Of a stretch of DNA of 64,000 nucleotides, positions 1 to 64,000 are shown piece by piece. Positions within the stretch are counted from its first letter, which is position 1; each line of letters begins with the position of its first letter. The notes below the pieces were generated by a model. It ran no database searches and had not been told where the DNA came from. It saw only the letters and a list, made by a program, of their open reading frames with translations. Source of the stretch: Bacteroidetes bacterium 43-93 (GTDB lineage: Bacteria > Bacteroidota > Bacteroidia > Chitinophagales > Chitinophagaceae). The DNA is taken from contig MKUO01000018.1 of assembly GCA_001897855.1 (NCBI GenBank), positions 147,513 through 211,512 on the forward strand, read 5' to 3'. The translations under genes were made by a program, and so were the position numbers.

Positions 1-204
1 TCACCCGATGGAAATGGAGTATTGATAACAGTATTGCTTTTTTTATTCTGAAAGATACTACGCTCGCGGTTCATTGTCATTTCAAAATAGGGTTGATAAT
101 ATTTACAAACTAAATCACAATGGTGAAAAAACCATGCCATAACAGCAAATAGCATTGATTATCAATCACTCACCAAAAATTTATGGTTTCCGTACCTTTA
201 GCAT

Positions 205-1311
205 ATGTGTGCAGCAATAGCCGCAATACGAAAAATAATCCACGTAGATATGGATGCTTTCTACGCATCTGTAGAGCAAAGGGACCATCCCGAATACAGG
301 GGTAAGCCTATTGTTGTGGGTGGATCGCCGCAAGGACGTGGAGGTGTGGTTGCAACAGCCAGCTATGAAGCACGTAAATATGGTATCAGGTCGGCCATGC
401 CATCTAAAAAGGCTTACGAGTTATGCCCACATGCTATTTTTGTATATCCAAGGTTTGACGCGTACAAAGAAGCTTCTCAAAAAATCAGGGAGATATTTCA
501 CCGGTATACTGATATAATAGAACCCTTATCGCTGGACGAAGCATACCTGGATGTAACACAGGACAAACTGAACATAGGGTCGGCTATACTTATAGCCAAG
601 CAGATAAAACAAGCTATAAAGGATGAGCTGCAATTAACCGCATCTGCAGGCGTTTCCATTAACAAGTTTGTAGCGAAAGTAGCATCTGACCTGAACAAGC
701 CTGATGGGCTGGCTTTTATAGGGCCGGCGGATATTGAGTCCTTTATGGAGAAGCTACCGGTAGAAAAATTTCACGGAGTTGGTAAAGTGACGGCTGAGAA
801 GATGAGGAAAATGAACCTGTTTACCGGTGCCGACCTAAAGAAATTGTCGGAAGACGAACTGGTAAGCTATTTTGGTAAAAGCGGATATTTCTACTACCGG
901 ATAGTGCGTGGTATTGACGACAGAGAAGTGCAGCCAGAACGGGAAACCAAATCGGTAGGTGCAGAAGATACATTTGCCTACGACCTTACCATTGTCGAGG
1001 AGATGGAGCAGGAACTGGAAAAGCTGGCGAAGAAAGTATGCGATCGGCTGGATCGTTACCAACTGAAAGGCCGCACCATTACCCTAAAAGTAAAATACAG
1101 CGATTTTAAACAGATCACCAGAAGCCTCACGCTAATGGAAAGGACCAGTACATTGGAAACAATCCTGGAAACTTCCTGCCAATTGTTAAGAGGTTCTGAA
1201 CCCGAAGGGAAGAAAATACGCCTGTTAGGTATTTCCACCTCCAATTTTACGGAACAGGAGATGAGGCTGAAGAAACCTGAACAATTGAGGTTATTCCCCG
1301 ATAAGGACTAA
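205..1311 (+). CDS. dinB: DNA polymerase IV (Y-family)
   Basis: IIHVDMDAFYASVEQ, SYEARKYG, SLDEAYLD, NKFVAKVAS motifs; little-finger C-terminus; terminal QLRLF clamp-binding-like motif. Confidence 0.97.
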   Translation: MCAAIAAIRKIIHVDMDAFYASVEQRDHPEYRGKPIVVGGSPQGRGGVVATASYEARKYGIRSAMPSKKAYELCPHAIFVYPRFDAYKEASQKIREIFHRYTDIIEPLSLDEAYLDVTQDKLNIGSAILIAKQIKQAIKDELQLTASAGVSINKFVAKVASDLNKPDGLAFIGPADIESFMEKLPVEKFHGVGKVTAEKMRKMNLFTGADLKKLSEDELVSYFGKSGYFYYRIVRGIDDREVQPERETKSVGAEDTFAYDLTIVEEMEQELEKLAKKVCDRLDRYQLKGRTITLKVKYSDFKQITRSLTLMERTSTLETILETSCQLLRGSEPEGKKIRLLGISTSNFTEQEMRLKKPEQLRLFPDKD

Positions 1312-1392
1312 TTAGTCCAGTACGATCATCAGGTTTGCCAGTACTTCGTTGTAGATATCCATATCTGTGTTGTGAGCGATTGTTTGTTGCAT
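1312..1392 (-). CDS. putative 26-aa small protein MQQTIAHNTDMDIYNEVLANLMIVLD (not in ORF track)
   Basis: ATG at 1392 preceded by A-rich ACAAACAAACA; stop abuts the dinB stop exactly. Confidence 0.45.
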   Translation of the reverse strand: MQQTIAHNTDMDIYNEVLANLMIVLD

Positions 1393-1520
1393 TGTTTGTT
1401 TGTTTGTAACGCAATATTAAATCGGCCAGCAACGACAACATAAAAATCAAGCGTCGTTAACAATTGATTTACATCTTACTAACAGGCAATTAGCAATCAG
1501 GATATCACTGCAAAACATTA

Positions 1521-2249
1521 TTAATACCCATAGATAATTTCCCGATGCTGTGTCCATTGAACTATGCCATTGTACACGGAGGTACAGGTAATATAGTTAC
1601 CATGTTCATCGTAAGCATATTCAAACCGCTCTTCTGCAGCCGTAACCTTAGGGGCTTCTGATTGCTGATCGTATTCCTTCATCATTACCTTCACGGGATT
1701 GTGATGGTCATCATAACTAATTACGTATTTACCTGCCAATATATCGCCGGGGAGTAATACCTCTTTCATAACCGTTCCGTCGGGATTATAAGTGAAACGG
1801 TCTGTATATTTTACAGCTATCATGTCGCTATAATACTCAATGCTGCTTACCCGATTCTGCGCATCGTAGGAGTATACCTTTCTGGAAGGTGGTGGGGGCC
1901 CGTAGGAACTGCTCAATACCTGGACATTATTTGCCTCTTGCTTATATACACTCACGGTATTGAAAATAGGCTGATATATTACCACATCCTTATCGTTCAT
2001 ATTTTGCACAACTACTTGCTGAATAGGGTAATTTTTATGAACACTCTCTGAAAAGGTGGTGATAGTGCGACGATTGATATTAGGCTCATATAAAATTGTG
2101 GACTGTGACCGACGTGTGCCATCGGGGTTGGTATAATAACTCAGCACATGAATTATAGTATCATTAAGGGCGAGTGCATCGGGGTAGTATTGCTCTTGCG
2201 CGTGTGCCGGCAATGTTGCAATTAATAGTAATGGGATCAGAAATTTCAT
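1521..2249 (-). CDS. secreted hypothetical protein with YD-like repeats
   Basis: signal peptide ...PAHA|Q; repeats YSYDAQNR, FTYNPDG, SYDDHHN, YAYDEHGN. Confidence 0.7.
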   Translation of the reverse strand: MKFLIPLLLIATLPAHAQEQYYPDALALNDTIIHVLSYYTNPDGTRRSQSTILYEPNINRRTITTFSESVHKNYPIQQVVVQNMNDKDVVIYQPIFNTVSVYKQEANNVQVLSSSYGPPPPSRKVYSYDAQNRVSSIEYYSDMIAVKYTDRFTYNPDGTVMKEVLLPGDILAGKYVISYDDHHNPVKVMMKEYDQQSEAPKVTAAEERFEYAYDEHGNYITCTSVYNGIVQWTQHREIIYGY

Positions 2250-2301
2250 ATGTAGGATGTTTCAATAAATATATAAAAAATTTAACCCTGCCCCAAATAA
2301 A

Positions 2302-2324
2302 AACGGCGCTCATTGAGCGCCGTT
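2302..2324 (-). terminator. intrinsic terminator of ahcY
   Basis: AACGGCGCTC-ATT-GAGCGCCGTT hairpin followed by a T-run on the minus strand. Confidence 0.75.
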
Positions 2325-2344
2325 CCATATGATGAGATGAACTA

Positions 2345-3673
2345 TTAATAACGATAGTGATCTGCTTTGTATGGGCCATCTTTTGCAATACCCAGGTAGT
2401 TTGCCTGTGCATCAGTAAGTACATCCAGCTCTACGCCTATTTTAGCAAGGTGCAGGCGGGCTACTTTCTCATCGAGGTGTTTAGGCAGCACATATACCTT
2501 GTTCTCGTAGTTGCTATGGTTAGCCCACAGTTCTATTTGAGCCAGTGTTTGGTTGCTGAAAGAGTTACTCATTACAAATGACGGATGGCCTGTAGCACAA
2601 CCCAGGTTTACCAGGCGGCCTTCTGCCAGTACGATCACATCTTTACCATCGATAGTGTACAGATCAACCTGTGGCTTGATGGTATTTTTTGTATTGCCGT
2701 AAGCTTTGTTCAGCCAAGCCATATCTATTTCGATATCGAAGTGGCCGATATTACAAACGATCGCTTTATCCTTCATCAGGCGGAAGTGTTGCTCTGTGAT
2801 CAGGTCACGACAACCCGAAGCTGTAACGATGATATCTGCTTCCTTAACAGCATCCACCATTTTCTTTACTTCAAAGCCATCCATTGCAGCCTGCAGTGCG
2901 CAGATAGGATCGATCTCTGTAACAATAACACGGGCACCTGCACCACGCAGAGATTCAGCAGAACCCTTACCCACATCGCCATAACCACCTACAACAGCTA
3001 CTTTACCAGCCATCATCACATCTGTAGCACGACGGATAGAGTCTACCAGTGATTCTTTACAACCGTATTTGTTATCGAACTTAGACTTAGTAACAGAATC
3101 GTTTACGTTGATAGCAGGGATAGGTAATGTACCTTTCTGCATCCTTTCGTAAAGACGGTGTACACCTGTTGTAGTTTCTTCACTTAGGCCTTTGATATGC
3201 TGTACCAGCTCGGTATAGTTATCAAACACCATATTGGTAAGATCGCCACCATCATCGAGGATCATATTCAGCGGGCGGTCTTCGCCACCAAAGAACAATG
3301 TTTGCTCGATACACCAGTCAGCTTCTGCCTGTGTTTGTCCTTTCCATGCATATACACCGATACCGGCAGCAGCTATAGCAGCGGCAGCGTGATCTTGTGT
3401 AGAAAATATATTACAAGAGCTCCATTTTACTTCAGCACCCAGTTCTACCAGTGTTTCTATCAACACAGCAGTCTGGATGGTCATGTGGAGGCAACCAGCT
3501 ATGCGAGCACCTTTCAATGGTTTTTGTGCACCATATTCTGCACGGATAGACATAAGGCCTGGCATTTCTGCTTCCGCCAGTTTTATTTCTTTACGGCCCC
3601 ATTCTGCAAGGCTCATGTCTTTTACCTTATACGGTAATTTAAAATCAATTTGTGAACGAGTCATTGTACTCAT
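2345..3673 (-). CDS. ahcY: S-adenosyl-L-homocysteine hydrolase
   Basis: [53 protein letters not shown] motifs. Confidence 0.98.
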
Positions 3674-3719
3674 ATCCTGTTTATTCAGTTTTTTTTTCAG
3701 TTTTGTAAATACAGAAGCG

Positions 3720-3727
3720 CAAAGGTA
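3720..3727 (-). promoter_or_regulatory. Bacteroidota sigma70 -7 element for ahcY
   Basis: TACCTTTG matches TAnnTTTG, about 47 nt upstream of the start. Confidence 0.7.
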
Positions 3728-3806
3728 GCTAATTCCCTATCATTAACCTATTAAATAATATGACAGGCTACCCGGGTATTATTAACCAATAAGATGGCTT
3801 TTTGTT

Positions 3807-4673
3807 CTATAACCAACCGTTAATTTTTTCGGCGGTGGCATCTGTTACCGGTACTATCGGCAGGCGCATTACATTCTTGCAAAGCCCCATTTTGCTCAGC
3901 ACATACTTAACGCCTGCAGGGTTTCCATCGGCAAACAACAACCTGATACCCTCCAACAGGCGATAATGCATTGTTTTTGCAGCATCGAAGTTGCCATCTA
4001 GTGCATTGTTTACCATGGTAGTAAAGTCTTTGGTAAAACAATTGGCAGCTACAGATATTACCCCTTCCATACCTAAGGCTATCTGCGGCAGTACCAGGTC
4101 ATCATCGCCAGATAAAACAGCAAAATGAGCAGGCTTACCGGCAACAAGATCCATACATTGAGACATATTGCCGCTGGCTTCTTTAATAGCAACTATGTTT
4201 TTAAAATCATTCGCCAATCGTAATGATGTAGCGGGCAGCATATTAGTAACCGTACGGCCGGGAACGTTGTAAAGAATGATAGGTTTATCTGTGCTATTTG
4301 CGATAGCCCTGAAATGCTGATACAACCCTTCCTGTGTAGGCTTGTTGTAATAAGGCACTACGCTAAGAATGCCGGAAACGCCACTAAGGTTGTAATCTTT
4401 TAGCTGCTGCAACACTTCTGCAGTGTTATTACCACCAATACCACATACCACGGGCACACGATTGCCACACTTAGCTACGATGCAAGACAGTACGTCCTTC
4501 TTTTCTTCTGCGGTAAGGGTTGGGGTTTCGCCCGTGGTGCCGAGGGCTACCAGGTAGTTTACGCCGTTATTGATCACGTAGTCTACCAAATTCTCCAGGG
4601 CAGGATAATCGATACTGCCATCTTCGTTAAAGGGAGTTACCAATGCTACTCCCGTACCGCGGAAAAGATTCAT
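3807..4673 (-). CDS. dapA: 4-hydroxy-tetrahydrodipicolinate synthase
   Basis: GTTGE, LYNVPGRT, IKEASG motifs; start moved to MNLFRGTG; TAACTTTG at 4718-4725 upstream. Confidence 0.95.
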   Translation of the reverse strand: MNLFRGTGVALVTPFNEDGSIDYPALENLVDYVINNGVNYLVALGTTGETPTLTAEEKKDVLSCIVAKCGNRVPVVCGIGGNNTAEVLQQLKDYNLSGVSGILSVVPYYNKPTQEGLYQHFRAIANSTDKPIILYNVPGRTVTNMLPATSLRLANDFKNIVAIKEASGNMSQCMDLVAGKPAHFAVLSGDDDLVLPQIALGMEGVISVAANCFTKDFTTMVNNALDGNFDAAKTMHYRLLEGIRLLFADGNPAGVKYVLSKMGLCKNVMRLPIVPVTDATAEKINGWL

Positions 4674-4764
4674 CTTTTGTGTTTTGTTGTAGTATTTATT
4701 AAAAAGAATAATGGGTACAAAGTTACTGTGTACCCATTTTAAATAATCCGTTTTTATTTGTTGC

Positions 4765-5739
4765 CTATGCGCCGGGTACCTGCTCTGGCAATTCATCATA
4801 GAAGCCCATCTTCGAGAATTTCTCTATACGTTCTTCTATACGCTGGTCGGCCGACTTTGAAGACAGCTCTGATAAAGTCTTCAATAAATAATTCTTTACC
4901 GTTTCGGCCATTTCCTCGGGCTTGGCATGTGCACCGCCAACAGGCTCGGGCAATACGCCGTCTACGAGGCCGAAGGAGCTCATGTCCTCTGAAGTAAGTT
5001 TTAATTCTTCGGCAGCTTTCTCTTTAAAATTCCAGCTGCGCCAAAGGATGGAAGAGCAAGATTCCGGAGAGATCACAGTGTACCATGTATTTTCCAACAT
5101 TACTACTTTATCACCTATTCCAATACCTAAGGCACCACCTGAGGCCCCTTCGCCAATGATAATACAGATAACAGGCACTTTGAGGTTTACCATCTCGAAA
5201 AGGTTCCTTGCGATAGCCTCACCTTGTCCACGTTCTTCCGCCTCCAGGCCGGGATAGGCGCCGGGAGTATCTATAAGAGTAATAATAGGACGATTGAATT
5301 TCTCTGCCATCTTCATCAGGCGCAAAGCCTTACGGTATCCTTCAGGATTGGCCATACCGAAATTGCGCAGCTGGCGCATTTTGGTATTGGTGCCTTTTTG
5401 CTGGCCTATTACCATTACAGGCATACCATCGAGTTCTGCCATACCACCCACCATAGCTTTATCATCACGCACCTGGCGATCTCCATAGAGCTCGACGAAG
5501 TTGGAGAACATTTTTTCTATGTAGTATAAAGTATATGGACGCTCAGGATGGCGGCTCAGCTGCACACGTTGCCAGGGAGTAAGATTCTGATATATCTGTT
5601 CCCTTGTTTTTTCGATAGTAGATTCCAGTTCTTTAATAGATGAGCTTACATCTACCTGGTTCTTAGCCGACATTTCCTTCAGCTTATTCATTTGCGCATA
5701 TAGTTCTTCCAGCGGCTTTTCGAAATCAAGAAACTGCAT
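4765..5739 (-). CDS. accA: acetyl-CoA carboxylase carboxyltransferase alpha subunit
   Basis: [35 protein letters not shown] motifs; TACTTTTG at 5761-5768 upstream. Confidence 0.97.
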
Positions 5740-5845
5740 TCTGTTATTCGTTTAGAGATACAAAAGTAAGTGTTTGATTTTTTTTAAAAGAAGATTTGCA
5801 GAATTCAAAAATTTGCGTTTATCTTTGCAACCCCAACGGGAACAA

Positions 5846-5919
5846 GGATCGGTAGTTCAGTTGGTTAGAATGCCGCCCTGTCACGGCGGAGGTCGCGGGT
5901 TCGAGTCCCGTCCGGTCCG
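5846..5919 (+). tRNA. tRNA-Asp(GTC)
   Basis: acceptor GGATCGG/CCGGTCC, D-loop AGTTGGTTAGA, anticodon loop CTGTCAC, TTCGAGT T-loop; TATCTTTG promoter at 5820-5827. Confidence 0.97.
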
Positions 5920-5956
5920 CAAGAAGCCTTACAGCAATGTGAGGCTTTTTTGTTTT
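5920..5956 (+). repeat. post-tRNA terminator-like hairpin, copy R1
   Basis: CAAGAAGCCTTACAGCAATGTGAGGCTTTTTTGTTTT; identical 37 bp at 7034-7070. Confidence 0.9.
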
Positions 5957-6014
5957 GCGGTTTACGCATAATATGTCTTTTCGTACATTACAGCAGTCCA
6001 ACGCTTAACGTGAG

Positions 6015-6863
6015 ATGTCAAATATATTCGGTAAAACTATTCGTATTTTCTTGGTTGATGGTACAACTAATGGATTAACAACAGCAGAACTAAGTAACTG
6101 GACAGGCATTGGAATTAAGGTCCCTAGAATAAAGATAAGGGAATATAGTAGTCGGTCTGAGTTCCAACGACCAGGTGTGTATATACTAATAGGCAAAGAT
6201 GATTCAAACGGAGATTCGGCTTACATCGGCGAAGCAGAAGTCATTTATGAGCGATTATTGCAACAAATTTCAAATAAAGAGTTTTGGAACGAGGTCATTT
6301 TCTTTGGCAGTAAAGACAAATATCTTAACAAAGCAAGTGTAAAATATTTGGAAAGCAGGCTTTTTGAAATGGCTCAAGGTGTTGGTAGATATACACTCAC
6401 ACAAAACACACCTAGCAAACCGGAATTATCAGAAGCAGAATTAGCTGAACTAGAAGAGTTTTTGTCGAATATAAAAGTTCTAACTGCTACTTTAGGACAC
6501 AAAATTTTTGAATCTCTTGTTGAAACTATTGAAAGCAATAAAGTAAAAGAAGAGGTTTTTTATTGTAAGAATGGTGCAGGTGCAAGCGGTAAAGGCAGCC
6601 CATCTACTGAAGGATTTGTTCTTTTTAAAGATTCATTATTGATAATTCAAGAACAACCTTCATTAACCGAAAGTATTCGAAATGAAAGAAAGAAAATGTT
6701 AGGAGAAGGGATACTAATGCCGCAAGATAATTTTTATCGCCTTACAAAGGACTATGTTTTCAATTCGTCATCGCGAGCAGCTGCAGCAACCCTTGCTCGT
6801 TCAGCAAGCGGTCCCCTAGAATGGAAAACCGAGACTGGTATACAATTAAAACAGTTTGAATAA
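6015..6863 (+). CDS. GIY-YIG nuclease family protein with DUF4357-like C-terminal domain
   Basis: PGVYIL...AYIGEAE..YERL and KYLE motifs; C-terminal FNSSSRAAAATLARSASGPLEWK. Confidence 0.8.
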   Translation: MSNIFGKTIRIFLVDGTTNGLTTAELSNWTGIGIKVPRIKIREYSSRSEFQRPGVYILIGKDDSNGDSAYIGEAEVIYERLLQQISNKEFWNEVIFFGSKDKYLNKASVKYLESRLFEMAQGVGRYTLTQNTPSKPELSEAELAELEEFLSNIKVLTATLGHKIFESLVETIESNKVKEEVFYCKNGAGASGKGSPSTEGFVLFKDSLLIIQEQPSLTESIRNERKKMLGEGILMPQDNFYRLTKDYVFNSSSRAAAATLARSASGPLEWKTETGIQLKQFE

Positions 6864-6892
6864 GCTGTACATCTTCTATCAAATCGCACGCT

Positions 6893-7024
6893 CTATATCG
6901 CTTTAATAAACATACCGGTAGCAGTCTTAGCCGGTAAGCATCTATAGTCGCGCAGATATTGCAAATGAATATTTTCACCCAGTTCCGCCTCGCTTATGGT
7001 TATTGTATCCCTGCACATAGTGTT
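6893..7024 (-). pseudogene. decayed 3' fragment of a hemN homolog
   Basis: three frames give NTMCRDTITISEAELG / KIFICNICATIDAY / KTATGMFIKAI*, matching resident HemN NLMCRDTTTISEADLG / KLFIRNICATLDAY / KTTSGMFSKAI*. Confidence 0.85.
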
Positions 7025-7033
7025 AAAGAAAGA

Positions 7034-7070
7034 CAAGAAGCCTTACAGCAATGTGAGGCTTTTTTGTTTT
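7034..7070 (+). repeat. post-tRNA hairpin copy R2
   Basis: 37-bp exact copy of 5920-5956. Confidence 0.9.
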
Positions 7071-7275
7071 TATTTTAAAAAATCATTGCCAACTAATATC
7101 AATCAATGTCAACCATTCTGGGTACCCATTTTTTTTCATCAATTTTAGGTATGTCCTCAGCTTCGGTGCAAGGCGGTTCATGGAATTGAAAAAGAACAAT
7201 TGATGGTATGCGGCCAAGATATTATCTAAAGAATTACAGTACTTGAAATTGAACGAATTGGTGAGCCGCAAAGTA

Positions 7276-8268
7276 TTAAGCGACTCCATCAATATCTACC
7301 ACAACCTTTCCTTTTGCAACGGCCTTATCCAATGCTTCAAAGGCTAGGTCGATCTCTTCTAAACGATAACGACCTGAATCAATAAGTGGTCTTAATTTAT
7401 TTGCTTCAATTAGCCGGGCTGCCTCCGATAGTATTTGGCCGTGATGAGCCCTACCCTTGCCGGAAATTAAAGGATATAAGGTGAATACTCCTGAATAGGT
7501 TGCACTACGGAAAGAAAGGGGCGCTAAGCTGTGGGTACCCCACCCAAGAATGCTTAAAACATGTCCGGTATAACGTTTAGCGGATTGGAACGACTGATCC
7601 AGCACCGTACCACCTACCGTGTCGAACACCACGTCAAAGCCTTCACCGCCAGTATACTTTTCCAGATATTCATCCACGCTGCTATGGGTGTAATCTATCG
7701 GTGTTGCGCCATAACTTTTAATAAGGTCAAATTTATCTGGTGTTACGGTGCTATATACGTCAGCGCCTTTCGCTTTAGCGATCTGAATGGCGACATGACC
7801 AACACCTCCCGCACCGCCATGAATAAGCACGGTCTGTCCTTTGTGTACCCCAGCATGATCAACTAATCCTTCCCAAGCTGTTATCAAAACCAGGGGGAGA
7901 CCAGCTGCATCATGAAATGAAAGATTATCAGGTTTTATCGCCAGCAGATCCGCATCGGCTGCTACATATTCGGCTAATGAACCAGGATTATTACCGATGC
8001 CGCCAATCATGCCATAAACCTCGTCACCCGGTTTAAACTTTGCCACACCATCCCCTACTGCTTCCACTATGCCACTCATATCCATACCTAATATTGCAGG
8101 AAGTTTGGTTTGAGCATGGGTTGCTCTACCGGCCTTTATTTTTATATCGAGTGGATTAATGCCACTGGCAGCAATACGTACTAGTACTTGTCCTTTCCCC
8201 GGTGTCGGTTTTCTAATTTCTTTCAGTTGCAGCGGTGTATTGTAGCTTTCTAACACTAATGCTTTCAT
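7276..8268 (-). CDS. zinc-binding alcohol dehydrogenase / NADPH:quinone reductase family (MDR)
   Basis: MKALV start, SGINPLD, GDEVYG, HGGAGGVGH, GKVVV motifs. Confidence 0.9.
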   Translation of the reverse strand: MKALVLESYNTPLQLKEIRKPTPGKGQVLVRIAASGINPLDIKIKAGRATHAQTKLPAILGMDMSGIVEAVGDGVAKFKPGDEVYGMIGGIGNNPGSLAEYVAADADLLAIKPDNLSFHDAAGLPLVLITAWEGLVDHAGVHKGQTVLIHGGAGGVGHVAIQIAKAKGADVYSTVTPDKFDLIKSYGATPIDYTHSSVDEYLEKYTGGEGFDVVFDTVGGTVLDQSFQSAKRYTGHVLSILGWGTHSLAPLSFRSATYSGVFTLYPLISGKGRAHHGQILSEAARLIEANKLRPLIDSGRYRLEEIDLAFEALDKAVAKGKVVVDIDGVA

Positions 8269-8364
8269 AATCTTTTTATTTTTGATCATAAGTCAAATTT
8301 CTTGCATAAGCACTATTCAATTGTTGTACTTTTACATGTTTCTGGTGTATAATTATACCGTAGC

Positions 8365-9207
8365 ATGGATCACCTGAGGGAACCTTTCGAACTTGTGCTA
8401 AAAGAATACCTGGATGTTTGCCCCCGTGGACAGCATACCCATGCCTTTTTTGAGATGGTTTATATAGTAGATGGTACCGGCTCTCAGAAGATTAATGAGC
8501 TAACGTTTGATTACGAGCCAGGCAACCTGTTTCTGGTAGCACCAAATGATAGCCATGTATTTAAGATCAACAAACCTTCTCAGTTCTTTTTCATTCGCTT
8601 CAATAACGTTTTTGTGCAAGCCTCCAAGAAGGATAAAGATCTGATACAACGGTTAGAACTCATTTTACAGAATGCGCGGCTTGATCCGGGCTGTATCCTA
8701 AGAACCGAACAGGACCGGGACGCAGTAAAAAATCTGATGCATATACTGATACAAGAACATCTTCGCAGAGATCTCTATCACAAAGAGCTGATTCTGCAAC
8801 TGGTTAATACTTTGTTGGTAATAGTCGCCAGGAACATTGCAAATGCCTACCCAAAAGAAATCAATGAGGCAAGTGAGGATAAGATGCTAGCGATGCTCCA
8901 GCATATCCAAGCCAATATTTACTACCCTGAAAAGTTGAGGGCAGAAACGCTAAGCACTCATTTTAGTATTTCTGAGACCTACCTTGGCAGATATTTTAAA
9001 AAACATACTGGCGAAACCCTACAGCAATACATTTTAAAGTACAAGCTCAAATTGATTGAGACCCGATTGCTTCATAGCAATATGCGAATCAACGAAATTG
9101 CGGATGAATTTGGCTTTACGGATAAAAGCCATCTAAACCGTATTTTTAAAAAATATCGGGGTATAAGTCCGGGGGACTTCAAACGGAGAGGTAATAAGTT
9201 CAACTGA
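8365..9207 (+). CDS. AraC family transcriptional regulator (cupin + HTH)
   Basis: HTHAFFE cupin; YLGRYFKKHTG and GFTDKSHLNRIFKKYRGISP HTH; divergent from the MDR gene. Confidence 0.92.
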   Translation: MDHLREPFELVLKEYLDVCPRGQHTHAFFEMVYIVDGTGSQKINELTFDYEPGNLFLVAPNDSHVFKINKPSQFFFIRFNNVFVQASKKDKDLIQRLELILQNARLDPGCILRTEQDRDAVKNLMHILIQEHLRRDLYHKELILQLVNTLLVIVARNIANAYPKEINEASEDKMLAMLQHIQANIYYPEKLRAETLSTHFSISETYLGRYFKKHTGETLQQYILKYKLKLIETRLLHSNMRINEIADEFGFTDKSHLNRIFKKYRGISPGDFKRRGNKFN

Positions 9208-9221
9208 AACAGCGGCCAATT

Positions 9222-9254
9222 GAAAGACAAGAAGCCTACAGCAATGTGAGGCTT
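9222..9254 (+). repeat. degenerate hairpin copy R3
   Basis: GAAAGACAAGAAGCCTACAGCAATGTGAGGCTT; one T lost, no U-tract; shares the GAAAGA prefix with R2. Confidence 0.85.
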
Positions 9255-9306
9255 CATAGTCTTACAAATCCAATCATCTACGCCTTTATATTCAATAGAT
9301 GTAAGC

Positions 9307-9717
9307 CTATACTTTGCCCTCAAACTTTTTGATGGCATCGGTACTGACAGGGGTAAAAAAATTGACCAGGTTCCCATCCGGATCACGGAACAATAGCGAG
9401 CGGTTGCCCCATGGCATTGTCTTTGGTTCCTGCACTAAATAGGGTGCCAGGAACGCAGATTGCTCCCAGTAGATCTTGTCCACATCTGTTGTTATAAATT
9501 CTATTATTGCCGTGTGGTTTTCGGCAGCCTTCGCTACTTCTGATCCGCCGAAGAGCTGTAACGTTCTTGTACTGCCGATAGCCAGTGTTCCGCTAGCAGT
9601 TTGAAGCTCGGCAAAGTCTTCGGTATAACGCATGCCTTTAACCTGAGTTATGCGCTCATAAAATTCTAAGAGTTTACTGACATTTTCAGTAATGACCCTG
9701 ATGGAAACGAGATTCAT
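9307..9717 (-). CDS. VOC/glyoxalase family protein
   Basis: PKTMPWGNRSLLFRDPDGNLVNF motif. Confidence 0.9.
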   Translation of the reverse strand: MNLVSIRVITENVSKLLEFYERITQVKGMRYTEDFAELQTASGTLAIGSTRTLQLFGGSEVAKAAENHTAIIEFITTDVDKIYWEQSAFLAPYLVQEPKTMPWGNRSLLFRDPDGNLVNFFTPVSTDAIKKFEGKV

Positions 9718-9761
9718 AATTTGTCCTTAGTTTTATTTGAGACAAATTTCAGGGTGCTTTA

Positions 9762-9777
9762 TGACAGCTGTTTGTCA
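9762..9777. promoter_or_regulatory. palindrome TGACA-N6-TGTCA, candidate operator of the adjacent HTH-WYL regulator
   Basis: inverted repeat 45-60 bp upstream of the VOC start. Confidence 0.5.
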
Positions 9778-10491
9778 GGGGTTAGTATAATTCTTTTGTC
9801 TTTGCTCCAGGTAGGAAGCTAGTGTCATTTCATGCGGAGAAAATGTTTTCCCGGTGCTGGTCAGCGACGTAATGCGATCGAGCCTAAACATCCTGAAATC
9901 ATTTCTTAACCGGCAAAAGGCGATGACAAGCCAGTTTTCTTCCAGGCTATAATAAAGACCAAATGGCTCTATTTCTCTTTCGGTTAAATCTTCAGTATCA
10001 CCATTTTGATAGGTGATCTTCAAAACTTTGAAGCCGGTTAATGCCGCTTGTATTTGGGTAAGTGAATCGCTGGAAATGCTTCCTGTAAATGCCGGGCTTA
10101 TTGCTATGCGCTGTGACAAGAGCAATGCCTTTTCTTTTGTTCCTAAACGCAGCACCGCCCTGATCTTATCAATAGCTGTACTATATTCGTTAACCAGCGA
10201 AGTATCTCTTGTTTTATTAACAAGGTGTGCTGCTGTGATTAAGGCATTTGCTTCGTTTTCGGTAAACATCACCGGCGGAAGTTTATAGCCTTCCATTAAG
10301 CTGTAGCCTTTCCCTTCCTCTATATAAACAGGAACTCCGGCAAGCTCCAGCGTTTTCATATCCCTGTAAATGGTGCGCACGCTCACCGAAAATTTGGCTG
10401 CCAGTTGATTTGCAGTTACGAGCTTTCCGCTTTGTAAGCTTGTCAATATTGCAGTTAACCTTGCTATTCGTGTAGCATCGTAAAATTCCAT
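9775..10491 (-). CDS. YafY-family HTH-WYL transcriptional regulator
   Basis: LAAKFSVSVRTIYRD wHTH; REIEPFGL, WLVIAFCRLRNDFRMFRLDRI WYL domain. Confidence 0.92.
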   Translation of the reverse strand: MEFYDATRIARLTAILTSLQSGKLVTANQLAAKFSVSVRTIYRDMKTLELAGVPVYIEEGKGYSLMEGYKLPPVMFTENEANALITAAHLVNKTRDTSLVNEYSTAIDKIRAVLRLGTKEKALLLSQRIAISPAFTGSISSDSLTQIQAALTGFKVLKITYQNGDTEDLTEREIEPFGLYYSLEENWLVIAFCRLRNDFRMFRLDRITSLTSTGKTFSPHEMTLASYLEQRQKNYTNP

Positions 10492-10573
10492 CTTTCGGAT
10501 CTATGCCTCAAAATTAGCGAATCCACCTACATCATTTCACAAATGACTAATCCGTGAAAATTCAAGCATGTAA

Positions 10574-11725
10574 CTAATAGCTCCATCTTATACGCAAAAA
10601 ACACCTGTGATTTACATTTTCAAATTGATTGCTGGTTTCCAGAAAGAACGATTGCCAGAAAAGATTTATGTCCAGGTTCTCCATCATACTGTATTGAAGG
10701 GAAGGCAGAAAGATCAGGAGGTTTGTTCCGGGAGCATATAGAATACCTGTGGTGGCAGAGAATAACGGTGTGATCTGTTTTGTAGCAGATATCATAGTAT
10801 TCCATTTGGTAGGCATAAGCTCTTCCGGTGAGATCCTTAGATCAGCTACATTCCAGTTGGCTATAGGTGTATTTATTCCACTGTTGTTGAATAGAGCAGC
10901 TACGTTTACATACCATTCATTTTTAAACATATAATCTCCCTCCATGGTCATATTCAGATGATCGGTGCCATCGGCGTTTTTATATAGATATTGTATTTCG
11001 CCTTTAAACCCGGCATCTTTTATACTCCCTGCCCAACCACATCCAAGAGTAACATACTCCCGATATAACCCCGAGATAAACTGCATATCGTAGTTCCATT
11101 TATTCAGGGATAATTTTGCCGCGGCTATATTGCCATTTTTTATGCCTGTGTTTGCATACGCTGCTTCTATACTGACTATGTTATTGAAACGATATGAGAT
11201 TCTACCTCCATCTGAACCGGGACGTTCTTCATAATCGAAATCAAGAAAGTTATAAGTATTGAAAATATCATTGGGGTTCCATGTGGTAGTTATGCCCCAA
11301 TTGATACGTTGCCGGCCGATACGGATATCAAGCTTGTCATTGCCATAATTAAAATATAGCCGCTCCACATTTGTATGCACGATGAATGAACTGTCTGATA
11401 TCCATGCTTTTTGCAGATCAAACTTTTCATTTGTATTTCGTAACAATGAAGCAAAACCGGGTGTCAACCTAACCTCTTCGCCCCAGAACACACGATTCCG
11501 TAATTCTGTTACGATAGTGATATTGCTGACCGGTTTCCATTTAAGATTAATGCGGTTGTGAATAAGACCGGATGATATAGCGTTTTTAAAGTCTTTATTA
11601 AAGCTAAGCACCTGCATGTCTTTAATATATCCATGTACCATAACGTGGCCGGGGAATGATATACTATCATCAGCATAGGCTGCAATGCAAAGAAGATGTA
11701 CAAAAATGAGCAGCCACTTTTTCAT
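10574..11725 (-). CDS. outer-membrane beta-barrel-like protein in the ABC operon
   Basis: signal peptide, GRQRINWG motif, terminal LRIRWSY. Confidence 0.65.
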   Translation of the reverse strand: MKKWLLIFVHLLCIAAYADDSISFPGHVMVHGYIKDMQVLSFNKDFKNAISSGLIHNRINLKWKPVSNITIVTELRNRVFWGEEVRLTPGFASLLRNTNEKFDLQKAWISDSSFIVHTNVERLYFNYGNDKLDIRIGRQRINWGITTTWNPNDIFNTYNFLDFDYEERPGSDGGRISYRFNNIVSIEAAYANTGIKNGNIAAAKLSLNKWNYDMQFISGLYREYVTLGCGWAGSIKDAGFKGEIQYLYKNADGTDHLNMTMEGDYMFKNEWYVNVAALFNNSGINTPIANWNVADLRISPEELMPTKWNTMISATKQITPLFSATTGILYAPGTNLLIFLPSLQYSMMENLDINLFWQSFFLETSNQFENVNHRCFLRIRWSY

Positions 11726-11729
11726 TAAA

Positions 11730-12446
11730 TCATAATTTACCGTTCATCATCGTGTTTGATGTATCTTCTGCAACTGCCCCATCTACTAAGGTGACTACCC
11801 GTCTTGCACGTTGTATTACCCGCTGATCATGCGTAGAAAACAAAAAGGTTATTTTCTCTTCTTTATTAAGCATCTCCATAATATCCAGCAGATTTGCCGC
11901 TGATTTGGAGTCCAGATTTGCCGTTGGTTCATCTGCCAGCACAAAGCGCGGTTTACTAGCAAGTGCCCTTGCAACAGCAACGCGTTGCTGCTGGCCGCCA
12001 GATAGTTCTGCCGGCCGGCTATTTAGTTTGTCTTCCAGCCCGATCTCTTTAAAAAGTTGCTGTACCCTTTGTAGGCGCTCTGTTTTGCCGGCGCCCTGCA
12101 ACAACATAATAAACTCAACATTTTCTTTTGCAGTAAGTACCGGTATCAGGTTAAAGGATTGAAACACAAACCCGATGTTCTTCAACCTGAAGTCGATGAG
12201 TTTTCCCGCAGATAGTTTTGTAATGTCTATGTTGTTAATGTATATATTACCAGCATCAGCTTTGTCGAGTCCTCCGATCAGATTAAGTAAGGTTGTTTTA
12301 CCAGAGCCCGATGGCCCCACAAGCGCAGTAAATTCACCTTCCTCAATATGCAGGTGCACATTATTTACCGCATAAACCGGTATCGTATCGGCATTGTAGA
12401 TCTTGCTGATGTTATGGGCGTCAATAATTGCTTTTCCGTTCGTCAT
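11730..12446 (-). CDS. ABC transporter ATP-binding protein (LolD-like)
   Basis: GPSGSGKT, LSGGQQQR, LADEPT, STHD. Confidence 0.95.
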   Translation of the reverse strand: MTNGKAIIDAHNISKIYNADTIPVYAVNNVHLHIEEGEFTALVGPSGSGKTTLLNLIGGLDKADAGNIYINNIDITKLSAGKLIDFRLKNIGFVFQSFNLIPVLTAKENVEFIMLLQGAGKTERLQRVQQLFKEIGLEDKLNSRPAELSGGQQQRVAVARALASKPRFVLADEPTANLDSKSAANLLDIMEMLNKEEKITFLFSTHDQRVIQRARRVVTLVDGAVAEDTSNTMMNGKL

Positions 12447-12463
12447 CTTTTTAAGTTTTATGG

Positions 12464-13678
12464 TTACCTTCTCAATGCATCTGCGGGTTTTAATTTAAGT
12501 GCCCGCGCAGCCGGGAAAAGGCAGGAGATTATGGCTGTACTTACTACAATCACCAGTATACCGAAGAGTTTTTCACCCGGGAATTCGGGATAGACGAGTG
12601 TATTAAACCCAAAGCTGCTCATCATCTCCTTTCCCATACCAGACAAGTCAAGGCCACGTTTATTAAAGTAGCTGATTATACCCCAGGCTAGAAAGATCCC
12701 AATAGGAGTTCCTGCCGCAGTTAAAAAGAATGTTTCAAAAAGGATCAGCATAAAAACCCTGATCCTGCTGGTGCCTAGTGCTATCATCATACCTATTTCG
12801 CGCGTTCGTTCCAGTATTGCCATCAACATGGTATTAATAATTCCGAAGGCGAGCGCTATCATTATGATGACAATTATTATATACGAATATTGGTCAGTTG
12901 TCTTTACCATCAGATCCATTTCAGGGGAAATATCTATCCAGGAATCTACCTGGTATTGAGGCAAGTGTTGTTGCAATTTCTTCTTCACCGATGCCAGGTA
13001 TTTGTCATCCTGAATGATGATCGCTATTTCATGAAATTGATCGGTCAGCCCCAACAACTCGTTCAAGTCGGCAATTTTTACATATACATTTCGCTCATCC
13101 AGAGGGGCATTATCACTTTGGTATATAGCTGCAATGCGAAAGGCACCTGATACTATTTCTCCCGCAGTATCAGTAAAAGTCAATACCAGTTTAGATCCAG
13201 GTTTCAATTTCATCTTATCTGCCAGCTTTTTACCAATAAATACTTCATTCTTTTTCTTTTCGCTAAACCCTTTCCCTTTTTTGATCTTCAGTTTTAACTG
13301 CGATACACCGTTTTCCTGCGCAGGAATTATTCCGTTGATTTTCACACCGGCACTTCCTGTTGGCGTAATAAGCATCCCGGTAGTAATACTTCTTAACGCA
13401 ATCGCCTTTATTTCAGGGATCTTTTGTATCTCATGGAGAACAGTATTAGCATTCTTAATAAAGAACCGCGGTTCATAGTCCTTCTTAAAGTCAGTATCAT
13501 GAATCTGAATATGACCAATCTCGGCGTTTACTACCGTTGCGATCCTGCTTTTCATCATCCCTTTGTAAAGCGAAAGCACGGCCATACCTGCGAAAAGCCC
13601 TATCGCGATAGACATCATAACAATGATGCTGCGCATTTTATTTCGCCATATATTTCTCCATGCCATTAAAATGATCAT
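12464..13678 (-). CDS. ABC permease, FtsX/LolC-E family
   Basis: AWRNIWRNK, ERTREIGMMIALG; MacB/FtsX topology. Confidence 0.92.
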   Translation of the reverse strand: MIILMAWRNIWRNKMRSIIVMMSIAIGLFAGMAVLSLYKGMMKSRIATVVNAEIGHIQIHDTDFKKDYEPRFFIKNANTVLHEIQKIPEIKAIALRSITTGMLITPTGSAGVKINGIIPAQENGVSQLKLKIKKGKGFSEKKKNEVFIGKKLADKMKLKPGSKLVLTFTDTAGEIVSGAFRIAAIYQSDNAPLDERNVYVKIADLNELLGLTDQFHEIAIIIQDDKYLASVKKKLQQHLPQYQVDSWIDISPEMDLMVKTTDQYSYIIIVIIMIALAFGIINTMLMAILERTREIGMMIALGTSRIRVFMLILFETFFLTAAGTPIGIFLAWGIISYFNKRGLDLSGMGKEMMSSFGFNTLVYPEFPGEKLFGILVIVVSTAIISCLFPAARALKLKPADALRR

Positions 13679-13689
13679 ACAACTAATAG

Positions 13690-14907
13690 TTAACGTTTCA
13701 TTGCCGAAACAGGATCAAGCCGTAGTATTACATAAGCCGGATACAGCGACAATACAAGCCCAATAATCAATACGATGACACCCTGGTTGATAAAATTTGC
13801 AGCGTCTGTAGACGTTGGGAAAACGGGCTCAAAACCAAAGCGCGCAAAAGCCTCTGCAGTACTCCCTCCAAATCTTAATGGCCTTTTATTAAAATAGTGA
13901 ACAACAGGTATACTGGCCACAATACCGAGCAAGCAACCAATGAAGACAGTGAAAACAGATTCTAACAAAAAGAGCAGCAGCAACTTCCCTTTCCTCATCC
14001 CAATTGCAACAAGCATACCCATTTCAAATTTGCGTTCCGTCATCATCATTAATAAGGTGCCAAATATCCCGAAGCATATAAGCATGTACAGTACACCCGA
14101 AACGTATTTCATGTTATTAGTGTCCGTTTGGATGTGCTGCTTAATGTCTGGCATTATCTCTTCCCAGCTCATGACTTCATATTCTTCGCCAAGAGCGGAC
14201 CGTGCAGCGATAGCCGTTTCTTCTAATTCTTTGGTTTTCCTGATGGAAAGGACATAAGTGGTAATCATGCCGTAAGCACTGAAAAAATCCTGAGCAGTAG
14301 CCAATGGCATCGCTAACATCTTTTCATTTAATTCTGGTGAGCCAAACTTCAAAATGCCTTTTATAGGATATTTTCCGGCAGCTGTGGCACCGTGATAGCC
14401 CTGGCTGATTAGCACAATAGTATCATTAAGCTTTAATTTTAATCTATCGGCAAGTCCTGCCGCTAACAGTACGCCTTTATCATCCGCCTTTAAATAGCCT
14501 CCCTGTACAATCTTACTCTTCAGATGGGTGATCTTATCTTCTTTTGTGGGGTCAATTCCTATTATCAGGCACCCCTTTGTCAGATCACGTGATGAGGCGA
14601 GCGCGAATGATTCCAGGCGAGGGCTTACGTCAGAGATATTTGGCGTTTCGAGAATTTTGTTTTCAATTTTATTGCTTGCTTCAAAACTATTGTCAAGGTT
14701 CTGTTCATCCCAATAACCGTTTTTATGCACCTGGATATAGCCAGCATAGAAACTAACAACATTTTTTACCAGGTTATCAAATGCGCCCTGCTTAAGGCTG
14801 GTTGTGAGCACAGATAAGATAACTGCAAAGAAGATAGATGACATGGTGATAAGTGTGCGGTTACGATTTCGCCAGATATTTTTCCATGCCATCTTTACTA
14901 ACCACAT
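13690..14907 (-). CDS. ABC permease, FtsX/LolC-E family
   Basis: AWKNIWRNR, ERKFEMGMLVAIG. Confidence 0.92.
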   Translation of the reverse strand: MWLVKMAWKNIWRNRNRTLITMSSIFFAVILSVLTTSLKQGAFDNLVKNVVSFYAGYIQVHKNGYWDEQNLDNSFEASNKIENKILETPNISDVSPRLESFALASSRDLTKGCLIIGIDPTKEDKITHLKSKIVQGGYLKADDKGVLLAAGLADRLKLKLNDTIVLISQGYHGATAAGKYPIKGILKFGSPELNEKMLAMPLATAQDFFSAYGMITTYVLSIRKTKELEETAIAARSALGEEYEVMSWEEIMPDIKQHIQTDTNNMKYVSGVLYMLICFGIFGTLLMMMTERKFEMGMLVAIGMRKGKLLLLFLLESVFTVFIGCLLGIVASIPVVHYFNKRPLRFGGSTAEAFARFGFEPVFPTSTDAANFINQGVIVLIIGLVLSLYPAYVILRLDPVSAMKR

Positions 14908-14908
14908 A

Positions 14909-15649
14909 TCAAAGGAGCTTTTTCATATATTCTACAGAAAAAAAATCGTCTTTAATAGGTTTATTGTAACTGACCATCTTATAAACCATTTCGGTTTTCT
15001 GGCCTTTCTTATCGCTTGGTACCATCTCGAACCGCGTAGGTATCATGCGGTCATCCATAAGCTTAATATCATAACAATTCATGGTGTTAATAAGCTCGTC
15101 ATTTTCGTCATAAAAGCGGCTGTGCAATTCTATAAAGTCTTTTTTGTCAATGCATACAACCACTTTACTCCATACTACCGCGGCTTCCGGTTTGGGAATC
15201 ATCTTAATTATATAGCAAACCCTGTTCTGTATAATTGTGTCACCTGTTACGGTATGTATATAATCTTCCACAACCGAGGATTCCCGAACCAGGTCATCAT
15301 TTGTAAAATCTGTTCCCATCCAGTTCTGGCTCATCATTGATGGTGGTAATTTAATGGTACGTTCAAGAGATGGCATCCAGTTCCAGACTTCTTTTTTTCG
15401 TTTTAAAAATGAAATGCCTTTGTCTTTAACCGGTGAGAGGATAAGAATCATAGACAAGCTATTCCCCTTTATCCATATCCTGCAATTCATTTCCCTCGTC
15501 CAGGCAGGTCTGATCGTTCTTATCGTGAGTTCGGCCTGCATGGTTGTCCCACGCATCTTCTCATCTGCTTTCCGGACGATTTCCGTAGCATCCTGCGCAT
15601 AGCAAGAGAGCGATATAAGCAGTGTTAACAACAGGGAAGATACCTTCAT
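14909..15649 (-). CDS. outer-membrane lipoprotein-sorting (LolA-like) protein
   Basis: signal peptide; SWMGTDFTNDDL-type motif (NWMGTDFTNDDL), SPVKDKG. Confidence 0.85.
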   Translation of the reverse strand: MKVSSLLLTLLISLSCYAQDATEIVRKADEKMRGTTMQAELTIRTIRPAWTREMNCRIWIKGNSLSMILILSPVKDKGISFLKRKKEVWNWMPSLERTIKLPPSMMSQNWMGTDFTNDDLVRESSVVEDYIHTVTGDTIIQNRVCYIIKMIPKPEAAVVWSKVVVCIDKKDFIELHSRFYDENDELINTMNCYDIKLMDDRMIPTRFEMVPSDKKGQKTEMVYKMVSYNKPIKDDFFSVEYMKKLL

Positions 15650-15749
15650 GCAAACGAAGGTATTTTTTTCACTTTTATGCGTTAATGATACTCGTCAGTA
15701 TGCAAAATGACGTAGGGCATAGAATGCTCTTAATCATCTCGAGAACATA

Positions 15750-16472
15750 TTATAAAGCTACTCCGGATAGCCTGCCAACGGCAGCTGTGATCACCATAGC
15801 AACAGTTCCCCATAATGATATCCGCAGAACCGCTTTAAATACATTAGAACCTCCGGTTTTAGCGGCAATGGCTCCAAGCAACATTAGAAAAGCAATAGTA
15901 AAACCATATTGATAATAGACCATGGCTTTCAAAGGCAGGAAAATTGTAATAACCAATGGCAGGACCGCCCCGCAAGTGAACGAAGCGCCGGATGCGAGGG
16001 CTGCCTGCAAAGGTTTAGCCTGGCTTATTTCGTTAATTCCCAATTCATCCCTAATATGGGCGGCCAGGGCATCATGTTCCGTTAATTCCCTTGCTACCTG
16101 TAACGCCGTTTCTTTTTTCAACCCTCTTTGTTCATAAATAGTAGCCAGGTATTGTAGTTCGGTTTCCGGTATTTCTTCCAGTTCCTTTGCTTCACGGGCA
16201 ATATCTGACTTTTCTATATCGGTCTGAGAACTAACAGATACGTATTCGCCCGCTGCCATAGATAAGGCACCAGCAACTAAGCCAGCAAGGGCGGCCAAAA
16301 CAATGGGCCCACGCGTTTCACTGGCAGAGGCTACGCCCACAACTATACTTGCGGTAGACAGCAATCCATCGTTTGCTCCGAGCACTGCGGCTCTCAGCCA
16401 GTTGCTTTTATGAATATAATGCGGAGAGAGATATTCTTTTAATGGATTAGAATGCTTTGGTTCGGCGCGCAT
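15750..16472 (-). CDS. VIT1/CCC1 family Fe/Mn transporter
   Basis: LRAAVLGANDG, SMAAGEYVSV, HIRDELG. Confidence 0.93.
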   Translation of the reverse strand: MRAEPKHSNPLKEYLSPHYIHKSNWLRAAVLGANDGLLSTASIVVGVASASETRGPIVLAALAGLVAGALSMAAGEYVSVSSQTDIEKSDIAREAKELEEIPETELQYLATIYEQRGLKKETALQVARELTEHDALAAHIRDELGINEISQAKPLQAALASGASFTCGAVLPLVITIFLPLKAMVYYQYGFTIAFLMLLGAIAAKTGGSNVFKAVLRISLWGTVAMVITAAVGRLSGVAL

Positions 16473-16568
16473 AAGATTCTTATATTTCGTATTAAGCTAA
16501 AATAGTTTTTACTCCGTCTTTATTGAGACTTCCATGACATAAGCTGAAAACACCTTGGATTCATAATA

Positions 16569-17933
16569 CTATATCGCCTTACTAAACATGCCGCTTGTCG
16601 TCTTCACCTGTAACAAATAGGCGTCAAGGGTTGCGCAGATATTGCGAATGAATAGCTTGCCTTGCTTGATAATATGTAGTTCATTGTCCTGTAATTCTAA
16701 CAACCCATCATCAACCAATTTTTCAGCCTTGTTCCTGAATGATGCATATAGTTCTGCACCTAGATCGGCTTCGCTGATAGTGGTTGTATCTCTGCACATT
16801 AGGTTCAGTATATGCTGACGGATGACAATATCCTGATCGCTTAATAAATGTCCGTTTACCAACGGCCATTCACCTGCATGGATCTTTGCCTCGTAGGCTT
16901 CTACTTCCTTTTCGTTTTGCGCAAAAGCATCCCATGTATCGCTAATGGCGGACACACCAAGGCCTATTAGCAGACGATTATTAGTAGTGGTATAGCCCAT
17001 AAAGTTGCGATGCAGTGCGCCCTTCTTGTACGCAGTCAATAGTTTATCACCCGGCAATGCAAAGTGATCCATGCCTATGCTTACAAAACCTATCTTCGCC
17101 AGCATTTCATTACCGGTCGTGTACATCTTCAGCTTTTCCGCAGCAACAGGCACATCTTCATCTGTATATCTTCTCTGTCCTTTGCTCTTCCAGGGTACGT
17201 GCGCGTATGAGTAGAAAGCGATCCTATCGGGCATCAGGAGTTTTACCTTTTCAATTGTATCAATAATGCTATCTATCGTTTGCTTAGGAAGCCCATAGAT
17301 CAGGTCTATGTTCACACTGTCATATCCCAGTTCCCTTGCCCAGTCAATCACTTCCTTAGTACGCTCAAAAGTTTGTATCCTGTTGATAATAAACTGTACT
17401 GTAGGATCAAAATCCTGCACCCCCAGGCTGATGCGATTAAAACCAAGACGGCTTAATGTTTCTAAATGCTGCCTCGATGTATGGTTGGGATGCACTTCCA
17501 CGCTAAACTCATGCCCTTCTGCAATAACACAATCTTTAGTAAGCCCGTTAATAAGCCTTTCGAGATTTGCAGGTGAGAAGAAAGTAGGTGTACCACCGCC
17601 AAGGTGGATCTCCCTGATAACAGGCGTACCGTGCAACAAAGCCCGGTACATAACCCATTCTTTCAATACTGTTTCTATATACGGATCTTCTACCCGATGA
17701 TTTTTAGTGATACGTTTATTACATGCACAATACGTGCAAAGCTCTTCGCAAAAGGGCAGGTGAATATATAAAGACAGCTCGCCACTTTCTGCATTGTAGC
17801 GCTTCACAACAGATTCTTTCCATTTATCAATACTTAGCGTATCAAATTGCCAATATGGAACGGTTGGGTAACTGGTATATCTTGGCGTAGGCAAATCATA
17901 CTTCTGCAGCAGGCCATATAAATTATCATCCAT
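16569..17933 (-). CDS. hemN: oxygen-independent coproporphyrinogen III oxidase
   Basis: PRYTSYPT, CEELCTYCAC radical-SAM motif, GGGTP, GMDHF, HRNFMGY; start placed at MDDNLY. Confidence 0.95.
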   Translation of the reverse strand: MDDNLYGLLQKYDLPTPRYTSYPTVPYWQFDTLSIDKWKESVVKRYNAESGELSLYIHLPFCEELCTYCACNKRITKNHRVEDPYIETVLKEWVMYRALLHGTPVIREIHLGGGTPTFFSPANLERLINGLTKDCVIAEGHEFSVEVHPNHTSRQHLETLSRLGFNRISLGVQDFDPTVQFIINRIQTFERTKEVIDWARELGYDSVNIDLIYGLPKQTIDSIIDTIEKVKLLMPDRIAFYSYAHVPWKSKGQRRYTDEDVPVAAEKLKMYTTGNEMLAKIGFVSIGMDHFALPGDKLLTAYKKGALHRNFMGYTTTNNRLLIGLGVSAISDTWDAFAQNEKEVEAYEAKIHAGEWPLVNGHLLSDQDIVIRQHILNLMCRDTTTISEADLGAELYASFRNKAEKLVDDGLLELQDNELHIIKQGKLFIRNICATLDAYLLQVKTTSGMFSKAI

Positions 17934-17992
17934 AAAGGGCATCTTAACGGTGCAAATATCCCGCGGCAACCTCTCCCTAAAGATGATATTAA

Positions 17993-19060
17993 TCAGGTAT
18001 TTTCCTGCTCTGCATCAGCGATCAATGTCTTTAAAATGTCTGTAGTGGAAGATGTACTGAAATCGTAAACCGATTGCCCTACCCAAATGTTCGTGAACTC
18101 GGCATTCCCAGCTTTTTTTGCAGCTGCCCTGAGCGCTCCTGTTATTTTGTTTTGATAAGGATAAGGCAGAATGTATCCTGTATCTTCTATCGCGTTAATA
18201 AAAGTATTCCTGATGCCACGTGCATATCTGCCGGAAAAACTTTTTGTCAGTACTATTTGGCTTTCATCCAATGCTTCCAGCTTTTGTTTTTCAAAATCCT
18301 GCAATAAACTTTCTTCTGAAGCTATAAGTAAACTGCCCACCTGGTAAGCTGCGGCTCCCAATGTTTTAGCTGCCTGCAGTGTCCTGCCATTATAGATGCC
18401 ACCAGCGTATATTAACGGAACGGCAACCGCATCAAAAACCTGTGGCAGAAGCGAAAAGCCACCTCTTAACGGCACATTATCATCTATAAAACGGCCCTGG
18501 TGCCCACCTGCTTCGATGCCCTGCACGCAGATGATATCAATACCCGATCTTTCCAGTACAAGCGCTTCTTCCACAGATGTGCAGGTTCCGATAAGAAGCA
18601 CTTCATTTTCTTTCAATAACCTAATGGAGTCATCATCAAGATTACCAAAAGTGAAGCTGAGGATTTTGCAGCCTTCCTCAATAATAGCTTCTACTTGCTC
18701 TTTGTAACCATTTACCTGAAGATCATCGAAACCGGGCAGCAAAACATCTATTCCATTTTTCGCGCTTAATTGCTCCAGGTAAGTTTTTACCATCTCATAT
18801 TGCGACCGTAGTTCCGGCGTCACTACCGGCAATTGATGTGTAAATATATTTACTACAAATGACTGACCGGTAATAGCCCTGGTTTTGCGTATCAGCGCTG
18901 CACACTGTGCGGCAGGCATATCTGCCAATGGCAATGAACCTAAACATCCGGCTGCATTGGCTGCAGCGACCATTTGCGGCGTAGTAACCCCATACATCGG
19001 TGCCTGGATGATGGGATACGGTATGCCTAAAATATCTGTGAGCCTGTTTTTCCAATTCAT
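17993..19060 (-). CDS. nitronate monooxygenase family (NAD(P)H-dependent flavin oxidoreductase)
   Basis: PIIQAPM, QGIEAGGHQG, AGGI, FSGRYARG. Confidence 0.9.
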   Translation of the reverse strand: MNWKNRLTDILGIPYPIIQAPMYGVTTPQMVAAANAAGCLGSLPLADMPAAQCAALIRKTRAITGQSFVVNIFTHQLPVVTPELRSQYEMVKTYLEQLSAKNGIDVLLPGFDDLQVNGYKEQVEAIIEEGCKILSFTFGNLDDDSIRLLKENEVLLIGTCTSVEEALVLERSGIDIICVQGIEAGGHQGRFIDDNVPLRGGFSLLPQVFDAVAVPLIYAGGIYNGRTLQAAKTLGAAAYQVGSLLIASEESLLQDFEKQKLEALDESQIVLTKSFSGRYARGIRNTFINAIEDTGYILPYPYQNKITGALRAAAKKAGNAEFTNIWVGQSVYDFSTSSTTDILKTLIADAEQENT

Positions 19061-19171
19061 AGATATAAAGTTCGCAGAAATATCTTCAGCAAGTTAAATT
19101 AACGCAGCTACTTAAAGAACCATTTTTGAACGACGTTTTCTTAATTTCAACAAAGATTAATACCTCTTGAT

Positions 19172-19807
19172 ATGAGCATGAACTATGAAATGCTGATACA
19201 GTTTCTGATGGCTGCAATATGGGGCGGCCTGGTAGGGCTGGAGCGGGAATATAGAAGCAAAGCCGCCGGGTTCAGGACCATGATCATGATCTCGATCGGA
19301 TCGTGCTTTTTTACTATGATGTCTATATTAATTGGCGGCTCCGGCAATCCTGACAGGATAGCCTCTAATATAGTTACAGGCATTGGCTTCCTTGGCGCAG
19401 GGGTGATTTTCAGAGGCGAAACAAGGGTGAACGGTATAACGACAGCTGCTACCATTTGGGCTGTTGCAGCCGTAGGTATGGGTATTGGTGCCGGTTACTA
19501 TTTTTACTCCGCTATAGCCAGTTTGTTTATACTTATAGTACTTGCCATATTACCCAGGATAGAGCGCAGGGTAGATAATTTCAATCAATACAGAACCTAT
19601 AAAATACAATGCACCTACAGCACAGAAGTAAAAGCTCATTTTGAATCGATACTACGTGCATCACATCTTAAATACAGCCTGGTAAACGAGTTGAAAGAAG
19701 GCAATCGCCTGTCTATTACCTGGCAAGTGAACGGTCATGTAAAAGACCATCGCCAGCTTACGGATGTATTTATGAATGACGCACTTGCGGAAAAGGTAGA
19801 ATATTAA
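19172..19807 (+). CDS. MgtC/SapB family membrane protein
   Basis: GLERE, AGFRT, RIASNIVTGIGFLGAG, GITTAATIW. Confidence 0.93.
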   Translation: MSMNYEMLIQFLMAAIWGGLVGLEREYRSKAAGFRTMIMISIGSCFFTMMSILIGGSGNPDRIASNIVTGIGFLGAGVIFRGETRVNGITTAATIWAVAAVGMGIGAGYYFYSAIASLFILIVLAILPRIERRVDNFNQYRTYKIQCTYSTEVKAHFESILRASHLKYSLVNELKEGNRLSITWQVNGHVKDHRQLTDVFMNDALAEKVEY

Positions 19808-19904
19808 AATAGCCTTGCTACAATAATAACAGTAGCCATACGATAGCTAAAATAATATTTGTGGTATGGATTTTACGGGTAATAGCTGATTAATCTTAAC
19901 TATA

Positions 19905-21260
19905 ATGAAAAGAACTTTCTACCTGGTGATATTGTCGTTGCTATACGCATATACCGCCCATGCACAGATGACTGCGCGCGTTGTCCGCGATTCTTTATTT
20001 ATACCCTGGGAAATAACATGGGGGCCGGATGACCATATATGGTTTACCCAAAAAAATGGCTACATCTGCCGAATGGAACCAACGAGCGGGCATATAGACA
20101 CATTGTACCATGAGCCGGAGGTTGTAATACAAGGCGAGGGCGGCATGCTGGGCCTTGCGCTACATCCCAACTTCCCCACCCCGCCATTTGTGTACGTAGC
20201 CTACGATTATATGAATGGAAGCACCTATACCGCCAAGGTGGTAAAGTACCAGTATGATGCAACCAATAACAAACTCATTAACCCACAAGGATTAATAGCC
20301 AATATAGGGGCGGCCAACTATCATAATGGATGCAGGCTGATGATGGAGGGCAATTACCTGTACATTACCACCGGTGATGCCACCAATCCATCTGTGGCGC
20401 AAGACGTTACAAAGGTTAATGGGAAGATATTAAGAGTAGTGCAGGATGGCAGCATACCGGCAGATAACCCCATGCCTGGCAGCATGCTCTGGAGCTGGGG
20501 CCATAGAAACCCGCAAGGCGTGGTATATGCTAACAATAGATTTTATGAAACAGAGCACGGGCCCGATAATGATGACGAGGTAAACATCATACAAAAAGGG
20601 CGCAATTATGGCTGGCCCAATGTAGAGGGCTATTGTGATAAGCCTGCGGAACTCACCTTCTGCACTGATTCTAACGTGGTGGAACCGTTGAAAGCGTGGA
20701 CGCCAACTATCGCGGTATGCGGCCTGGACTATTACGACCATCCGATGTTTCCAACGCTGCAGAAATCGCTGATCATGTGCACCCTTAAAGATAGCAGCCT
20801 GTATCAATTAAAACTTAACGGCACTCTGGATGGTATTTCTTCTGCGAGCAAGATAAACGCCGTGCATTATGGCAGGCTGCGTGATCTATGCATATCTCCC
20901 GACGGAAGGATATTTATATCTACCAGCAATTCTGATGCATCCGGAAACACCAACCGGATAGATAAAATAATAGAATTATACGATCCTTCATTTAATAGTG
21001 TAAAGCAGTTAGCAGCAAATAATTTTTTAAAAATAATACCTAACCCGGTAACTGATCTTTGCACCATACATGTAAATGATATTGCTAATAGGACACTTAC
21101 CTACAAAATTGTGAATGCAATCGGGGAAACCATTGCCAGTGGCAGCCTGGAGCATACTGATACTCCGTTAGCTACTACAGGATGGACACCGGGATTATAC
21201 TTCATTCAGTTGCGTAATGAACGGGGAACTATAGCTACCGCTAAAATAATCCGGCAGTAG
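19905..21260 (+). CDS. PQQ-dependent glucose/sorbosone dehydrogenase-like beta-propeller with T9SS type A CTD
   Basis: GGMLGLALHPNF, HNG, GHRNPQG, EHGP..DDEVN, NYGWP; C-terminal IIPNP...GLYFIQL. Confidence 0.88.
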   Translation: MKRTFYLVILSLLYAYTAHAQMTARVVRDSLFIPWEITWGPDDHIWFTQKNGYICRMEPTSGHIDTLYHEPEVVIQGEGGMLGLALHPNFPTPPFVYVAYDYMNGSTYTAKVVKYQYDATNNKLINPQGLIANIGAANYHNGCRLMMEGNYLYITTGDATNPSVAQDVTKVNGKILRVVQDGSIPADNPMPGSMLWSWGHRNPQGVVYANNRFYETEHGPDNDDEVNIIQKGRNYGWPNVEGYCDKPAELTFCTDSNVVEPLKAWTPTIAVCGLDYYDHPMFPTLQKSLIMCTLKDSSLYQLKLNGTLDGISSASKINAVHYGRLRDLCISPDGRIFISTSNSDASGNTNRIDKIIELYDPSFNSVKQLAANNFLKIIPNPVTDLCTIHVNDIANRTLTYKIVNAIGETIASGSLEHTDTPLATTGWTPGLYFIQLRNERGTIATAKIIRQ

Positions 21261-21319
21261 TTGTGCAACATTTTTGGAAAATTGGATAATGTTTCTATTT
21301 TTGCAACCCCAACAGCGTT

Positions 21320-21392
21320 GGTGCGGTAGCTCAGTTGGTAGAGCAAAGGACTGAAAATCCTTGTGTCGGGGGTTCAATTCCCTCCCGCACCA
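21320..21392 (+). tRNA. tRNA-Phe(GAA)
   Basis: GGTGCGG/CCGCACC acceptor, CTGAAAA anticodon loop, TTCAATT T-loop; TATTTTTG promoter upstream. Confidence 0.97.
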
Positions 21393-21400
21393 CAATCACA

Positions 21401-21430
21401 AAAAAATGCCTCTCATTGAGAGGCATTTTT
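21401..21430. terminator. bidirectional terminator
   Basis: AAAATGCCTCTC-ATT-GAGAGGCATTTT between tRNA-Phe and a convergent hydrolase. Confidence 0.8.
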
Positions 21431-21444
21431 ATTTATATCTATTC

Positions 21445-22272
21445 CTACAAATAGCTCTGTAAAAAAGAATGAACCTGGGCAAAGTGTTCCTGCCAACCAG
21501 CCTCGTACCAGTTATGGTCTATGCCCTGCCACTTGTAGTATTGGTGAGGCAATTGATGTGCTGCTAACGAATCATTCAGCTTATCTGATTGCTCCATAAA
21601 AACAGTTGTATCTGCCGTGCCATGGAAGATGATAGTTGGCAATGCATTTTTCATATAAGATGCCGGGCTGGCATCGTGCCATAACTGTGGATCAGAAGCA
21701 TAGGTTTGATGCTGCAATAATGTAGTGAGATCGAAGCGTAGATGATGTGTTTGTACCGTACTATCTGTAAGGTCAAACGGGCCGAAAACATCAATCACCA
21801 TTTTTACCTTCTTACGAGTATTGCGGGCGTATGCATATAGCATAGATAAATGCGCCCCGGCAGACTGCCCCATCAGGCAAATTCTTTGGGGATCGATACG
21901 ATACTCAGCGGCGTGTGCCTGAAGAAAGGATAACAGGCTATCTATATCATCCAGCTGTGCAGGATATGCATTATCAGTAGCAAGCCGATAATTCATATCT
22001 ACAATAGCGTACCCGTTTGTTCTAAAAGAATCGTAGAGGGAAGAGGCCGGGAACGCCGGTGCCCCGCCCCATACCCAGCCACCACCATGAATTAATAATA
22101 TAACAGGGCATTTATCAACTACGCTTTTTTCAGGCGGATAAAAGTCGAATTGCTGCGCACTGTTGCTGCCATACGGAATGTGTTTCGCAGTATCAGGCGT
22201 AGCGACCTTATCTTTTGTGCATGCACTGCACAACAGTACTAGTAAGGTAAAATAGGGCAAGACAAAACGCAT
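21445..22272 (-). CDS. alpha/beta hydrolase (esterase/lipase-like) lipoprotein
   Basis: lipobox CSAC, HGGGW, GQSAG, FHGTAD, IDH. Confidence 0.9.
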   Translation of the reverse strand: MRFVLPYFTLLVLLCSACTKDKVATPDTAKHIPYGSNSAQQFDFYPPEKSVVDKCPVILLIHGGGWVWGGAPAFPASSLYDSFRTNGYAIVDMNYRLATDNAYPAQLDDIDSLLSFLQAHAAEYRIDPQRICLMGQSAGAHLSMLYAYARNTRKKVKMVIDVFGPFDLTDSTVQTHHLRFDLTTLLQHQTYASDPQLWHDASPASYMKNALPTIIFHGTADTTVFMEQSDKLNDSLAAHQLPHQYYKWQGIDHNWYEAGWQEHFAQVHSFLQSYL

Positions 22273-22463
22273 GAATAATGGATTTATAATAAAACGCTAT
22301 ATAGGTTCATTTATTACATCCGGTTATTTTCGTTCTACCGTAATGCGTAGATGTACATTGCATGCCCCCTTTGTAGTTATAAATCGCTATCTTCAATTCA
22401 CTCACGGCCATGTGTACGGCCATCTCAGATGATGTATCAGGGATAAACTGAAGATAGTGCCGT

Positions 22464-23153
22464 ATGTGTTTTTCCCCTTCCGTTAGTTTTGGCGCGAGCG
22501 CCGTTTTGGCTACTGCCGGTGCAGTTGCAATGTATCAATCATCTGGCAAGCCTCAAAGGGTATTGGCGGCTGTGCCGTTGCTCTTTGCAATACAGCAATT
22601 TGCAGAGGGCGTTGTGTGGATGTCTTTGCTGCACACGGAATGGGCACATTGGAAAGGTTATGCTACCTATACCTTCCTGCTTTTTGCGCAGGTGATATGG
22701 CCTGTGTATATGCCATTTTGCGCCTTACTGTTTGAGCATCATAAAACACGTAAAAAAATAATTGGCGTGACACTACTGGCAGGACTGTTACTGGCAGCAT
22801 ATACCACCATGCTGCTTGCGTTGCATGTACCTCATCCGATTGCAGAAATGCATCATATACATTATGAGCTTGATTTTGCGCTGGCCCGCAAATGGTATTA
22901 TGGCCTGCTATACTTTATACCTACCATCTTATCTCTTGTACTATCCTCTCACAAGGCATTGCGCAGGATAGGGTATCTGTTTCTTATTTCCTACATATTC
23001 ACACGTCTGCTGTTTCATTTTTACGTGATATCAATATGGTGTTTCTTTGGTGCTGCTATAAGCCTTTTAGTACTTCTTTATATAACGGAGTTGAATAAAA
23101 AGAAGAAAATCATTGTAGATCATAATCCTGATCTGCAAGATCAGATAATATAG
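22464..23153 (+). CDS. multi-pass membrane protein (DUF6629-like)
   Basis: MCFSPSVSF start, PLLFAIQQFAEG, SIWCFFGA. Confidence 0.7.
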   Translation: MCFSPSVSFGASAVLATAGAVAMYQSSGKPQRVLAAVPLLFAIQQFAEGVVWMSLLHTEWAHWKGYATYTFLLFAQVIWPVYMPFCALLFEHHKTRKKIIGVTLLAGLLLAAYTTMLLALHVPHPIAEMHHIHYELDFALARKWYYGLLYFIPTILSLVLSSHKALRRIGYLFLISYIFTRLLFHFYVISIWCFFGAAISLLVLLYITELNKKKKIIVDHNPDLQDQII

Positions 23154-23187
23154 AGACGCCTCCAAAAAGAAGGAGGCGTCTCTATAT
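23150..23187. terminator. bidirectional terminator
   Basis: ATATAGAGACGCCTCC-N8-GGAGGCGTCTCTATAT between convergent genes. Confidence 0.8.
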
Positions 23188-23193
23188 CCATCA

Positions 23194-23586
23194 TTATTTT
23201 TTTAGCTCCAGTTCCTGTACAGTATTATTACCATCTGTAGATTTCCATTTCTGGTATTTTTTGCGGTCTTCTATTATAAGCCAGGTTTTATTGAGCTGGG
23301 TACCATCGCCGCTTATAGTGATAGACTCTCCGTCTTTGGCCCGCTCCCATTTAAAAGGCGTATTGTCCTGCACCTGGTTTTCAAATAAAGAATAGCTGAT
23401 CTTTTTTACGCCGGTTTTATTACGTTTAAACTCTAATGTACCAATGTTGGTTACTTTCAAATCTCGTGTGTTAGGTGTTTTAGATTCGTACTTTACAATT
23501 TTCCATGTGCCTACAATTTTGGGTGAACAGCTCGTCAGGGCGATAACGGATGTTATCGCAGCAATTTTCATCATTGTTTTTTGCAT
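23194..23586 (-). CDS. small lipoprotein (lipocalin-like)
   Basis: lipobox LTSC, then IVGTWK. Confidence 0.7.
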   Translation of the reverse strand: MQKTMMKIAAITSVIALTSCSPKIVGTWKIVKYESKTPNTRDLKVTNIGTLEFKRNKTGVKKISYSLFENQVQDNTPFKWERAKDGESITISGDGTQLNKTWLIIEDRKKYQKWKSTDGNNTVQELELKK

Positions 23587-23735
23587 GTATGTTTTTCGTT
23601 ATGGTTATTCGCTTTATCCCAAAACCTGTGCCAAACAGATCGCATGTATTTACCTTCGTATTAATACTACAAAGTTAGTTTAATGCTAAATATCAATTGC
23701 TCAAGCGTCATATCTTAACTTTGCAAATAAATTTT

Positions 23736-24206
23736 ATGAACCTGCCTGCAGAAATAGCAAAACACGTAAGACAAGTATACTTTGGTGGCAACTGGACTTG
23801 CGTTAACCTGAAAGACACTCTAGCGGGAGTAACTTGGGAACAGGCAACTACAAAACTGTACTCATTTAATACAGTCGCCACATTGGTATACCATATCAAT
23901 TATTATGCGGATGTGCAAGCCAAAGTATTGCAGGGAGATGCGCTAACCGGGAAAGATGAGGAAAGCTTTAAAACCCCACCGATAACAAGCGACGCTGAAT
24001 GGCAGGAGATGCTGAACAAAACATGGGATAAGGCCAATATGCTTGCAGATTTGATTATGCAATTACCGGCAGATAAATTATCGGATACATTTACTGACGA
24101 AAAATACGGTACCTATTATCGAAACCTGCAAGGAATGATAGAGCACACACATTATCACCTGGGACAGATAGTATTGATAAAAAAACTGCTGGCTGAACAA
24201 CCTTAA
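23736..24206 (+). CDS. DinB/YfiT (DUF1572-like) family protein
   Basis: GGNWT, LVYHINYY, IEHTHYHLGQI; TAACTTTG at 23716-23723. Confidence 0.85.
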   Translation: MNLPAEIAKHVRQVYFGGNWTCVNLKDTLAGVTWEQATTKLYSFNTVATLVYHINYYADVQAKVLQGDALTGKDEESFKTPPITSDAEWQEMLNKTWDKANMLADLIMQLPADKLSDTFTDEKYGTYYRNLQGMIEHTHYHLGQIVLIKKLLAEQP

Positions 24207-24209
24207 TCT

Positions 24210-25070
24210 ATGGATGAAATTTTCTTATTGCCTGCTGATTCTGATAATCAGCCAATAGACCGCGAAATTGTTATCCAATATTTCAGGTCTACACAAGATA
24301 CGGTGAGGGCCAAAAGCATACTTACCAAAAATGCGATAAGCCTTGTAATAAAAGGCAATAAGACAATGCACTTTGCAGAAAAAACGGTTCAGGCAAATGA
24401 TAAGGAAATACATTTTTTGTCTGCCGGAAATTGCATTGCTTCTATTGAGTTCCAGGAACAGGAGGAATTTAAAAGTATATTGATCTTCTTTGACGAGCAT
24501 TTATTGGCTGATTTTTTTGCACAGCAAAAGAAGAGCCTTCCCACTGCAAACAAAACAAAACAACCCTATATCTCTTTAAAGAAGGATAACTTCATCCGCA
24601 ATTACATCAGTTCTCTTGAGCTGGTATTGCAACACGGCAAAAAAATATCAGAGCAGATGAGCGTTCTGAAATTTGGCGAGTTAATGCAATACCTGCTGGA
24701 ATACTACCCGGGCACGTTGCTCTCGTTTCAATATCGCCAGCAGCATACTTTTGACGATGTTACCATACGCAAAACTGTGGAAGCAAACATTACAAGTAAC
24801 CTTACCGTAGAAGAGCTGGCATTTCTCTGCAATGTGAGTGCATCTACATTTAAAAGACGTTTTCGGGATATCTATAATACTTCTCCCATTAACTGGTTTA
24901 TAGAAGAGCGAATGAAAATGGCCAGGAAACTACTTACTAATAAAAGAATAAAACCTGCCGACGTATATCATCAGCTTGGGTACGAGAACCATTCGAGCTT
25001 TAGCCGCATATTCCGAAAATACTATGGCATGTCTCCCAAAGAATATGCCGAAGCCAATATGGCCGTGTAA
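24210..25070 (+). CDS. AraC family transcriptional regulator
   Basis: LAFLCNVSASTFKRRF, LGYENHSSFSRIFRKYYGMSP. Confidence 0.92.
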   Translation: MDEIFLLPADSDNQPIDREIVIQYFRSTQDTVRAKSILTKNAISLVIKGNKTMHFAEKTVQANDKEIHFLSAGNCIASIEFQEQEEFKSILIFFDEHLLADFFAQQKKSLPTANKTKQPYISLKKDNFIRNYISSLELVLQHGKKISEQMSVLKFGELMQYLLEYYPGTLLSFQYRQQHTFDDVTIRKTVEANITSNLTVEELAFLCNVSASTFKRRFRDIYNTSPINWFIEERMKMARKLLTNKRIKPADVYHQLGYENHSSFSRIFRKYYGMSPKEYAEANMAV

Positions 25071-25141
25071 GCATAGTCTGTGACCGTCTGTGTCAAACAC
25101 AACTGCATAGTATGCTCCTAGCTTTGTACAAAATCTAAGAC

Positions 25142-25561
25142 ATGAGTATTAATGCAGAAAACAACAAGGCCATCGTACGGCGATTTAACAAAGAATGTAT
25201 TGAAGAAGGAAGAATGGAATCGTTTGAAGAATTACTTGCAGAGGACGCCATCAATCATAGCGCGCAGCCCGGCGCACCTAATGGGCCAGAAAGTTTTTAT
25301 CATTTCCTGAATGATATTTTAAGAAAAGCGTTCAGCGAATTACGAGTGGAAATACTGGAACAGGTAGCGGAGAATGACCTGGTAACCACACGAAAAAAGA
25401 TCTATGGTAAGCACAGTGGCCAATTGTTTGATATACCCCCAACGAATAAAAATGTCATCATCCATGTAATAGACATCATCAGGCTAAAAGACGGGCGATA
25501 CGCAGAACACTGGGGACAAAGCAATTTTTCAGATATAGTACAACAACTTAAACATCAATAA
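25142..25561 (+). CDS. SnoaL-like ester cyclase family
   Basis: NKAIVRRF, AENDLV, HSGQLFDIPPT, EHWG; TAGCTTTG at 25119-25126. Confidence 0.88.
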   Translation: MSINAENNKAIVRRFNKECIEEGRMESFEELLAEDAINHSAQPGAPNGPESFYHFLNDILRKAFSELRVEILEQVAENDLVTTRKKIYGKHSGQLFDIPPTNKNVIIHVIDIIRLKDGRYAEHWGQSNFSDIVQQLKHQ

Positions 25562-25841
25562 AAATACCGGTGGAATTTAACTATAACAAAAAAACATTAA
25601 ATTGCCATAATTAAATAATTACTTAATAGTAGAAATCTACATTATTTTGAACATCGTAAGTTCAAAAGTAACGGGTGATATTTGTCATAGTATTGTTTAT
25701 AACACAATGAGCATTGTCATTAAAATGTAATAGTGAAGAGTATTAACCAAATTTTACCACAAACTTTGGTGTATCTACAACAATTAATTTCACCAAAAGT
25801 TAAAAACGGTATAACATTGCAACAGTCAATTTAATATTTGT

Positions 25842-27227
25842 ATGAGATTTTTACCTGTGTCGCTTGGATTGTTGCTCTTGGGTTTATCAGCATCAGCACA
25901 ACAAACAAACCAACAAACAAACCGTTCCTGTGGTATGGAACTATTAAAACAGCACCTGATCGCAAAAAATCCGGTAATGGAGGAACGTTTTGCACAAACG
26001 CTGGAAGAAAATACCACCTATGCGAGGCAATTGCTCACAAACGATGCAGCGGCAAAAACTACAGCTAACGATATTACTATTCCTGTAGTATTTCACATAG
26101 TACTCACCGATGCCCAGATAGCGCAATTGGGTGGACCATCCGGTGTGGCACAGCGTGTAGATTCACAGATGGCTGTACTAAATCGTGATTTTAACGGCAC
26201 CAACAGTGATGTTTCACAAATTCCTGCTGATTTCAAGGCGGTATTTGGCAAAGCTAACATCGGCTTTGCACTTGCCCATACAGACCCTAAAGGTGCAGGC
26301 ACACCGGGCTACGAGATCATTACCACTACGCAACAGGGCTTTGAAGAAAGCAGCAGTGTAGGATCGGGTATGGGATTTTCTTCCGGTAAGTATGTAAATG
26401 GGCCTGCCACTTCCTGGGATGCCGATAAATATCTTAATATCTGGGTCTTTAACTTGCTAAACAATGGTAGTGCATCTGGTATATTAGGACTTACAATGCC
26501 TCCATCTTTTATGACTTATGGTATATCAGGGCTCACAAAAGATGAATTAGGCATTGTACTCAATTATGGAGCATTTGGCAAATATGGCCCTGGAGTTAAC
26601 TACTTTATTTCCGGCATCAACGGTGGCAGAACATTAACTCATGAAATGGGTCATTTTTTTGAAATATGGCATGTATGGGGTGATGACAATGGTAAATGCC
26701 CCGGCGCAGGTGGCAAGGACGATGGTATTACCGATACACCTCCACAGTCGAACGCTACATATGGCTGCCCCAGCTACCCTTTGTTTGATAGCTGTACTAA
26801 AACAGGCGATGGCATCATGTTCATGAATTTTATGGATTATGTAAATGATGCGTGCATGCACATGTTTACGGCTGAGCAAGCTAAAGTAATGAGCTCCCAG
26901 ACATTGGCCGGTAAGGAATCTTATTCCCTTATTCTGCACCCGGAACTGACAAGCTGGCCAACAGGCGTATCTAATATCGTAAACGCCGCAAACGTATTTA
27001 ATGTCTATCCAAACCCAAGTACAGGCAGCGTAAACATTACCTTGCTGCAGGATGGAGTTAACAATATACGGGTTACTGATATTACCGGCAGGATGGTAGA
27101 AAATATAATGGTTGACAAATCTCAGACCAGCTATGCGATGAACCTTTCGGGTCAGCCCAAGGGCATGTACATCATCCACTGCAATACCGGCAATGGTGAT
27201 GCTGTAAGCAAGCTGATACTGCAATAA
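25842..27227 (+). CDS. M43 (pappalysin/ulilysin-like) zinc metalloprotease with T9SS CTD
   Basis: prodomain RSCG, IPVVFHIV, HEMGHFFEIWH, DTP, NFMDY Met-turn, YPNP CTD. Confidence 0.9.
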   Translation: MRFLPVSLGLLLLGLSASAQQTNQQTNRSCGMELLKQHLIAKNPVMEERFAQTLEENTTYARQLLTNDAAAKTTANDITIPVVFHIVLTDAQIAQLGGPSGVAQRVDSQMAVLNRDFNGTNSDVSQIPADFKAVFGKANIGFALAHTDPKGAGTPGYEIITTTQQGFEESSSVGSGMGFSSGKYVNGPATSWDADKYLNIWVFNLLNNGSASGILGLTMPPSFMTYGISGLTKDELGIVLNYGAFGKYGPGVNYFISGINGGRTLTHEMGHFFEIWHVWGDDNGKCPGAGGKDDGITDTPPQSNATYGCPSYPLFDSCTKTGDGIMFMNFMDYVNDACMHMFTAEQAKVMSSQTLAGKESYSLILHPELTSWPTGVSNIVNAANVFNVYPNPSTGSVNITLLQDGVNNIRVTDITGRMVENIMVDKSQTSYAMNLSGQPKGMYIIHCNTGNGDAVSKLILQ

Positions 27228-27279
27228 GAAACAAAAAAGCGGAACGTACCGCGCGCCGCCTTATAATATACTATAAAGT

Positions 27280-27316
27280 AAAAGGCCCGGACATCTAAGT
27301 GATATCCGGGCCTTTT
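27280..27316. terminator. bidirectional terminator
   Basis: AAAAGGCCCGGA-N13-TCCGGGCCTTTT. Confidence 0.8.
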
Positions 27317-27317
27317 C

Positions 27318-28157
27318 TTATGCCATTATCAGTAGCCTGATACCGACTATTGCCAAACAGATGGCCAACGCTTTAATGATGATTTCCCCTTTGATCTTGT
27401 GAGATAATAAAGCCCCTAGCTGCGCGCCTACAACCACACCTACTCCCAGACTTAAAACCATCTTTAACACCGCGGGATCGCTATAACTGCCTTTGAATAT
27501 ATTAACGATAACACTTACCGTTGACATGACAGCGAGTATAAAGTGCGATGTAGCAGTAGCGATATATACCGGGAAATGCAACCAATGTACCATAGCGGGC
27601 ACGTGTATAATACCGCCGCCAATACCCAGCAATGGTGATAAAAAACCTACAAGTATGCTGATAACGATACCTATAGCCTGGTTGTAAGAATATTCATGCA
27701 CCTTGCCATTATTATCTACCAGGCGGCGATGCGTTAGTTTGTTATTTACAGCGAGAGGATCGTTAAGATCATCCGTATCAACAACTGCCGGTTTGCGCTT
27801 TTTGATAAAAAGAAATACTGAAAGCACTATGAGCAGGATGCCGAATATAATATGAAATACATCGGTAGGTATATACTGCGTGGTAAATACCCCAAGGATA
27901 GAACCCGGTATCGTAAATAATGCAAAAATGATCCCTGCTTTATAATCTATCCTGCCGGAGCGTGCGTATGCTATGGAGCCTGATATGGCATTCGCAGCGA
28001 CGATAGCGATAGAAATAGCCGTAACAATTTCTGGCTTCAACTCGGGCCGTGTTAGCAATAACACCGGAACCAGTATAAATCCTCCGCCTGCACCTATCAG
28101 CGTACCTATAGTGCCTATCAAAAAACCAACAATAATCAGAATTAATATATTATCCAT
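27318..28157 (-). CDS. TauE/SafE family (sulfite exporter-like) permease
   Basis: GAGGGFILVP, GIGGGIIHVP, ATATS repeats. Confidence 0.9.
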   Translation of the reverse strand: MDNILILIIVGFLIGTIGTLIGAGGGFILVPVLLLTRPELKPEIVTAISIAIVAANAISGSIAYARSGRIDYKAGIIFALFTIPGSILGVFTTQYIPTDVFHIIFGILLIVLSVFLFIKKRKPAVVDTDDLNDPLAVNNKLTHRRLVDNNGKVHEYSYNQAIGIVISILVGFLSPLLGIGGGIIHVPAMVHWLHFPVYIATATSHFILAVMSTVSVIVNIFKGSYSDPAVLKMVLSLGVGVVVGAQLGALLSHKIKGEIIIKALAICLAIVGIRLLIMA

Positions 28158-28226
28158 GACTCATTAATAATCTTACGAGATTGTAAAGATAGCCAGCACG
28201 CTGAAGTATCTATGCGAGTGATATAC

Positions 28227-29366
28227 CTATGAATTATTACCATACGTAATGCGGTATATAATACCGGCATAATCGTCTGACACCAGCAATGACCCATCTT
28301 GGAGCTGCAATACCGATACGGGCCTCCCCCATGCCTTACCATTTTTGAGCCAACCCTCGGCAAATACGCTATATTTTTTTAGTTTGCCATCTTCTAGCTC
28401 TACCGTTGTTATCCGATAACCTTGCGGTACGGATCGGTTCCAGGAGCCATGCTCTGCAATAAAAATGCGTTCCCTGTACTCAGCAGGGAACATATTTCCT
28501 GTATAAAACTTCATACCGAGGGCAGCAGTATGCGCCGCCAGCTTAGCCACCGGTGGTGTAAAATCCTTACAATTATACCCTGCACCAAACTCCGGGTCTA
28601 GTATATCTCCCTGGTGGCAATAAGGATAACCAAAGTTCATATCTTTCTGCGGGGCATGGTTTAGCTCATCTGCAGGAATATCATCGCCCAGCATATCGCG
28701 GCCATTGTCTGTAAACCACAAATCATGAGTCTGGGGGTCCCAGTCAAAACCTACGCTATTGCGTATCCCATTAGCAAATACCTCAAAACCGGTACCATCA
28801 GGATTCATTCTTGTAATGGAGGCAAACCTTTCATCCTGCTCATTATCGTTACAGATATTACAGGGCGCGCCTACAGGTACATATAATTTATCATCGGGGC
28901 CGAAAGCTATATACTTCCACCCATGATATTTTTTATAAGGAAAGTTATTGCTCACCAGTATGGGTTTCGCCGGATGTGCAAGGCTTTGTTCTATATTGTC
29001 AATACGCCATATTTTATCTACCTCAGCAATATAAAGACTCCCTTTGCGAAAAGCGACGCCATTTGGCATCGTTAAGCCGCTGGCTACAATATACTTTTCA
29101 TCTGCAATGCCGTCCTTATTTTTATCTACAAGGGCATATACTTTATCCTCTTCCTTGTTACCTACAAACACAGTGCCTTTATCGCCCAGGGCCAGTGAAC
29201 GCGCATCTTTGACACTATCGGCAAAAATGGAAATATGAAAGCCCGGAGGCATTTTAATATCAGCTAATCGCGGATCTGTAACTTTTTGAAGTGTTGTATT
29301 ATGACAGGAACTGCATAATGCAAGAAGAGAAACTATCGATAAAACAACTCGCGACTGAAGATTCAT
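28227..29366 (-). CDS. L-sorbosone dehydrogenase-like PQQ-dependent lipoprotein
   Basis: lipobox CSSC, HGWK..FGPD, GAPCNIC, GIRNSVG, DNGRD, HGSWNR, GRP. Confidence 0.88.
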   Translation of the reverse strand: MNLQSRVVLSIVSLLALCSSCHNTTLQKVTDPRLADIKMPPGFHISIFADSVKDARSLALGDKGTVFVGNKEEDKVYALVDKNKDGIADEKYIVASGLTMPNGVAFRKGSLYIAEVDKIWRIDNIEQSLAHPAKPILVSNNFPYKKYHGWKYIAFGPDDKLYVPVGAPCNICNDNEQDERFASITRMNPDGTGFEVFANGIRNSVGFDWDPQTHDLWFTDNGRDMLGDDIPADELNHAPQKDMNFGYPYCHQGDILDPEFGAGYNCKDFTPPVAKLAAHTAALGMKFYTGNMFPAEYRERIFIAEHGSWNRSVPQGYRITTVELEDGKLKKYSVFAEGWLKNGKAWGRPVSVLQLQDGSLLVSDDYAGIIYRITYGNNS

Positions 29367-29465
29367 AAATTACTGGTGTGGTACTAATGGCTCTCAAATA
29401 TACGAAAGGCCTTTGTCATGTCTTTACGACGATAAAATCATACCATCTGACAACATACTAACAGT

Positions 29466-31685
29466 CTATCGCTGAATGACAACGCCCACATCCTGCACTA
29501 TACCATCTATACGCGCGCGAAGCGTGTAAACACCACTGCTTAACGCTCCAGACATATTTACATTCGCCCTCAGTATCTTACCGGTTACAGATGCAGTTGA
29601 CCGATATACTATCTGCCCGCCGCTAGTGCTAAGAGACATGGCTACGTCCTGATCGTATTTAGTATTGGCATACACCGTAAAATTACCGTTAGATGGGTTG
29701 GGGTAAACCTGCAGCAGGTAAGGATCGTTATTGCCGCCTATGGTTACCACCAGCGTGTCTGAAGAAGAGCAACCATACTGTGAGGCTGTAACAATATAAG
29801 TTCCCTGGTTCTCACGGGTAATGGCATTGATAGCTGCCGAAGCAGTAGCAGCGGCGAAGCCCGAAGGCCCGGTCCAGGAATAAGACACATCGGTAATGGG
29901 CGATGCAACGGATAAAAGCATAATATCGCCTACCAATAAAGGACCGTTAACGTTTGCTACAGGCTTACCAGGATGGTCATTGACAATTATATCAAGCGTA
30001 TCCTTTACATAGCAGCCATTTAAGCCCGCAGTAAGTATATAACTGCCATTAAGCGCAGGTGTGATATTGTCTCTAAAAGCAATAGCAGATGCTACCGAAT
30101 ACCCATTAGGACCCTGCCATGTATAGCTAAGATTGCCGCCCGATGCATACCCGCGTAATACCATGGTATCACCGCTGCACAAAGGATTGTTTGCTGATGC
30201 AAATACGTCTATGGGCCCTTGCTTCACCGCCACGGCAACACTATCAGATGCCGAGCAGCCATTAAAAGCTACCGTAAGAGTATAATTACCCGATGCGGCA
30301 ATAGCAGGATGCACTATAAAAGTATCAGCTACATGCGCTGTAAAACCACCGGGCCCTGTCCACGAATAAGATTTAGGATTGCCAACTGCGCTGCCCCTAA
30401 GCCTGAGCGTATCATTGGTACATACCGGCGAGCCTGCAGTACTGGCCGCGCTGCCTATTACATGGGCTATATTTACTATAGTGGTATCAGATGCCGCACA
30501 CCCGTAGCGCCAGGCAGTAACAATATAAGGACCGCTATCAGCCGATGTAGCTATGGTGATCACTGCGCTGGCACCTGTGTCTCTGAAACCACGCGGGCCC
30601 TCCCATGTAAAATACACGCCCGGTGTACTGTCTGTGGCATATAGCTCCAGCAGGGCACCGGTACATAATGGCGAATTACTGAATGCTATGGGTGGCGACG
30701 GTAATTTATCACCTATTACCAGCGGAGAGGAAACATCTGAAGTATCTGTGCTATCTGTACCTATGATACGCACCAGGTAATTGCTACCGGGCACTATGCC
30801 CCCCGGTATCGCATATCTGAAGGTATCGCCGGTATTACTGTATATCGTATCTACATTCACAGGATTTTTAAAACTGCCGGTGGAGGATGATAACTGTAAT
30901 ATAAAGGCATTACCCGGCTGAAAGTAATTATTGCCATACACATCAAATGGCACTATAACCGTATCGCCCAGGCAATAAGCACCACCGGCGTCTTGCATGT
31001 TTATATGGCTGACTTTGCGTACCACAACGGAGTCGATAAAATAATAGATCCAGTCCTGGTTGCCGCTATTGACGCCCACAGTATCCAGCATTGCCGAAGG
31101 TATGAAACCACCTATCACCATATGATCATAGGACGAGTCTGCAACTATTACTTTCTTTAATCTTACCCAGCCACTTTTTTGGGTTACAAGGGTATCATAT
31201 ATCAACTGCGGCACCACAGGCAGCCCCGCCATACCGGTGAACAGTGGCACATCTTTATAAAACCATACGCCCAGCCCCTTTGCAGCATACTGAGAAATAT
31301 CTGCCAGAGATACCGACATAGACACTTCATAAGCTCTATTCTCCTGCAAGGGCATCACCTTTGTTGTGATGTATTCTTTATAATCTGTGGCATCCTGCAG
31401 CCTGCCTATGTACAGGCCTGTATAAGCATCGCCACTGGCTGGTTCTCGATATCCCCATGCATTGACGGGTACGCCCACGCTGGAATTAGTACAACGGTTG
31501 AAATAGTCTGACGAGCCTGAATGATAGGCTTGCCAGCCGGTGCATCTATATACCTGGTCTCCATTATTGGGGCATGTATTATAAACCTCAAAGTTGCCAT
31601 TTGCCACCATATTTACCTGGGCCGATACACTCAAAGAGTATATCAGCAAAAAGAGAATATGGAAGATGGTGTACAGTTGCTTCAT
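29466..31685 (-). CDS. T9SS-secreted protein: N-terminal CBM-like domain + 4 Ig/PKD-like repeats + CTD
   Basis: NGNFE..CP..GSSDYFN.C; four NSPLC..W.GP modules; YPNP CTD. Confidence 0.8.
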   Translation of the reverse strand: MKQLYTIFHILFLLIYSLSVSAQVNMVANGNFEVYNTCPNNGDQVYRCTGWQAYHSGSSDYFNRCTNSSVGVPVNAWGYREPASGDAYTGLYIGRLQDATDYKEYITTKVMPLQENRAYEVSMSVSLADISQYAAKGLGVWFYKDVPLFTGMAGLPVVPQLIYDTLVTQKSGWVRLKKVIVADSSYDHMVIGGFIPSAMLDTVGVNSGNQDWIYYFIDSVVVRKVSHINMQDAGGAYCLGDTVIVPFDVYGNNYFQPGNAFILQLSSSTGSFKNPVNVDTIYSNTGDTFRYAIPGGIVPGSNYLVRIIGTDSTDTSDVSSPLVIGDKLPSPPIAFSNSPLCTGALLELYATDSTPGVYFTWEGPRGFRDTGASAVITIATSADSGPYIVTAWRYGCAASDTTIVNIAHVIGSAASTAGSPVCTNDTLRLRGSAVGNPKSYSWTGPGGFTAHVADTFIVHPAIAASGNYTLTVAFNGCSASDSVAVAVKQGPIDVFASANNPLCSGDTMVLRGYASGGNLSYTWQGPNGYSVASAIAFRDNITPALNGSYILTAGLNGCYVKDTLDIIVNDHPGKPVANVNGPLLVGDIMLLSVASPITDVSYSWTGPSGFAAATASAAINAITRENQGTYIVTASQYGCSSSDTLVVTIGGNNDPYLLQVYPNPSNGNFTVYANTKYDQDVAMSLSTSGGQIVYRSTASVTGKILRANVNMSGALSSGVYTLRARIDGIVQDVGVVIQR

Positions 31686-31827
31686 TCAAGGCTAATGATC
31701 TATGTATGAATCTAAATAATTATCTGTACGCAGCCTATTTTAAAGCATTAAAAAGCACTTAAATGCACCGGGGTATGGCAGTATTCAGGACGAAGCGGAC
31801 TTTTCTATGGATGAAGATGATGTAACC

Positions 31828-32061
31828 TTATTGTTTTACAATGGTAGCAGTCATCCTCTTACCGTCTTTGCCGTTTAATTGCAGTAAATAAGTTCCGTTC
31901 GCCCATGTAGTGGTAGCGATTGTTTCTGTTTTTGTGCCGGCTACCATGTGGCCCGTTTCCCGACCTAAGATATCAACAATGCGAATCTCGGTACCTGCTG
32001 AGATGCCTTCAATCCTCAATTCGTCCGTTACAGGATTCGGATAGATCTTTACTCCCTGCAT
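31828..32061 (-). pseudogene. orphan T9SS type A CTD (probable gene remnant)
   Basis: MQGVKIYPNPVTDELRIEG...GTYLLQL; no signal peptide or cargo; similar to the CTDs at 38054 and 40879. Confidence 0.65.
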
Positions 32062-32154
32062 CCATTCTGTGTTAGTGGGGATTACTATATAAGATTTTAT
32101 ATAACAATCCCCTACTATAACAGATTCTCTGATAGGGCCTACACTACTACGGGT

Positions 32155-34914
32155 TTAATGTTTTACGCTGATCTTTACGCCACTACCGCTACCACCTGTT
32201 TTGCTGAGGCGATATTTGAAAGAGAGCATAAAGTATCTGCCTATGATGTTAGAGCGGGTTTCGCTGAGGTAGCTAAACTGGCTTTGCCTTTGCAGGCCTG
32301 TATTACGATTCAGCAGGTCGAAACCTTCGAGTGTAATGGTGCCGCGATTGGCTTTAAGGAAATAATAGGATGCTTCTGCCTTCAGCAATGGTATCACTAC
32401 GGCATCTTTAAAGCTTTGCGCATTGTACTGTGTGACATCGGCGCTGGCATAAAAATACCAATGTGTGCCGGGGCGATAGCTGAGCTCTGCAGATGCTGTA
32501 GTGCTGTAGAATACATTGTTCATGTTCTTGTCTATAGAGTAGCGGGCATCGGTAAGGTCTATATTACCACCAACAGTTACATCCCATTTTTCTTTCTTCC
32601 GGTTGCTAAAGGATAGTTCCAGTTTATGGTTGAAGCTGTTGAGTATATTATCTACATTATTCACGCTGCTGATGCCTTTATTATATCCTTCTGCAAAGCT
32701 AGTGGTCATAGTAACACCCAACTTGCGTATGGGGCGCGAGTATTCTACCCTGCCGTTCAGGTTATAGTCATAGTCCACATTCTTAGGTGTTACAAACTGC
32801 GTAAGATCGGGGTTTACAACACGTGCCCATGTGATCTTGTCGTGCGTGTAGCGGCCATTGATATTGGCAAAGAGGGATGAGAATGTAAACTGATCGAACC
32901 ATATCCAGTTAGCGCCAACATTATGTACGTACTCCGGCCGCAGGTTGTTATTACCGGCGTACACCTGCAGTGGATTGCTGTAGTTGGTAACAGGCAGCAT
33001 CTGTATGGCATCGGGGGTGTTTACATTGCTGTTATAATAAAAGCCAATTCGTTTACCGGTTGAATATTCGTTTTGCCAGTTGAGCGATGGCAATATGTAT
33101 ACAAATTGCCTGCTGCCTGTATCGCGGCCGTTATAGGTACTACCCAGCATACCTGCTTCTGCCTTTACACCTATGCTGAACTGAATTTTTTGAGAGCTCC
33201 TTTTCAACTCAAGGCCGGGATCCACGGCGGTATATTGCCTGCTAAAATCGGGGCTTAAAGAATCTACCAGTTTATCACCAAGATTGGTAATGCGTTGCTC
33301 TCTTTTAAAATGCTGTGCATTGCTGAGTGCACTTACGGATGGCTGCAGAAAATAGCCTTTACCCAGCGCGGTAAGTACTGAAACGGTACCACCGTATTGC
33401 AATTCGGTACGGGTATCGTTTTGCGATTGCATATCTGCTACCATACTATTTACCGGTACCAAGCGTGTAAGGTTATTCCAGTCGCTGTTGCTCAGTTGCT
33501 GCTCGTAGCTGGCATTTACCGAAGCGCGATATACCTGCTTCCTGCTTTTACTATTGCGCAGAAAAGAAAGATTAGCATTGGATGAAAGTGTATTCCCTTT
33601 ATCGTAAATACGGCTATCAAGGCTATTAAGCAGCATATCTTTTACCAGAGATGTAGTGTATTGTGCCGTATGGGCGCGTGCATTGTTGAGCGACGCCCCG
33701 GCATTAGCTGTAAACTGGCTTACAGAATCATTATCGTAGCGCGCATTGATATTTACCCTGTGTGCATAGTTGTCTGTAAACTCGTTCTTATTGCTATTAC
33801 GGGTAAAGGTTTCTGTGTTGGTAAAGTTCTGCGTATAGCTTTGCTGATCGAGGTTTTTTTCTGACCCATTGGCAAGATAGCTAAGATTGATGCGATGGTT
33901 TTTCTTAGGCTCATAGGTATAGTTAAGTCCGCCTGCACCGGAAGTGATCTTACCATATATAGGTTGTCCAAAATCTATAGGTGGTGCGTTTTTATCAGAC
34001 AGGTTCATGTTCATGAAACCGCCACCGTTAAACAAGCTTTGTATGCCACCGTTGAAGTTCATATAATCTTCGAAGCTGAAGCCAAACTGGTTGATGTTGT
34101 TGAGCATGCCCAACGCGGCAACCTGCGATGTAGGTTTAAACTTATATACATGCGCGCTGAGCTTATAGCGATCGTCTGTACCGTAACCTGCCTGTACATC
34201 CCCAAAATAGCCATTCTTCTTGCTATCCTTCAGTTGCAGGTTGATGGTCTTTTCGCGGCTGCCGTCGTCAATACCGGTAAACTCTGATGCATCCGAATGT
34301 TTATTGAACACCTGCACTTTATTGATAGCATCAGCGGGGAGGTTCTTTGTTGCCACCTTGGGATCGTTGCTAAAGAATTCCTTGCCATCTACCAACACTT
34401 TGCGCACATCTTCTCCCTGCGCTTTGATGTTGCCCGACTTATCTACCTGCACACCCGGCAGCTTCTTCAGCAAGTCTTCTACATTGGCATCGGGCTTGGT
34501 TTTAAAAGAGCCTGCATTATACTCTACAGTATCGCGCTTCAGCGTAATGGGTACTTTCTCGCCCCTTACCTGCAGTTCTTCCAGTTCGTTGGCAAAGCGC
34601 TTCATGATGATCCTGCCGAGGTAGTTGTTGCTGGCATTAGGTACCTCAATGGTACGATACCATGTTTTAAACCCAAGAAAGGCCGCCTGCATCAGGTATT
34701 TACCCTTAGGTACATCCTTTATTTCGAAGCTGCCCTGGTTGTTGCATACACCGAAGTATTGCAAGGTAGAGTCTGCAGGTTGCAACAGGGATATGGTGGT
34801 AAAGGGTATGGGGCTGTGCACTGTGTCTTCCACATCGCCGTGCAGGGTATAGGTTTGTGCCGATACAGATGCGCCAAGCGATAACAGGATGAATAGTATA
34901 AAAATCTGTTTCAT
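32155..34914 (-). CDS. TonB-dependent-like outer-membrane beta-barrel with N-terminal carboxypeptidase-regulatory-like domain
   Basis: DTVEYNAGSF, EDLLKKLPGVQV, VDGKEFF, terminal RYFMLSFKYRL. Confidence 0.85.
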   Translation of the reverse strand: MKQIFILFILLSLGASVSAQTYTLHGDVEDTVHSPIPFTTISLLQPADSTLQYFGVCNNQGSFEIKDVPKGKYLMQAAFLGFKTWYRTIEVPNASNNYLGRIIMKRFANELEELQVRGEKVPITLKRDTVEYNAGSFKTKPDANVEDLLKKLPGVQVDKSGNIKAQGEDVRKVLVDGKEFFSNDPKVATKNLPADAINKVQVFNKHSDASEFTGIDDGSREKTINLQLKDSKKNGYFGDVQAGYGTDDRYKLSAHVYKFKPTSQVAALGMLNNINQFGFSFEDYMNFNGGIQSLFNGGGFMNMNLSDKNAPPIDFGQPIYGKITSGAGGLNYTYEPKKNHRINLSYLANGSEKNLDQQSYTQNFTNTETFTRNSNKNEFTDNYAHRVNINARYDNDSVSQFTANAGASLNNARAHTAQYTTSLVKDMLLNSLDSRIYDKGNTLSSNANLSFLRNSKSRKQVYRASVNASYEQQLSNSDWNNLTRLVPVNSMVADMQSQNDTRTELQYGGTVSVLTALGKGYFLQPSVSALSNAQHFKREQRITNLGDKLVDSLSPDFSRQYTAVDPGLELKRSSQKIQFSIGVKAEAGMLGSTYNGRDTGSRQFVYILPSLNWQNEYSTGKRIGFYYNSNVNTPDAIQMLPVTNYSNPLQVYAGNNNLRPEYVHNVGANWIWFDQFTFSSLFANINGRYTHDKITWARVVNPDLTQFVTPKNVDYDYNLNGRVEYSRPIRKLGVTMTTSFAEGYNKGISSVNNVDNILNSFNHKLELSFSNRKKEKWDVTVGGNIDLTDARYSIDKNMNNVFYSTTASAELSYRPGTHWYFYASADVTQYNAQSFKDAVVIPLLKAEASYYFLKANRGTITLEGFDLLNRNTGLQRQSQFSYLSETRSNIIGRYFMLSFKYRLSKTGGSGSGVKISVKH

Positions 34915-34916
34915 GA

Positions 34917-35684
34917 TTAATTGCCTATTTGTGTCTTGATAGTAATATGAGGGGCGCCACCTTCTTCCACACCCATCTCTTTCATCTTATCGGTCATTAT
35001 CTTTTTAAACTCAGCTTCTGTCACCTTCTTGCCATCTTTGGGCTTTGCCAGCAGTTTCGCATCAATATCCCCGGCCTCTATTTTGGTAGCAACTATTTCG
35101 TAATGGTCGCCATCGCCCAGGGATAGGATCATACCCGGCAATCCTCCATAACCCATCGGGCCGGCAGATACAGGTATAGCGGGAGTAAACCATGCTGTGA
35201 TCGTTGTACTATCCTGCTGCATGGTAGCCTGCTGGCAGGGATACCCTAATATTTCCTTTTGCTTGCCGGTAAGTTTCCAGGCTTCTTTCTTTACATCATT
35301 GGTGATCAAAAATTTCCGCGACATAAAGTTTTGTTCAGTTATGGTCTTGCCGGCTTTCAGGTCCTGGTACACACGGGTATCGTTACCGTCCATCTTCATC
35401 ATTATATGCATACCATTGCTTTCCTTTGTAGCATCGGTATTTTCTGCTTTCTTATCATTATCATATAACGCGGCGCCATCGTTGTAATACAGTATCTTGT
35501 TCGATACATTTTCTTTGGGTATCAGCGCTGCGAGCTGGTCTGCAGATATACCCTGCACTTCAGCACCTTTCAGGTCAATTTTAAACTGGATGGTTTCTTT
35601 GTAGGAGATCTTACCGCTGGTAGATTGCGCATGCGATTGCATTGCGGCCATAGCGCATACACAAGTAATGATTAGCTTTTTCAT
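34917..35684 (-). CDS. GLPGLI family protein
   Basis: ILGYPCQQA, AWFTPAIP..GPMGYGGLPGMIL. Confidence 0.9.
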   Translation of the reverse strand: MKKLIITCVCAMAAMQSHAQSTSGKISYKETIQFKIDLKGAEVQGISADQLAALIPKENVSNKILYYNDGAALYDNDKKAENTDATKESNGMHIMMKMDGNDTRVYQDLKAGKTITEQNFMSRKFLITNDVKKEAWKLTGKQKEILGYPCQQATMQQDSTTITAWFTPAIPVSAGPMGYGGLPGMILSLGDGDHYEIVATKIEAGDIDAKLLAKPKDGKKVTEAEFKKIMTDKMKEMGVEEGGAPHITIKTQIGN

Positions 35685-35750
35685 GAGGTCTGTTATTTTA
35701 CTGCAAAGCTATCCTGCGCAGATGCGGATGGTGGTTAACGTACGGACAAT

Positions 35751-35770
35751 TAAGGTTAATTAAGGTTAAC
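35751..35770. promoter_or_regulatory. tandem 10-bp direct repeat TAAGGTTAA(T/C), candidate OmpR-type regulator site
   Basis: two perfect copies plus GGTTAAC at 35733, upstream of TAGCTTTG (35704-35711, minus strand). Confidence 0.55.
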
Positions 35771-35812
35771 GATTATACAAATCCGCTCTCGGATGTATTA
35801 TTTTGCAGCCAG

Positions 35813-37354
35813 ATGAAGAAGGGAAACAACATACGCTGGGTAGGGGCTATGATGATAGCCAGCGAGCTGCTGCTGATAGGTTTTACCTGCAACTGGATCT
35901 ATAGCCAGTATAACAAGGGTAAAGAGCAGCTTACCAAAGATGTGCGCAGCATGCTGGTGCAAATCACTACCAAAGCTTCTGACTCTACCATGTTTCAGAA
36001 CATAGTGATACCGATGATGCAGCCCGGAGCGGATACGGAGATACACCTTCCACCGCCGCCAACTATAAATGGTGCTACCGGTGCGCAGAAATATAAGATC
36101 GTTATTGAGAATAATTATGGCCCGTTGGATACAGCGAAGATGAATGAACGGATGGCTGTCATAAAAAAGGAAATAAAAAATGCCGAAATCAAAGGCATGA
36201 TTGCTAATATGAATGCGATGCCCGGTAACAGCATGAGTTATCACGTATCATCTAACGATACCGGTAGTGACAGCCTGATCAAAGCTTTCATCCCTACATT
36301 ACTCAGGCAAATCATCGTACAACTGGGTGATAGTGTATTGCTGGACTCCCTGCTATCAGGAGCCAACCAGACTGTAAAAGACGAGTTTGATAAAAAGGCA
36401 AAAAAGAATAACTGGCATTTCAAGACTGTATGGCTTAACACAGGCATCAAAACGTATTCAGGCAAGAACCTGACATTGCACAGAACCATATCCAAAGATA
36501 TAGACACCCCTAAAGGATTGCGTATAGATAACCTGGTACTACAAGATTATAAGGGCGATATCGTTCGCAGTATTAGCCCACAGATCGGGTTTGCCGCTAT
36601 CCTATTGTTGCTTACCGGCGCGTCTTTTGCATTTGCCTACAGGAGCCTGCGTAAGCAAATGCAGCTGAATACTATGAAGAACGATTTCATCAGCAATATG
36701 TCGCACGAGCTGAAGACGCCTATATCTACCGTAAAAGTGGCATTAGAAGCATTAGATAGCTTTAACGTAATAGACAACCCGGAAACTACGCGTGAATACA
36801 TTAAGATGGCGGGTCTGGAAATGAACCGGCTGGATATGCTGGTAAACAAAACACTCAACACCACCATGATGGAGCAAGGGCGGATTACCATACAAAAAGA
36901 ACCGGTAGATCTGCAGCAACTGATACAGGACACATTGAATGTAATGGCGCTGCGCCTGCAACAAAACGATGCGAAGGTACAAGTAACCTACAACGGCACC
37001 GGCTTTGTAGCAGCTGCAGACAAGATGCACCTGCAGGGTGTACTCATCAATATCATTGACAACTCGCTGAAGTATGCCGATAAGCAACCTGATATTCGCA
37101 TCATCTGCACGGCAACAACACAAAATATTTCTATTGCTATAGCAGATAACGGGCCGGGCATCGATCCAGCATACATCAAGCGTGTATTTGAGAAATTCGT
37201 TCGTGTACCAAAAGGCGATACTCATAATGTGAAGGGCTATGGGCTGGGGCTAAGCTATGCCAGGCAGGTGGTGGAGCAACATGGCGGCACCATACAAGTG
37301 CATAACGTAGCAGAAGGCGGATGCGTATTCACCATTAACATACCTAAACTGTAA
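35813..37354 (+). CDS. sensor histidine kinase
   Basis: two TMs, SHELKTP H-box, DNSLKY, DNGPG, GYGLGL. Confidence 0.95.
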   Translation: MKKGNNIRWVGAMMIASELLLIGFTCNWIYSQYNKGKEQLTKDVRSMLVQITTKASDSTMFQNIVIPMMQPGADTEIHLPPPPTINGATGAQKYKIVIENNYGPLDTAKMNERMAVIKKEIKNAEIKGMIANMNAMPGNSMSYHVSSNDTGSDSLIKAFIPTLLRQIIVQLGDSVLLDSLLSGANQTVKDEFDKKAKKNNWHFKTVWLNTGIKTYSGKNLTLHRTISKDIDTPKGLRIDNLVLQDYKGDIVRSISPQIGFAAILLLLTGASFAFAYRSLRKQMQLNTMKNDFISNMSHELKTPISTVKVALEALDSFNVIDNPETTREYIKMAGLEMNRLDMLVNKTLNTTMMEQGRITIQKEPVDLQQLIQDTLNVMALRLQQNDAKVQVTYNGTGFVAAADKMHLQGVLINIIDNSLKYADKQPDIRIICTATTQNISIAIADNGPGIDPAYIKRVFEKFVRVPKGDTHNVKGYGLGLSYARQVVEQHGGTIQVHNVAEGGCVFTINIPKL

Positions 37355-38052
37355 TGATGAGCAAAAAGATACTGTATATAGAAGATGAGCCCTTCCTGGC
37401 TAAGATAGTGAAGGAAACACTGGAACTAAAAGAATACCGGGTATTACACCAGACTGACGGATCAGGCATAACAGACACAGTCAACAGCTTTGAACCTGAT
37501 ATATGCATACTGGACGTAATGCTACCTAATATTGACGGCTATACGCTGGGCAGCAAGATAAGGAGTGTATACCCGCGACTGCCTATCATCTTCCTTACAG
37601 CCAAAACACAAACAGAAGATGTAGTGAAAGGATTTTCCTCAGGCGGCACCGATTATCTGAAGAAACCATTCAGCATGGAAGAATTGATAGTGCGTATAGA
37701 GAACCAACTAAAACTATACGGTGCGCCTGAAGCAGCCACCCTCCCTGCAGGTGATAAAATTGCATTAGGCAATATCACCTTCTACCCAAATAAGTTTGAA
37801 CTTGTAACACCTGTCGCCAACATTAAATTGTCCAATAGGGAATCTCAGATATTGGGTATACTATGCAGCAACGCCAACCAGGTGGTAGACAGGCGTAAGC
37901 TGCTGCAACTGGTATGGGGTGATGATTCTTTTTTCAACTCCCGTAACCTGGATGTATATATCCGCAAACTCCGCGATCACTTATCGGCAGAACCGCGCAT
38001 TGAGATCATTACCCTAAAAGGAACAGGGTATCATTTTTCGGTGCCGGTGTAA
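37354..38052 (+). CDS. OmpR-family response regulator
   Basis: EDE, LDVMLP, FLTAK, KKPFS, wHTH LDVYIRKLR..LKGTGY. Confidence 0.95.
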   Translation: MMSKKILYIEDEPFLAKIVKETLELKEYRVLHQTDGSGITDTVNSFEPDICILDVMLPNIDGYTLGSKIRSVYPRLPIIFLTAKTQTEDVVKGFSSGGTDYLKKPFSMEELIVRIENQLKLYGAPEAATLPAGDKIALGNITFYPNKFELVTPVANIKLSNRESQILGILCSNANQVVDRRKLLQLVWGDDSFFNSRNLDVYIRKLRDHLSAEPRIEIITLKGTGYHFSVPV

Positions 38053-38053
38053 C

Positions 38054-40792
38054 TTATTCTTTTATAACCTTTGCATTCGAACGCCTGCCATCTTCATCTG
38101 TCAGTTGCAACAGGTAGGTACCTTTCACCAGCGCTGATGTATTTATCCTGGTGGTAGCATCGGTGGAAGTTGTTTGCAGTACTATCCTACCCAGCACATC
38201 TGTAACAATAACCTGTGTACCTGCAGCAGCACCGTCTATCACCAATTCATCTATTACAGGGTTAGGATAGATCTTTACACCTGGCATCAGCTCTGCATTG
38301 GCAATACCTGTTGTATTTACACGCACCGTAATGCAATTGCTATTAGCTGATTTAGGCTGCGGGCATAAATAGCTGCTCGTCATTTCTACACATACCACAT
38401 CTTTATCGTTTAGTGTTTTGGCTCCCCATGTATAGCTGGTAGCACCCAATTCATTTTTATTATTGCGCTTCCATTGATATGCAGGTGCATTGCCACCATT
38501 AACCGGTGTAGCATTAAAACTGATGAGGTCGCCGCCTACTTCGTTGCCTGTTGCTGTAGTAGTGATACTTACAGAAGGTACCAGCCATGGGAATACCCGC
38601 ATCACTACCATATTGCTGGTATCAGTATATGGTGTTGCGCAGGTACCATTACTGGTAACCGTGCAATAGTACGTATCATAATCCGCAGTATGGGTATCTG
38701 TGTATTGCATGTTTGCAGCACCCGATATTGGTAACCCGTTCCTGAACCAGCGGAATGTATAACCGGTACCTGCATTACCTGCAAAGCCATGCAAGGTTAG
38801 CGGGCTTCCCTGGCAGATGCTATCGCCCGGGCTTGGGTAAACACCCGCACTTGGCGCCGGTATTACAGTCACTACAATACCAACATCTGCAGACGTACAG
38901 CCACCATCTATTGCGTGCACATTGTACGTACCTGCCGCGCTGACAGTAGTATTATTGATTACAGGGTTTTGCAAAAAGCTGGTAAAGCCATTAGGCCCGC
39001 TCCATATAAATCCCGGCCCTGTACCCCCGGCGCCCAGGGTGAGCGCCTGCCCTACACATACCGGCGTATTGGCTGTAATCGTTGGTGAGGCCGGTATTGC
39101 TATTACGTGTGCGTGGAGCGTATCTACAGCGGTGCAACCATTGAGTGTAGCTGCTAATATATAATCGCCGCTAACAGATGGCTGCGCACTGGTAAAAGAT
39201 ATACTCTGAGCAGTGGTACTGAAGCTATTAGGACCGCTCCACGCCCAGGTAACACCGGTGCTGCTGGTACCACCACTCATAGATAAAGTATTGCCCTGGC
39301 ATTGCGGGCTGTTATTTAGTATGGTAAAACTCTGTGGCAATGGCTTGATGCGCACATTAATACTGTCTTTGTAGGTACAGCCATTAAGACTGGCCGTACC
39401 TACGTAGTAACCCGTATCTGCAAAACCGATGTGCGCCCGCAAAGCATTGGCAGATGAGGAAGTATACGAATTGGGGCCTGTCCAGCTATAAGACACCCCT
39501 GCAAAACTACTGGCCGGGAATATCTTTAAAGTATCGGCCTGGCAAAGCGGGCTATTATAGGTCATGGTATATACAGGTAATGGATTCACCGTCATGGCAA
39601 TGGTATCTGATGCCTTGCAACCCATAAGCCATGCAGTGCCTATATAGGTGCCTGTATATAATGGCAATGCGGGATAAATGACGATACTGCTTCCATAATT
39701 CGCATAAAAACTACCCACCCTGGACCATCGGTAAGCCACACCACTGGTAGTGCTGCTTACCTGCATGCGAAGTGTATCGCCTTCACAAACGGGAGTATTC
39801 CCTGTAACAACCGGCTTGGCGGGAACAATGTTACCAATAACCACATACCCGCTGGGAGCGGAACTGTCCACCGGGCTGCTGGCCATAATACGAAACCTGT
39901 ATTTGGTACCGGATGATAAGGTTGCAGGAATCACACCTTTTAAAGTACCACTTACGTTTGTGGTAAGCGTTGCAATAGATGTAGCATGTACAAAGCTGCC
40001 TGTATCGTCTGATAGCTGCAATGTAAACGTATTGGTATTGCTATATACCCCATTGTATATTGTAAACGGCACAATGATGGAATCGCCTACACATAATGCC
40101 GTATCTGTAAAAGCAGGCGTGATATCTGTTGCCGGCTTCACTTCTATTGAGTCGAAATAATAATAGGCATAACTGCCGCTGCCAACCGATACCGTATAGG
40201 GAGTGGAAAGGAAATCGCCAATAACAAGGTTGCTGTATGCAGAATCTGCGACAAAAATTTTGGTGAGGCGCACCCAATGAGTTTCATCACGTATGGTGTC
40301 GGGGTAAAACACTTGCGGGGTTACAGTTAGTGTATTAGATCCTGTTGTGGTAGTGGACGGGCCATTCTTGTAAAACCATATTCCCAGGCCATTACATGCG
40401 TAGCCCGATACCTCGCCCAATGAAACAGACATGGACACTTTGTAAGTTGTACCCACTGACATAGTACCCATCGTACCAGCTACGTATTCTTTATAACCAC
40501 CTGTGTAGGAGCAATAGCCGCCAACATACGCGTTGCCGCTTGCTGCTGCCTGGCTCCCGGCAAAATTTACAGGTACACCGGTAATGGTAGATGTAGTACA
40601 GGAATTAAAATAATCGGAAGTGCCGGTATGATAAGAGCGCCAACCCGAGCAATCACTCGTTTGCCCGTAACTGCTCGGGCATATGGAGTAATTTTCAAAG
40701 TTTCCATTGTACACAATATTTTGAGCGTGTACCGAAGCATAGCTGATAAAAGAAAGTAGCAGCACAGTGCCGTACAGGAATAGGTATTTCAT
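38054..40792 (-). CDS. T9SS-secreted protein: CBM-like domain + 6 Ig/PKD-like repeats + CTD
   Basis: NGNFE..CP..GTSDYFN.C; repeats; VKIYPNP CTD. Confidence 0.8.
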   Translation of the reverse strand: MKYLFLYGTVLLLSFISYASVHAQNIVYNGNFENYSICPSSYGQTSDCSGWRSYHTGTSDYFNSCTTSTITGVPVNFAGSQAAASGNAYVGGYCSYTGGYKEYVAGTMGTMSVGTTYKVSMSVSLGEVSGYACNGLGIWFYKNGPSTTTTGSNTLTVTPQVFYPDTIRDETHWVRLTKIFVADSAYSNLVIGDFLSTPYTVSVGSGSYAYYYFDSIEVKPATDITPAFTDTALCVGDSIIVPFTIYNGVYSNTNTFTLQLSDDTGSFVHATSIATLTTNVSGTLKGVIPATLSSGTKYRFRIMASSPVDSSAPSGYVVIGNIVPAKPVVTGNTPVCEGDTLRMQVSSTTSGVAYRWSRVGSFYANYGSSIVIYPALPLYTGTYIGTAWLMGCKASDTIAMTVNPLPVYTMTYNSPLCQADTLKIFPASSFAGVSYSWTGPNSYTSSSANALRAHIGFADTGYYVGTASLNGCTYKDSINVRIKPLPQSFTILNNSPQCQGNTLSMSGGTSSTGVTWAWSGPNSFSTTAQSISFTSAQPSVSGDYILAATLNGCTAVDTLHAHVIAIPASPTITANTPVCVGQALTLGAGGTGPGFIWSGPNGFTSFLQNPVINNTTVSAAGTYNVHAIDGGCTSADVGIVVTVIPAPSAGVYPSPGDSICQGSPLTLHGFAGNAGTGYTFRWFRNGLPISGAANMQYTDTHTADYDTYYCTVTSNGTCATPYTDTSNMVVMRVFPWLVPSVSITTTATGNEVGGDLISFNATPVNGGNAPAYQWKRNNKNELGATSYTWGAKTLNDKDVVCVEMTSSYLCPQPKSANSNCITVRVNTTGIANAELMPGVKIYPNPVIDELVIDGAAAGTQVIVTDVLGRIVLQTTSTDATTRINTSALVKGTYLLQLTDEDGRRSNAKVIKE

Positions 40793-40878
40793 AAGATACA
40801 GTTTGGGTCTGCATCATGAAATTAACACTTTTAAAATGTATTATGCGCGGGCTAAAATTAAAATACGCTTAAGCTCTT

Positions 40879-43800
40879 CTATTGTTTTACAATGTGCGCC
40901 TTCAATAGCAAAACATCTTTAACTTTTAGTTGCAAAACATAAACACCACTTACCCACGCTCTGCTGCTGATGCCAATTATATCTTTTGTAGCTGTAGTAT
41001 GTACTATTATTCTACCCAGCATATCGGCTATCAGGATTTCTGTACCCACGTCCACACCCTCTATCTTCAATTCATCCGTTACAGGATTAGGATAGATGCG
41101 TATATTTTCTACTTCTGCCGATGCAATTGAGGAACTTGGAGTAATAACCGTTACGGTAATGCAACCATCTGCAACAGCCGGTAACGGACAGGTATAGTTG
41201 CTGGTCATTTCTACACATACCCTGTCATTATCTTTCAGGCTATCGCTGCGCCACACATTGCCTGTAGCGCCGGGTATATTGGCGCCGTTCAGCTTCCATT
41301 GATAGGATGGATTATCGCCGGCATCAACACCGGTTGCCTGGAAGCTAACAAGATCTCCGATAGTGTACGGCCCTACAGGTGTAGCAGCTATAGAAACCGA
41401 TGGCACCTTCCATGGCAATACCCGCATCACAATAGTATCGCCGGCAACGGTATCACTTACTGCGCAGGTATTGTCTGATATAATGTTACAGGAATAGCTA
41501 TCTCCGTTTGCTGCTGTACTGGTAATATAAACACTGCCACCGCTAAATATATTGGTATTGTTGTGTACCCATTGGTATTTGGGCGATGTGCCGGCATTGG
41601 CAGCAGTTGCCGTAAACGTCAGTATCGTTCCCTGGCATATACTATCTTTTGAAGAAGCAATATATACAGAGGGTGCCGGTATTACCACTACCGTAACAGA
41701 GGTATCGCGAGACGGGCAAACGCCATTGTAAGCCCTAACGGTATAAGCTCCGGCACTAGTGCTATCAATCTTCCGTATCAGCGTATCAGGTGCCTTGCTA
41801 TTAAAACCGGATGGGCCTTTCCATATATAGCTATTGCCCGGCGCGCTACCGGCATTCAATTTCAGATCCTGGCCGACGCACACAGGTGTATTGATAACCG
41901 GCGTGGGTGCAGCAGGCGTGTTCACCACAGCAACCATTTCGGTATCTCTTGCGCTGCAACCATTGATGGATGCTATTACAATATACCGTCCTGCATTAGA
42001 AGGCTGGATGTTTGTTATTGTTATGGTTGGCGTAAAAGCAGTATAGCCGGCAGGCCCAGACCACACATAGCCCACGCCCGTACCTGACGCCGTTGCCATA
42101 AGGGTAAGAATACTATCCTGGCAGAGATTCTTTTTACCTGAAACACTTAACGATGCCGGCAAAGGCTTTATTGTAACATCTACACTGTCTGTACTAAAAC
42201 ATCCGTTGGCCGCAGTTGCTGTTGCATAATACCTACCGGTGGCCGCAACCGTTGCAGCATCGATAAAAGTATCGCGGCTATTAGCAATGAAGCTTGCCGG
42301 GCCAGACCAGCCCCAGGTTACTCCCGAACTACTGGTGGCAGCGGAAAGAAATAATGTATCACCGCTGCATATAGTAGGGGTAACAGAAGAAGCAGTAACA
42401 GTAGCGGGGGACTGGTTGATCACAACATTAACCGTATCTTTTACATAGCAGCCATTTCCCGTAGAATAAGCAACTATATATCGTCCCGCAGCACCGGTTT
42501 GGGCACCGGAGATTACTGCTCTCTTACTTGTAGAAGAAAAAGATGGACCCGTCCACGAATAAACAACGCCTGATGACGTACTATTGGCCACAAGTATCAG
42601 CGAATCTCCGGAACAAATGGGCGTATTTGAAGAAGCAGTATGATTTGCGGCCACAGGCTTTACCAATACAGTAACCGTATCTTTTGCGGTACAGCCCGAA
42701 TAGGTACCGGTAAGAATGTAATCCCCCGACGTGACGGGTTGCGCCCTGGTAATGATAGCATTTTGAGAGGCAGACGAGAAGTTTCCCGGTCCTGACCAAC
42801 TGTAAGTGATTGTTCCCGAAGCGGAAGAACTCCCATATAATTTAAGTGTATCGCCGGCACATACAGGGCTGTTGCTGGTATTGGATACAATGCCTATAGT
42901 TGGCGTTACGGATACATTTGCAGTATCACGCCTGCGACATCCAAACAACCATGCACTCACAATATATTTACCTGCCTGCGCATATAGGATACCGGTACGT
43001 GTTGGTGCAGCTGTAGTAGCACTGAAAGAAGCAGGGCCGGACCATGTATAGTGTACCCCGGGAGTAGTACACGTAGCAGTAAGGTTTAGTGTACCTTGCT
43101 CGCACACGGGAGAATTACTGCCCGCAAGGGGCTTGGCCGGTATTACCGAACCAATAGCAATGGTACGGCTTACAAAAGATGTGTCTGCCTTGTTATCTGA
43201 TAATATACGGATGCGGTACCCGTTGGCGCCAGGTAAAGTAGAAGGCACCACCCATACAAAGGTACCTGCAGTATCGCTATACATTGTGCCGATGGTAGTA
43301 GCGTTATTAAACCTGCCCGAAGTATCTGACAACTGCAGTGTAAAGGTATTTCCTGCCTTATAGTAGTTGGTGCCCGCAATATAAAATGGCAAACGCAATG
43401 TATCACCTGCACAGAAGGCAGTATCAGGTAACACATAAGAGATACCCTTTACTTCTTTCACTACAACGGAATCTATATAATAATAAGCCGCCCCTGCAAT
43501 GGGTGAAGTGCCAAAACCGGTGCTTACAGGATAGGTGGTAGTGGTGCTGCCAAAGCCTCCTATCACGATATTATCATAAGCGGAATCAGGTGTGTATTGC
43601 GTAGTATATCTTACCCAGTTTTGCGTATCTGTAATGGCGCCAAAACTATAGAGTGAGATTTGTGGTGTGACAGTAAGCGCGCTGGACGAACCCGGCAAAG
43701 TAGCAGTTGGCCCATTGTGATAAAACCAGATACCAAGATCGCGCGTAGTATATCCCGAAAAATTGGACAGGCTAATAGATAGCGACACATCGTAAGTAAC

Positions 43801-44142
43801 CCCTTGATGAAGAGCGGTTATAGGCCTGGCTATATATTCTTTATAGGTTGTTGATACCAGGTAAGTATATATCCCTGCATAGCCATTGCCGCTTGCCGGC
43901 ACCTGGTAACCAAATGCATTGGACGGCGTGGATACGAGCGAACTGGTACTACAACTGTGCAAAAAATCAGCAGTACCTGTATGGTAAGACCTCCATCCGC
44001 TGCTATTGCCCATTTGGCTATAATCTGATGGACAGTTAACCACACCTTCAAAATTACCGTTGGGCACAGAGTTTTGTCCCAGGGCATCCGGGGAAAAGAA
44101 AACAATCAATAAAACACAGTAACAGGCGTACAAACACTTCAT
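40879..44142 (-). CDS. T9SS-secreted protein: CBM-like domain + 8 Ig/PKD-like repeats + CTD
   Basis: NGNFE..CP..GTADFLH.C; repeats; IRIYPNP CTD. Confidence 0.8.
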   Translation of the reverse strand: MKCLYACYCVLLIVFFSPDALGQNSVPNGNFEGVVNCPSDYSQMGNSSGWRSYHTGTADFLHSCSTSSLVSTPSNAFGYQVPASGNGYAGIYTYLVSTTYKEYIARPITALHQGVTYDVSLSISLSNFSGYTTRDLGIWFYHNGPTATLPGSSSALTVTPQISLYSFGAITDTQNWVRYTTQYTPDSAYDNIVIGGFGSTTTTYPVSTGFGTSPIAGAAYYYIDSVVVKEVKGISYVLPDTAFCAGDTLRLPFYIAGTNYYKAGNTFTLQLSDTSGRFNNATTIGTMYSDTAGTFVWVVPSTLPGANGYRIRILSDNKADTSFVSRTIAIGSVIPAKPLAGSNSPVCEQGTLNLTATCTTPGVHYTWSGPASFSATTAAPTRTGILYAQAGKYIVSAWLFGCRRRDTANVSVTPTIGIVSNTSNSPVCAGDTLKLYGSSSASGTITYSWSGPGNFSSASQNAIITRAQPVTSGDYILTGTYSGCTAKDTVTVLVKPVAANHTASSNTPICSGDSLILVANSTSSGVVYSWTGPSFSSTSKRAVISGAQTGAAGRYIVAYSTGNGCYVKDTVNVVINQSPATVTASSVTPTICSGDTLFLSAATSSSGVTWGWSGPASFIANSRDTFIDAATVAATGRYYATATAANGCFSTDSVDVTIKPLPASLSVSGKKNLCQDSILTLMATASGTGVGYVWSGPAGYTAFTPTITITNIQPSNAGRYIVIASINGCSARDTEMVAVVNTPAAPTPVINTPVCVGQDLKLNAGSAPGNSYIWKGPSGFNSKAPDTLIRKIDSTSAGAYTVRAYNGVCPSRDTSVTVVVIPAPSVYIASSKDSICQGTILTFTATAANAGTSPKYQWVHNNTNIFSGGSVYITSTAANGDSYSCNIISDNTCAVSDTVAGDTIVMRVLPWKVPSVSIAATPVGPYTIGDLVSFQATGVDAGDNPSYQWKLNGANIPGATGNVWRSDSLKDNDRVCVEMTSNYTCPLPAVADGCITVTVITPSSSIASAEVENIRIYPNPVTDELKIEGVDVGTEILIADMLGRIIVHTTATKDIIGISSRAWVSGVYVLQLKVKDVLLLKAHIVKQ

Positions 44143-44216
44143 GCTCTGGCGGAAATATGTACGGTAATTTAATTAACTATCATTTAATATTGTGGAATAT
44201 TTTATTAAAAAATCAT

Positions 44217-44780
44217 TTAAAATATCTCTTTCGCCCTTTTGTAATAGGCTTCGCGGCCGGCAAGGCCGTTTTGTCCACCGTTAATAAGATAAGTTATGTA
44301 CTCGAACGGGCTATAACCGTGCTTTTTACTCCGCCAGGTATCGGGCAAATCCGCATACTTATTTAATTGCATTTTATTCCAGAACCAACCGGCAGATAGG
44401 CAGGCATATTGCGGTGTCTCCAATAACTGAGGATGCACAAGTAGGGTATTGATATCTCCAAACAATTCTTTGCTGCATTCCATATAATTATTGCGGCCGG
44501 TACATTGTATCAAACCCCGGCCTTTGTACTTCATACCATCACCCGGATGGATATTGCCTAGGTCTCTACGCCCTTCATATGCCCTACCATTGGCTAATTC
44601 TTTCGTATATCTGAAGCCGCCACTTTCGTGTGCCAGTTGCGCGATAAACATACAAATGCGTAATCTCGTTGTAATATCATAACGCTCCATGGTTTTATTT
44701 AGATAGGGAATAAAAACATCGGCATTTTTAGGAAGAAAGGGAACAGTATGTTGCAACTGTTCCATTGTTATGTAATTCAT
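44217..44780 (-). CDS. glycoside hydrolase family 19 endolysin
   Basis: FIAQLAHESGGF, GDGMKYKGRGLIQCTGRNNY, INGGQNGL; no signal peptide. Confidence 0.93.
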   Translation of the reverse strand: MNYITMEQLQHTVPFLPKNADVFIPYLNKTMERYDITTRLRICMFIAQLAHESGGFRYTKELANGRAYEGRRDLGNIHPGDGMKYKGRGLIQCTGRNNYMECSKELFGDINTLLVHPQLLETPQYACLSAGWFWNKMQLNKYADLPDTWRSKKHGYSPFEYITYLINGGQNGLAGREAYYKRAKEIF

Positions 44781-44800
44781 AGTGTTATTTTATTGGGGTT

Positions 44801-45373
44801 TTAGCGTTTAAGTAGCAGGCGGATCAATACGTACGCAATGAGGGTAACAACCAACCATTTTGCCCATAACAGGTAGACCCTGTCTTTTGCAAGTTTGGTA
44901 GTTGCATCCTGCAATTGTTGTTTCAGTGAATACTCGGCAGCGCGGTCGACCACACGCTTATAATTATTGATAAACACCGTATCGATACGCAGTTTTATAA
45001 ATGGCTTATATAACATCTTTTCAGGATGTTGTTCAGGAAAGACCTTGTCCTGAGGCACAGATTGCTCATATATTTTTTCTGTATCTCTTATGTATAAGGG
45101 TATGCCTTCTTTGTAAACCGTATTGATGGCTGCACTGTCTGTAGCAGGATAAAATGCTGCGCATGCGGCAGCCATTATATCAGGATGATGGAGCTGGACA
45201 CGTGCTATTTTGCGTTGGGCAGATCTTTCTGCATTGCAACTACAAAACATTAGCAGGCATACAGTAGTTAATGCCAGAGTCCAGGCGGAGAGCAGTGTGA
45301 CGAGCGAGGTTTTAGGTTGATGATGTTTCCATATTGATACAGTTTTATGGTGTGTTATTATCAGTAGATTCAT
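44801..45373 (-). CDS. candidate unimolecular spanin (N-terminal lipobox + C-terminal TM)
   Basis: LLMFCS|C lipobox; C-terminal YLLWAKWLVVTLIAYVLIRLLLKR; between holin and endolysin; start uncertain. Confidence 0.6.
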   Translation of the reverse strand: MNLLIITHHKTVSIWKHHQPKTSLVTLLSAWTLALTTVCLLMFCSCNAERSAQRKIARVQLHHPDIMAAACAAFYPATDSAAINTVYKEGIPLYIRDTEKIYEQSVPQDKVFPEQHPEKMLYKPFIKLRIDTVFINNYKRVVDRAAEYSLKQQLQDATTKLAKDRVYLLWAKWLVVTLIAYVLIRLLLKR

Positions 45374-45599
45374 TTTCTTCAGGTATAATGCCAAACATTT
45401 TTGATAAGCCAAGTACGATGATGTCAAGGCCTTTTAGGTAAAGCAGGATGCGCACTTTCATCATATCGGGTATAGAGGGGTCGCCGGCCACAACAAAAGC
45501 AACTGCTGTAGTTAGTATTGTGGTGATTCGAAACCCCCATTTTGCCCAAACGGGTGTTTCTAATAAGATACCATCTGTACCAAATTTTAAATTTTTCAT
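45345..45599 (-). CDS. putative holin (2 TM)
   Basis: 84 aa, two hydrophobic segments, charged C-tail, in lysis cassette. Confidence 0.6.
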   Translation of the reverse strand: MKNLKFGTDGILLETPVWAKWGFRITTILTTAVAFVVAGDPSIPDMMKVRILLYLKGLDIIVLGLSKMFGIIPEENESTDNNTP

Positions 45600-45604
45600 A
45601 GTGT

Positions 45605-45844
45605 CTATTTTTGAAGTTTATATTTAAGAATTTCAATATCGTCAGCATTCTTTGCGACCTCCCGCTCTACATAATCCAGTCGTTGGCCTTGCATACGGTA
45701 CTCGGCTTTGTTTTCCTGGATAGCAATCATAACATTCAGGTACAGCCTTACACCTACGCTTACACATGCGATAGCAGAAAGGATAATTGTCCAGACGAGT
45801 TTTAATGTTATACCCCTTAATTCTTTTTGTTCCACGTTTGTCAT
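45605..45844 (-). CDS. small 1-TM + coiled-coil protein (holin/antiholin-like)
   Basis: LVWTIILSAIACVSVGVRLYL TM followed by heptad-rich tail. Confidence 0.5.
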   Translation of the reverse strand: MTNVEQKELRGITLKLVWTIILSAIACVSVGVRLYLNVMIAIQENKAEYRMQGQRLDYVEREVAKNADDIEILKYKLQK

Positions 45845-45862
45845 AGTGATAGTATTTAATAT

Positions 45863-46606
45863 TTATGGGATGCCCCATTTATTGGTTGTATATGCTCTTA
45901 CGGCCGCATCATTAGGTGTACCGCCCTGGTATATATAAATACCTTTGATACTGAGACTACTTGTGTTAGTGCCTATATAACCGATGCCGATTGGCGATGA
46001 AGCTGTAGCAGTACCCACTGATCCGATGACGGAAGAAGTATTGACGGACAGTGAAGAGGAACTGCCATTCCAGCTACCTTTGAATAGATAATAAGTACTA
46101 TTGACCGGATGCAAAGACGCCAGACTAAGTGTGCCGGTATTCGCATATATCTTAAATGTGTTGGTACTACTTGCCCGTTCCACATCCATAAAAGAATTTG
46201 TGGCACCATTATCATAAAACATAATAGCCCCGTCACTATTCGCTATGATATTTACAGCTGCAACAATATAAATGGTATAGGGCTGAGACAGGGAAGCAGA
46301 CTGATACATGGCCTGTCCTGAGGATCCCTGGAAAGTAATTGCATTAGTACCATTCCAAACAGGTTTTAAGGTGGCATTAGATTGCAGCCAGTTTCTACCG
46401 TTCCCACTCTTATCATTCCATTGACTGACATTATTAGACGATTGAGTGATAGAAGATGCATCATCCGCTTCGTAATATGCCCAAAGATTAGTTGCGGGCA
46501 GTGTGGGAGAAGCTGTCGCGCTATATTTCCACCCATTAACAATTATGCGTTGTGCATGCAGATTAAAGAACGATACGCAGCACATGCTAAAAAATAACTT
46601 TCTCAT
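45863..46606 (-). CDS. LamG/concanavalin-like lectin-fold protein with Sec signal peptide
   Basis: MRKLFFSMCCVSFFNLHA|Q; YYEADDASSI..VSQWNDKSGNGRN; start overlaps fibre stop (TAATG at 46608-46604). Confidence 0.65.
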   Translation of the reverse strand: MRKLFFSMCCVSFFNLHAQRIIVNGWKYSATASPTLPATNLWAYYEADDASSITQSSNNVSQWNDKSGNGRNWLQSNATLKPVWNGTNAITFQGSSGQAMYQSASLSQPYTIYIVAAVNIIANSDGAIMFYDNGATNSFMDVERASSTNTFKIYANTGTLSLASLHPVNSTYYLFKGSWNGSSSSLSVNTSSVIGSVGTATASSPIGIGYIGTNTSSLSIKGIYIYQGGTPNDAAVRAYTTNKWGIP

Positions 46607-48852
46607 TAGAATCCTTGTGTTAATCCTGTACAATCCCATTTACTATCAGCGCCGTTATAAACAAACATTATGTACATAGTTTTACCGGCAACAGTAGTTG
46701 TTGGCAAAGCAAAATCAGATCCCGCCCGGTAACTGGCAGCCCAGCTAAGCGCCCTGGTAGTTCCATTGTCCTTAATTCGTACAAGCAACGTATTGTGATT
46801 TACAGCAGTACCAGAAGGAGCCGAAAAGCTTGCATTCGTGGCAAGTGCAGTTATGTCCAGATAATTTTCCCGTCCATCACCTTGTGGCGCCGGCGTTGCA
46901 GAAGAGGTAACACCACCTTCAACATATTGCACCAGGGTGCCCGATATGGTTGGGACAGTCATAGTACCTGTATTTATAAAGGAAGATATTACCGGTGCGG
47001 TTAAAGTTTTATTAGTCAGTGTTTCCGTACCTGCTATGGTAGCAAGTGTACCGGTTAACGGTAGGGCTATATTTGTAGCTCCAGTTGTTGTAAGCGTCAG
47101 TGCATTGGCACCGCTGGTAGTTAAAGAACCAGCAAGCGTAATATCACCGGCTATATCGATAGACCTGCTTGCATCATTCAATTTTAAATTTAGTAGCCTA
47201 TTGGCTGTTAAAGTTTCATTCGGCTTTATGGTCAAGGTATTCGCAGATGCTCCTTTAATATTCAGTCCTGACTGGCCAAGCGTAACACTGGAGATATCAG
47301 TATTTATCCCTGTGGCAGCTTTTGCATTTAAAGCTGTGTTCAAATCTATTTGCGAGGAAAGAGTACCTGTGATGGAACCCCAGGTCGCGCCACTACCATG
47401 TGCAACCCATCCTGTATTTCCGGTTCCGGATTCTTTAACGTAGAAAGTTGCACCAGAGCTTCCGTCAGTACGGGTATAAACACTACCTACTGGAGCTGAG
47501 ATTACTGCATTAGGACTTCCCGTGCCTGCGCTTAAGAAAGCGGTAGTATTGCTGATAAACGCCTTAGTCTTAATAGTAAAATCTCCTTGTACACGACAGG
47601 TACCACCTACATCAAATTTAAAGCCACCATCAGAATTATTTGTTGCTCCAACCGAAACATTAAAAGTGGAAGGAAACACCTTTATGACGGCGCTGGTCAG
47701 ATCATTAATAGAAGTATTATTTAGATAGCCGCCTATTCCCAGCGACCCATCATGATTAAACCGTGCCAGTATTTGCGCAGCGGCATTATTACCGGCGATG
47801 CCCGCAGAAGTTGAAGATGCTAAATAAAAACAGCCAGAACTACTTGATTGAGCCATACCCAAAACTTGTCCGAAACCATTCTGCCTTAAAACCAAAGCCG
47901 GATTCAAATAAGCGTTATTACCGATAAACGCATTAGACAATACACCCTGAGCTTCAAGAGTACCTATTTGTGCTCCTACTATTGTCGTTGTGGAGGGTAA
48001 GCTAAGACCAATATTATTTTGCGCCGGGACTGTAATTCCCACGGTACTTCCGTTGTCGCGAATAACCCCATTACCTAACGTATTAACTCCGGTAAATACA
48101 GGAACTCTTCCGCTACTTCCTGAAATATTTGAATTAAATCTCGTATCAAACCTACTATTTGTCCAATATAAATTACTGCCTTCAGCAAGGTTTGTAGTTG
48201 TCTTGGTGGCTAGTCTCGCATCCCATAAACTATTAAAATCTGTTATCCCGTATCCACCAATTGTAGTAGGTGTTGCGGTAATAGTATTCCATTGCTGTGT
48301 GCCTGTGTGATTAGCTCGATTAAGAAAGTAAGAGCTATTAAACCCATTTAAAAATGAAGCATTCAAAGCAAATTTAGCAGTATCGGCATAGAGCGCGCTA
48401 TCGACCTTTTCCATGGTAGAAAGCCAGGGCACAGCTATTGTATTACCATTACTGATAGCAATATGCTGGCTGTCTGGCAGAGAAAGTGTTTGTAACTCGT
48501 TGGTAATACTTCCATCTACTTCTGTAGCCAGGTATCCAAAAGATTTAATCCTGCTATCCAAAGCACCTATGCTGTCCTTCAGCCTGCTAACAGTCGCGTA
48601 TGTGTTGCTATCCACGGCAATTGAAATGCCAGCACATTTATCTCGTAACTGCAGATTACCTAAAGAATCTATGCCAATGACTTTACAGGTATCCGTTGTT
48701 GCATATCGCAACAGCCGCACTACACTATCCACGTGCAACGATCCCATTACCTGGTTGCTGTCTCTTTTATTGATACTTCCTAAGGGCTTAGTTGTTTGGG
48801 CTATTGTATTCACAGAGTACAATAGTGCTAATATTCCTATATTTTTTTTCAT
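46606..48852 (-). CDS. tail-fibre-like protein with Sec signal peptide
   Basis: MKKNIGILALLYSVNTIA|Q; NRANHTGTQ, TPTTIGGYGITD, TNLAEGSNLYWT, APVGSVYTRTDG..YVKESGTGNTGW, WGSITGTLSSQIDL, ETLTNKTLT motifs. Confidence 0.75.
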   Translation of the reverse strand: MKKNIGILALLYSVNTIAQTTKPLGSINKRDSNQVMGSLHVDSVVRLLRYATTDTCKVIGIDSLGNLQLRDKCAGISIAVDSNTYATVSRLKDSIGALDSRIKSFGYLATEVDGSITNELQTLSLPDSQHIAISNGNTIAVPWLSTMEKVDSALYADTAKFALNASFLNGFNSSYFLNRANHTGTQQWNTITATPTTIGGYGITDFNSLWDARLATKTTTNLAEGSNLYWTNSRFDTRFNSNISGSSGRVPVFTGVNTLGNGVIRDNGSTVGITVPAQNNIGLSLPSTTTIVGAQIGTLEAQGVLSNAFIGNNAYLNPALVLRQNGFGQVLGMAQSSSSGCFYLASSTSAGIAGNNAAAQILARFNHDGSLGIGGYLNNTSINDLTSAVIKVFPSTFNVSVGATNNSDGGFKFDVGGTCRVQGDFTIKTKAFISNTTAFLSAGTGSPNAVISAPVGSVYTRTDGSSGATFYVKESGTGNTGWVAHGSGATWGSITGTLSSQIDLNTALNAKAATGINTDISSVTLGQSGLNIKGASANTLTIKPNETLTANRLLNLKLNDASRSIDIAGDITLAGSLTTSGANALTLTTTGATNIALPLTGTLATIAGTETLTNKTLTAPVISSFINTGTMTVPTISGTLVQYVEGGVTSSATPAPQGDGRENYLDITALATNASFSAPSGTAVNHNTLLVRIKDNGTTRALSWAASYRAGSDFALPTTTVAGKTMYIMFVYNGADSKWDCTGLTQGF

Positions 48853-49265
48853 GGTGTTGTTACATATTGAAAGTCTATTTCTCCGGAGATCATTCCATCT
48901 CCTATTTCATATCCGCTAAAATCCAGGTAGGGTGTTTGTCCTTCCTCACCAGGCTGATCTTTCTTATTTTGAATCACACACAGCTTTGCCCATTTAAATG
49001 GTGCACCATCTACAAAAATGATGGGAGCCAATTGATTTCTAAATAAATTACTGTACACAATATTTATAGGCATATCTACTAACACATTACCCCATTGCCA
49101 GCTTATTCCATCAGCACCTTTAGCACCTTTCGGCCCCATATTGATTAATTGTATTTCAAACCTATTTCTGACAGCAGGTTGTATTTGATATACACTTCGG
49201 GCAGGCGTTTCAATTTTGATAATATTGGTACAGCCCTGTTTCACAATTACTATTCCAAAACTCAT
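48849..49265 (-). CDS. tail-region protein with short collagen-like stub
   Basis: GPKGAKGADG; ATGA overlaps on both sides. Confidence 0.5.
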   Translation of the reverse strand: MSFGIVIVKQGCTNIIKIETPARSVYQIQPAVRNRFEIQLINMGPKGAKGADGISWQWGNVLVDMPINIVYSNLFRNQLAPIIFVDGAPFKWAKLCVIQNKKDQPGEEGQTPYLDFSGYEIGDGMISGEIDFQYVTTP

Positions 49266-49600
49266 CCGTTAATATTTACTTCGCCGTTAACAATGGTTTT
49301 GATCTCATCTGCAACCTGTCTGCGAATACGGAAACAATATTTATCACACAAGTCAATACTATTCCAAAAGGTTATATCGATTGCAAACGAAGCTATCACT
49401 TCACCGGCATCCAATGTAGCGGTGAGGCTATTGGCGATTGCATAATCGCGACGATGGACATCCAGGGTAAAAGTGCAGCCATGAAGGCTTTGAACTACGC
49501 CGGTTGCATCCGTAATTTGTATATCAATATTTCCTGTGTCCTGGTAACGTAGCACAAGGGTGCTTTGCTGGCTCACGTCCAGCTCTAATTTTGATGACAT
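49262..49600 (-). CDS. BppU-N-like baseplate/fibre anchor domain
   Basis: 112 aa beta-rich; LHGCTFTLDV...YCFRI...KTIVNGEVNI pattern. Confidence 0.5.
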   Translation of the reverse strand: MSSKLELDVSQQSTLVLRYQDTGNIDIQITDATGVVQSLHGCTFTLDVHRRDYAIANSLTATLDAGEVIASFAIDITFWNSIDLCDKYCFRIRRQVADEIKTIVNGEVNING

Positions 49601-49645
49601 ATAAAAAGGGTTTAGGTTGTCTGGTTTAAAAGTGTTCCTCTGATG

Positions 49646-51535
49646 TTAATCAGTAATAATTCTCCATTTCATATTATTAAAGGCAGTCCTTGCAGTGGAA
49701 GATGCTGATGTAGGCGGGGCAGAAATAGTATTATGTGATAGATCTATCGCAAATGAATTGTATCCATAGCCTATTTTACAGTAATTGTAAAATTCATTGA
49801 TAAAATCATCTACCGCAGTGCTTGTAAGAGTATTATACGTAATCCCGGTGTAAATCAATTTTGCAAAGGGCTTATAACCAGCTGATGCCAATGATGATGC
49901 CCAACCCGGAACAATTTTCTCAATACTGCACCTATCAAGATATAAAGCCTGGAGACTGTCTTTGGCAGGCGCAAGAAACGACAAATCAAAACCAGTAGCT
50001 CCACCCAAAGCCAAATGTGTGAGACGCAGAAAGGTAAGGTTAGCCGATATCCTGCCCGTAATATTTGAGACAGCCGCTACCGGACTAAGCGAATTCCTGA
50101 TGATTTCAAAATTCACTTCCTCATCCCGATGAAATATACGTACCGCTTGTGCGCCGGTTGTCGCAAACTCGTATGCTACTGTGCATGTATTACCACTGCC
50201 GATATTAGTAAACAAATCTTCCGTACCGGACGTAGCAGCAAAGCAGGCAACATGCATATGCAGCTTACTATCAGCGTAGGTCACCTTGTATTGCATGTAT
50301 CGTTGCGATGGATAAGATGTTACAGCATTCAGAACTAACATGTTAGGGTATATCTGCAACGGAAGTGGCTGATAATGATAAAATCGCTCACCCGGTGCGT
50401 TAATAAGAAATATGTCATTACCATCACGTTCTAAAACTGTAGCGTGCCCCGCCGCCGCAATATTTGTATTAAAACTTCCCACCCATGCATCAAGGCCCAA
50501 ACTATCATCAAATACTCTGGCAAAAGAGCCTTGCGCATTTAATACTGATATCATTGTAAAATTATCTGTAATGACACATTGATTAATTGCAAAAGGAAAA
50601 TCAACAGCGGTAAATAATTTTATTCTTCGTTGCGTGAATGTGTATCCGTCGTCACTGTCTTTTTGCCTGAGTGTTACTGTGCGCCATTGTACATGCTTAT
50701 CCTCGCTGCCACTGCGTTCCAGTTTACCATCCTGCCAAACATATTCACGGCCATCTACTCTAAAATATCCATCCTTACAACATTGCAACGAACGGTTCAC
50801 TACATCTATCATGTACTCAGGCAAGCCGGTATACCCTCCTATATCCCATTTAAATACATTGTATGCTTCCGCATCCAGTGTTACAGTATTGCGGTCCTGG
50901 TCTTCAAACACAGTATAATCACCACCCGGTTCATAGCTCATGCCGTTACTTTCTATTCGGTAGGCAAACCTTGGCATTAGTTGTTCAAACAACACATCAT
51001 GTCCATTTGTTAGCTGATTATACTCTACAAGGGATGTACCCGGATGATTTGCACTTAACAAGATAGGATTGCTCCTGTAATTCAAAATATCGGTCACTCC
51101 GTTGAAATACCAGATCATATCAAAATAGATATACTTTTTCCCGGCAAGCTCAGGAATAGACGCAGGCGTGAACAAAAACTGCTCTGTATATAGCTGCTCA
51201 CCAGTTATGCCATCTACTACACCGGATAACGCGTAAGAAGATGTAAGGCTTACAACCTTTAGCAGCGTATTGCTACCTACTTCAAAGATCCGCAGCTCGC
51301 TTGGGTTAGTTACATTGGTATTATCACCTGTACGTCCGCGATGATAATGAATACATACGGGATCATTCAGTCCCAGCTTTTGATAATATTGCTCACGGAC
51401 CTGTCCCGGACGAATGGCATCTATCTGCAATGCGTCGCCAAAGGCGGGATAGCCCCATCGATCACCTGGAAATACAGCATCAACTTCTGCAAAACGATAA
51501 GGGTTTATAGACGGAAACCGTACTATTATTGACAT
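49646..51535 (-). CDS. tail tip / receptor-binding-like protein with C-terminal LRR-like segment
   Basis: position after hub; LTFLRLTHLAL, LQALYLDRCSI, ITYNTLTSTAVD. Confidence 0.5.
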   Translation of the reverse strand: MSIIVRFPSINPYRFAEVDAVFPGDRWGYPAFGDALQIDAIRPGQVREQYYQKLGLNDPVCIHYHRGRTGDNTNVTNPSELRIFEVGSNTLLKVVSLTSSYALSGVVDGITGEQLYTEQFLFTPASIPELAGKKYIYFDMIWYFNGVTDILNYRSNPILLSANHPGTSLVEYNQLTNGHDVLFEQLMPRFAYRIESNGMSYEPGGDYTVFEDQDRNTVTLDAEAYNVFKWDIGGYTGLPEYMIDVVNRSLQCCKDGYFRVDGREYVWQDGKLERSGSEDKHVQWRTVTLRQKDSDDGYTFTQRRIKLFTAVDFPFAINQCVITDNFTMISVLNAQGSFARVFDDSLGLDAWVGSFNTNIAAAGHATVLERDGNDIFLINAPGERFYHYQPLPLQIYPNMLVLNAVTSYPSQRYMQYKVTYADSKLHMHVACFAATSGTEDLFTNIGSGNTCTVAYEFATTGAQAVRIFHRDEEVNFEIIRNSLSPVAAVSNITGRISANLTFLRLTHLALGGATGFDLSFLAPAKDSLQALYLDRCSIEKIVPGWASSLASAGYKPFAKLIYTGITYNTLTSTAVDDFINEFYNYCKIGYGYNSFAIDLSHNTISAPPTSASSTARTAFNNMKWRIITD

Positions 51536-51687
51536 TTTCTAAAAAAGGGTTTATGGTTATAGTTTATTTTTATGGCAATGGCATCTACTATTGCCATAAA
51601 AGACAATCAGCTATTTATCTAATGTTGTTAAAGGATCAATCAGTAAATATGATTTACTTTTAAGCAGACCACATCACAACATTTCCT

Positions 51688-52284
51688 CTATTTCTTGCCT
51701 GGTTCCGGCTGATTTAATATATCACTTATGATATTAACGTTCTGCAATACCTTAAATTGGGGATCGAGATATTCGTTCATCTCTACATCATTTGTGATGA
51801 TATCTCCTGAGAAATATATTTTGTACTGAACATAGTAATAAGCAAATTTCTGAGCATCCGCATTTTTAGCAGCTTTATCAAGGCTATCTTTTTCTTTCTG
51901 ATCCCTTGCGGTATACTTAAGGTAGTTCTCTGCCCGTGTCAAATCTTTTTGGTATGCATTCTCTTTGTAAGCAGGCACTTCCATGTGGTTTCGATGATAG
52001 GAATCAATTTCGGCAGAATCATCTTTAGCTTGTGCAACAGCCTCCTCGTATCCGTAATGATAACTCTCTATAGCGGAGATGGCCTCTTTAATACGATTGT
52101 TTATTGCCTGCTTTTCCGTGTATTTATCTACTTTCAACACTACGATACTATCTATCCGTTGATGTTTGCCCGCATCCAGGCCTGTAGAATGAAATTGTGT
52201 CAGGCTATCTTTTATTTTTTCTTCGGTACTTGTATTACCGCAGGCAGATAGTAAAACACAAACTGGTAAAAGGTATTTATACAT
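51688..52284 (-). CDS. lipoprotein moron inserted in the tail operon
   Basis: MYKYLLPVCVLLSA|C lipobox; flanked by intergenic gaps, unlike the coupled neighbours. Confidence 0.7.
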   Translation of the reverse strand: MYKYLLPVCVLLSACGNTSTEEKIKDSLTQFHSTGLDAGKHQRIDSIVVLKVDKYTEKQAINNRIKEAISAIESYHYGYEEAVAQAKDDSAEIDSYHRNHMEVPAYKENAYQKDLTRAENYLKYTARDQKEKDSLDKAAKNADAQKFAYYYVQYKIYFSGDIITNDVEMNEYLDPQFKVLQNVNIISDILNQPEPGKK

Positions 52285-52337
52285 AATTGGCTTTTTGATG
52301 GCTAAAAATAACACAGTTTATCTAACGCGAAAAAAAA

Positions 52338-54494
52338 TCAATAGATCAGTTTACTTAGATCATTTACAGGAGATGACAATAACTCAAAATCAAACAACTG
52401 CCTGCGACCATAGTTAATGCCAACACTCAAAACAAAACCATATAGATCTATATTCCGGTAATTGAATTTAAACACACCATAAGGGTTAGACTCCAAAATA
52501 TCAAAAAGATCTTTGGGTGGAATTCCCTTAAACTTGAATATATAAGGCTGGTATAATTGCTGCCCAATCAATGTATTTGCTTCTATATCCGCTCGCTCTA
52601 CTACCGTTACTGAACCCGGGAAGGTACTGTACGTTGCTTTATCCTGTTCTGCCGTTTGAAACTTCAAAAAGGAACTGGCATATCCATGCATTATAGATTT
52701 AAACACACCTGCGCAGCGCATGATATTTCTTGCAGGGGTAAGTGCTGCATTATAAGCACGTTCCGGGAAGTCGACACCTTTTATCACTGCGGTCCTATCC
52801 AGGTCATAAATACCATCCGTTGCAGTACTATTAATGTACACCAGAAAATTCCTGTTTGTGTCATCGCGCTTGGTATTATTAACAGCGACCGTATTATCTA
52901 AGTTTTGTAACCGCACCAGTTCAATATAATTCATGGCAGCATAAAACGGACTTACCATATCCATCTTATTTTTATTACTATCAACATATTTTGTATTGGG
53001 CAACGTACGGGTCACTTTGTCATTATATTCATTTACTTTGTTTATATCATCAATACCGTCACCACCTTCATATCCACACTCAACTGTGGTAGCCATGCTA
53101 TCAGGGTCTGCTATGATCTCCAGGTCTGTTATGGAAGATATCTCACCTAATACAGTATTCTTATCGTAAAAGCTGCTAAGGTGTTCTACCACTAACTGAT
53201 TATTCTTTACTCCAAGCCCCGCCTGGTGCCTTGCAATAATATCTTTTATCATATCAGATAACTTTACCTTAATTACAGGTGAACTTGTATACGTCTTTAA
53301 CGATTGCTCAGAAAGCATAATCGTATGAAGCGGTATGGCATCATAATACAATCTGGAATTTAACGACTGGGAGGTAAATCCTGTTTGTAGTTTGTATTTT
53401 CCATCCGAGAGCTTTTGTGTCAGTTTGTCCATTACCTGCCACCATCTATATCCTTTTCTTGCGTTCAAAGCTCTGTCAGTGCTTTGTGCACTGTTAGTCT
53501 CACAATTGATGTAAAAAGCTTTTTCGCCCGATGGGTTTATAATCACAGCGCAGGACCTGGTACCGGATGTATCGGCAAGTTTGATCTCAGCGATAAACGT
53601 ATTGCCTGCCGCAAGGTTTAATTTTATAGAGCCTGCAACATTAGTTGTCAAAGAGGCGAAAGGAGCAAGCACGGGCGAAGTATAAATAGCAACTTCGTTC
53701 AACAACGTACTGCTATCGGGCTGGCCAGACCACACTCTAAAATAAACAATAGCACTGTTATTACCGGTAGCAGACGAAACTTCCAGGTCAAAATCATACT
53801 GCACATTGATCGTAGTATTATAAATGGCGGTAAAATTGGGCACCTTGATAGCGGGAAAATAGTCAGCGTCTGAGCTCTGTCCGTAGCCTGCTGCTATATC
53901 CCCCTCCTGCCTTACATAAGCAAGCCGTAGCACAACAGGACTAAAGTGCTCCGTTAACCCCACTGTAGATAGAGCTGCAGATGACAAATAACGGTATGCA
54001 GTTTTTAATATAATGCCATCCATGTTCACCCTTACACAGTCCGCATCATCTATAGGTACTTCATAATCAGTACTTCCGTATGCATCCACCAGTTCTGCCA
54101 GCCCGCCCTGCATAGTGTTTACTTCTACCTGGTCGCGGGTAGAATGAAAAGTAGCGAAATCAATAGTATCTACAAACTGGGTAATATACTCCTGCGTAGT
54201 GTCATCCAGTATCTCAATCACCAGCTCGCAATAAGCGGTAATGCCACCTTGTGTATAATAAAGGTATCGCATGATAGCCGCGCCATCCTTCACAAATTTT
54301 ATTGTAGAGGATTGCTTCCTGAATATTCCTTTATAAACACCATTCCTCACCCACGAGCATTGTATCTCGTCCCAGTTAGCAACACTCTGAAGTATGGGGG
54401 TTTTAGTGGCAATTGTCGTTACCTGCGAACCAGCAACAGCCAGGTAAGCAGTGTCGTTCGTTCTCAAATAAAACCGGTATGGCGTCTTTTGCAT
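52338..54494 (-). CDS. tail tip / baseplate hub-like protein
   Basis: 718 aa immediately after the tape measure; beta-rich. Confidence 0.55.
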   Translation of the reverse strand: MQKTPYRFYLRTNDTAYLAVAGSQVTTIATKTPILQSVANWDEIQCSWVRNGVYKGIFRKQSSTIKFVKDGAAIMRYLYYTQGGITAYCELVIEILDDTTQEYITQFVDTIDFATFHSTRDQVEVNTMQGGLAELVDAYGSTDYEVPIDDADCVRVNMDGIILKTAYRYLSSAALSTVGLTEHFSPVVLRLAYVRQEGDIAAGYGQSSDADYFPAIKVPNFTAIYNTTINVQYDFDLEVSSATGNNSAIVYFRVWSGQPDSSTLLNEVAIYTSPVLAPFASLTTNVAGSIKLNLAAGNTFIAEIKLADTSGTRSCAVIINPSGEKAFYINCETNSAQSTDRALNARKGYRWWQVMDKLTQKLSDGKYKLQTGFTSQSLNSRLYYDAIPLHTIMLSEQSLKTYTSSPVIKVKLSDMIKDIIARHQAGLGVKNNQLVVEHLSSFYDKNTVLGEISSITDLEIIADPDSMATTVECGYEGGDGIDDINKVNEYNDKVTRTLPNTKYVDSNKNKMDMVSPFYAAMNYIELVRLQNLDNTVAVNNTKRDDTNRNFLVYINSTATDGIYDLDRTAVIKGVDFPERAYNAALTPARNIMRCAGVFKSIMHGYASSFLKFQTAEQDKATYSTFPGSVTVVERADIEANTLIGQQLYQPYIFKFKGIPPKDLFDILESNPYGVFKFNYRNIDLYGFVLSVGINYGRRQLFDFELLSSPVNDLSKLIY

Positions 54495-57230
54495 TTATCG
54501 TTTATTGTGGTGATTGATGTATGTGATCCTTGATGCAGCTCTTTTCTGAACAGTAACTATCTCCCCATACCTTACGGCAATGGTTGTTTCTGTCTTATTA
54601 TTTACAGCATTTACTATTCTATTGATGCCAGCATTAAATGCGGCCGTATTATCGCCGTATTGCGGAGATAGTGTTGGCAATGCAGACAACATAGTGGGGA
54701 GATCCTGCAAATGCATCTTATGCAATGGTATTACCCGCGCACCGTGCGACAGATCAGGTATTAGTGTGGGTTGTGATACCCAATAGCCTGGTTTTCCTTT
54801 TTCCTTTACATATTCAGGCTTATTCTTTTCACCCACTATTGCAGGACCGCCCGGGTGGGCGTCTGTACCCTCGGCATATTGCGGAGTGCTGGTACCGGCA
54901 AGCGCGCTGATCACGGTAGCCATATATGCGGCTACAGCTGCTCCCGTGCCAATACCTATAACACCACCCTTTTCTACCTCTTCTGCAATACCTACATATA
55001 GTGCAATCGTAGCCTTTAGTATCGCCATGCCTTTTTCGTAATTCGCCTGCCTGCTTTTGCGCGCAGCCTCCTGTTGTGCAATACCGGCCTGCCGTTGCTG
55101 TGTACGTGCATCTATATCTGCAAGACGCTGGTCTTTTTCTTGCTGGGTAAGTATGCTGTTACTAACTGCCTGCTTTTCCAGATCTGACTGTTTATTAATA
55201 TCATCCCCTTGTTTTTGCAAGCGCGCCAGGTCTTTATCCGTTTTGTTCTTTGCTATAGAATCCAGAGCATCAAACACGCTACCAACGATCTGCTGTAATG
55301 ACTGCATATCTGCAGCTTGCTTTTCCTGTGCAGCTTTTGAGTCTTCTACAATCTTTTCATTCGCATCCCGGGTACTCATTACCCTTGCATCGTCAAGCTG
55401 GCTTTGTAACTTCTTCCTGTCAGAGGCAGACATATCTTCATTACCCAATATCTCCCGCAGGTAACCGATCGTGTCGCCAAGATTCTTTTTGCCATACTTG
55501 TCATTTAGCGCACTTACACTTTCCTGGTACTGCGCGTAACTGATCTCTTTATTCTTCAGACTGTCTATCAGTGCCTGCTCATCCGCCGCGTATAGTTGCT
55601 TATTTGCGTCCGCAATAGCCTTTAGAGCTTTCTCATGTGCTTTGGCCTGCAAACCATCAATATCAGGGGTAATGTAGACAGGTACGGTTTCGCTATGAGC
55701 ATCAGATGCACCGGGAAGAGATACTGAGTGTTTTGAAGAATTAGTAACAGAAGCTTTAGGATTATTTGTTGGCTTAGGTACAGAAGTGCGTTTTGAATTA
55801 TTAGCAAGCTTGTTATTAGCCGCCAGTGTAACTTCCAAATCGTCATTAACCTGGTTAATATCTCTTTTCAACTGGTTAATTCGGCCATTAAAAGCCTTAA
55901 CATAAGTATCAGAAGTATTTATAGATGACGCAATAAGCTGTGCTTGTTTTCGTGCTTCCTGCTCTGTAACACCTGTTACCTGTTTGATAACATCTATTAA
56001 TTCTTTACTACTTGCAAGTTCTCTTCTCGCCCATTCTGGTTTGTACTTCCCTAAAAGAAAATTATATTGTTCATTAGCAGTATTACTCAAATATTCATAA
56101 GCCCCTTTTTCAACTTCAAGGTCTTGAACTCTGGCCGCTGCCACTTTCTTTTCCTGTTCATTAATAACAGAAATCGCAGCTCCCTGCGCTTTAAGCAATT
56201 CCAGTTTATGTTCCTCCTTCTGTGTATTACCTTCTACCTGGTTTGCCTGTCCTCTTATCCTGTTTATCTCCGACTGTTTTGAGATCATAGCTGCAAGTGA
56301 ATCCCCTAAACCTTTTAAAGCCTCTTTTGTTCGCCTGGCCTGCTCCTCATCCTGCTTCATAGAGTTGGTAAAGAAACCCAATGCTGTTACCGCTAAATTT
56401 ATAATACCCGGCAAACCCGTAAACGACCCTCCAATAGCAGTCAATATACTTCCCCAGCTCTGCCCTTCTGACCGTGCCTTTACTACATGCTCTGCAAAAT
56501 CAGCAATATGACCGGAGAGTGCTTTGATAAATTCGCCAGGGCTTTGTGCCAGTTTGGGTAATTCGCCCAACATCTTATTAAACTGCCCACTCACCCCTTT
56601 ACAGGCATCTACCTTGCTTTGATAAGACGCTACCTGGGCACCTGCCGCATTTAATTGTGTACCGAGGTTTTGCGCATGGCCGATGGCATCTTTGGTTTTA
56701 GTATTAAAGCCATCGGTAGCTGTACCTGCCAATACCTGTGCTGCTGCCAGTTGTTTGGCATTATCGCTGGCATCTTTGTATTGCTTCTTTAGCTGCTCAT
56801 AGCTGGCATTGAGGTTGCGTGCATTGGCAGCCTCCTGCGCCGCTTGTGCTGCAAGGCGTTCGCGCTCTTTGTTCAATGCGCCGATGGCTGTAGCCAATGC
56901 GGCGGCACCATCAGTTTCATCTTTCCTGTTCTTACTGCTTTGTGCGGTAACAGCGGCGATGGCATCTGCAAGCGTCTGCTCCTGCTGCTTTACCGCCAGT
57001 AGCTTTTCCAGCGATGCCTTGTGGGCGTCTACTGCTGTGGTGGCTGCTTTGATGGCGGCCGTACCTTGTGCCATGGAATTGCTATCTGTAACAAACAGTT
57101 CGCTGGCGCGCATTTGTTTAGATGCTGCGGTAATGTGTGCTACCGTATCGTCTATGATGGCGATCACCTGCTGCTGTTGTGCCTTTATCTCCTCTACACC
57201 AAATAGCTGGTCTAATTTATCGGTGGGCAT
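54495..57230 (-). CDS. tape measure protein
   Basis: 911 aa, Ala/Gln/Lys-rich helical; central and C-terminal hydrophobic Gly/Ala segments; YAEGTDAHPGGPAIVGE motif. Confidence 0.85.
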   Translation of the reverse strand: MPTDKLDQLFGVEEIKAQQQQVIAIIDDTVAHITAASKQMRASELFVTDSNSMAQGTAAIKAATTAVDAHKASLEKLLAVKQQEQTLADAIAAVTAQSSKNRKDETDGAAALATAIGALNKERERLAAQAAQEAANARNLNASYEQLKKQYKDASDNAKQLAAAQVLAGTATDGFNTKTKDAIGHAQNLGTQLNAAGAQVASYQSKVDACKGVSGQFNKMLGELPKLAQSPGEFIKALSGHIADFAEHVVKARSEGQSWGSILTAIGGSFTGLPGIINLAVTALGFFTNSMKQDEEQARRTKEALKGLGDSLAAMISKQSEINRIRGQANQVEGNTQKEEHKLELLKAQGAAISVINEQEKKVAAARVQDLEVEKGAYEYLSNTANEQYNFLLGKYKPEWARRELASSKELIDVIKQVTGVTEQEARKQAQLIASSINTSDTYVKAFNGRINQLKRDINQVNDDLEVTLAANNKLANNSKRTSVPKPTNNPKASVTNSSKHSVSLPGASDAHSETVPVYITPDIDGLQAKAHEKALKAIADANKQLYAADEQALIDSLKNKEISYAQYQESVSALNDKYGKKNLGDTIGYLREILGNEDMSASDRKKLQSQLDDARVMSTRDANEKIVEDSKAAQEKQAADMQSLQQIVGSVFDALDSIAKNKTDKDLARLQKQGDDINKQSDLEKQAVSNSILTQQEKDQRLADIDARTQQRQAGIAQQEAARKSRQANYEKGMAILKATIALYVGIAEEVEKGGVIGIGTGAAVAAYMATVISALAGTSTPQYAEGTDAHPGGPAIVGEKNKPEYVKEKGKPGYWVSQPTLIPDLSHGARVIPLHKMHLQDLPTMLSALPTLSPQYGDNTAAFNAGINRIVNAVNNKTETTIAVRYGEIVTVQKRAASRITYINHHNKR

Positions 57231-57981
57231 ACTCCTCCTGTTGTTTTTGGTTTAGCAAACGTTCTGCATGTGCGTTGTATCTCTTTAGCGATATGCAATA
57301 GTCATACACGGTCATCTCCTCTGCAAGGCGCGTTACGGGGGTGTTATACCCTTCAAACTTGCGCAGCTCTGCCAGTTGCTCCAGGAAATAATCTTCGGTA
57401 ATGATTGTGTTGCTATTGCTCCTGTTATGATCGTCCTGCAATTCTTTTTCCAGCTGTTCTTTCTTTACCTCCCAGCCTACCAGTTCGTTGCTGATGTATT
57501 GCAGATCGTCTTGCAGGGTTGCGGGTGTTAGCGGGTAGTCAAACCCGTCTTCCTTCAGCTCTGCCACAATACCTGCATGGTAATGCGTAGCCAATGCCTG
57601 CATGTTCAGCCGTACCCGGTTGATGAAGAGTATATAAGCGTTCAGCAATTGTTGCCTTTCGCCTGCCTGTAGAGCGGCACCGTTGCCCGATGCATCATAG
57701 TACTGCAACTTCAGCGATTGCCATGCGGCAGCCAGTTGTGCCTCTGTAGGGTCTCCTGCCAATACCAGTGCATCCATATTGCCTTGTGTATAGCATTTGA
57801 TGAAGGCAGAGAGGCGCACCATGCGTATATCATCTGCTATCAGTGCAAAGGGTTCTTCTTCATGCGGCTTTGCTTCATTTTGGTAATGCTTCAGCAATGC
57901 CTGCGATACCAGGCGGATGCCCAGTTCTATTTGTTGTGCCTGCGTGCGTGCGGGTTTGTTCTTTTTATGTTTCGGTTTCAT
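57217..57981 (-). CDS. tail assembly chaperone-like protein
   Basis: helical, directly upstream of and overlapping the tape measure gene. Confidence 0.5.
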   Translation of the reverse strand: MKPKHKKNKPARTQAQQIELGIRLVSQALLKHYQNEAKPHEEEPFALIADDIRMVRLSAFIKCYTQGNMDALVLAGDPTEAQLAAAWQSLKLQYYDASGNGAALQAGERQQLLNAYILFINRVRLNMQALATHYHAGIVAELKEDGFDYPLTPATLQDDLQYISNELVGWEVKKEQLEKELQDDHNRSNSNTIITEDYFLEQLAELRKFEGYNTPVTRLAEEMTVYDYCISLKRYNAHAERLLNQKQQEEYAHR

Positions 57982-57988
57982 GGTATTA

Positions 57989-58237
57989 CTATTTATAACC
58001 TATGCCGGTAAGCTCGCTGATGCGATGTAACAAGGGCGTGCGCACATAGGTATCAAACAAATAAGCATTGGGGCCTGTGGGTGCATAAGGGGTTTGCTGC
58101 AATACATCTGTAAATGGCAGTGCAAAAGGTGTCGTAGTGTTATCTATATGCAGGCCACTATCTTCTACCGCTGTGGCTACTGCTTCATGCACATCTACTG
58201 CCTGCAGCCTCTTCTTCATTTCTAATGCGTATGCCAT
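57989..58237 (-). CDS. short tail-completion-like hypothetical protein
   Basis: 82 aa between tube and chaperone genes. Confidence 0.35.
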   Translation of the reverse strand: MAYALEMKKRLQAVDVHEAVATAVEDSGLHIDNTTTPFALPFTDVLQQTPYAPTGPNAYLFDTYVRTPLLHRISELTGIGYK

Positions 58238-58251
58238 AAGGGAGATAAAGA

Positions 58252-58274
58252 CAGGGCGCGGCTTACACGCCCTG
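58252..58274 (-). terminator. intrinsic terminator inside the late operon
   Basis: CAGGGCG-N9-CGCCCTG followed by TCTTTATCT on the minus strand. Confidence 0.6.
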
Positions 58275-58289
58275 CTTTGGTTTTATTGG

Positions 58290-58580
58290 TTAAGGGTTTA
58301 CAGGGGCTTCGCTATGGGTATCGCTACCTTTGCGTGTATTGTTCTTCTGCTTCTTGCCGGTAGTTTCTTCCGGTGCATCTGTTTTGGTGCTTTGCATACA
58401 TTTGTTGTACACTTCTGTCAGCGCCTGCGTTCTTTCTTCGGGCTGCAGGTGGGCGAAGTATTGCTGCCCTGCCATTGCCAGCCATTCTTCAAGAGGCATA
58501 GCAATTACAGCCGGTATGTAAAAGTTCACCGCATCAATACCACTATCCCATGCAAGGTGTTCTGCGTGTTGCTTCATCAT
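58290..58580 (-). CDS. small hypothetical (tail chaperone-like) protein
   Basis: TAATG-coupled to the tail tube gene; charged C-tail. Confidence 0.5.
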   Translation of the reverse strand: MMKQHAEHLAWDSGIDAVNFYIPAVIAMPLEEWLAMAGQQYFAHLQPEERTQALTEVYNKCMQSTKTDAPEETTGKKQKNNTRKGSDTHSEAPVNP

Positions 58581-59548
58581 TAGGATGCAGTTATGGTCAA
58601 TACATTAGATTCGTGGTACTTAACACCCAGGCCTGCCAGGGTCGCAATATCTGCCTGCTGCAGGTATAGCTTATCGCCCGCGGTACCGTATGCACCTGTA
58701 GTAGTGCAGGTAAGGGTAAAGGCTACCTTTTCCGTGCCTTCTGATTTGATGGTAACACCCGATATAGTTACGGCTGCACCACTGGCATTTACCAGCTTCC
58801 AGGCTGTTACCACATTTAGTATGGCAGCATACTTAGACACCAGGTTCACCTGTCCGTCAATGCTCTTCAGCGCTATATCAAACACACCCGGTGTGCTGCC
58901 TGTAGTAATGTTCTCGAGCACCGTATCTTCTACACCGCGCAGGCCCTGCAACGGGTGAAAGGGGTTGAAGCCAAGATCTGTATGCTTTGCTTTCTTCTTC
59001 TCGTCGATATCAGCCAATGCTATACGCAGCTGGTACTTCACAGCCTTGCCCTGGTCGGGTTCTTCAAAAGGCAATACCTCCAGCTGGTGAATGGTAAGCC
59101 CACAGATACCGGTATCGGTAGTAAGGTGTTGCAGGTTCCAGTTCTCATCTATAAAGGCAACGAGGTAGCCCTTGCGCAGGTGAAAGTTTTGCAGCGACTG
59201 GTATTCGGCCCAGGTACATTCCACTACAAAGGTCATATCCCACGATCCTTTGTCGGTAAAGGTCTTGAGCTGTCCGCGTGTTTCGCGTGCAGGTGCCTCC
59301 CCGTTAGATGTAGGCATGTGCAGCTTGTGAATGAAGAAGGCGCGGCTGCCATAGGTTTGGTTGGTAAGCAAAGACTGCAATGCGGTTTTGCGCGTGGCAG
59401 CAGTTGCCAGGTCGGCCGTGCTTAGCAGGTCTGCATCGTATGGGTGCAGTATAGCGCCGCGTATCTTACCGGGGTCAAACTTACCGGTACCGGCACTGTA
59501 ATTGCCTGCAGCATTTTGTGTTACTTTATTAATTACGCTCTGTGGCAT
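58580..59548 (-). CDS. major tail tube protein
   Basis: GTGKFDPGKIRGAIL, VAFIDENWNL; position after neck genes; extra beta-rich C-terminal domain. Confidence 0.65.
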   Translation of the reverse strand: MPQSVINKVTQNAAGNYSAGTGKFDPGKIRGAILHPYDADLLSTADLATAATRKTALQSLLTNQTYGSRAFFIHKLHMPTSNGEAPARETRGQLKTFTDKGSWDMTFVVECTWAEYQSLQNFHLRKGYLVAFIDENWNLQHLTTDTGICGLTIHQLEVLPFEEPDQGKAVKYQLRIALADIDEKKKAKHTDLGFNPFHPLQGLRGVEDTVLENITTGSTPGVFDIALKSIDGQVNLVSKYAAILNVVTAWKLVNASGAAVTISGVTIKSEGTEKVAFTLTCTTTGAYGTAGDKLYLQQADIATLAGLGVKYHESNVLTITAS

Positions 59549-59576
59549 GTTGTTTAAAAAGGTTTAGGTATTGTTC

Positions 59577-60131
59577 TTAAAATCTTGATCGTAAAAAAGG
59601 ATCGTAGGTGCATTGCATATTGTAGCGGAAGCAATGCCATGGATGGGTATCAAACTTCACCATATCTGTTTTGCTAAGGCCGGGATATTCCTGCAGCACT
59701 CTTTCTATCCCTGTCACTTCGCTCTTCATAATGAACTGGTGCATCTCGTACTTCAGCATCTCCAGCACATCGCGGCGCACTTCTACATCGGCACGGGCCA
59801 TTTGTGGTTTTATCTTCGCCAGGTTGATGAAGAACACCAGGTGTACATCTGCCGTCTGCGATTTATAATTATCTATAGTGATGTTGCTGCCAATACCAAA
59901 GAAAGAGTGTACGGCCACACTGTCATCCAGCAATAGTTCTTTATAATCGTTGTTGTTGGTAAACACCTCAGGCACGTAGCCTGCATCTTTGCGATTGCGA
60001 TACACACGGCCGTAGCAGTTATACTCATCTGCGGCAAGCTCCCATACATCCTGCAGGTAATCGTACAGGTCTTGCTGCATATCCTGTATCCATACATCTA
60101 TACCCACCGGGCGATATTTAGTATATATCAT
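59577..60131 (-). CDS. neck / tail-terminator-like protein
   Basis: 184 aa, ATGA overlap with the upstream gene; directly before the tube gene. Confidence 0.45.
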   Translation of the reverse strand: MIYTKYRPVGIDVWIQDMQQDLYDYLQDVWELAADEYNCYGRVYRNRKDAGYVPEVFTNNNDYKELLLDDSVAVHSFFGIGSNITIDNYKSQTADVHLVFFINLAKIKPQMARADVEVRRDVLEMLKYEMHQFIMKSEVTGIERVLQEYPGLSKTDMVKFDTHPWHCFRYNMQCTYDPFLRSRF

Positions 60132-61228
60132 ATTGCAGGGTTTTGGATGGTGATGGACGAGGATCTTTTATAGAAGGCATCGCGCAGGCGTTTTACCTCT
60201 TGCAGTATCTGCCCTTTGAGGCCCGTGGTATAAGGATTATCGGCAGTGGTTACCTGGTTCAGATCGCGGTAGAGGACGGCTAGGTTCTCTTTACCCATAC
60301 GCTCGCGGGCATTGCCCCGGGCACTGTTCTGCACTATCTCTATCGCCCTTGCCGCCATCATCAGCCCTTGCAGGTTATCAAACAGGTGCGCATTGTTCAC
60401 AATGGTTTCCGTCATATCGCGATAGCTGCCCAGCTCTGCATTCAATCCATACATGCCTGCGCTGCAACCATAGGTCTCCCTGTCAAAGTCTGCACCATTA
60501 GCTTTCGACTCAAACGATACTCCGCCAAACACATGGTAACAATTGGCAGCTACACTATAATCGTAGGCACGCACCGCACCAAGATCATCCTGGAAATAAC
60601 CGAGAAACCATTCGCCGCCCTTTACCACATCGGTAGCGTTGTTAATGGCATAGTTGAGCGCTACAGATGTTTGGCTATTGCCCTTTGCCGCTACCTGCCA
60701 CTTCTTTATATATGGAACATCGGTAAGCACATTATCTACCGTATCGGTGCCATTGGTTAGGGAGTGAAAGAGGTAGAGCGGGAAGCTTACATCTGCATTA
60801 AAGAAGAGTATCGCATTCTTCAGCAGTACACCATAATCACCATCGCTCACTTTAATGCGTATGCCGCAGAAGTTGCCGTTATTGGCTACAGGGTTATGCG
60901 CTGTGTTTACCGCTTTACGGAACAGTAAACCACCACCTACATACTGCGGTGCATCAAACACTGCATTGAGTGCAGACATAATAACCGACCTGCGGAGCTG
61001 TACCAGGTAAGCATTAAAATCATCTTCAGTAATATCCGCATCAGGCTGGCAATCGTACAGGTTCTCTATCAGCAAAGAGGCGTGAAAGCTGCCATCATTA
61101 TAATACCTGCCGCTTTCGCTTTGTGTGTTGTCGCAGTCTACCACATCATAGCCTTTGGTGGTGGGTTGCAGCCAGCCAATACGCTCCATTGCAGGCAGCA
61201 CAAGGGCTGCGTTATATCCGTTCGTCAT
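60128..61228 (-). CDS. head-tail adaptor-like protein
   Basis: follows the capsid gene; helical N- and C-termini around a beta-rich core. Confidence 0.4.
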   Translation of the reverse strand: MTNGYNAALVLPAMERIGWLQPTTKGYDVVDCDNTQSESGRYYNDGSFHASLLIENLYDCQPDADITEDDFNAYLVQLRRSVIMSALNAVFDAPQYVGGGLLFRKAVNTAHNPVANNGNFCGIRIKVSDGDYGVLLKNAILFFNADVSFPLYLFHSLTNGTDTVDNVLTDVPYIKKWQVAAKGNSQTSVALNYAINNATDVVKGGEWFLGYFQDDLGAVRAYDYSVAANCYHVFGGVSFESKANGADFDRETYGCSAGMYGLNAELGSYRDMTETIVNNAHLFDNLQGLMMAARAIEIVQNSARGNARERMGKENLAVLYRDLNQVTTADNPYTTGLKGQILQEVKRLRDAFYKRSSSITIQNPAI

Positions 61229-61255
61229 GGTTTATGGTTTAGGGAGATGTATGTA

Positions 61256-62281
61256 TTAAGCACCTACGCTTATAAGATGTACCGGGCTATCACTCGCTGC
61301 AGACAGTGGTGGTACACCCCAGCCTACCCATGCAGATATTTCCCACTGATCCAGCACATCCTGCACGCCGCCGCCATTGGCGCTTTCATCGCCACGCTTG
61401 CTATACTTAGATACATCAAACACAAAGCCCGAACCGAACGGATCTAACAAAGTGCCAAACATACCTACTTCGTTATCGCCTGCATCCATGCCTTCTTTAT
61501 TCAGCGGATCGTTCCAGTTAAGTGCTTTGAACGTACCTGCAGGCATGATGAAAGCAGCACCGTCTGTATAGCTTGCAGAGATCACTTCTGATGTTGCCGC
61601 CATACGAACACCCTGCATTTGGGGCGCAAGGTTGGTACTGTTGCCCGCGCCTTGCCACATGGTACGCTCCAGCGATGGCCACAGTTGCAGATCGGGGATC
61701 ATATCCAGGTCGCCACGGTACAGGCGGCCACGCATAAAGGTTTTAGAGAGCTGTGTAAAATAGTCGAGCTTAGCAGCGGGTATTTCCAGTGCATGGTTGG
61801 TACTGTTCCACGTACCGGCGCCTGATGTTGCAGGGCTGGTAAGCTGGCAGGTGTGGGCTGCAAGGTAGGCAAGGCCCAGGGTTTCCATGCGGTCTTTAAG
61901 ATTATCAACAGCCTGTTCTATCTCGTGCTGAAACATGATCTTAGCGCCAACGGCATTGTTCTGTGCCTGCTTGCGGCTCATGTAGAATGTTTCGGTAAGA
62001 CATTGGTAGGCGAGGTTCAGCGTACCGCTATCGCCTTTGGTGCCTGTGTGCAGTGCTACCTTTGCGGTGCCACTGCCGGGTGCGCGTTGTTTCAGGTATT
62101 TTACTTCTACCACGCGGCTTTCTGCTGTCTTCAGCGATTCCCAGTCGGGCAGGGTGTATTGGGCATTGTTCAGTGCCATCGTCAATACGGGACGTTCTTT
62201 TCTACGCAGTTCGGCTTCGTTGTATTTTGTGGCGAGCGTAGTTTGGGCATTAGTCAACAGACTGGATGCATAATTTGCCAT
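61256..62281 (-). CDS. major capsid protein-like (HK97-fold inferred)
   Basis: 341 aa from MANYASS; HTGTKGDSG loop, spine-helix-like QHEIEQAVDNLKDRMETLGLAYL; first gene of the late operon. Confidence 0.6.
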   Translation of the reverse strand: MANYASSLLTNAQTTLATKYNEAELRRKERPVLTMALNNAQYTLPDWESLKTAESRVVEVKYLKQRAPGSGTAKVALHTGTKGDSGTLNLAYQCLTETFYMSRKQAQNNAVGAKIMFQHEIEQAVDNLKDRMETLGLAYLAAHTCQLTSPATSGAGTWNSTNHALEIPAAKLDYFTQLSKTFMRGRLYRGDLDMIPDLQLWPSLERTMWQGAGNSTNLAPQMQGVRMAATSEVISASYTDGAAFIMPAGTFKALNWNDPLNKEGMDAGDNEVGMFGTLLDPFGSGFVFDVSKYSKRGDESANGGGVQDVLDQWEISAWVGWGVPPLSAASDSPVHLISVGA

Positions 62282-62308
62282 TTTTAAGAGGAAAATTGAG
62301 AAAGATAC

Positions 62309-62394
62309 CGGGCACCGCCCGTAGATATTTGGAGTACCACTCCGTGTGCTTTGGGGAGACATCCCCTTAGAAAAGAACAAACAACCACCGGCTG
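62309..62394 (-). promoter_or_regulatory. structured 5' leader: four short hairpins, three with GGU triloops
   Basis: CAGCC-GGT-GGTTG, GGGGA-TGTC-TCCCC, GGAGT-GGT-ACTCC, CGGGC-GGT-GCCCG. Confidence 0.65.
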
Positions 62395-62404
62395 TATTGT
62401 GATA

Positions 62405-62412
62405 CAAAATTA
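62405..62412 (-). promoter_or_regulatory. host-type sigma70 -7 element for the capsid-like gene
   Basis: TAATTTTG matches TAnnTTTG, 124 nt upstream of the ATG. Confidence 0.65.
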
Positions 62413-62525
62413 GGAAAAACTTTTCTTCTGAAAAAAAATTATTTTTTCTTCAGTACGCATATCATTACCTCTAAAACCTTTACAGTAGCGGATTTTAAGG
62501 GATAAAACTTTTTTAAAAAATATCT

Positions 62526-63038
62526 TTACTCCTGATTTTCTTCAGAATACGTTAGCTGTGTTAATGTATTTTTGTCATAAACAAAAAGGAACTCACAGGG
62601 AGTCGGATATTGCTTTACCTCTGCGGTAGCGAGTACATAATACATACCATCCCTGTAGATGGGCTTCTGTATGCTGATGACCATATCGCCTGCTTTGGGT
62701 TGCAGCTTTTGTTCTGCGAGCGGATGCCGCTTAATGGTCTTTGTCCACTTTTTAGGAGCAGGCATTTTCTGCAGGTTCAGTTCTTTGGTAATGTTCTCTA
62801 TAGCAACGCTCAGATCATAATTAGGAGCTACATCCTGGTTATAAAAAAGATCGGCAGACTTGTTGCGGCCAAACTCGTGTACTACCGGTATGCCATCGAG
62901 CGTTGGTAATTTATTGACCAGGAAGCTAAGCACAGAATCCTGCAGGCCGGTATCTGTGGTAAGCTTAGGTTTTGTTTGCGCTATAGATGTACCGGCGCTT
63001 AGCAACAGCGCTATCGCGGCTATGTATATCTTTCTCAT
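62526..63038 (-). CDS. secreted hypothetical protein
   Basis: signal peptide MRKIYIAAIALLLSAGTSIA|Q. Confidence 0.7.
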   Translation of the reverse strand: MRKIYIAAIALLLSAGTSIAQTKPKLTTDTGLQDSVLSFLVNKLPTLDGIPVVHEFGRNKSADLFYNQDVAPNYDLSVAIENITKELNLQKMPAPKKWTKTIKRHPLAEQKLQPKAGDMVISIQKPIYRDGMYYVLATAEVKQYPTPCEFLFVYDKNTLTQLTYSEENQE

Positions 63039-63168
63039 TGATCCTCTTTTTATGGTACTTTATGAAGTTAAACAAAGGATGCGTAAAAGTTTTATATTAC
63101 CTTTATCCCTGCTATATAAGACAAACGTTTTCCCTTTATTATCATTTTCAGACAAAGTTTCTACCCGA

Positions 63169-63996
63169 ATGAAGTTCACTCCGTTTTTATTCATCCTGCT
63201 GCTATGCTTTAAAACACAAGCGGCCGATAAATTATCGAAAGATCAGCTTGCCTATATTGCCGATAGCCTCAAGGCCGAGGGGCTGATGCTCTACAACAGC
63301 GAGCATTGCTCCTGGGTGGCCAGCGACCTGTTTATGAGCAGCTATACAGGCAGCCAGGAAGATATTGGCGGCTATTGCTCTTATATAGACGGCAGCGGCA
63401 TGAAGTGTATTTTTACCAGCAAGCCCTACCCCGATAGCGTGATAGGCACGGTTATATTTAAAGATGGTATAGACCCGGAAACAGGCATCGTAAACCTGCA
63501 GCACCGTGTATTAACAGCCACAGAACAGCAATATGTAGGTATGCGCAGAGCCGTGCAGCAGATGACCAATGCATCAGACGGATTTTTTAAATACTACGAC
63601 AATTGCAACTTCAACATAGCGCCACTGATAACGGGCGATTATCGCCGGGTATATGTGATCACCAGCACAGCAAAAGAAGGGGTAATACTGTATGGTAACG
63701 ATTACAAGATTACGCTGGATAAAGACAATAAGGTGATAGAGAAAAAAGCCCTGCACCGTACGCTGTTACCAATAGATCCTAAAGAAGATACATTAGAAAA
63801 CTATAAAGGAACGGTACATACTCATATATCTGAGTATAACCTGTTCATCACGCCTACCGATATTTGCACTTCTATGCTATACATGCCACCGGGTAGTGGT
63901 AATAGTTGTGTTACCGTTTCTAAAGATTATATCAGCATCTGGAACTGCGATGCTGCAACACTGGTAATAGTACCTAATCCGGGAAAGAAGGAGTAG
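63169..63996 (+). CDS. secreted hypothetical protein
   Basis: signal peptide MKFTPFLFILLLCFKTQA|A; start moved from 62860 to 63169. Confidence 0.7.
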   Translation: MKFTPFLFILLLCFKTQAADKLSKDQLAYIADSLKAEGLMLYNSEHCSWVASDLFMSSYTGSQEDIGGYCSYIDGSGMKCIFTSKPYPDSVIGTVIFKDGIDPETGIVNLQHRVLTATEQQYVGMRRAVQQMTNASDGFFKYYDNCNFNIAPLITGDYRRVYVITSTAKEGVILYGNDYKITLDKDNKVIEKKALHRTLLPIDPKEDTLENYKGTVHTHISEYNLFITPTDICTSMLYMPPGSGNSCVTVSKDYISIWNCDAATLVIVPNPGKKE

Positions 63997-64000
63997 CAAT

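Follow-up and report, generated by a model that had tools for sequence, protein, structure and literature searches.

Why does a bacterial chromosome keep the head, tail, and lysis genes of a siphophage in good order when the genes for packaging, integration, and replication are missing? The question is raised by 19 co-oriented siphophage late genes at 44217–62412 on the minus strand of the window, the whole 64-kb stretch of DNA analyzed here. In the ORF listing, they run from a major capsid protein to an endolysin (ORF span 62281 down to 44217, ∼18 kb). The gene overlaps pointed out in a first-pass annotation were all present: 4 nt at 60128, 49262, and 48849, 1 nt at 58580, and 34 nt at 46606. 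Elsewhere, the window carries ordinary host genes. The flanks were as that annotation had described them, with two signal-peptide ORFs upstream of the operon promoter and, after the endolysin, a T9SS gene whose 1087-aa product carries a Por_Secre_tail domain and which lies 74 bp downstream of the operon. The region upstream of the operon gathers inserted accessory genes.

Homology bears out the order proposed at first reading, namely capsid-like protein, adaptor, neck, tube, chaperones, tape measure, hub, tip, fibers, and lysis; all features given below are on the minus strand. Comparisons were made with a set of Pan5-like siphophages, comprising Pseudanabaena phage Pan5 (ON968456), the Polaribacter phages P12002L and P12002S, the prophages L014 and L043, and a 49-kb contig (L016). 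From the capsid gene onward, the gene order is that of these phages (capsid identity 27–68%), and the adaptor, tail terminator, tube, tape measure, distal tail, and tip genes follow one another as do the annotated genes of Pan5. The 341-aa major capsid protein (61256–62281) matches phrog_7231 (1e-29) and is 29% identical to that of Pan5. Its HK97 fold is supported by an AlphaFold2 model (pLDDT 81.5) for which the top 50 Foldseek matches were all capsids or encapsulins, headed by HK97-fold capsids, and by a match of the family profile to a PDB capsid (9ww9, 4e-12). The following genes encode a 366-aa homologue of head-tail adaptors (60128–61228; tblastn with Pan5_08, "adaptor protein," 2.5e-36; phrog_8189) and a 184-aa homologue of tail terminators (59577–60131; tblastn with Pan5_09, "tail terminator," 3e-39). 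Unlike in L014, L016, and a further relative, L007, no cement gene lies between the capsid and adaptor genes. The dN/dS ratio is 0.02 for the capsid protein, 0.05–0.08 for the adaptor, and 0.04–0.10 for the tail terminator.

A putative tail tube protein of 322 aa (58580–59548; dN/dS 0.03–0.04) was assigned from its position, its size, and a weak match to Pan5_10 (2e-6). Three ORFs of 96, 82, and 254 aa (57217–58580) precede the tape measure gene. Their position, syntenic with the relatives, suggests a role in assembling or completing the tail. The largest, of 254 aa, matches Pan5_13 (2e-9), and dN/dS for the three is 0.07–0.4; two small ORFs have values of about 0.2–0.4. The tape measure protein (911 aa, 54495–57230) matches phrog_339 weakly and, through its C terminus, Pan5_14. 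The distal tail (Dit-like) protein (718 aa, 52338–54494) matches phrog_15220 (6e-28) and Pan5_15. The translationally coupled tail tip and fiber genes (45863–51535) encode proteins of 629, 112, and 138 aa, a 748-aa fiber, and a 258-aa protein. The N terminus of the 629-aa tip protein resembles Pan5_16. No sheath homologue was found among all ORFs of at least 74 aa. With tube, tape measure, distal tail, tip, and fibers in place, the earlier reading of a noncontractile tail stands.

The distal tail module (the C-terminal part of the tape measure, Dit, tip, and fibers) is exchanged among strains. The N-terminal 285 aa of the tape measure are kept (78–82%), and the remainder is allele-specific, with allele lengths of 911, 870, 856, 857, and 881 aa. 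The Dit gene is a swapped module, because the protein is only 22–31% identical to the alleles of sister lineages (735 and 746 aa). The 258-aa protein differs between strains by three synonymous and five nonsynonymous changes. A gene in the moron slot (51688–52284) encodes a 198-aa lipoprotein, with a signal peptide ending in LSAC, for which no family match was found; L041 has in its place an unrelated lipoprotein of 224 aa, encoded on the opposite strand. The operon ends with a lysis cassette (44217–45844), recognized by phrog_181, PF00182, and a hydrophobicity scan. It encodes a 79-aa holin-like protein (a single predicted transmembrane segment), an 84-aa membrane protein, a 190-aa u-spanin-like protein with an N-terminal lipobox and a C-terminal transmembrane segment, and a 187-aa GH19-type endolysin (phrog_181 at 1e-56; PF00182). 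The window strain has one additional nucleotide at 45329 compared with other strains, right behind the start codon normally used by the spanin-like gene, a change that resembles a frameshift.

What is missing is best seen from the relatives. The more distant ones (capsid identity 69% or less) are ∼48-kb phages or prophages and, where upstream sequence is available, portal and scaffold genes adjoin the capsid gene upstream; several also carry TerS and TerL. The Pan5-like phages have TerS-TerL-portal-scaffold before the capsid gene, in most cases a cement gene on its other side, and genes for replication and an integrase, none of which is found here. Because the relatives carry these genes directly upstream and the window does not, we conclude that the element is truncated. 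The exception among the relatives is L007, itself decaying, in which ∼7 kb of host-like genes separate the scaffold from the capsid gene; the scaffold/capsid boundary is evidently a break point in the Pan5-like family. When the TerS, TerL, portal, scaffold, and cement proteins known from the closest relatives were used as tblastn queries, nothing was returned in the 64-kb window and 10 kb beyond, and no remnants of these genes were detected there or at four other loci. Neither the window nor its flanks hold integrase, repressor, or replication genes, and the two ends of the element share no direct repeats of 10 nt or more of the att type. The first-pass description of an operon devoid of packaging, integration, and replication genes is therefore confirmed, and a functional temperate prophage was rejected.

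The truncated layout is old. We compared the window strain with the lineages X14, L041, L045, L046, and L047, which together form two clades, A and B. Independent assemblies of at least five lineages show the same junctions at the same chromosomal site. The junction running from up170 through the leader into the capsid gene is identical in all six, and the endolysin-T9SS junction of the window strain is the same in X14. Both ends of the operon are thus spanned by independent assemblies, which rules out a misjoin, a concern raised at first reading. Synonymous divergence (dS) of element genes is 0.3–0.8 between clades and 0.11–0.30 within clade A, and that of flanking host genes is 0.5–0.7 and 0.07–0.18, respectively. 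Since the dS of the element tracks that of its host flanks, the element is vertically inherited. These observations speak against two of the four explanations offered by the first-pass annotation. A recently truncated prophage was rejected because at least five lineages share these junctions across species-level divergence. A helper-dependent element finds no support, because there is no integrase, replication gene, or packaging signal and inheritance is vertical. A phage satellite (PICI, cf-PICI, P4-like, or PLE), which would be mobilized horizontally, was rejected: no integrase, replication genes, or genes redirecting helper packaging are found in the element, and its dS follows the host flanks, as in vertical descent. 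The other two explanations, a capsid-keeping tailocin and a split-locus gene transfer agent (GTA), both fit, and the present data do not separate them.

Vertical descent could also describe a functionless defective prophage that decays slowly, or one that appears intact because circulating relatives keep repairing it through recombination. In its favor, recombination has clearly replaced the distal tail module, strains differ in a mosaic pattern (0% blocks beside 3–4% blocks), the spanin-like gene of the window strain bears its frameshift-like change, and L007, the nearest of the more distant relatives, is visibly decaying. Recombination, which clearly occurs in the distal module, could have imported part of the low dN/dS. 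However, the main structural genes have dN/dS of 0.02–0.12, and in the conserved part, at 10% nucleotide divergence, third codon positions account for 80% of the 445 differences. No stop codon was seen there, against ∼15 expected (0 of 2000 neutral simulations were stop-free), and all ORFs checked were intact. A source for repair is also hard to find. Capsid proteins of the cluster are 98–100% identical, the next match among 5.8 billion proteins is at 69%, and no protein lies in between; the cluster members whose context was checked all have the truncated layout. With element dS following the host flanks within and between clades and a noncoding leader that is nearly invariant, a defective prophage is, in our judgment, improbable. 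Neither a strain-specific copy nor a dN/dS near 1, the signs against domestication named in the first-pass annotation, was observed.

The leader belongs to a conserved promoter region (62282–62500) recognized by its near-invariance between clades and by a motif type common to the relatives. A TAATTTTG promoter lies at 62405–62412, and the leader contains three tandem GGU-triloop hairpins (62381–62395, 62331–62343, and 62309–62321) and one GGGGA/TCCCC hairpin (62353–62366). Across ∼190 nt, promoter and leader have hardly changed between clades A and B, though neighboring genes have a dS of 0.3–0.8. The first-pass annotation had taken the TAnnTTTG motif for a host promoter. Complete relatives and Pan5 carry the same motif and tandem GGU-loop hairpins before the capsid gene, and the promoter is therefore phage-derived, an inheritance of the phage lineage. 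In four root metatranscriptomes, the operon had a contig depth of 3–14, compared with 0–68 for host genes, a rough measure of expression that may include some DNA carry-over in the RNA libraries. RNA contigs end at 62369–62389, ∼10 nt downstream of the start site expected from TAATTTTG, and coverage stops just past the promoter; in the lysis genes, it is patchy. Transcripts thus exist; it was their absence that the first-pass annotation would have counted against its reading.

A phage-type promoter could alternatively serve defense. An infecting relative would switch on the late promoter and leader. Its assembly would then be poisoned by the resident capsid, neck, and tail proteins, or the cell would be lysed early by the lysis cassette in a form of abortive infection; the moron-slot lipoprotein could add superinfection exclusion. 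The ultraconserved promoter and leader, whose type recurs in complete relatives, the variable lipoprotein slot, and the accessory genes inserted upstream are consistent with such a role. However, four environmental samples contain transcripts about as abundant as those of neighboring genes, unlike a silent trap, and PADLOC gave zero matches. For early lysis, the final 1.6 kb would suffice, whereas the 16 kb of structural genes have also stayed intact. Furthermore, we know of no phage whose capsid protein exceeds 69% identity and could co-assemble. We consider defense or interference a poor prospect.

The locus, then, is the late operon of a ∼48-kb Pan5-like temperate siphophage that lost its packaging and early genes long ago; it has been inherited vertically at one Flavipsychrobacter site under purifying selection and is transcribed from a conserved promoter. 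The presence in at least five lineages, the low dN/dS, the near-invariant leader, and the transcripts all back the headline of the first-pass annotation, a candidate domesticated phage-derived particle system. Most likely, the Flavipsychrobacter lineage itself uses the 18-kb operon. Bobay et al., in PNAS in 2014, reportedly described conserved defective prophages under purifying selection. Like domesticated prophages, the element lacks essential functions, is found at orthologous sites of genomes that have diverged, and shows a dN/dS far lower than 1. Unlike them, it is a coherent, complete 18-kb late operon with a regulatory leader rather than scattered single genes, and it includes the capsid gene. 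Such "domesticated" or "grounded" prophages have been reviewed (PMC8987985, PMC6379469).

On balance, we favor a domesticated locus whose particle probably resembles an F-type tailocin, because siphophage tails assemble independently of heads. TerS, TerL, portal, scaffold, and every early gene of the phage ancestor are gone, leaving the late operon at one chromosomal site. The host maintains it by purifying selection and transcribes it from the phage's own capsid-gene promoter. The product would most likely be a noncontractile tail-like particle, released through the operon's own holin/spanin/endolysin cassette, and exchange of the distal tail module would change its target range. The F-type tailocins include the F-pyocins of Pseudomonas aeruginosa and the monocins of Listeria. 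Like these, the element, known here from its genes, is chromosomal and siphophage-derived, with a sheathless tail set, its own lysis cassette, and a fixed, vertically inherited locus with a variable receptor-binding end. Packaging genes are absent, as expected, but the operon keeps a strongly constrained HK97-fold capsid and adaptor, for which we know of no counterpart in described F-type tailocins. No PrtN/PrtR-type or other regulator gene was recognized in the operon or adjoining it.

A tail-only product does not explain this constraint, and because capsid and adaptor are both very strongly conserved, we infer that they still assemble into something. Tentatively, the operon could be a new kind of machine in Bacteroidota, making a particle that needs capsid and adaptor while encoding neither portal nor terminase nor scaffold, either a capsid-capped or shelled tailocin or a head-tail particle completed in trans, retargeted by distal swaps and controlled by the GGU-loop leader. 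A related but unlikely explanation is a split-locus, head-containing particle system resembling GTAs or PBSX, whose portal, terminase, and scaffold would come from elsewhere (a relocated cognate module or another prophage) and whose complete particles would package DNA or kill. Capsid and adaptor are as constrained as in working phages and, to our knowledge, a head-tail adaptor functions only on a portal, in siphophage necks. The scaffold/capsid boundary is broken in L007 too, and GTAs are likewise inherited vertically under purifying selection. The operon resembles RcGTA, VSH-1 of Brachyspira, and PBSX of Bacillus in its head-tail-lysis order, its 16–18-kb block, and its lack of integration and replication genes. 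Unlike here, where they are absent from the cluster and the 74 kb around it, RcGTA and PBSX encode terminase and portal in the cluster. Nor was a cognate TerL or portal located in the 64-kb window and 10 kb beyond or at four other loci. A TerL search of metagenome contigs, covering the best 80 of 326 relatives down to ∼45% identity, gave none from the window-strain or clade B samples (Ga0209934, Ga0136214, and JAFKFR), and TerL and portal protein searches gave no match whose source and contig signature pointed to these genomes; all of these are soft negatives.

Tailocins, GTAs, and contractile injection systems shape bacterial competition and gene flow, and Chitinophagaceae are common in wastewater, soil, and roots. 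In Bacteroidota, we know of only contractile phage-derived systems, and no description of a noncontractile tailocin was found in the literature searched. The operon is a concrete noncontractile candidate in Chitinophagaceae, and the exchange of its distal module between strains amounts to a natural experiment in retargeting. Its hairpin leader is a candidate regulatory RNA common to free-living phages, including a cyanophage. The puzzle is a capsid protein held under such constraint across species-level divergence with no portal, terminase, or scaffold nearby. If a second conserved locus supplies them, this would be the first GTA- or PBSX-like system in Bacteroidota; if there is none, an HK97-fold capsid protein would be working with a tail but independently of a portal.

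The late operon (44217–62412, minus strand) comprises 19 head-to-tail ORFs that run on the minus strand from 62281 to 44217 in the ORF listing of the window, where the ORF overlaps described in the first-pass annotation are also seen. The first ORF encodes the major capsid protein (phrog_7231 at 1e-29). Its family profile matches the PDB capsid 9ww9 at 4e-12, and the best 50 matches to its AlphaFold2 model (pLDDT 81.5) are solely HK97-fold capsids and encapsulins. No other PDB search succeeded; single-sequence searches with the capsid, adaptor, tube, and Dit proteins gave zero matches, as did Pfam for the operon structural proteins. The genes after the capsid gene correspond in order to annotated genes of the Pseudanabaena siphophage Pan5 (adaptor, tail terminator, tube-position gene, tape measure, distal tail, and tip). 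None of the operon ORFs encodes a sheath. The last four ORFs, on the same minus strand, form a lysis cassette. They encode a holin-like protein with one TM segment, a small membrane protein, a u-spanin-like protein that has a lipobox and, at its C-terminus, a TM segment, and a GH19-type endolysin (phrog_181 at 1e-56). At 45329, the window has one extra base relative to root strains and to contigs of an activated-sludge run (X14), right behind the ATG from which the u-spanin-like lipoprotein gene normally starts. In the window clone, this start now yields a 6-residue peptide, and an ATG further upstream (45373) brings the gene back into frame and adds 14 residues to the product; the extra base may represent early decay of the cassette in this clone. 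In a scaffold of the same clone (L037, ENA KANT15-1 scaffold_7813, mapping to window 44120–47207), a single-base gap, either an assembly error or a polymorphism, cuts the 258-aa fibre-associated protein to 246 aa.

Homologues of the capsid protein number 117, and many of them lie on 44–52 kb contigs. Outside its own cluster, the nearest relatives (65–68% identity) are L014, a chromosomal prophage, and L016, a contig of 49 kb; in both, TerS-TerL-portal-scaffold immediately precede the capsid gene and a cement gene follows it. Portal and scaffold genes also lie upstream in the remaining relatives with upstream sequence, with the exception of L007, and a complete prophage (L043) additionally has DnaB, a methylase, and an integrase-family gene. 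The gene content of these relatives shows that the window operon belongs to a normal phage family and is truncated. L007 (Flavipsychrobacter MAG JANINW010000097.1, 1–11000) keeps TerS, a 126-aa TerL fragment, and scaffold, has no portal gene, and has its scaffold and capsid genes separated by ∼7 kb of host-like genes; these include a DUF6731 gene, a PAS histidine kinase, and FIST genes on the opposite strand. We regard it as a separate, independently decaying copy. The operon was absent from IMG/VR in a scan with the capsid protein.

The first-pass annotation had noted the lack of packaging genes, and tblastn upheld this: TerS, TerL, portal, scaffold, and cement of the closest relatives found no match in the 64-kb window or the 10 kb past its end. 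The window has no integrase or replication gene, and no repeat of at least 10 nt that could represent att sites is common to the two operon ends. The rest of the window consists of ordinary host genes (T9SS cargo, two-component system, ABC/FtsX transporters, AdoHcyase, DHDPS, and AccA).

The first ten contigs with identical proteins were 100% identical to the window and represent one bioreactor clone from thiocyanate-bioreactor and wastewater metagenomes, to which GCA_017308155.1 and a 1.57-Mb ENA scaffold also belong. Other lineages were recovered only through sequencing runs and the 90% protein cluster, one member of which is named Flavipsychrobacter sp., family Chitinophagaceae. Contigs of X14 span both operon ends at 2–3% divergence. 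The sister contigs L041, L045, L046, and L047 (the last being 1.8 Mb long) carry DoxX, the 275-aa gene, the 170-aa gene, the leader, the capsid gene, and the following genes, and none of the four has head-module genes. Synteny across related genomes, a check suggested in the first-pass annotation, was found, with the same flanks and layout in X14 and all four sister contigs; the upstream junction is base-for-base collinear among lineages. On this comparison, the truncation is old and common to the lineages. Searches of the GTDB representative genomes with the capsid protein, the flanking histidine kinase, and the 275-aa gene revealed no close relative of the lineage, so no empty site could be found.

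Just upstream of the operon, accessory DNA comes and goes. In L046 (8656–9840), the leader is separated from the 170-aa gene by a 394-aa ORF whose product contains an RNDLVH (HEPN-like) motif and has no Pfam or PADLOC match. In L047 (5721–9073), genes for an RDD protein and an IS1595 transposase, together with two small ORFs, lie between the 275-aa gene and the 170-aa gene. Some 8–10 kb past the window end, the extending sequence (L001, 1–1907) contains a 785-aa AAA_13 ATPase gene, which may be of defence type, and small ORFs upstream of the locus. PADLOC gave zero matches on the accessory ORFs, and we consider it improbable that the operon was co-opted for defence or interference.

Selection was assessed from dN/dS (Nei-Gojobori) between clade A (window, L041, and L045) and clade B (L046 and L047); all sequences are metagenomic, and clade B covers just the first 10 kb of the operon. 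The flanking host genes (T9SS cargo, DoxX, and the 275-aa gene) gave dS of 0.50–0.73 between clades and dN/dS of 0.05–0.16. Corresponding dS and dN/dS values, in which recombination may raise or lower individual dS, were 0.27–0.35 and 0.02 for the capsid protein, 0.66–0.79 and 0.05–0.08 for the adaptor, 0.46–0.64 and 0.04–0.10 for the terminator, 0.43–0.50 and 0.03–0.04 for the tube, 0.43–0.51 and 0.07–0.12 for the 254-aa protein, and 0.29–0.76 and 0.2–0.4 for two small ORFs (96 and 82 aa). This comparison across relatives had also been proposed in the first-pass annotation; conserved-block genes fell at 0.02–0.4 by the same method, with none near 1. Within clade A, dS was 0.07–0.18 for the same flanking host genes and 0.11–0.30 for conserved operon genes. 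An alignment of 4401 coding bases shows 445 differences between the window and L047, of which 80% fall at third codon positions, and zero stops. Random placement of 445 changes would be expected to produce ∼15 stops, and none of 2000 trials produced zero. Read variant calls gave synonymous to non-synonymous ratios of 33:1 in the capsid gene and 33:7 in the tape measure, chaperone, and tip genes. A functionless remnant could in principle have been refreshed by recombination, a reading to which we give little weight. The twelve distinct member sequences of the capsid cluster are 98–100% identical, and among the 5.8 billion proteins of the database searched, the closest one after them is at 69%; given this gap, no active phage donor is visible.

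The promoter, TAATTTTG (62405–62412, minus strand), is followed by a hairpin leader. The first-pass annotation had called it a host TAnnTTTG promoter, a view we revise: complete relatives have the motif 111–207 nt upstream of the capsid gene, several with similar tandem hairpins, and the operon promoter is phage-derived, not host. The ∼190-nt promoter and leader are nearly unchanged between clades A and B. In the window, the leader (62309–62395, minus strand) has three hairpins with different stems and an identical GGU triloop. Tandem hairpins also occur in the relatives L017, L018, L019, L020, L023, and Pan5, 35–181 nt upstream of capsid genes. These leaders contain three to four hairpins, 22–51 nt apart, with 5–6 bp stems that differ in sequence and an invariant GGU triloop. 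Over 19 leaders, 27 GGU hairpins were observed against 0.31 expected from shuffles, a count for which the hairpins were selected for pairing. Rfam had zero matches over 44–64 kb of the window, and none for the GGU hairpins. Whole-leader folding energy was no better than that of shuffles (z = −0.69); the signal is carried by the small repeated hairpins rather than by an overall fold. The GGU hairpins are possibly a protein-binding regulatory RNA common to the phage family, cyanophage included.

Four root metatranscriptomes yielded contigs 95–100% identical to the operon. Contig depth, a rough measure of expression with which some DNA carry-over is possible, was 0–68 for host genes (AdoHcyase 13–68; many 0–5), mostly 3–14 for head and tail genes, and a patchy 0–6 for lysis genes in the same runs. 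This gene-to-gene contrast argues for RNA rather than DNA carry-over. RNA contigs stop at 62369–62389, ∼10 nt short of the start site expected from the promoter near 62395–62400, and window 62390–62525 has DNA contigs and no RNA contig. Elsewhere in the window, a DUF4357 gene beside tRNA-Asp (6015–6863) had zero RNA coverage in all four metatranscriptomes, and its neighbours were expressed.

The distal tail module is exchanged among strains. Conservation of the tape measure covers its first 285 residues; its remainder, the Dit-like protein, and downstream sequence occur as different alleles, even among clade A members. Alleles of the tape measure have 911, 870, 856, 857, or 881 aa, and Dit alleles (718, 735, or 746 aa) are 22–31% identical. 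The slot behind Dit holds a 198-aa lipoprotein in the window (51688–52284, same strand) and an unrelated 224-aa lipoprotein in L041 (14861–15535, opposite strand), which are possibly morons for superinfection exclusion. G+C falls from ∼49% in head/neck genes to ∼40% in distal genes. A root RNA contig (X10) joins 55721 to 56420 and omits 698 nt of the tape measure gene. Since sister lineages have divergent C-terminal tape measure alleles, we interpret this as the edge of an allele swap and reject a deletion. No RNA run covers window ∼55950–56615, and the root strain probably has another allele there.

Siphophage tails assemble without heads. This property, together with the operon's own lysis genes, makes a non-contractile tail-like particle the simplest product, and we somewhat favor a host-used particle of this type, which would be freed by lysis through those genes. 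Constraint is among the strongest for the capsid and adaptor genes, and a tail particle leaves it unexplained. A head-containing system split between loci is the less likely reading. Negatives from searches elsewhere, which covered protein matches and metagenome contigs, are soft. None of the 120 TerL matches listed (of 2870) shows the source and contig signature of the carrier genomes, none of 42 portal matches could be assigned to these genomes, and the best 80 of 326 TerL relatives on metagenome contigs (to ∼45% identity) included none from window-clone or clade B samples. One TerL match, P0207 on a 1.72-Mb contig, was considered as the same genome and rejected; it belongs to another organism, with a complete prophage of the family.

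Among known systems, the F-type tailocin is closest in working and differs in having no head genes. GTAs and PBSX are alike in layout and inheritance, whereas the operon cluster is without terminase or portal. No non-contractile tailocin or GTA described in Bacteroidota was found in the literature searched. The operon corresponds in full to the definition of a conserved defective prophage under selection (PMC8987985, PMC6379469). It is a late operon that was truncated long ago, has a conserved promoter and leader of its own, is vertically inherited and kept intact by selection, and is transcribed. If it makes the tail-like particle favored here, swapping at the receptor-binding end would fit a bacteriocin-like arms race.

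Follow-up and report, generated by a model that had tools for sequence, protein, structure and literature searches.

Predicted Sec signal peptides on a tail fibre and a lectin encoded by a prophage remnant of a Bacteroidota bacterium

Introduction

The long tail fibres of T4, Stf of lambda and the L-shaped fibres of T5 are pre-assembled separately and attached last, and side fibres are dispensable accessories; fibreless particles can be complemented in vitro. To our knowledge, every step in the making of these fibres is cytoplasmic and none of them has a signal peptide, and the tails of tailed phages assemble in the cytoplasm in every studied case that we are aware of. Exported phage proteins such as P1 Lyz (a SAR endolysin), spanins and T5 Llp serve lysis or exclusion and do not form part of the virion. 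The SAR domain stays uncleaved; it is an N-terminal transmembrane helix of some 20 residues, weakly hydrophobic and with much Gly, Ala and Ser. Also known are defective prophages that have been domesticated, and tailocins, of which the F-type consists of tail and lysis genes without head genes.

The Sec and signal peptidase I substrates known to follow the Q-rule (Gln at position +1) are proteins of the cell itself, located in the periplasm or outer membrane or secreted (Bochtler et al. 2018, PMC5837995; Szczesniak et al. 2023, PMC10653852). Our literature search found no statement of tail fibres as Sec substrates, and such signal peptides are mentioned only in passing: one sentence in Bartlau et al. 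2021 (PMC8776804) refers to Cellulophaga phage proteins 'also carrying signaling peptides' and offers no interpretation, and Matrishin et al. 2023 (PMC10367356) describe P. gingivalis prophage genes with Q-rule signal peptides as of function unknown. Here we analyse a 64,000-nucleotide stretch of the genome of Bacteroidetes bacterium 43-93 (the window), in which a tail fibre gene and a lectin gene lie side by side. The source organism is found in wastewater and bioreactor metagenomes. An initial annotation of the window had missed the truncated prophage, the wide occurrence of the trait in Bacteroidota phages and its passing mention in two papers.

Results

The 748-aa product of the fibre gene (46606..48852, minus strand) was identified as a mosaic tail fibre from its open reading frame, its ATGA coupling, shared modules, a domain map and PHROG matches. 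It starts MKKNIGILALLYSVNTIA|QTTKP, and its start codon shares the sequence ATGA with the stop codon (TGA) of the 138-aa gene upstream. Re-reading of the open reading frames showed the coordinates and N-terminal sequences of fibre and lectin in the initial annotation to be exact, and the five fibre motifs quoted there are all present in the translation. The predicted signal peptide (aa 1-19, 48796..48852, minus strand; cleavage predicted before Q19), delimited from its n/h/c features and family conservation, is followed by a mature N-terminal anchor (aa 20-160, 48373..48795, minus strand) common to the homologs P0003, P0150, P0236 and P0251, by repeats at aa 160-250, by a domain at aa 336-485 that about 50 other fibre-like proteins have at their C-terminus, and by a second module at aa 486-748, the end of which (650-748) is C-terminal in other fibres. 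About 75 proteins share fibre modules, several of them with pectate-lyase, collagen or Peptidase_S74 domains, and tblastn also found the modules in proteins annotated as tail fibre or tail protein in phages of Klebsiella, Mycobacterium, Tsukamurella and Methylophilaceae. The protein has two of the features by which we define a tail fibre, modules in common with established fibres and a distal position in the tail module. Pfam and PDB sequence searches with the fibre gave nothing useful, and an AlphaFold model of its first 165 residues from six sequences was unusable (pLDDT 38). The repeat at aa 95-155 is common to many cellular secreted Bacteroidota proteins, with signal peptides in 122 of 147 matches, and the anchor-family members whose gene context was read (P0002, P0003, P0150 and P0236) all lie in phage tail modules.

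The adjacent gene (45863..46606, minus strand) encodes a 247-aa ConA/LamG-like lectin that begins MRKLFFSMCCVSFFNLHA|QRIIV, and its ATG overlaps the fibre stop as TAATG, an arrangement of translational coupling. Its signal peptide (46550..46606, minus strand) spans aa 1-19, including Q19 at +1, with cleavage predicted after A18. The family alignment contains a VSQWNDKSGNGRN motif, and PF13385 (Laminin_G_3) is recorded for the homologs P0087 and P0089, the window lectin itself falling under the Pfam threshold. The AF2 model (pLDDT 80.9, pTM 0.80) consists of an N-terminal helix at residues 2-17 that corresponds to the signal peptide, a disordered linker and a beta-sandwich lectin domain, and Foldseek searches with it retrieved the ConA-like lectin fold, among others the trans-sialidase lectin domain, BoNT Hc and ERGIC-53, with E values down to 5e-8. 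The modelled fold is that of a ConA-like lectin/LamG protein, with putative carbohydrate binding.

Signal peptides were called with a crude n/h/c heuristic, which gave at least one false positive (a 622-aa protein of phage L101); the criteria for Sec and signal peptidase I were a positive n-region, an uncharged hydrophobic core of 7-15 residues and small residues at -3 and -1. The heuristic flags the fibre and the lectin along with two neighbouring T9SS cargo proteins, a class of protein that must use Sec. The N-terminus of the fibre is parsed as MKK, NIGILALLYSV and NTIA|Q and that of the lectin as MRK, LFFSMCCVSFF and NLHA|Q. In both, an n-region of charge +2 precedes an uncharged hydrophobic core of 10-11 residues (Kyte-Doolittle 2.6-3.0 over 8 residues), and the predicted cleavage site has a small residue at -1 before Gln at +1. 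At -3 the fibre has Thr and the lectin has Leu, and Leu at -3 of a signal peptidase I site is tolerated, if less common. No other tail protein tested (718, 629, 138 and 112 aa, and the tape measure) was flagged, and within the tail module the calls were confined to the fibre, the lectin and one lipoprotein. The gene for this Llp-like lipoprotein lies inside the tail module. The two N-termini are of the host's own form, Gln being at +1 in 9 of the 10 window host proteins with type-I-like signal peptides, the two T9SS cargo proteins included, and this agrees with the initial annotation, which took Gln at +1 as typical of exported Bacteroidota proteins. It had also stated that neither protein has a T9SS CTD: Pfam and NCBIfam searches that considered type A (TIGR04183/PF18962), type B and type C domains gave no match in fibre or lectin, and both neighbouring giant proteins matched TIGR04183 in the same search. 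A lipobox is likewise absent from both, residues 1-55 of the fibre containing no Cys and the only candidates in the lectin N-terminus, Cys9 and Cys10, lying inside the hydrophobic core after S-M. A SAR domain was rejected, as the cores are only 10-11 residues long and a canonical cleavage site comes next. The fibre and lectin N-termini were thus confirmed, as predictions, to be classical Sec/SPI signal peptides of the Q-rule type.

The genes are ordered tape measure, 718, 629, 112, 138, fibre, lectin and lysis genes, and this tail gene order is shared with L101, an intact phage, and with L001, a prophage. The 911-aa tape-measure-like protein (54495..57230, minus strand) was assigned from a weak phrog_339 match, position and composition, and the 718-aa virion structural protein of the tail tip (52338..54494, minus strand), which has no signal peptide, from phrog_15220 (E 5.6e-28). 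The signal-less 629-aa protein (49646..51535, minus strand), for which Pfam and PHROG gave no family match, is a distal tail or baseplate protein by synteny with L001 and L101. A 112-aa protein without a signal peptide (49262..49600, minus strand) is conserved upstream of the gene pair, and the 138-aa protein (48849..49265, minus strand), also signal-less, is coupled to the fibre start. The counterpart of the 138-aa protein beside an anchor-family fibre has 112 aa in L001 and 155 aa in L101, and we infer that the 138-aa protein is a candidate for the tail component to which the fibre docks. Immediately after the lectin gene, a 79-aa protein with one transmembrane segment (45605..45844, minus strand), conserved in L001, is a putative holin by its position. 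A candidate unimolecular spanin (44801..45373, minus strand) would be anchored by a lipobox (LLMFCSC) at its N-terminus and a transmembrane segment at its C-terminus, and it has a homolog in the same place in L001. The GH19 endolysin (44217..44780, minus strand; PF00182 and phrog_181, E 1e-56) has no signal peptide and therefore needs a canonical holin; by its predicted products, the lysis cassette is of the kind with a canonical holin and a cytoplasmic endolysin.

The element that holds these genes is an 18-kb prophage remnant under purifying selection. At its left end is a major capsid protein homolog (61256..62281, minus strand; phrog_7231) with 29% identity over 98% of its length to the MCP of Pseudanabaena phage Pan5. 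In intact relatives, the capsid gene is preceded by TerS, TerL and a portal-sized gene, and the lysis genes are followed by genes for an integrase and a repressor; the local element has no terminase, portal or integrase, and host genes flank its capsid gene and endolysin. A complete virion, and with it the pathway proposed below, is consequently not possible from this locus alone. The dN/dS ratios are 0.11 for the fibre and 0.13 for the lectin at dS of about 0.48. We rejected an intact prophage, as packaging and integration genes are missing, and an F-type tailocin, as the capsid homolog and the head-tail genes survive intact. Searches for related loci with the alignment of the 629-aa protein found none in genome and viral contigs, nor did those with the fibre in genome contigs or with the capsid protein in viral contigs. 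Contigs of RNA-labelled and size-fractionated runs gave only patchy, diverged relatives of the element, which has no bearing on expression.

The initial annotation had named homologs lacking a conserved hydrophobic N-terminus as evidence that would count against it, and we found the opposite among close relatives. In the six-member fibre anchor family (P0001, P0002, P0003, P0150, P0236 and P0251; 30-86% identity), all six members have a diverged signal peptide with an invariant Q19 and a hydrophobic core that cannot be aligned, and in all seven close relatives of the lectin a signal peptide ends in A|Q or G|Q. These peptides drift faster than the rest: the fibre is 74% identical to P0002 in the signal peptide and 91% in the mature part, and the lectin is 53-79% and 82-90% identical to its relatives, respectively. 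More distant lectin homologs have no signal peptide, neither any of 78 on IMG/VR viral contigs nor any of about 17 in the databases, and the lectin signal peptide is therefore a derived addition. Signal peptides are predicted in 27 of 80 proteins with fibre motifs, 22 of the 27 with Gln at +1 as judged by eye, and those checked for context lie in phage tail modules. The observed pattern is that of a clade-specific addition of predicted signal peptides to proteins that elsewhere lack them. Kept in every relative with the same N-terminus and absent from 78 of 78 distant homologs, the paired hydrophobic N-termini are, by this comparison, more than a chance occurrence.

Cultured marine phages have comparable genes. 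Runs of consecutive genes with predicted Q-rule signal peptides were found in phi10:1 (gp091-095), phi18:3 (gp085-087), phi46:3 (gp079-083) and Ingeline (gp31-34), 3-5 distal-tail genes long in these four Cellulophaga phages, where each of the 17 cassette proteins counted as signal-bearing has Gln at +1. The GenBank annotation lists phi10:1 gp091-094 and phi18:3 gp085-087 as virion proteins 'based on experimental MS/MS proteomics', a detection that is also compatible with co-purification, and MS data for cultured phi10:1 and phi18:3 already exist. Only the signal-bearing proteins are shared among three virus families. In the first cassette protein, a lineage-specific N-terminal part is joined to a shared C-terminal part, as would be expected of a docking adaptor. 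Pectate-lyase spike homologs of phi17:2 and phi14:2 have no signal peptide; that of phi14:2 is MS/MS-verified in virions and that of phi17:2 is annotated by similarity to phi4:1, which implies that export is unnecessary for the module to fold or function. Fibres without a signal peptide are also found in Flavobacterium phage 11b and Bacteroides phage B40-8, and these, together with phi17:2 and phi14:2, make the trait lineage-specific and rule out its universality across the phylum. Predicted signal-bearing tail proteins are nevertheless widespread in Bacteroidota phages.

Discussion

The initial annotation claimed that both proteins are exported. The host form of the Q-rule, the invariant Gln next to a drifting core and the clade-specific gain uphold this, and the comparative evidence strongly supports export of fibre and lectin, with cleavage as its predicted outcome. 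It had offered two alternatives for what happens next, joining the particle at lysis or repurposing as adhesins or receptor-masking proteins, and the former is favoured by analogy, since MS/MS-based annotation counts the signal-bearing fibre, spike and adaptor proteins of phi10:1 and phi18:3 among the virion proteins. We regard it as an even chance that the mosaic side fibre and the lectin are genuine Sec/SPI substrates that are exported, cleaved and docked on particles at or after holin-triggered lysis. The two genes close the distal end of a siphovirus tail module and are followed directly by the lysis cassette, and the late operon would be translated as one unit, because each of the two start codons overlaps the stop before it. 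The proteins of tail tube, tape measure and tip, which have no signal peptide, would assemble in the cytoplasm. Fibre and lectin would pass unfolded through SecYEG, signal peptidase I would cleave after Ala18, and a periplasmic glutaminyl cyclase would turn the new N-terminal Gln into pyroglutamate. They would then fold and oligomerise in the periplasm and, with neither a T9SS CTD nor a lipobox, remain there. Opening of the inner membrane by the holin, for the signal-less GH19 endolysin, would mix cytoplasm and periplasm, and the mature N-terminal anchor would dock the fibres, which are probably accessory side fibres, onto finished tails at mixing or in the fresh lysate. The anatomy of the signal peptides, their conservation, their clade-specific gain and the gene order are observed, and presence in virions comes from the GenBank annotation of analogous phages; export, cleavage and the time and place of docking are inferred. 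Docking after mixing of the compartments would have to be fast or tolerant of dilution, which speaks against the mechanism, and we know of no precedent for it in a tailed phage.

A broader reading, to which we give slightly less than even weight, is that many Bacteroidota tailed phages have a periplasmic branch of morphogenesis, in which a portable, exported and pyroglutamate-capped cassette of adaptor, fibre, spike and lectin pre-assembles and docks at the holin breach; as docking would need one adaptor only, the cassette could move between unrelated tail types. Two reasons for export were considered and set aside. The fibre has five Bacteroidota O-glycosylation motifs (D-[ST]-[AILVMT]), all within aa 42-159 and not enriched overall (P = 0.27), the lectin has none, and the signal-bearing proteins of the isolates are no richer in them than signal-less ones; the T9SS neighbours, as a positive control, have 19 and 11, numbers reached in 0 of 2000 shuffles (P<0.0005). 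Disulfides are not supported either, as Cys56/Cys73 are kept in P0003 and P0150 but substituted in P0236 and P0251, and the signal-bearing isolate proteins have low and irregular numbers of cysteines, with no enrichment.

Export could instead serve a main job outside the virion, in the periplasm or the lysate, whether receptor masking or superinfection exclusion, a free lectin or depolymerase that keeps progeny from sticking to debris, or, in this remnant, a host-domesticated secreted fibrous protein. The export signals would be just as strong in that case, the remnant is unable to make virions and yet fibre and lectin keep their low dN/dS, the aa 95-155 repeat is shared with cellular secreted proteins, a lipoprotein gene lies in the same tail module, and Matrishin et al. 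2023 (PMC10367356) read the P. gingivalis prophage genes as host-surface modifiers. We consider this role unlikely, although it is the strongest competitor, because the equivalents in phi10:1 and phi18:3 are annotated as virion components, because the anchor family, where context was read, occurs only in phage tail modules and coupled to the preceding tail gene, and because the fibre has a full fibre architecture with modules of bona fide fibres; with no CTD or lipobox, there is also no known route to the cell surface.

It is more doubtful still that the signal-like N-termini are unused, with both proteins folding and attaching in the cytoplasm and the N-terminus buried in the baseplate, acting on membranes at infection or removed by a different protease. 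Cytoplasmic tail assembly is canonical in all studied tailed phages, signal-less homologs function in phages of the same hosts, and fast-folding trimeric fibres could escape Sec. A structural helix, however, would keep its sequence and here the N-terminus drifts fastest, the core is too short for a membrane anchor, and there would be no reason for the invariant Gln after a small residue seen in 22 of the 27 signal-bearing fibre-motif matches and in every signal-bearing cassette protein counted in the isolates, a feature that matters only to signal peptidase I and the periplasmic cyclase. An artefact of wrong start codons or chance hydrophobic N-termini we hold to be highly improbable: there is an in-frame Met36 in the fibre, and gene callers extend the lectin frame to an upstream ATG (258 aa), but fibre residues 20-35 are conserved in P0003 and P0150 and must therefore be translated, both starts overlap the preceding stop, and the feature recurs in every relative and in isolates.

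If receptor-binding proteins of many Bacteroidota phages, a large group, are indeed made as Sec substrates, completion of the virion would hinge on lysis as well as on the Sec system, signal peptidase I and glutaminyl cyclase of the host; these would be new host factors and new targets for defence or inhibition. Fibre cassettes would no longer be tied to one tail type. This would account for the exchange of cassettes between families and would matter for predicting the host range of Bacteroidota phages from gut, oral, marine and wastewater habitats. Pipelines that take a signal peptide as evidence against a virion protein, as some papers do, would mislabel such proteins.

Compared with known systems, the locus resembles the Cellulophaga cassette in its consecutive distal-tail Q-rule genes beside lysis genes in a Bacteroidota host, but the window fibre anchor and lectin have no sequence homology to it, and the Cellulophaga phages are complete and cultured, with some cassette proteins MS/MS-verified in virions, whereas the window element is a remnant. 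Like domesticated prophages and F-type tailocins, the element retains tail and lysis genes but no genes for packaging or integration, and it is inherited vertically under purifying selection; unlike F-type tailocins it keeps capsid and head-tail genes, and it is known here from its genes. With Q-rule substrates (PMC5837995, PMC10653852) the fibre and lectin share the tripartite peptide, the small residue at -1 and Gln at +1, but they are structural-type phage tail proteins, known from sequence. The P. gingivalis prophage genes (PMC10367356) also have signal peptides that obey the Q-rule, although these have not been identified as tail fibres. Like SAR endolysins, spanins and T5 Llp, the fibre and lectin would be late phage proteins that use host Sec and act when the holin fires, with short cleavable signal peptides in place of the uncleaved weak membrane anchor of SAR endolysins. 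Finally, like the fibres of T4, lambda Stf and T5, the window fibre would be pre-assembled separately and attached last, but unlike them it has a signal peptide.

Export signals of the fibre and the lectin

The 748-aa fibre ORF (46606-48852, minus strand) begins with MKKNIGILALLYSVNTIAQTTKP, its ATG overlapping the TGA of the 138-aa gene upstream (ATGA), and the lectin gene (45863-46606, minus strand) begins with MRKLFFSMCCVSFFNLHAQRIIV, its ATG overlapping in turn the TAA of the fibre gene (TAATG); an in-frame ATG further upstream is picked by some gene callers and gives a 258-aa lectin product. All five fibre motifs quoted in the initial annotation were found in the translation. Both N-termini have an n-region of +2, an uncharged hydrophobic core of 10-11 residues, Ala at -1 and Gln at +1, with no lipobox in either, and we regard this signal-peptide anatomy as solid. 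Gln at +1 after cleavage by signal peptidase I (the Q-rule) is established as the form typical of exported Bacteroidota proteins.

Signal peptides were called by a simple n/h/c heuristic, which in the window was positive for the fibre, the lectin, a lipoprotein of the tail module and host proteins including four cargo proteins of type IX secretion (T9SS), a class that needs Sec for crossing the inner membrane. The tape measure and the 718-, 629-, 138- and 112-aa tail proteins were negative. Since Gln is found at +1 in nine of the ten host proteins of the window with type-I-like signal peptides, those of the fibre and lectin are exactly of the host's kind. The absence of a T9SS C-terminal sorting domain (CTD) from both proteins, as initially described, was borne out by Pfam and NCBIfam, in a search where the type A domain TIGR04183 was matched by both giant proteins adjoining the element.

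Conservation of the signal peptides

Relatives of the fibre were collected by an exhaustive HMMER search with mature residues 20-165 as the query. Four database proteins (P0003, P0150, P0236 and P0251) share a true N-terminal anchor and, with the fibre and P0002, make up a family of six, in whose alignment the Gln19 column is invariant and the preceding peptides are unrelated in sequence (MKKNIGILALLYSVNTIA, MRRIIFFIAVLLHVSATA, MRKILLILFLAFTYVGHA, MRYLFILLLITSTAYG). As judged by the heuristic, a signal peptide stands at the start of all six members, and all seven close relatives of the lectin carry one ending at an A-Q or G-Q junction. The four genomic contexts that were read (P0002, P0003, P0150 and P0236) are all phage tail modules. 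P0003 is encoded by an integrase-carrying prophage (L001), where two fibres and a lectin form three consecutive signal-bearing genes. P0150 comes from a temperate phage of 52 kb (L101), apparently complete, whose tail module is the same and which also has an integrase and a CI-like repressor, and P0236 from a phage of another type, whose capsid is lambda-E-like. In L001, the signal-bearing run also holds a gene for an N6/N4 DNA methyltransferase (5688-6461), between the second fibre gene and the lectin gene.

No signal peptide was found in the 78 lectin homologs on IMG/VR viral contigs or in the distant homologs of the protein database, and the seven signal-bearing lectins form one clade, which makes this a single gain, retained since. 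This distribution shows the predicted signal peptide of the lectin to be an addition: in other phages the protein functions with none. A structural N-terminal helix would be the alternative reading of these N-termini, and the substitution rates bear on it: identity between the fibre and P0002 is 74% in the signal peptide against 91% in the mature part, and in three lectin pairs it is 79, 58 and 53% against 90, 90 and 82%, respectively. Faster evolution than in the mature part is, to judge from these alignments, the behaviour of a real signal peptide and not of such a helix.

In a wider sample, signal-like N-termini were present in 27 of 80 proteins sharing fibre motifs with the fibre, with Gln following a small residue in 22 of the 27 (by eye), and the three signal-bearing proteins that were looked up all stand in phage contexts, often beside more signal-bearing genes. 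Residues 95-155 of the fibre (48388-48570, minus strand) form a 'EVDGSITNELQTLSL…' repeat common to hundreds of large Bacteroidota proteins; among the top 147, a signal peptide is present in 122 and Q at +1 in 107, and some end with a FISUMP-like …VRCVRD tail. Modules are thus traded between phage fibres and cellular secreted fibrous proteins, and the signal peptide may have come from this exchange.

Composition of the two proteins

The fibre has no match by sequence in Pfam or the PDB and is a mosaic of fibre modules. Fibre repeats occupy residues 160-250. Residues 336-485 are an internally placed copy of the domain (…YVKESGTGNTGW) that forms the C-terminal end in about 50 other fibre-like proteins. 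Another fibre unit, ending in a C-terminal domain of its own, fills residues 486-748, and the last 100 residues of this unit are C-terminal in further fibres. Segments match proteins annotated as tail fibre or tail proteins in phages of Klebsiella, Methylophilaceae, Tsukamurella and Mycobacterium. With this layout and these matches the protein looks like two fused fibre units, and the gene as if two fibre genes had merged; the counterparts of its two halves are separate genes in the L001 prophage. The lectin family is marked by a VSQWNDKSGNGRN motif, and PF13385 (Laminin_G_3) is recorded for homologs. In the AlphaFold model of the lectin (pLDDT 80.9), an N-terminal helix (residues 2-17) is joined by a low-confidence linker (16-30) to a beta-sandwich (41-227); Foldseek assigns the protein to the concanavalin-A-like lectin/glucanase fold with E-values down to 5e-8.

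The prophage remnant

On the minus strand, the element runs from a capsid homolog through head-tail genes, the tape measure, the 718-aa gene, the lipoprotein and the 629-, 112- and 138-aa genes to the fibre, followed by the lectin, a holin-like gene, an 84-aa gene, a candidate unimolecular spanin and a GH19 endolysin. In intact relatives, both terminase subunits (small and large), a gene of portal size and one of ~290 aa stand ahead of the capsid gene, and past the lysis genes come integrase and repressor genes; no terminase, portal, integrase or regulatory gene was found between 44217 and 62407. Here, a 170-aa secreted Q-rule protein and then host genes lie upstream of the capsid gene, and beyond the endolysin come two giant T9SS proteins and a two-component system. 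With host genes at both flanks and the packaging and integration genes missing, the element (~44217-62407, capsid gene to endolysin) is an 18-kb remnant.

The lipoprotein (MYKYLLPVCVLLSAC, followed by GNTS; 51688-52284, minus strand), whose gene is an insertion between those of the 718- and 629-aa tail proteins, has four O-glycosylation motifs of the Bacteroidota type (shuffle P = 0.002). It has no called counterpart at this position in the intact relative L101 and may be an exclusion lipoprotein of the T5 Llp kind. The 170-aa protein (MRKIYIAAIALLLSAGTSIA, with predicted cleavage before QTKPK; 62526-63038, minus strand), for which no family was matched, is directly upstream of the capsid gene, where packaging genes stand in intact relatives. 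The candidate spanin (44801-45373, minus strand), which has a lipobox (LLMFCSC) at its N-terminus and a transmembrane segment at its C-terminus, is placed between the holin-like genes and the endolysin and has a counterpart in L001. The giant proteins (1087 and 912 aa; 38054-44142, minus strand) are paralogous Ig-repeat proteins with type A CTDs whose genes abut the endolysin gene, and O-glycosylation motifs are strongly enriched in them (19 and 11, respectively).

A relative with 87% nucleotide identity, L002, shares the junction between the endolysin and T9SS genes, the 1087-aa gene likewise following the endolysin with 92% amino-acid identity. All nine genes compared are intact, and for the eight that could be computed dN/dS is 0.06-0.13 at a dS of 0.39-0.96, with values of 0.11 for the fibre and 0.13 for the lectin. 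These rates fit vertical inheritance under purifying selection, a pattern known for domesticated defective prophages, and suggest domestication of the remnant.

Proposed route of export and docking

Pyroglutamate is a stabiliser of extracytoplasmic proteins (PMC5837995, PMC10653852), thus the conserved Gln at +1 is hard to explain without translocation and cleavage. Export of the fibre and lectin is very probable. Having neither CTD nor lipobox, they are expected to remain periplasmic. As the endolysin lacks a signal peptide, a canonical hole-forming holin is implied. We propose that the two proteins would be exported and matured in the periplasm, that cytoplasm and periplasm would mix when the holin fires, and that the matured proteins would then dock on finished tails, at lysis or just after, probably as accessory side fibres. 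The docking step is put forward tentatively, at somewhat under even chances. The vertical inheritance of the remnant under purifying selection leaves room for another reading, in which the exported proteins serve the host. Periplasmic O-glycosylation and disulfide bonding were considered as reasons for export, and no support was found for either.

Comparison with known phages

Bartlau et al. (2021) mention in a single sentence that the lyases of Ingeline and Nekkels 'also carry signaling peptides'. Matrishin et al. (2023) describe five genes in P. gingivalis prophages that follow the Q-rule and have no known function, and read them as host-surface modifiers. Benler et al. (2018) saw support for the phage origin of DGR target proteins of phages in the fact that these lack signal peptides. 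In the literature covered, which is incomplete so that absence is no proof, no paper was found that names tail fibres as Sec substrates or weighs the consequences for assembly.

Signal-bearing fibres are not a universal trait. The fibres of Flavobacterium phage 11b and Bacteroides phage B40-8 are without signal peptides, as is the homologous spike in the Cellulophaga myovirus phi17:2 and the crAss-like phi14:2, the latter verified by MS/MS. In the lytic Cellulophaga siphovirus phi10:1 (Assiduviridae), five consecutive distal-tail genes, gp091-gp095, all have Q-rule signal peptides, and for four of the five the annotation ('structural protein', 'tail fiber' or 'pectate lyase') comes from experimental MS/MS proteomics. 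Similar runs are found in the Cellulophaga phages phi18:3 (Pachyviridae; gp085-087, annotations all MS/MS-based), phi46:3 (gp079-083) and Ingeline_1 (Duneviridae; gp31-34). Along its whole length, with the signal peptide counted in, the spike gp093 of phi10:1 has 97% identity to gp088 of phi19:3, a phage of another family (Pachyviridae), and across three Cellulophaga virus families only the signal-bearing proteins are shared, whereas neighbouring signal-less tail genes are not.

The signal-bearing adaptor, spike and fibre form a cassette (41847-48878 in L010, 2865-9092 in L107, 4041-10449 in L016 and 5348-11040 in L020). Its first protein combines an N-terminal part specific to the lineage with a C-terminal part that is shared, and the spike and fibre have conserved N-termini and variable bodies. 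As read from the genes, this layout is that of a branched receptor-binding complex on one adaptor, and we infer that the cassette can self-assemble and dock as a unit.

Follow-up and report, generated by a model that had tools for sequence, protein, structure and literature searches.

Hairpins in RNA leaders that serve as protein-binding sites are already known as a kind, and several described systems share traits with the locus treated here. In the nut sites of lambdoid phages, small promoter-proximal stem-loops of 5 bp (boxB) stand in the leader of a phage transcript and are read by the N protein, which recognises the loop and leaves the stem sequence free, and the specificity of loop and partner switches between related phages. 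However, a nut site combines one boxB with a boxA in early operons, and the boxB loop is a GNRA-like pentaloop, whereas the array described below consists of 2-5 copies with NGU triloops, placed directly before the ATG of a capsid gene in phages of the host phylum Bacteroidota. A single-stranded stretch of the new leaders, TCACAACATT, we take to be loosely reminiscent of boxA, and no N-like gene was recognised within ±10-15 kb around the capsid gene. In this line, the ops elements of RfaH, the opsX elements of UpxY and the target of LoaP are also found in the 5′ leaders of long, horizontally acquired operons. They are short, G-C-rich near-palindromes (GCGGTAGC or YGCGNAGCR, to be compared with RGY-NGT-RCY here), which fall into cognate specificity classes and lie at a similar distance from the start codon: ops elements stand in 5′ leaders whose start codon is at +41/+42, and LoaP has been proposed to recognise a nascent RNA hairpin (PMC11685472). 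Despite a similar size and G-C content, the apex of the new hairpins matches neither GGCGGTAGnnTG nor YGCGNAGCR (consensus quoted in PMC11685472), and the stems are longer, covary as RNA and come in several copies. Moreover, UpxY is encoded by the first gene of its operon, whereas no NusG paralog was found next to the array.

Other likenesses concern the output of control. In the 5′ UTRs of CsrA/RsmA targets, a conserved loop motif is repeated in several short hairpins at a spacing that a dimer can bridge, and the output is translation or mRNA stability, as proposed here; three relatives of the locus even have GGGAU loops. On the other hand, the loops under study (GGU and UGUC) lack GGA, and neither a Shine-Dalgarno sequence nor a site overlapping the ribosome-binding region is present. 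A 2026 preprint describes Bacteroides as lacking both Hfq and CsrA (PMC13370968). As for RbpB of Bacteroides, this protein binds single-stranded regions and not such hairpins. The coat operators of MS2, Qbeta and PP7 and the autoregulation of P22 scaffolding protein offer a further parallel, in which a virion protein would sense its unassembled pool through an RNA hairpin, and the array is always physically linked to scaffold and capsid genes. Coat operators differ in being single hairpins that cover the start codon in ssRNA phages, and the capsid protein studied here bears no signature of the loop class. We know of no RNA target for the P22 scaffolding protein, nor of any HK97-fold capsid protein that binds RNA. 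Finally, the iron-responsive element (IRE) is likewise read by a protein in a 5′ UTR and has an NGU triloop, a C-G closing pair and a 5-bp upper stem, some relatives here being exactly C-AGU-G; but the bulged C of the IRE is missing, IREs belong to eukaryotes or to bacterial aconitase, and the resemblance is one of shape only. A full-text literature search returned no description of the element. An Rfam 15 scan of the leader (E ≤ 10) gave three chance-level matches far below gathering scores, in agreement with the original prediction, which had recognised no riboswitch, and ten homologous loci (E ≤ 1) gave one irrelevant match. The family, its tandem architecture, its restriction to capsid genes, its host phylum and its many loop classes appear to be undescribed, and the nearest cultured phage is no closer than 29% in capsid identity.

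In the window, which is the whole 64-kb stretch of DNA that was analysed, the leader comprises 245 nt of the minus strand between a 170-aa ORF (62526-63038) and ATG 62281. Its parts, together with two downstream features, are the following.

62412-62405, minus strand: -7 box of the Bacteroidota sigma-A type, TAATTTTG (from the sequence)
62394-62382, minus strand: hairpin 1, core CAGCC-GGU-GGUUG (GGT triloop scan and MFE fold)
62366-62353, minus strand: hairpin 2, GGGGA-UGUC-UCCCC, with a tetraloop (sequence and MFE fold)
62343-62331, minus strand: hairpin 3, GGAGU-GGU-ACUCC, the canonical family unit, followed by AAA (sequence, MFE fold and triloop scan)
62321-62309, minus strand: hairpin 4, CGGGC-GGU-GCCCG, the C-G-closed variant and last hairpin (sequence, MFE fold and triloop scan)
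62282-62308, minus strand: unstructured A/U/C-rich stretch, putatively for ribosome loading, with no Shine-Dalgarno sequence (sequence and MFE fold)
61256-62281, minus strand: gene of the major capsid protein, 341 aa, HK97 fold (phrog_7231 and AF2 model)
58251-58275, minus strand: internal terminator-like hairpin, about 4 kb into the operon (terminator scan)

All four stems are present in the ViennaRNA MFE fold, and the coordinates originally given for the stems, the -7 element and the ATG proved exact on the coding (minus) strand when checked in the sequence. Three hairpins had been credited with different stems, the same GGU loop and the same spacing; the common loop stands, while the spacing is equal only approximately, with GGU loops 51 and 22 nt apart (28, 23 and 22 nt when hairpin 2 is counted). 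Hairpin 1, whose core includes one G.U pair, extends in the MFE fold to the full imperfect stem ACAA-U-ACAGCC GGU GGUUGU-UUGU (62400-62377), a clamp-like structure in the 5′-proximal position. Hairpin 2 is atypical and departs from the family consensus with its tetraloop, and the 13-mer of hairpin 3 is found again in many homologous leaders. From the end of hairpin 4 to ATG 62281 there are 27 nt, as compared with a family norm of about 40 nt, and the ribosome-loading stretch is both shortened and diverged.

That the downstream gene encodes a capsid protein, as had been assumed, is borne out by a match to phrog_7231 (E 9.8e-30) and by an AlphaFold (AF2) model (pLDDT 78), whose top PDB matches are HK97-fold phage capsids and encapsulins only, at probability 1.00. 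Its true start is ATG 62281, because the homologs begin there, 117 of them with 338-350 aa starting with M-A/P-N-Y; the in-frame alternatives ATG 62362 and TTG 62407 were rejected for the same reason. Some gene callers use ATG 62362, which lies within hairpin 2 (P0001, 368 aa). These longer ORFs are artefacts of the open frame, and by extending the capsid ORF into the leader the callers hide the element in annotations. The phage cluster of the window has the capsid gene at one end and a GH19 lysin (44217-44780) at the other, two divergent signal-peptide proteins are encoded upstream of the leader, and neither terminase nor portal nor scaffold genes were found anywhere in the 64 kb. The window copy is a prophage remnant without phage regulatory genes. 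Another locus with a related capsid, L001, has decayed too.

The significance of the array in the window was addressed with 20,000 dinucleotide-preserving shuffles of its leader. Only seven 5-bp GGT-triloop hairpins exist on the minus strand of the whole window, and three of them fall within these 86 nt. Shuffled leaders contained 0.83 hairpins on average and reached or exceeded the observed five in 46 of 20,000 cases, and three hairpins with a common loop never occurred (0/20,000), while the total folding energy of the leader is ordinary (z = -0.70). A family covariance model built without the window (R1), a single-hairpin model of little information content, placed hairpin 3 as the top match of the whole window (22.2 bits, E 0.009), and gave hairpins 4, 1 and 2 only 9.6, 5.0 and 2.7 bits. 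With one of its four hairpins individually significant against this model, the window array is partly degenerate, and these weak scores, together with a loading stretch of 27 nt, fit a decaying prophage remnant.

Capsid homologs were gathered from genome, viral and metagenome contigs, their sources being Chitinophagaceae (prophages included), MAGs of other Bacteroidota and viral contigs of about 45-50 kb. Hairpins of this type, 2-5 per leader, stand at the same place before about 45 homologous capsid genes (23-68% amino acid identity), and the window leader, with three GGU hairpins, a -7 box and a capsid gene, belongs to this family. In the core set of 40 distinct leaders (capsids 36-68% identical), nearly all have 2-5 hairpins, most often three. 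Where the triloop hairpins of these leaders have stems of 4 bp or more, the loops are GGU (63), UGU (19) and AGU (9), the remainder being AT-rich noise, and none of the three is among the top loops of CDS controls taken from the first 220 nt of coding regions. Aligned on their loops, the hairpins share an apex R-G-Y / N-G-U / R-C-Y on a stem of 4-7 bp, with G-C as second pair in 77%, U-A (71%) or C-G (22%) as closing pair and an A-rich 3′ flank (CAAA) across the family. The heptamer GYGGTRC has 69 occurrences in the 9.2 kb of leader sequence, as against 37 in 216 kb of surrounding sequence and two on the opposite strand of the leaders. As these copies were selected by the 7-mer and not by pairing, stem pairs 3-5 were left free, and they are paired at 0.91, 0.78 and 0.75 in the leader copies compared with 0.24-0.49 elsewhere.

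A close-up view of the orthologous last hairpin, for which MAFFT aligned the final 70 nt of the 40 leaders unguided and the structure was supplied by hand for counting, revealed covariation at all five core pairs: UA 20/CG 12, GC 30/AU 5, AU 17/GC 16, GC 20/AU 6/CG 1 and GC 10/CG 5/UA 3. None of 500 shuffles matched the covariation score, and control partners slid by 1-3 columns gave far lower covariation; RNAalifold, run on the gappy alignment of the 40 leaders, predicted no consensus pairs. The original prediction had seen selection on structure in the shared loop, and the comparison of homologous upstream regions strongly supports this view, since both conservation and covariation are present: the stems show covariation around a retained loop, and the hairpins keep to one strand and one locus and are transcribed.

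The architecture around the hairpins is also conserved. The first GGU hairpin of the homologs is often nested in an outer GUCA..UGAC stem, the spacers between hairpins are rich in C and A and poor in G, loops follow each other at 16-34 nt across leaders, and the leaders measure some 100 to 190 nt in all. In the majority of NGU leaders the distance from the end of the last hairpin to the ATG is 36-45 nt (mode 40), and in the octaloop classes described below it is 22-33 nt; in nine NGU-class leaders the hairpin is found at -51 to -86, where a variant last hairpin has perhaps escaped detection. Between the last hairpin and the ATG runs an unstructured, conserved stretch with the consensus TCACAACATTYTTT..CACA..TTTAAATT, in which TCACAACATT..TTTAAATT follows the last hairpin in the family.

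The array is confined to one gene. Of 35 clusters of at least two such hairpins in 608 kb, 31 lie in capsid leaders, and one of the four others (L069) is also upstream of a capsid homolog. Throughout 633 kb of ±10 kb context, clusters are restricted to capsid leaders except for one weak pair of GGU hairpins in L134 that looks like chance. Three RGTGGTACY units made an uninformative probe because of the many coding repeats for Gly-Thr, but GTGGTAC..GGAGTGGTACTCC, the working probe for viral and genome collections, retrieved true arrays only upstream of this capsid family, the other matches being chance occurrences inside high-GC coding regions. The array precedes the capsid gene only and not the terminase/portal operon, and many distant relatives of the Polaribacter-phage-like type have no hairpins, their scaffold gene abutting the capsid ATG. 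In 34 of the 40 leaders a TAnnTTTG-like box (≤1 mismatch) lies ahead of the first hairpin at a distance of 2-62 nt and often has TTTG/TTG about 19 nt before it, and an intrinsic terminator that closes the scaffold operon often stands upstream of the capsid promoter. The -7 box and the preceding terminator therefore indicate that the capsid gene has its own promoter of the sigma-A type, with the hairpins at the start of the transcript.

In this regard, transcription was observed in five root-metatranscriptome runs of a near-identical relative, whose contigs cover the capsid gene and the leader. Their leader-side ends, at 62366, 62369, 62382, 62407 and 62488, always leave hairpins 3 and 4 within the transcript, and RNA is absent from about 62410 to 62525 in four of the runs, the fifth (X26) reaching 62488. 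Being low-depth assembled contigs, these data establish transcription and do not map the start site. In keeping with the place in the transcript that the hairpins had been assigned, no RNA contig of the five runs starts downstream of them. Each palindrome has an asymmetric centre, which is NGT on the coding strand without exception, and G.U outnumbers A.C at stem positions 1, 3 and 4 by 7 to 1 (small numbers). Both observations point to an element acting as RNA of the coding strand. An intrinsic terminator or attenuator was considered and rejected, the family having an A-rich 3′ flank with no U-tract and transcripts that run through; a terminator scan flags hairpins 1 and 4 of the window owing to their T-rich tails.

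Despite the common place and architecture, the loops themselves differ among lineages, in at least seven classes, and the copies within one leader agree in their loop but not in their stems. Most common is GGU, the class of the window, and UGU/AGU characterises about ten leaders. The others are GGU closed by U.G (L025, L029), GGC (L298), the pentaloop GGGAU (L008, L032 and L070 only), the octaloops AAGGURCU (L296, L305) and AAGAYRSY (L295, L293), AUUGUYG (L303, with a capsid only 23% identical) and WUC (L001). In each locus the class-specific hairpins are confined to the capsid leader, and the 3′ half GGU-R-C-Y is common to triloop and octaloop classes. The classes largely track the capsid tree, yet switches occur inside close clades: at 68% shared capsid identity, the window has GGU, L053 has AGU/CGU and L001 has WUC. 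Free divergence of the stems combined with uniform, jointly changing loops suggests a sequence-specific partner acting in trans and co-evolving with the array, and concerted switching of this kind would be hard to explain by thermodynamics alone.

Altogether, the reading that we favour, with a probability of about 40%, takes the array to be a multivalent operator through which an RNA-binding protein gates translation or stability of the capsid mRNA. Both the protein nature of the partner and an output at the level of translation or stability are our inference. In such a mechanism, 2-5 stem-loops with a common apical motif, arranged in tandem close to the promoter and followed by an unstructured, SD-less stretch for ribosome loading, would be bound by a sequence-specific RNA-binding protein, probably dimeric or oligomeric, and the occupancy of the hairpins would set the amount of capsid protein through translation initiation, mRNA lifetime or both. 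Candidate binders may be the adjacent scaffold or capsid protein, an early phage regulator or a host factor. The operator is favoured because of the distance of the last hairpin, the conserved unstructured stretch, the spacing and the capsid-only placement. A loop spacing of 16-34 nt suits a dimer or oligomer, the array precedes only the gene whose product is needed in the largest amount, and a link to translation is suggested by the position of the last hairpin, 22-45 nt before the ATG in most leaders of every class, where it would abut the 5′ edge of the 30S footprint. Since it usually lies just outside this footprint, simple occlusion is not assured. Moreover, the remnant operon is transcribed without phage regulators, and therefore the element is not strictly needed for transcription, and its effect may be activating or repressing.

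The array might also be explained in ways that need no RNA-binding regulator. Neutral palindromes arising by chance would account for the unexceptional folding energy of the window leader and for the weakness of three of its four hairpins against the family model, but this reading is contradicted already by the comparative data, as array and covariation are kept across capsids down to 23-36% identity, and, with three same-loop hairpins in 0/20,000 shuffles, it deserves practically no credence. Palindromes bound at the DNA level, as duplex or cruciform, by a late regulator or a recombinase would agree with the fact that every unit is an inverted repeat and with the operator-like appearance of the L001 units (GCGGTATCACCGC). 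Such sites are nevertheless very improbable, given that the arms vary freely while their pairing is kept, that NGT is always on the coding strand (69 copies versus 2 opposite), that G.T pairs are tolerated and A.C pairs are not, and that the region is transcribed. A protein-independent role in cis is conceivable as well, in which the hairpins shield the 5′ end and break up single-stranded leader RNA, protecting an abundant capsid mRNA from 5′-end-dependent RNases and from Rho loading. The first hairpin, 2-33 nt after the -7 box and often clamped by the outer GUCA..UGAC stem, would be well placed for this purpose, the spacers are C/A-rich and G-poor, and the element is kept and transcribed in the remnant. 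What a mere shield leaves unexplained is the invariant loop G-U, the conserved G-C second pair, the strand-specific apex and the concerted switching of loops in all copies of a leader, and to our knowledge NGU triloops are not among the especially stable loop motifs; we consider it decidedly unlikely.

Two further readings keep the specific partner and change its nature or its target. The hairpins could load a processive antitermination complex, recruiting an N-like, LoaP-like or RfaH/UpxY-like factor to RNA polymerase either as nascent RNA or through the 9-nt apex as a non-template DNA (ntDNA) mini-hairpin, so that the structural operon of roughly 18 kb is transcribed through internal terminators; the original prediction had likewise named an antiterminator needed to pass the terminator within the operon. 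The promoter-proximal position on a long operon fits well, and switching of the loop class has parallels in N-boxB and in cognate UpxY-opsX pairs. The apex RGY-NGT-RCY is similar to the ntDNA hairpin of E. coli ops (GCGGTAGC) and to the YGCGNAGCR of Bacteroides, and the last hairpin ends at about -40, to be compared with the +41/+42 of ops elements (PMC11685472). In 5 of 20 loci a terminator is located between +3.7 and +4.8 kb, and one of these is that at 58251-58275, which follows a putative major tail gene (family f6, taken for a tail gene from its position, with no family match). These same terminators are present in only 25% of loci, however, and RNA contigs span the one at 58251-58275 in a remnant without phage regulatory genes. 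Covarying stems of 5-7 bp are too long for an ntDNA hairpin in the transcription bubble, the apex is not an exact match to either ops consensus, and the array stands before the capsid gene and not before the terminase/portal operon. Moreover, among the best 25 of 39 Pfam and the best 25 of 118 PHROG families, no NusG, sigma, antiterminator or RNA-binding family was found in 110 ORFs upstream of the terminase. No such family appeared among the structural neighbours either, and NGN/KOW domains were absent from the same 110 ORFs (best 25 of 39 Pfam families) and from 10 structural-module proteins; a host paralog is possible. In our judgement antitermination, although rather unlikely, is the main rival of the operator. 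The loops could instead pair with an RNA, such as a phage sRNA, the 3′ end of a tRNA (UGGU:ACCA) or rRNA, after the model of the RNA-based immunity of P4 or P1. The c4 RNAs of P1/P7 and the CI RNA of P4 have heteroimmune variants, which the lineage-specific loop alphabets resemble, and the octaloop classes offer 8 nt for pairing. Nonetheless, no complementary repeat or ACC-loop hairpin was present within ±10 kb on either strand, nor was a complementary RNA partner found in 8-19 kb of each of four octaloop-class loci; loops of three nt are too short for stable kissing, UGGU is not free because its Y-R closing pair covaries, and an RNA partner is highly improbable.

Returning to the multivalent operator, the search for its binder centred on the neighbourhood of the array, since cognate pairs travel together in mosaic phages and the cis-linked scaffold and capsid proteins are thus candidates. 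In the neighbouring structural genes no RNA-binding domain was recognisable with Pfam and PHROGs, and no residue or alignment column of the capsid protein tracks the loop class. A basic helix of the scaffold protein has three sequence types that follow the loop class, a signal rejected as confounded, the types also following phylogeny. Comparing identity within and between classes singled out no family except terL, where the signal amounts to two terL types only, and extending the loci by means of the terminase gained new loop classes and no regulator. A more specific form of the operator, which we regard as possible but tentative, is that the array represents the RNA half of rapidly co-evolving, mutually orthogonal RNA-protein pairs, of at least seven loop classes, that would couple capsid synthesis to the state of assembly in Bacteroidota phages with dsDNA genomes. 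Its binder would have a novel RNA-binding activity and may be the scaffold or the capsid protein. Nothing supports an RNA packaging tag, another role initially suggested for these hairpins.

Post-transcriptional control is poorly understood in Bacteroidota, and a simple cis element that is kept across dozens of phage lineages with specificity variants provides ready-made bait for a new RNA-binding regulator, for which the loop classes and the compensatory stems constitute a set of natural mutants. Pairs of hairpin and binder could further be used as orthogonal RNA tags. Should a NusG paralog or an N-like factor turn out to be the partner, processive antitermination would be extended to the phages of Bacteroidota. 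Should a virion protein take this role, we know of no earlier case in which a defined RNA operator places an HK97-type capsid gene under autogenous control coupled to assembly.

The phage genes of the window form a cluster on the minus strand, followed directly past the lysin by a host-type gene; these features, together with a hairpin inside the cluster, are as follows.

44217-62412, minus strand: phage cluster, from the capsid gene to the GH19 lysin
58251-58275: terminator-like hairpin of 10 bp with a weak U-tail, after the putative major tail gene (family f6)
40879-44142: protein of 1087 aa; it has Ig-like domains and, at the C-terminus, a T9SS sorting domain

This T9SS-domain protein is a marker of the host flank and assigns the host to Bacteroidota. 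Since genes for terS, terL, portal and scaffold are absent from the whole window, and two divergent signal-peptide genes lie upstream of the capsid-gene leader (62526-64000), the cluster looks like a prophage remnant. Despite this appearance, it is transcribed in root metatranscriptomes. The hairpin at 58251-58275 is crossed by RNA contigs from two runs, and 5 of 20 relatives have a terminator at the equivalent point of the operon. At the promoter, one RNA contig (run X26) runs on past the -7 box for about 80 nt in the upstream direction (window 62420-62488), possibly by read-through or from a second start, and the other four end at or below 62407. Within the tape-measure gene, metatranscriptome contig X18 skips 698 nt (window 55721-56420), so that in a relative this gene is shorter.

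The closest genomic relative, L372 (the contig of locus L001), is decayed too. In its stretch 641-10999 terL is a fragment of about 130 aa, the portal gene is missing, and about 7 kb separate a scaffold fragment from the capsid gene, whose leader carries WUC loops (GCGGU-AUC-ACCGC) in place of GGU. In some phages among the homologous loci L118-L139, variable small genes, such as one for a 147-aa phrog_10066 protein, are inserted after the scaffold terminator and ahead of the capsid promoter, at what looks like a moron insertion site.

The scaffold proteins of loci L003-L071 bear a basic helix at about residues 60-85, in three sequence types that match the loop class, that is, the hairpin loop common to all copies in one leader. 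The type GExKGKELAAKAFKKKF goes with GGU and GKxAGIEIAxKxIAKKF with WGU, and GExEAxxTxVKEhxKKL is found with GGGAU, U.G-closed GGU and GGU/GGC leaders. This match is confounded with phylogeny.

In the window, the leader (62281-62407) is an open reading frame continuous with the capsid gene. The ORF listing starts the capsid ORF at TTG 62407 (383 aa), and a protein in the public databases, P0001 (368 aa), has its start at ATG 62362, within hairpin 2. Such start calls conceal the leader in annotations.
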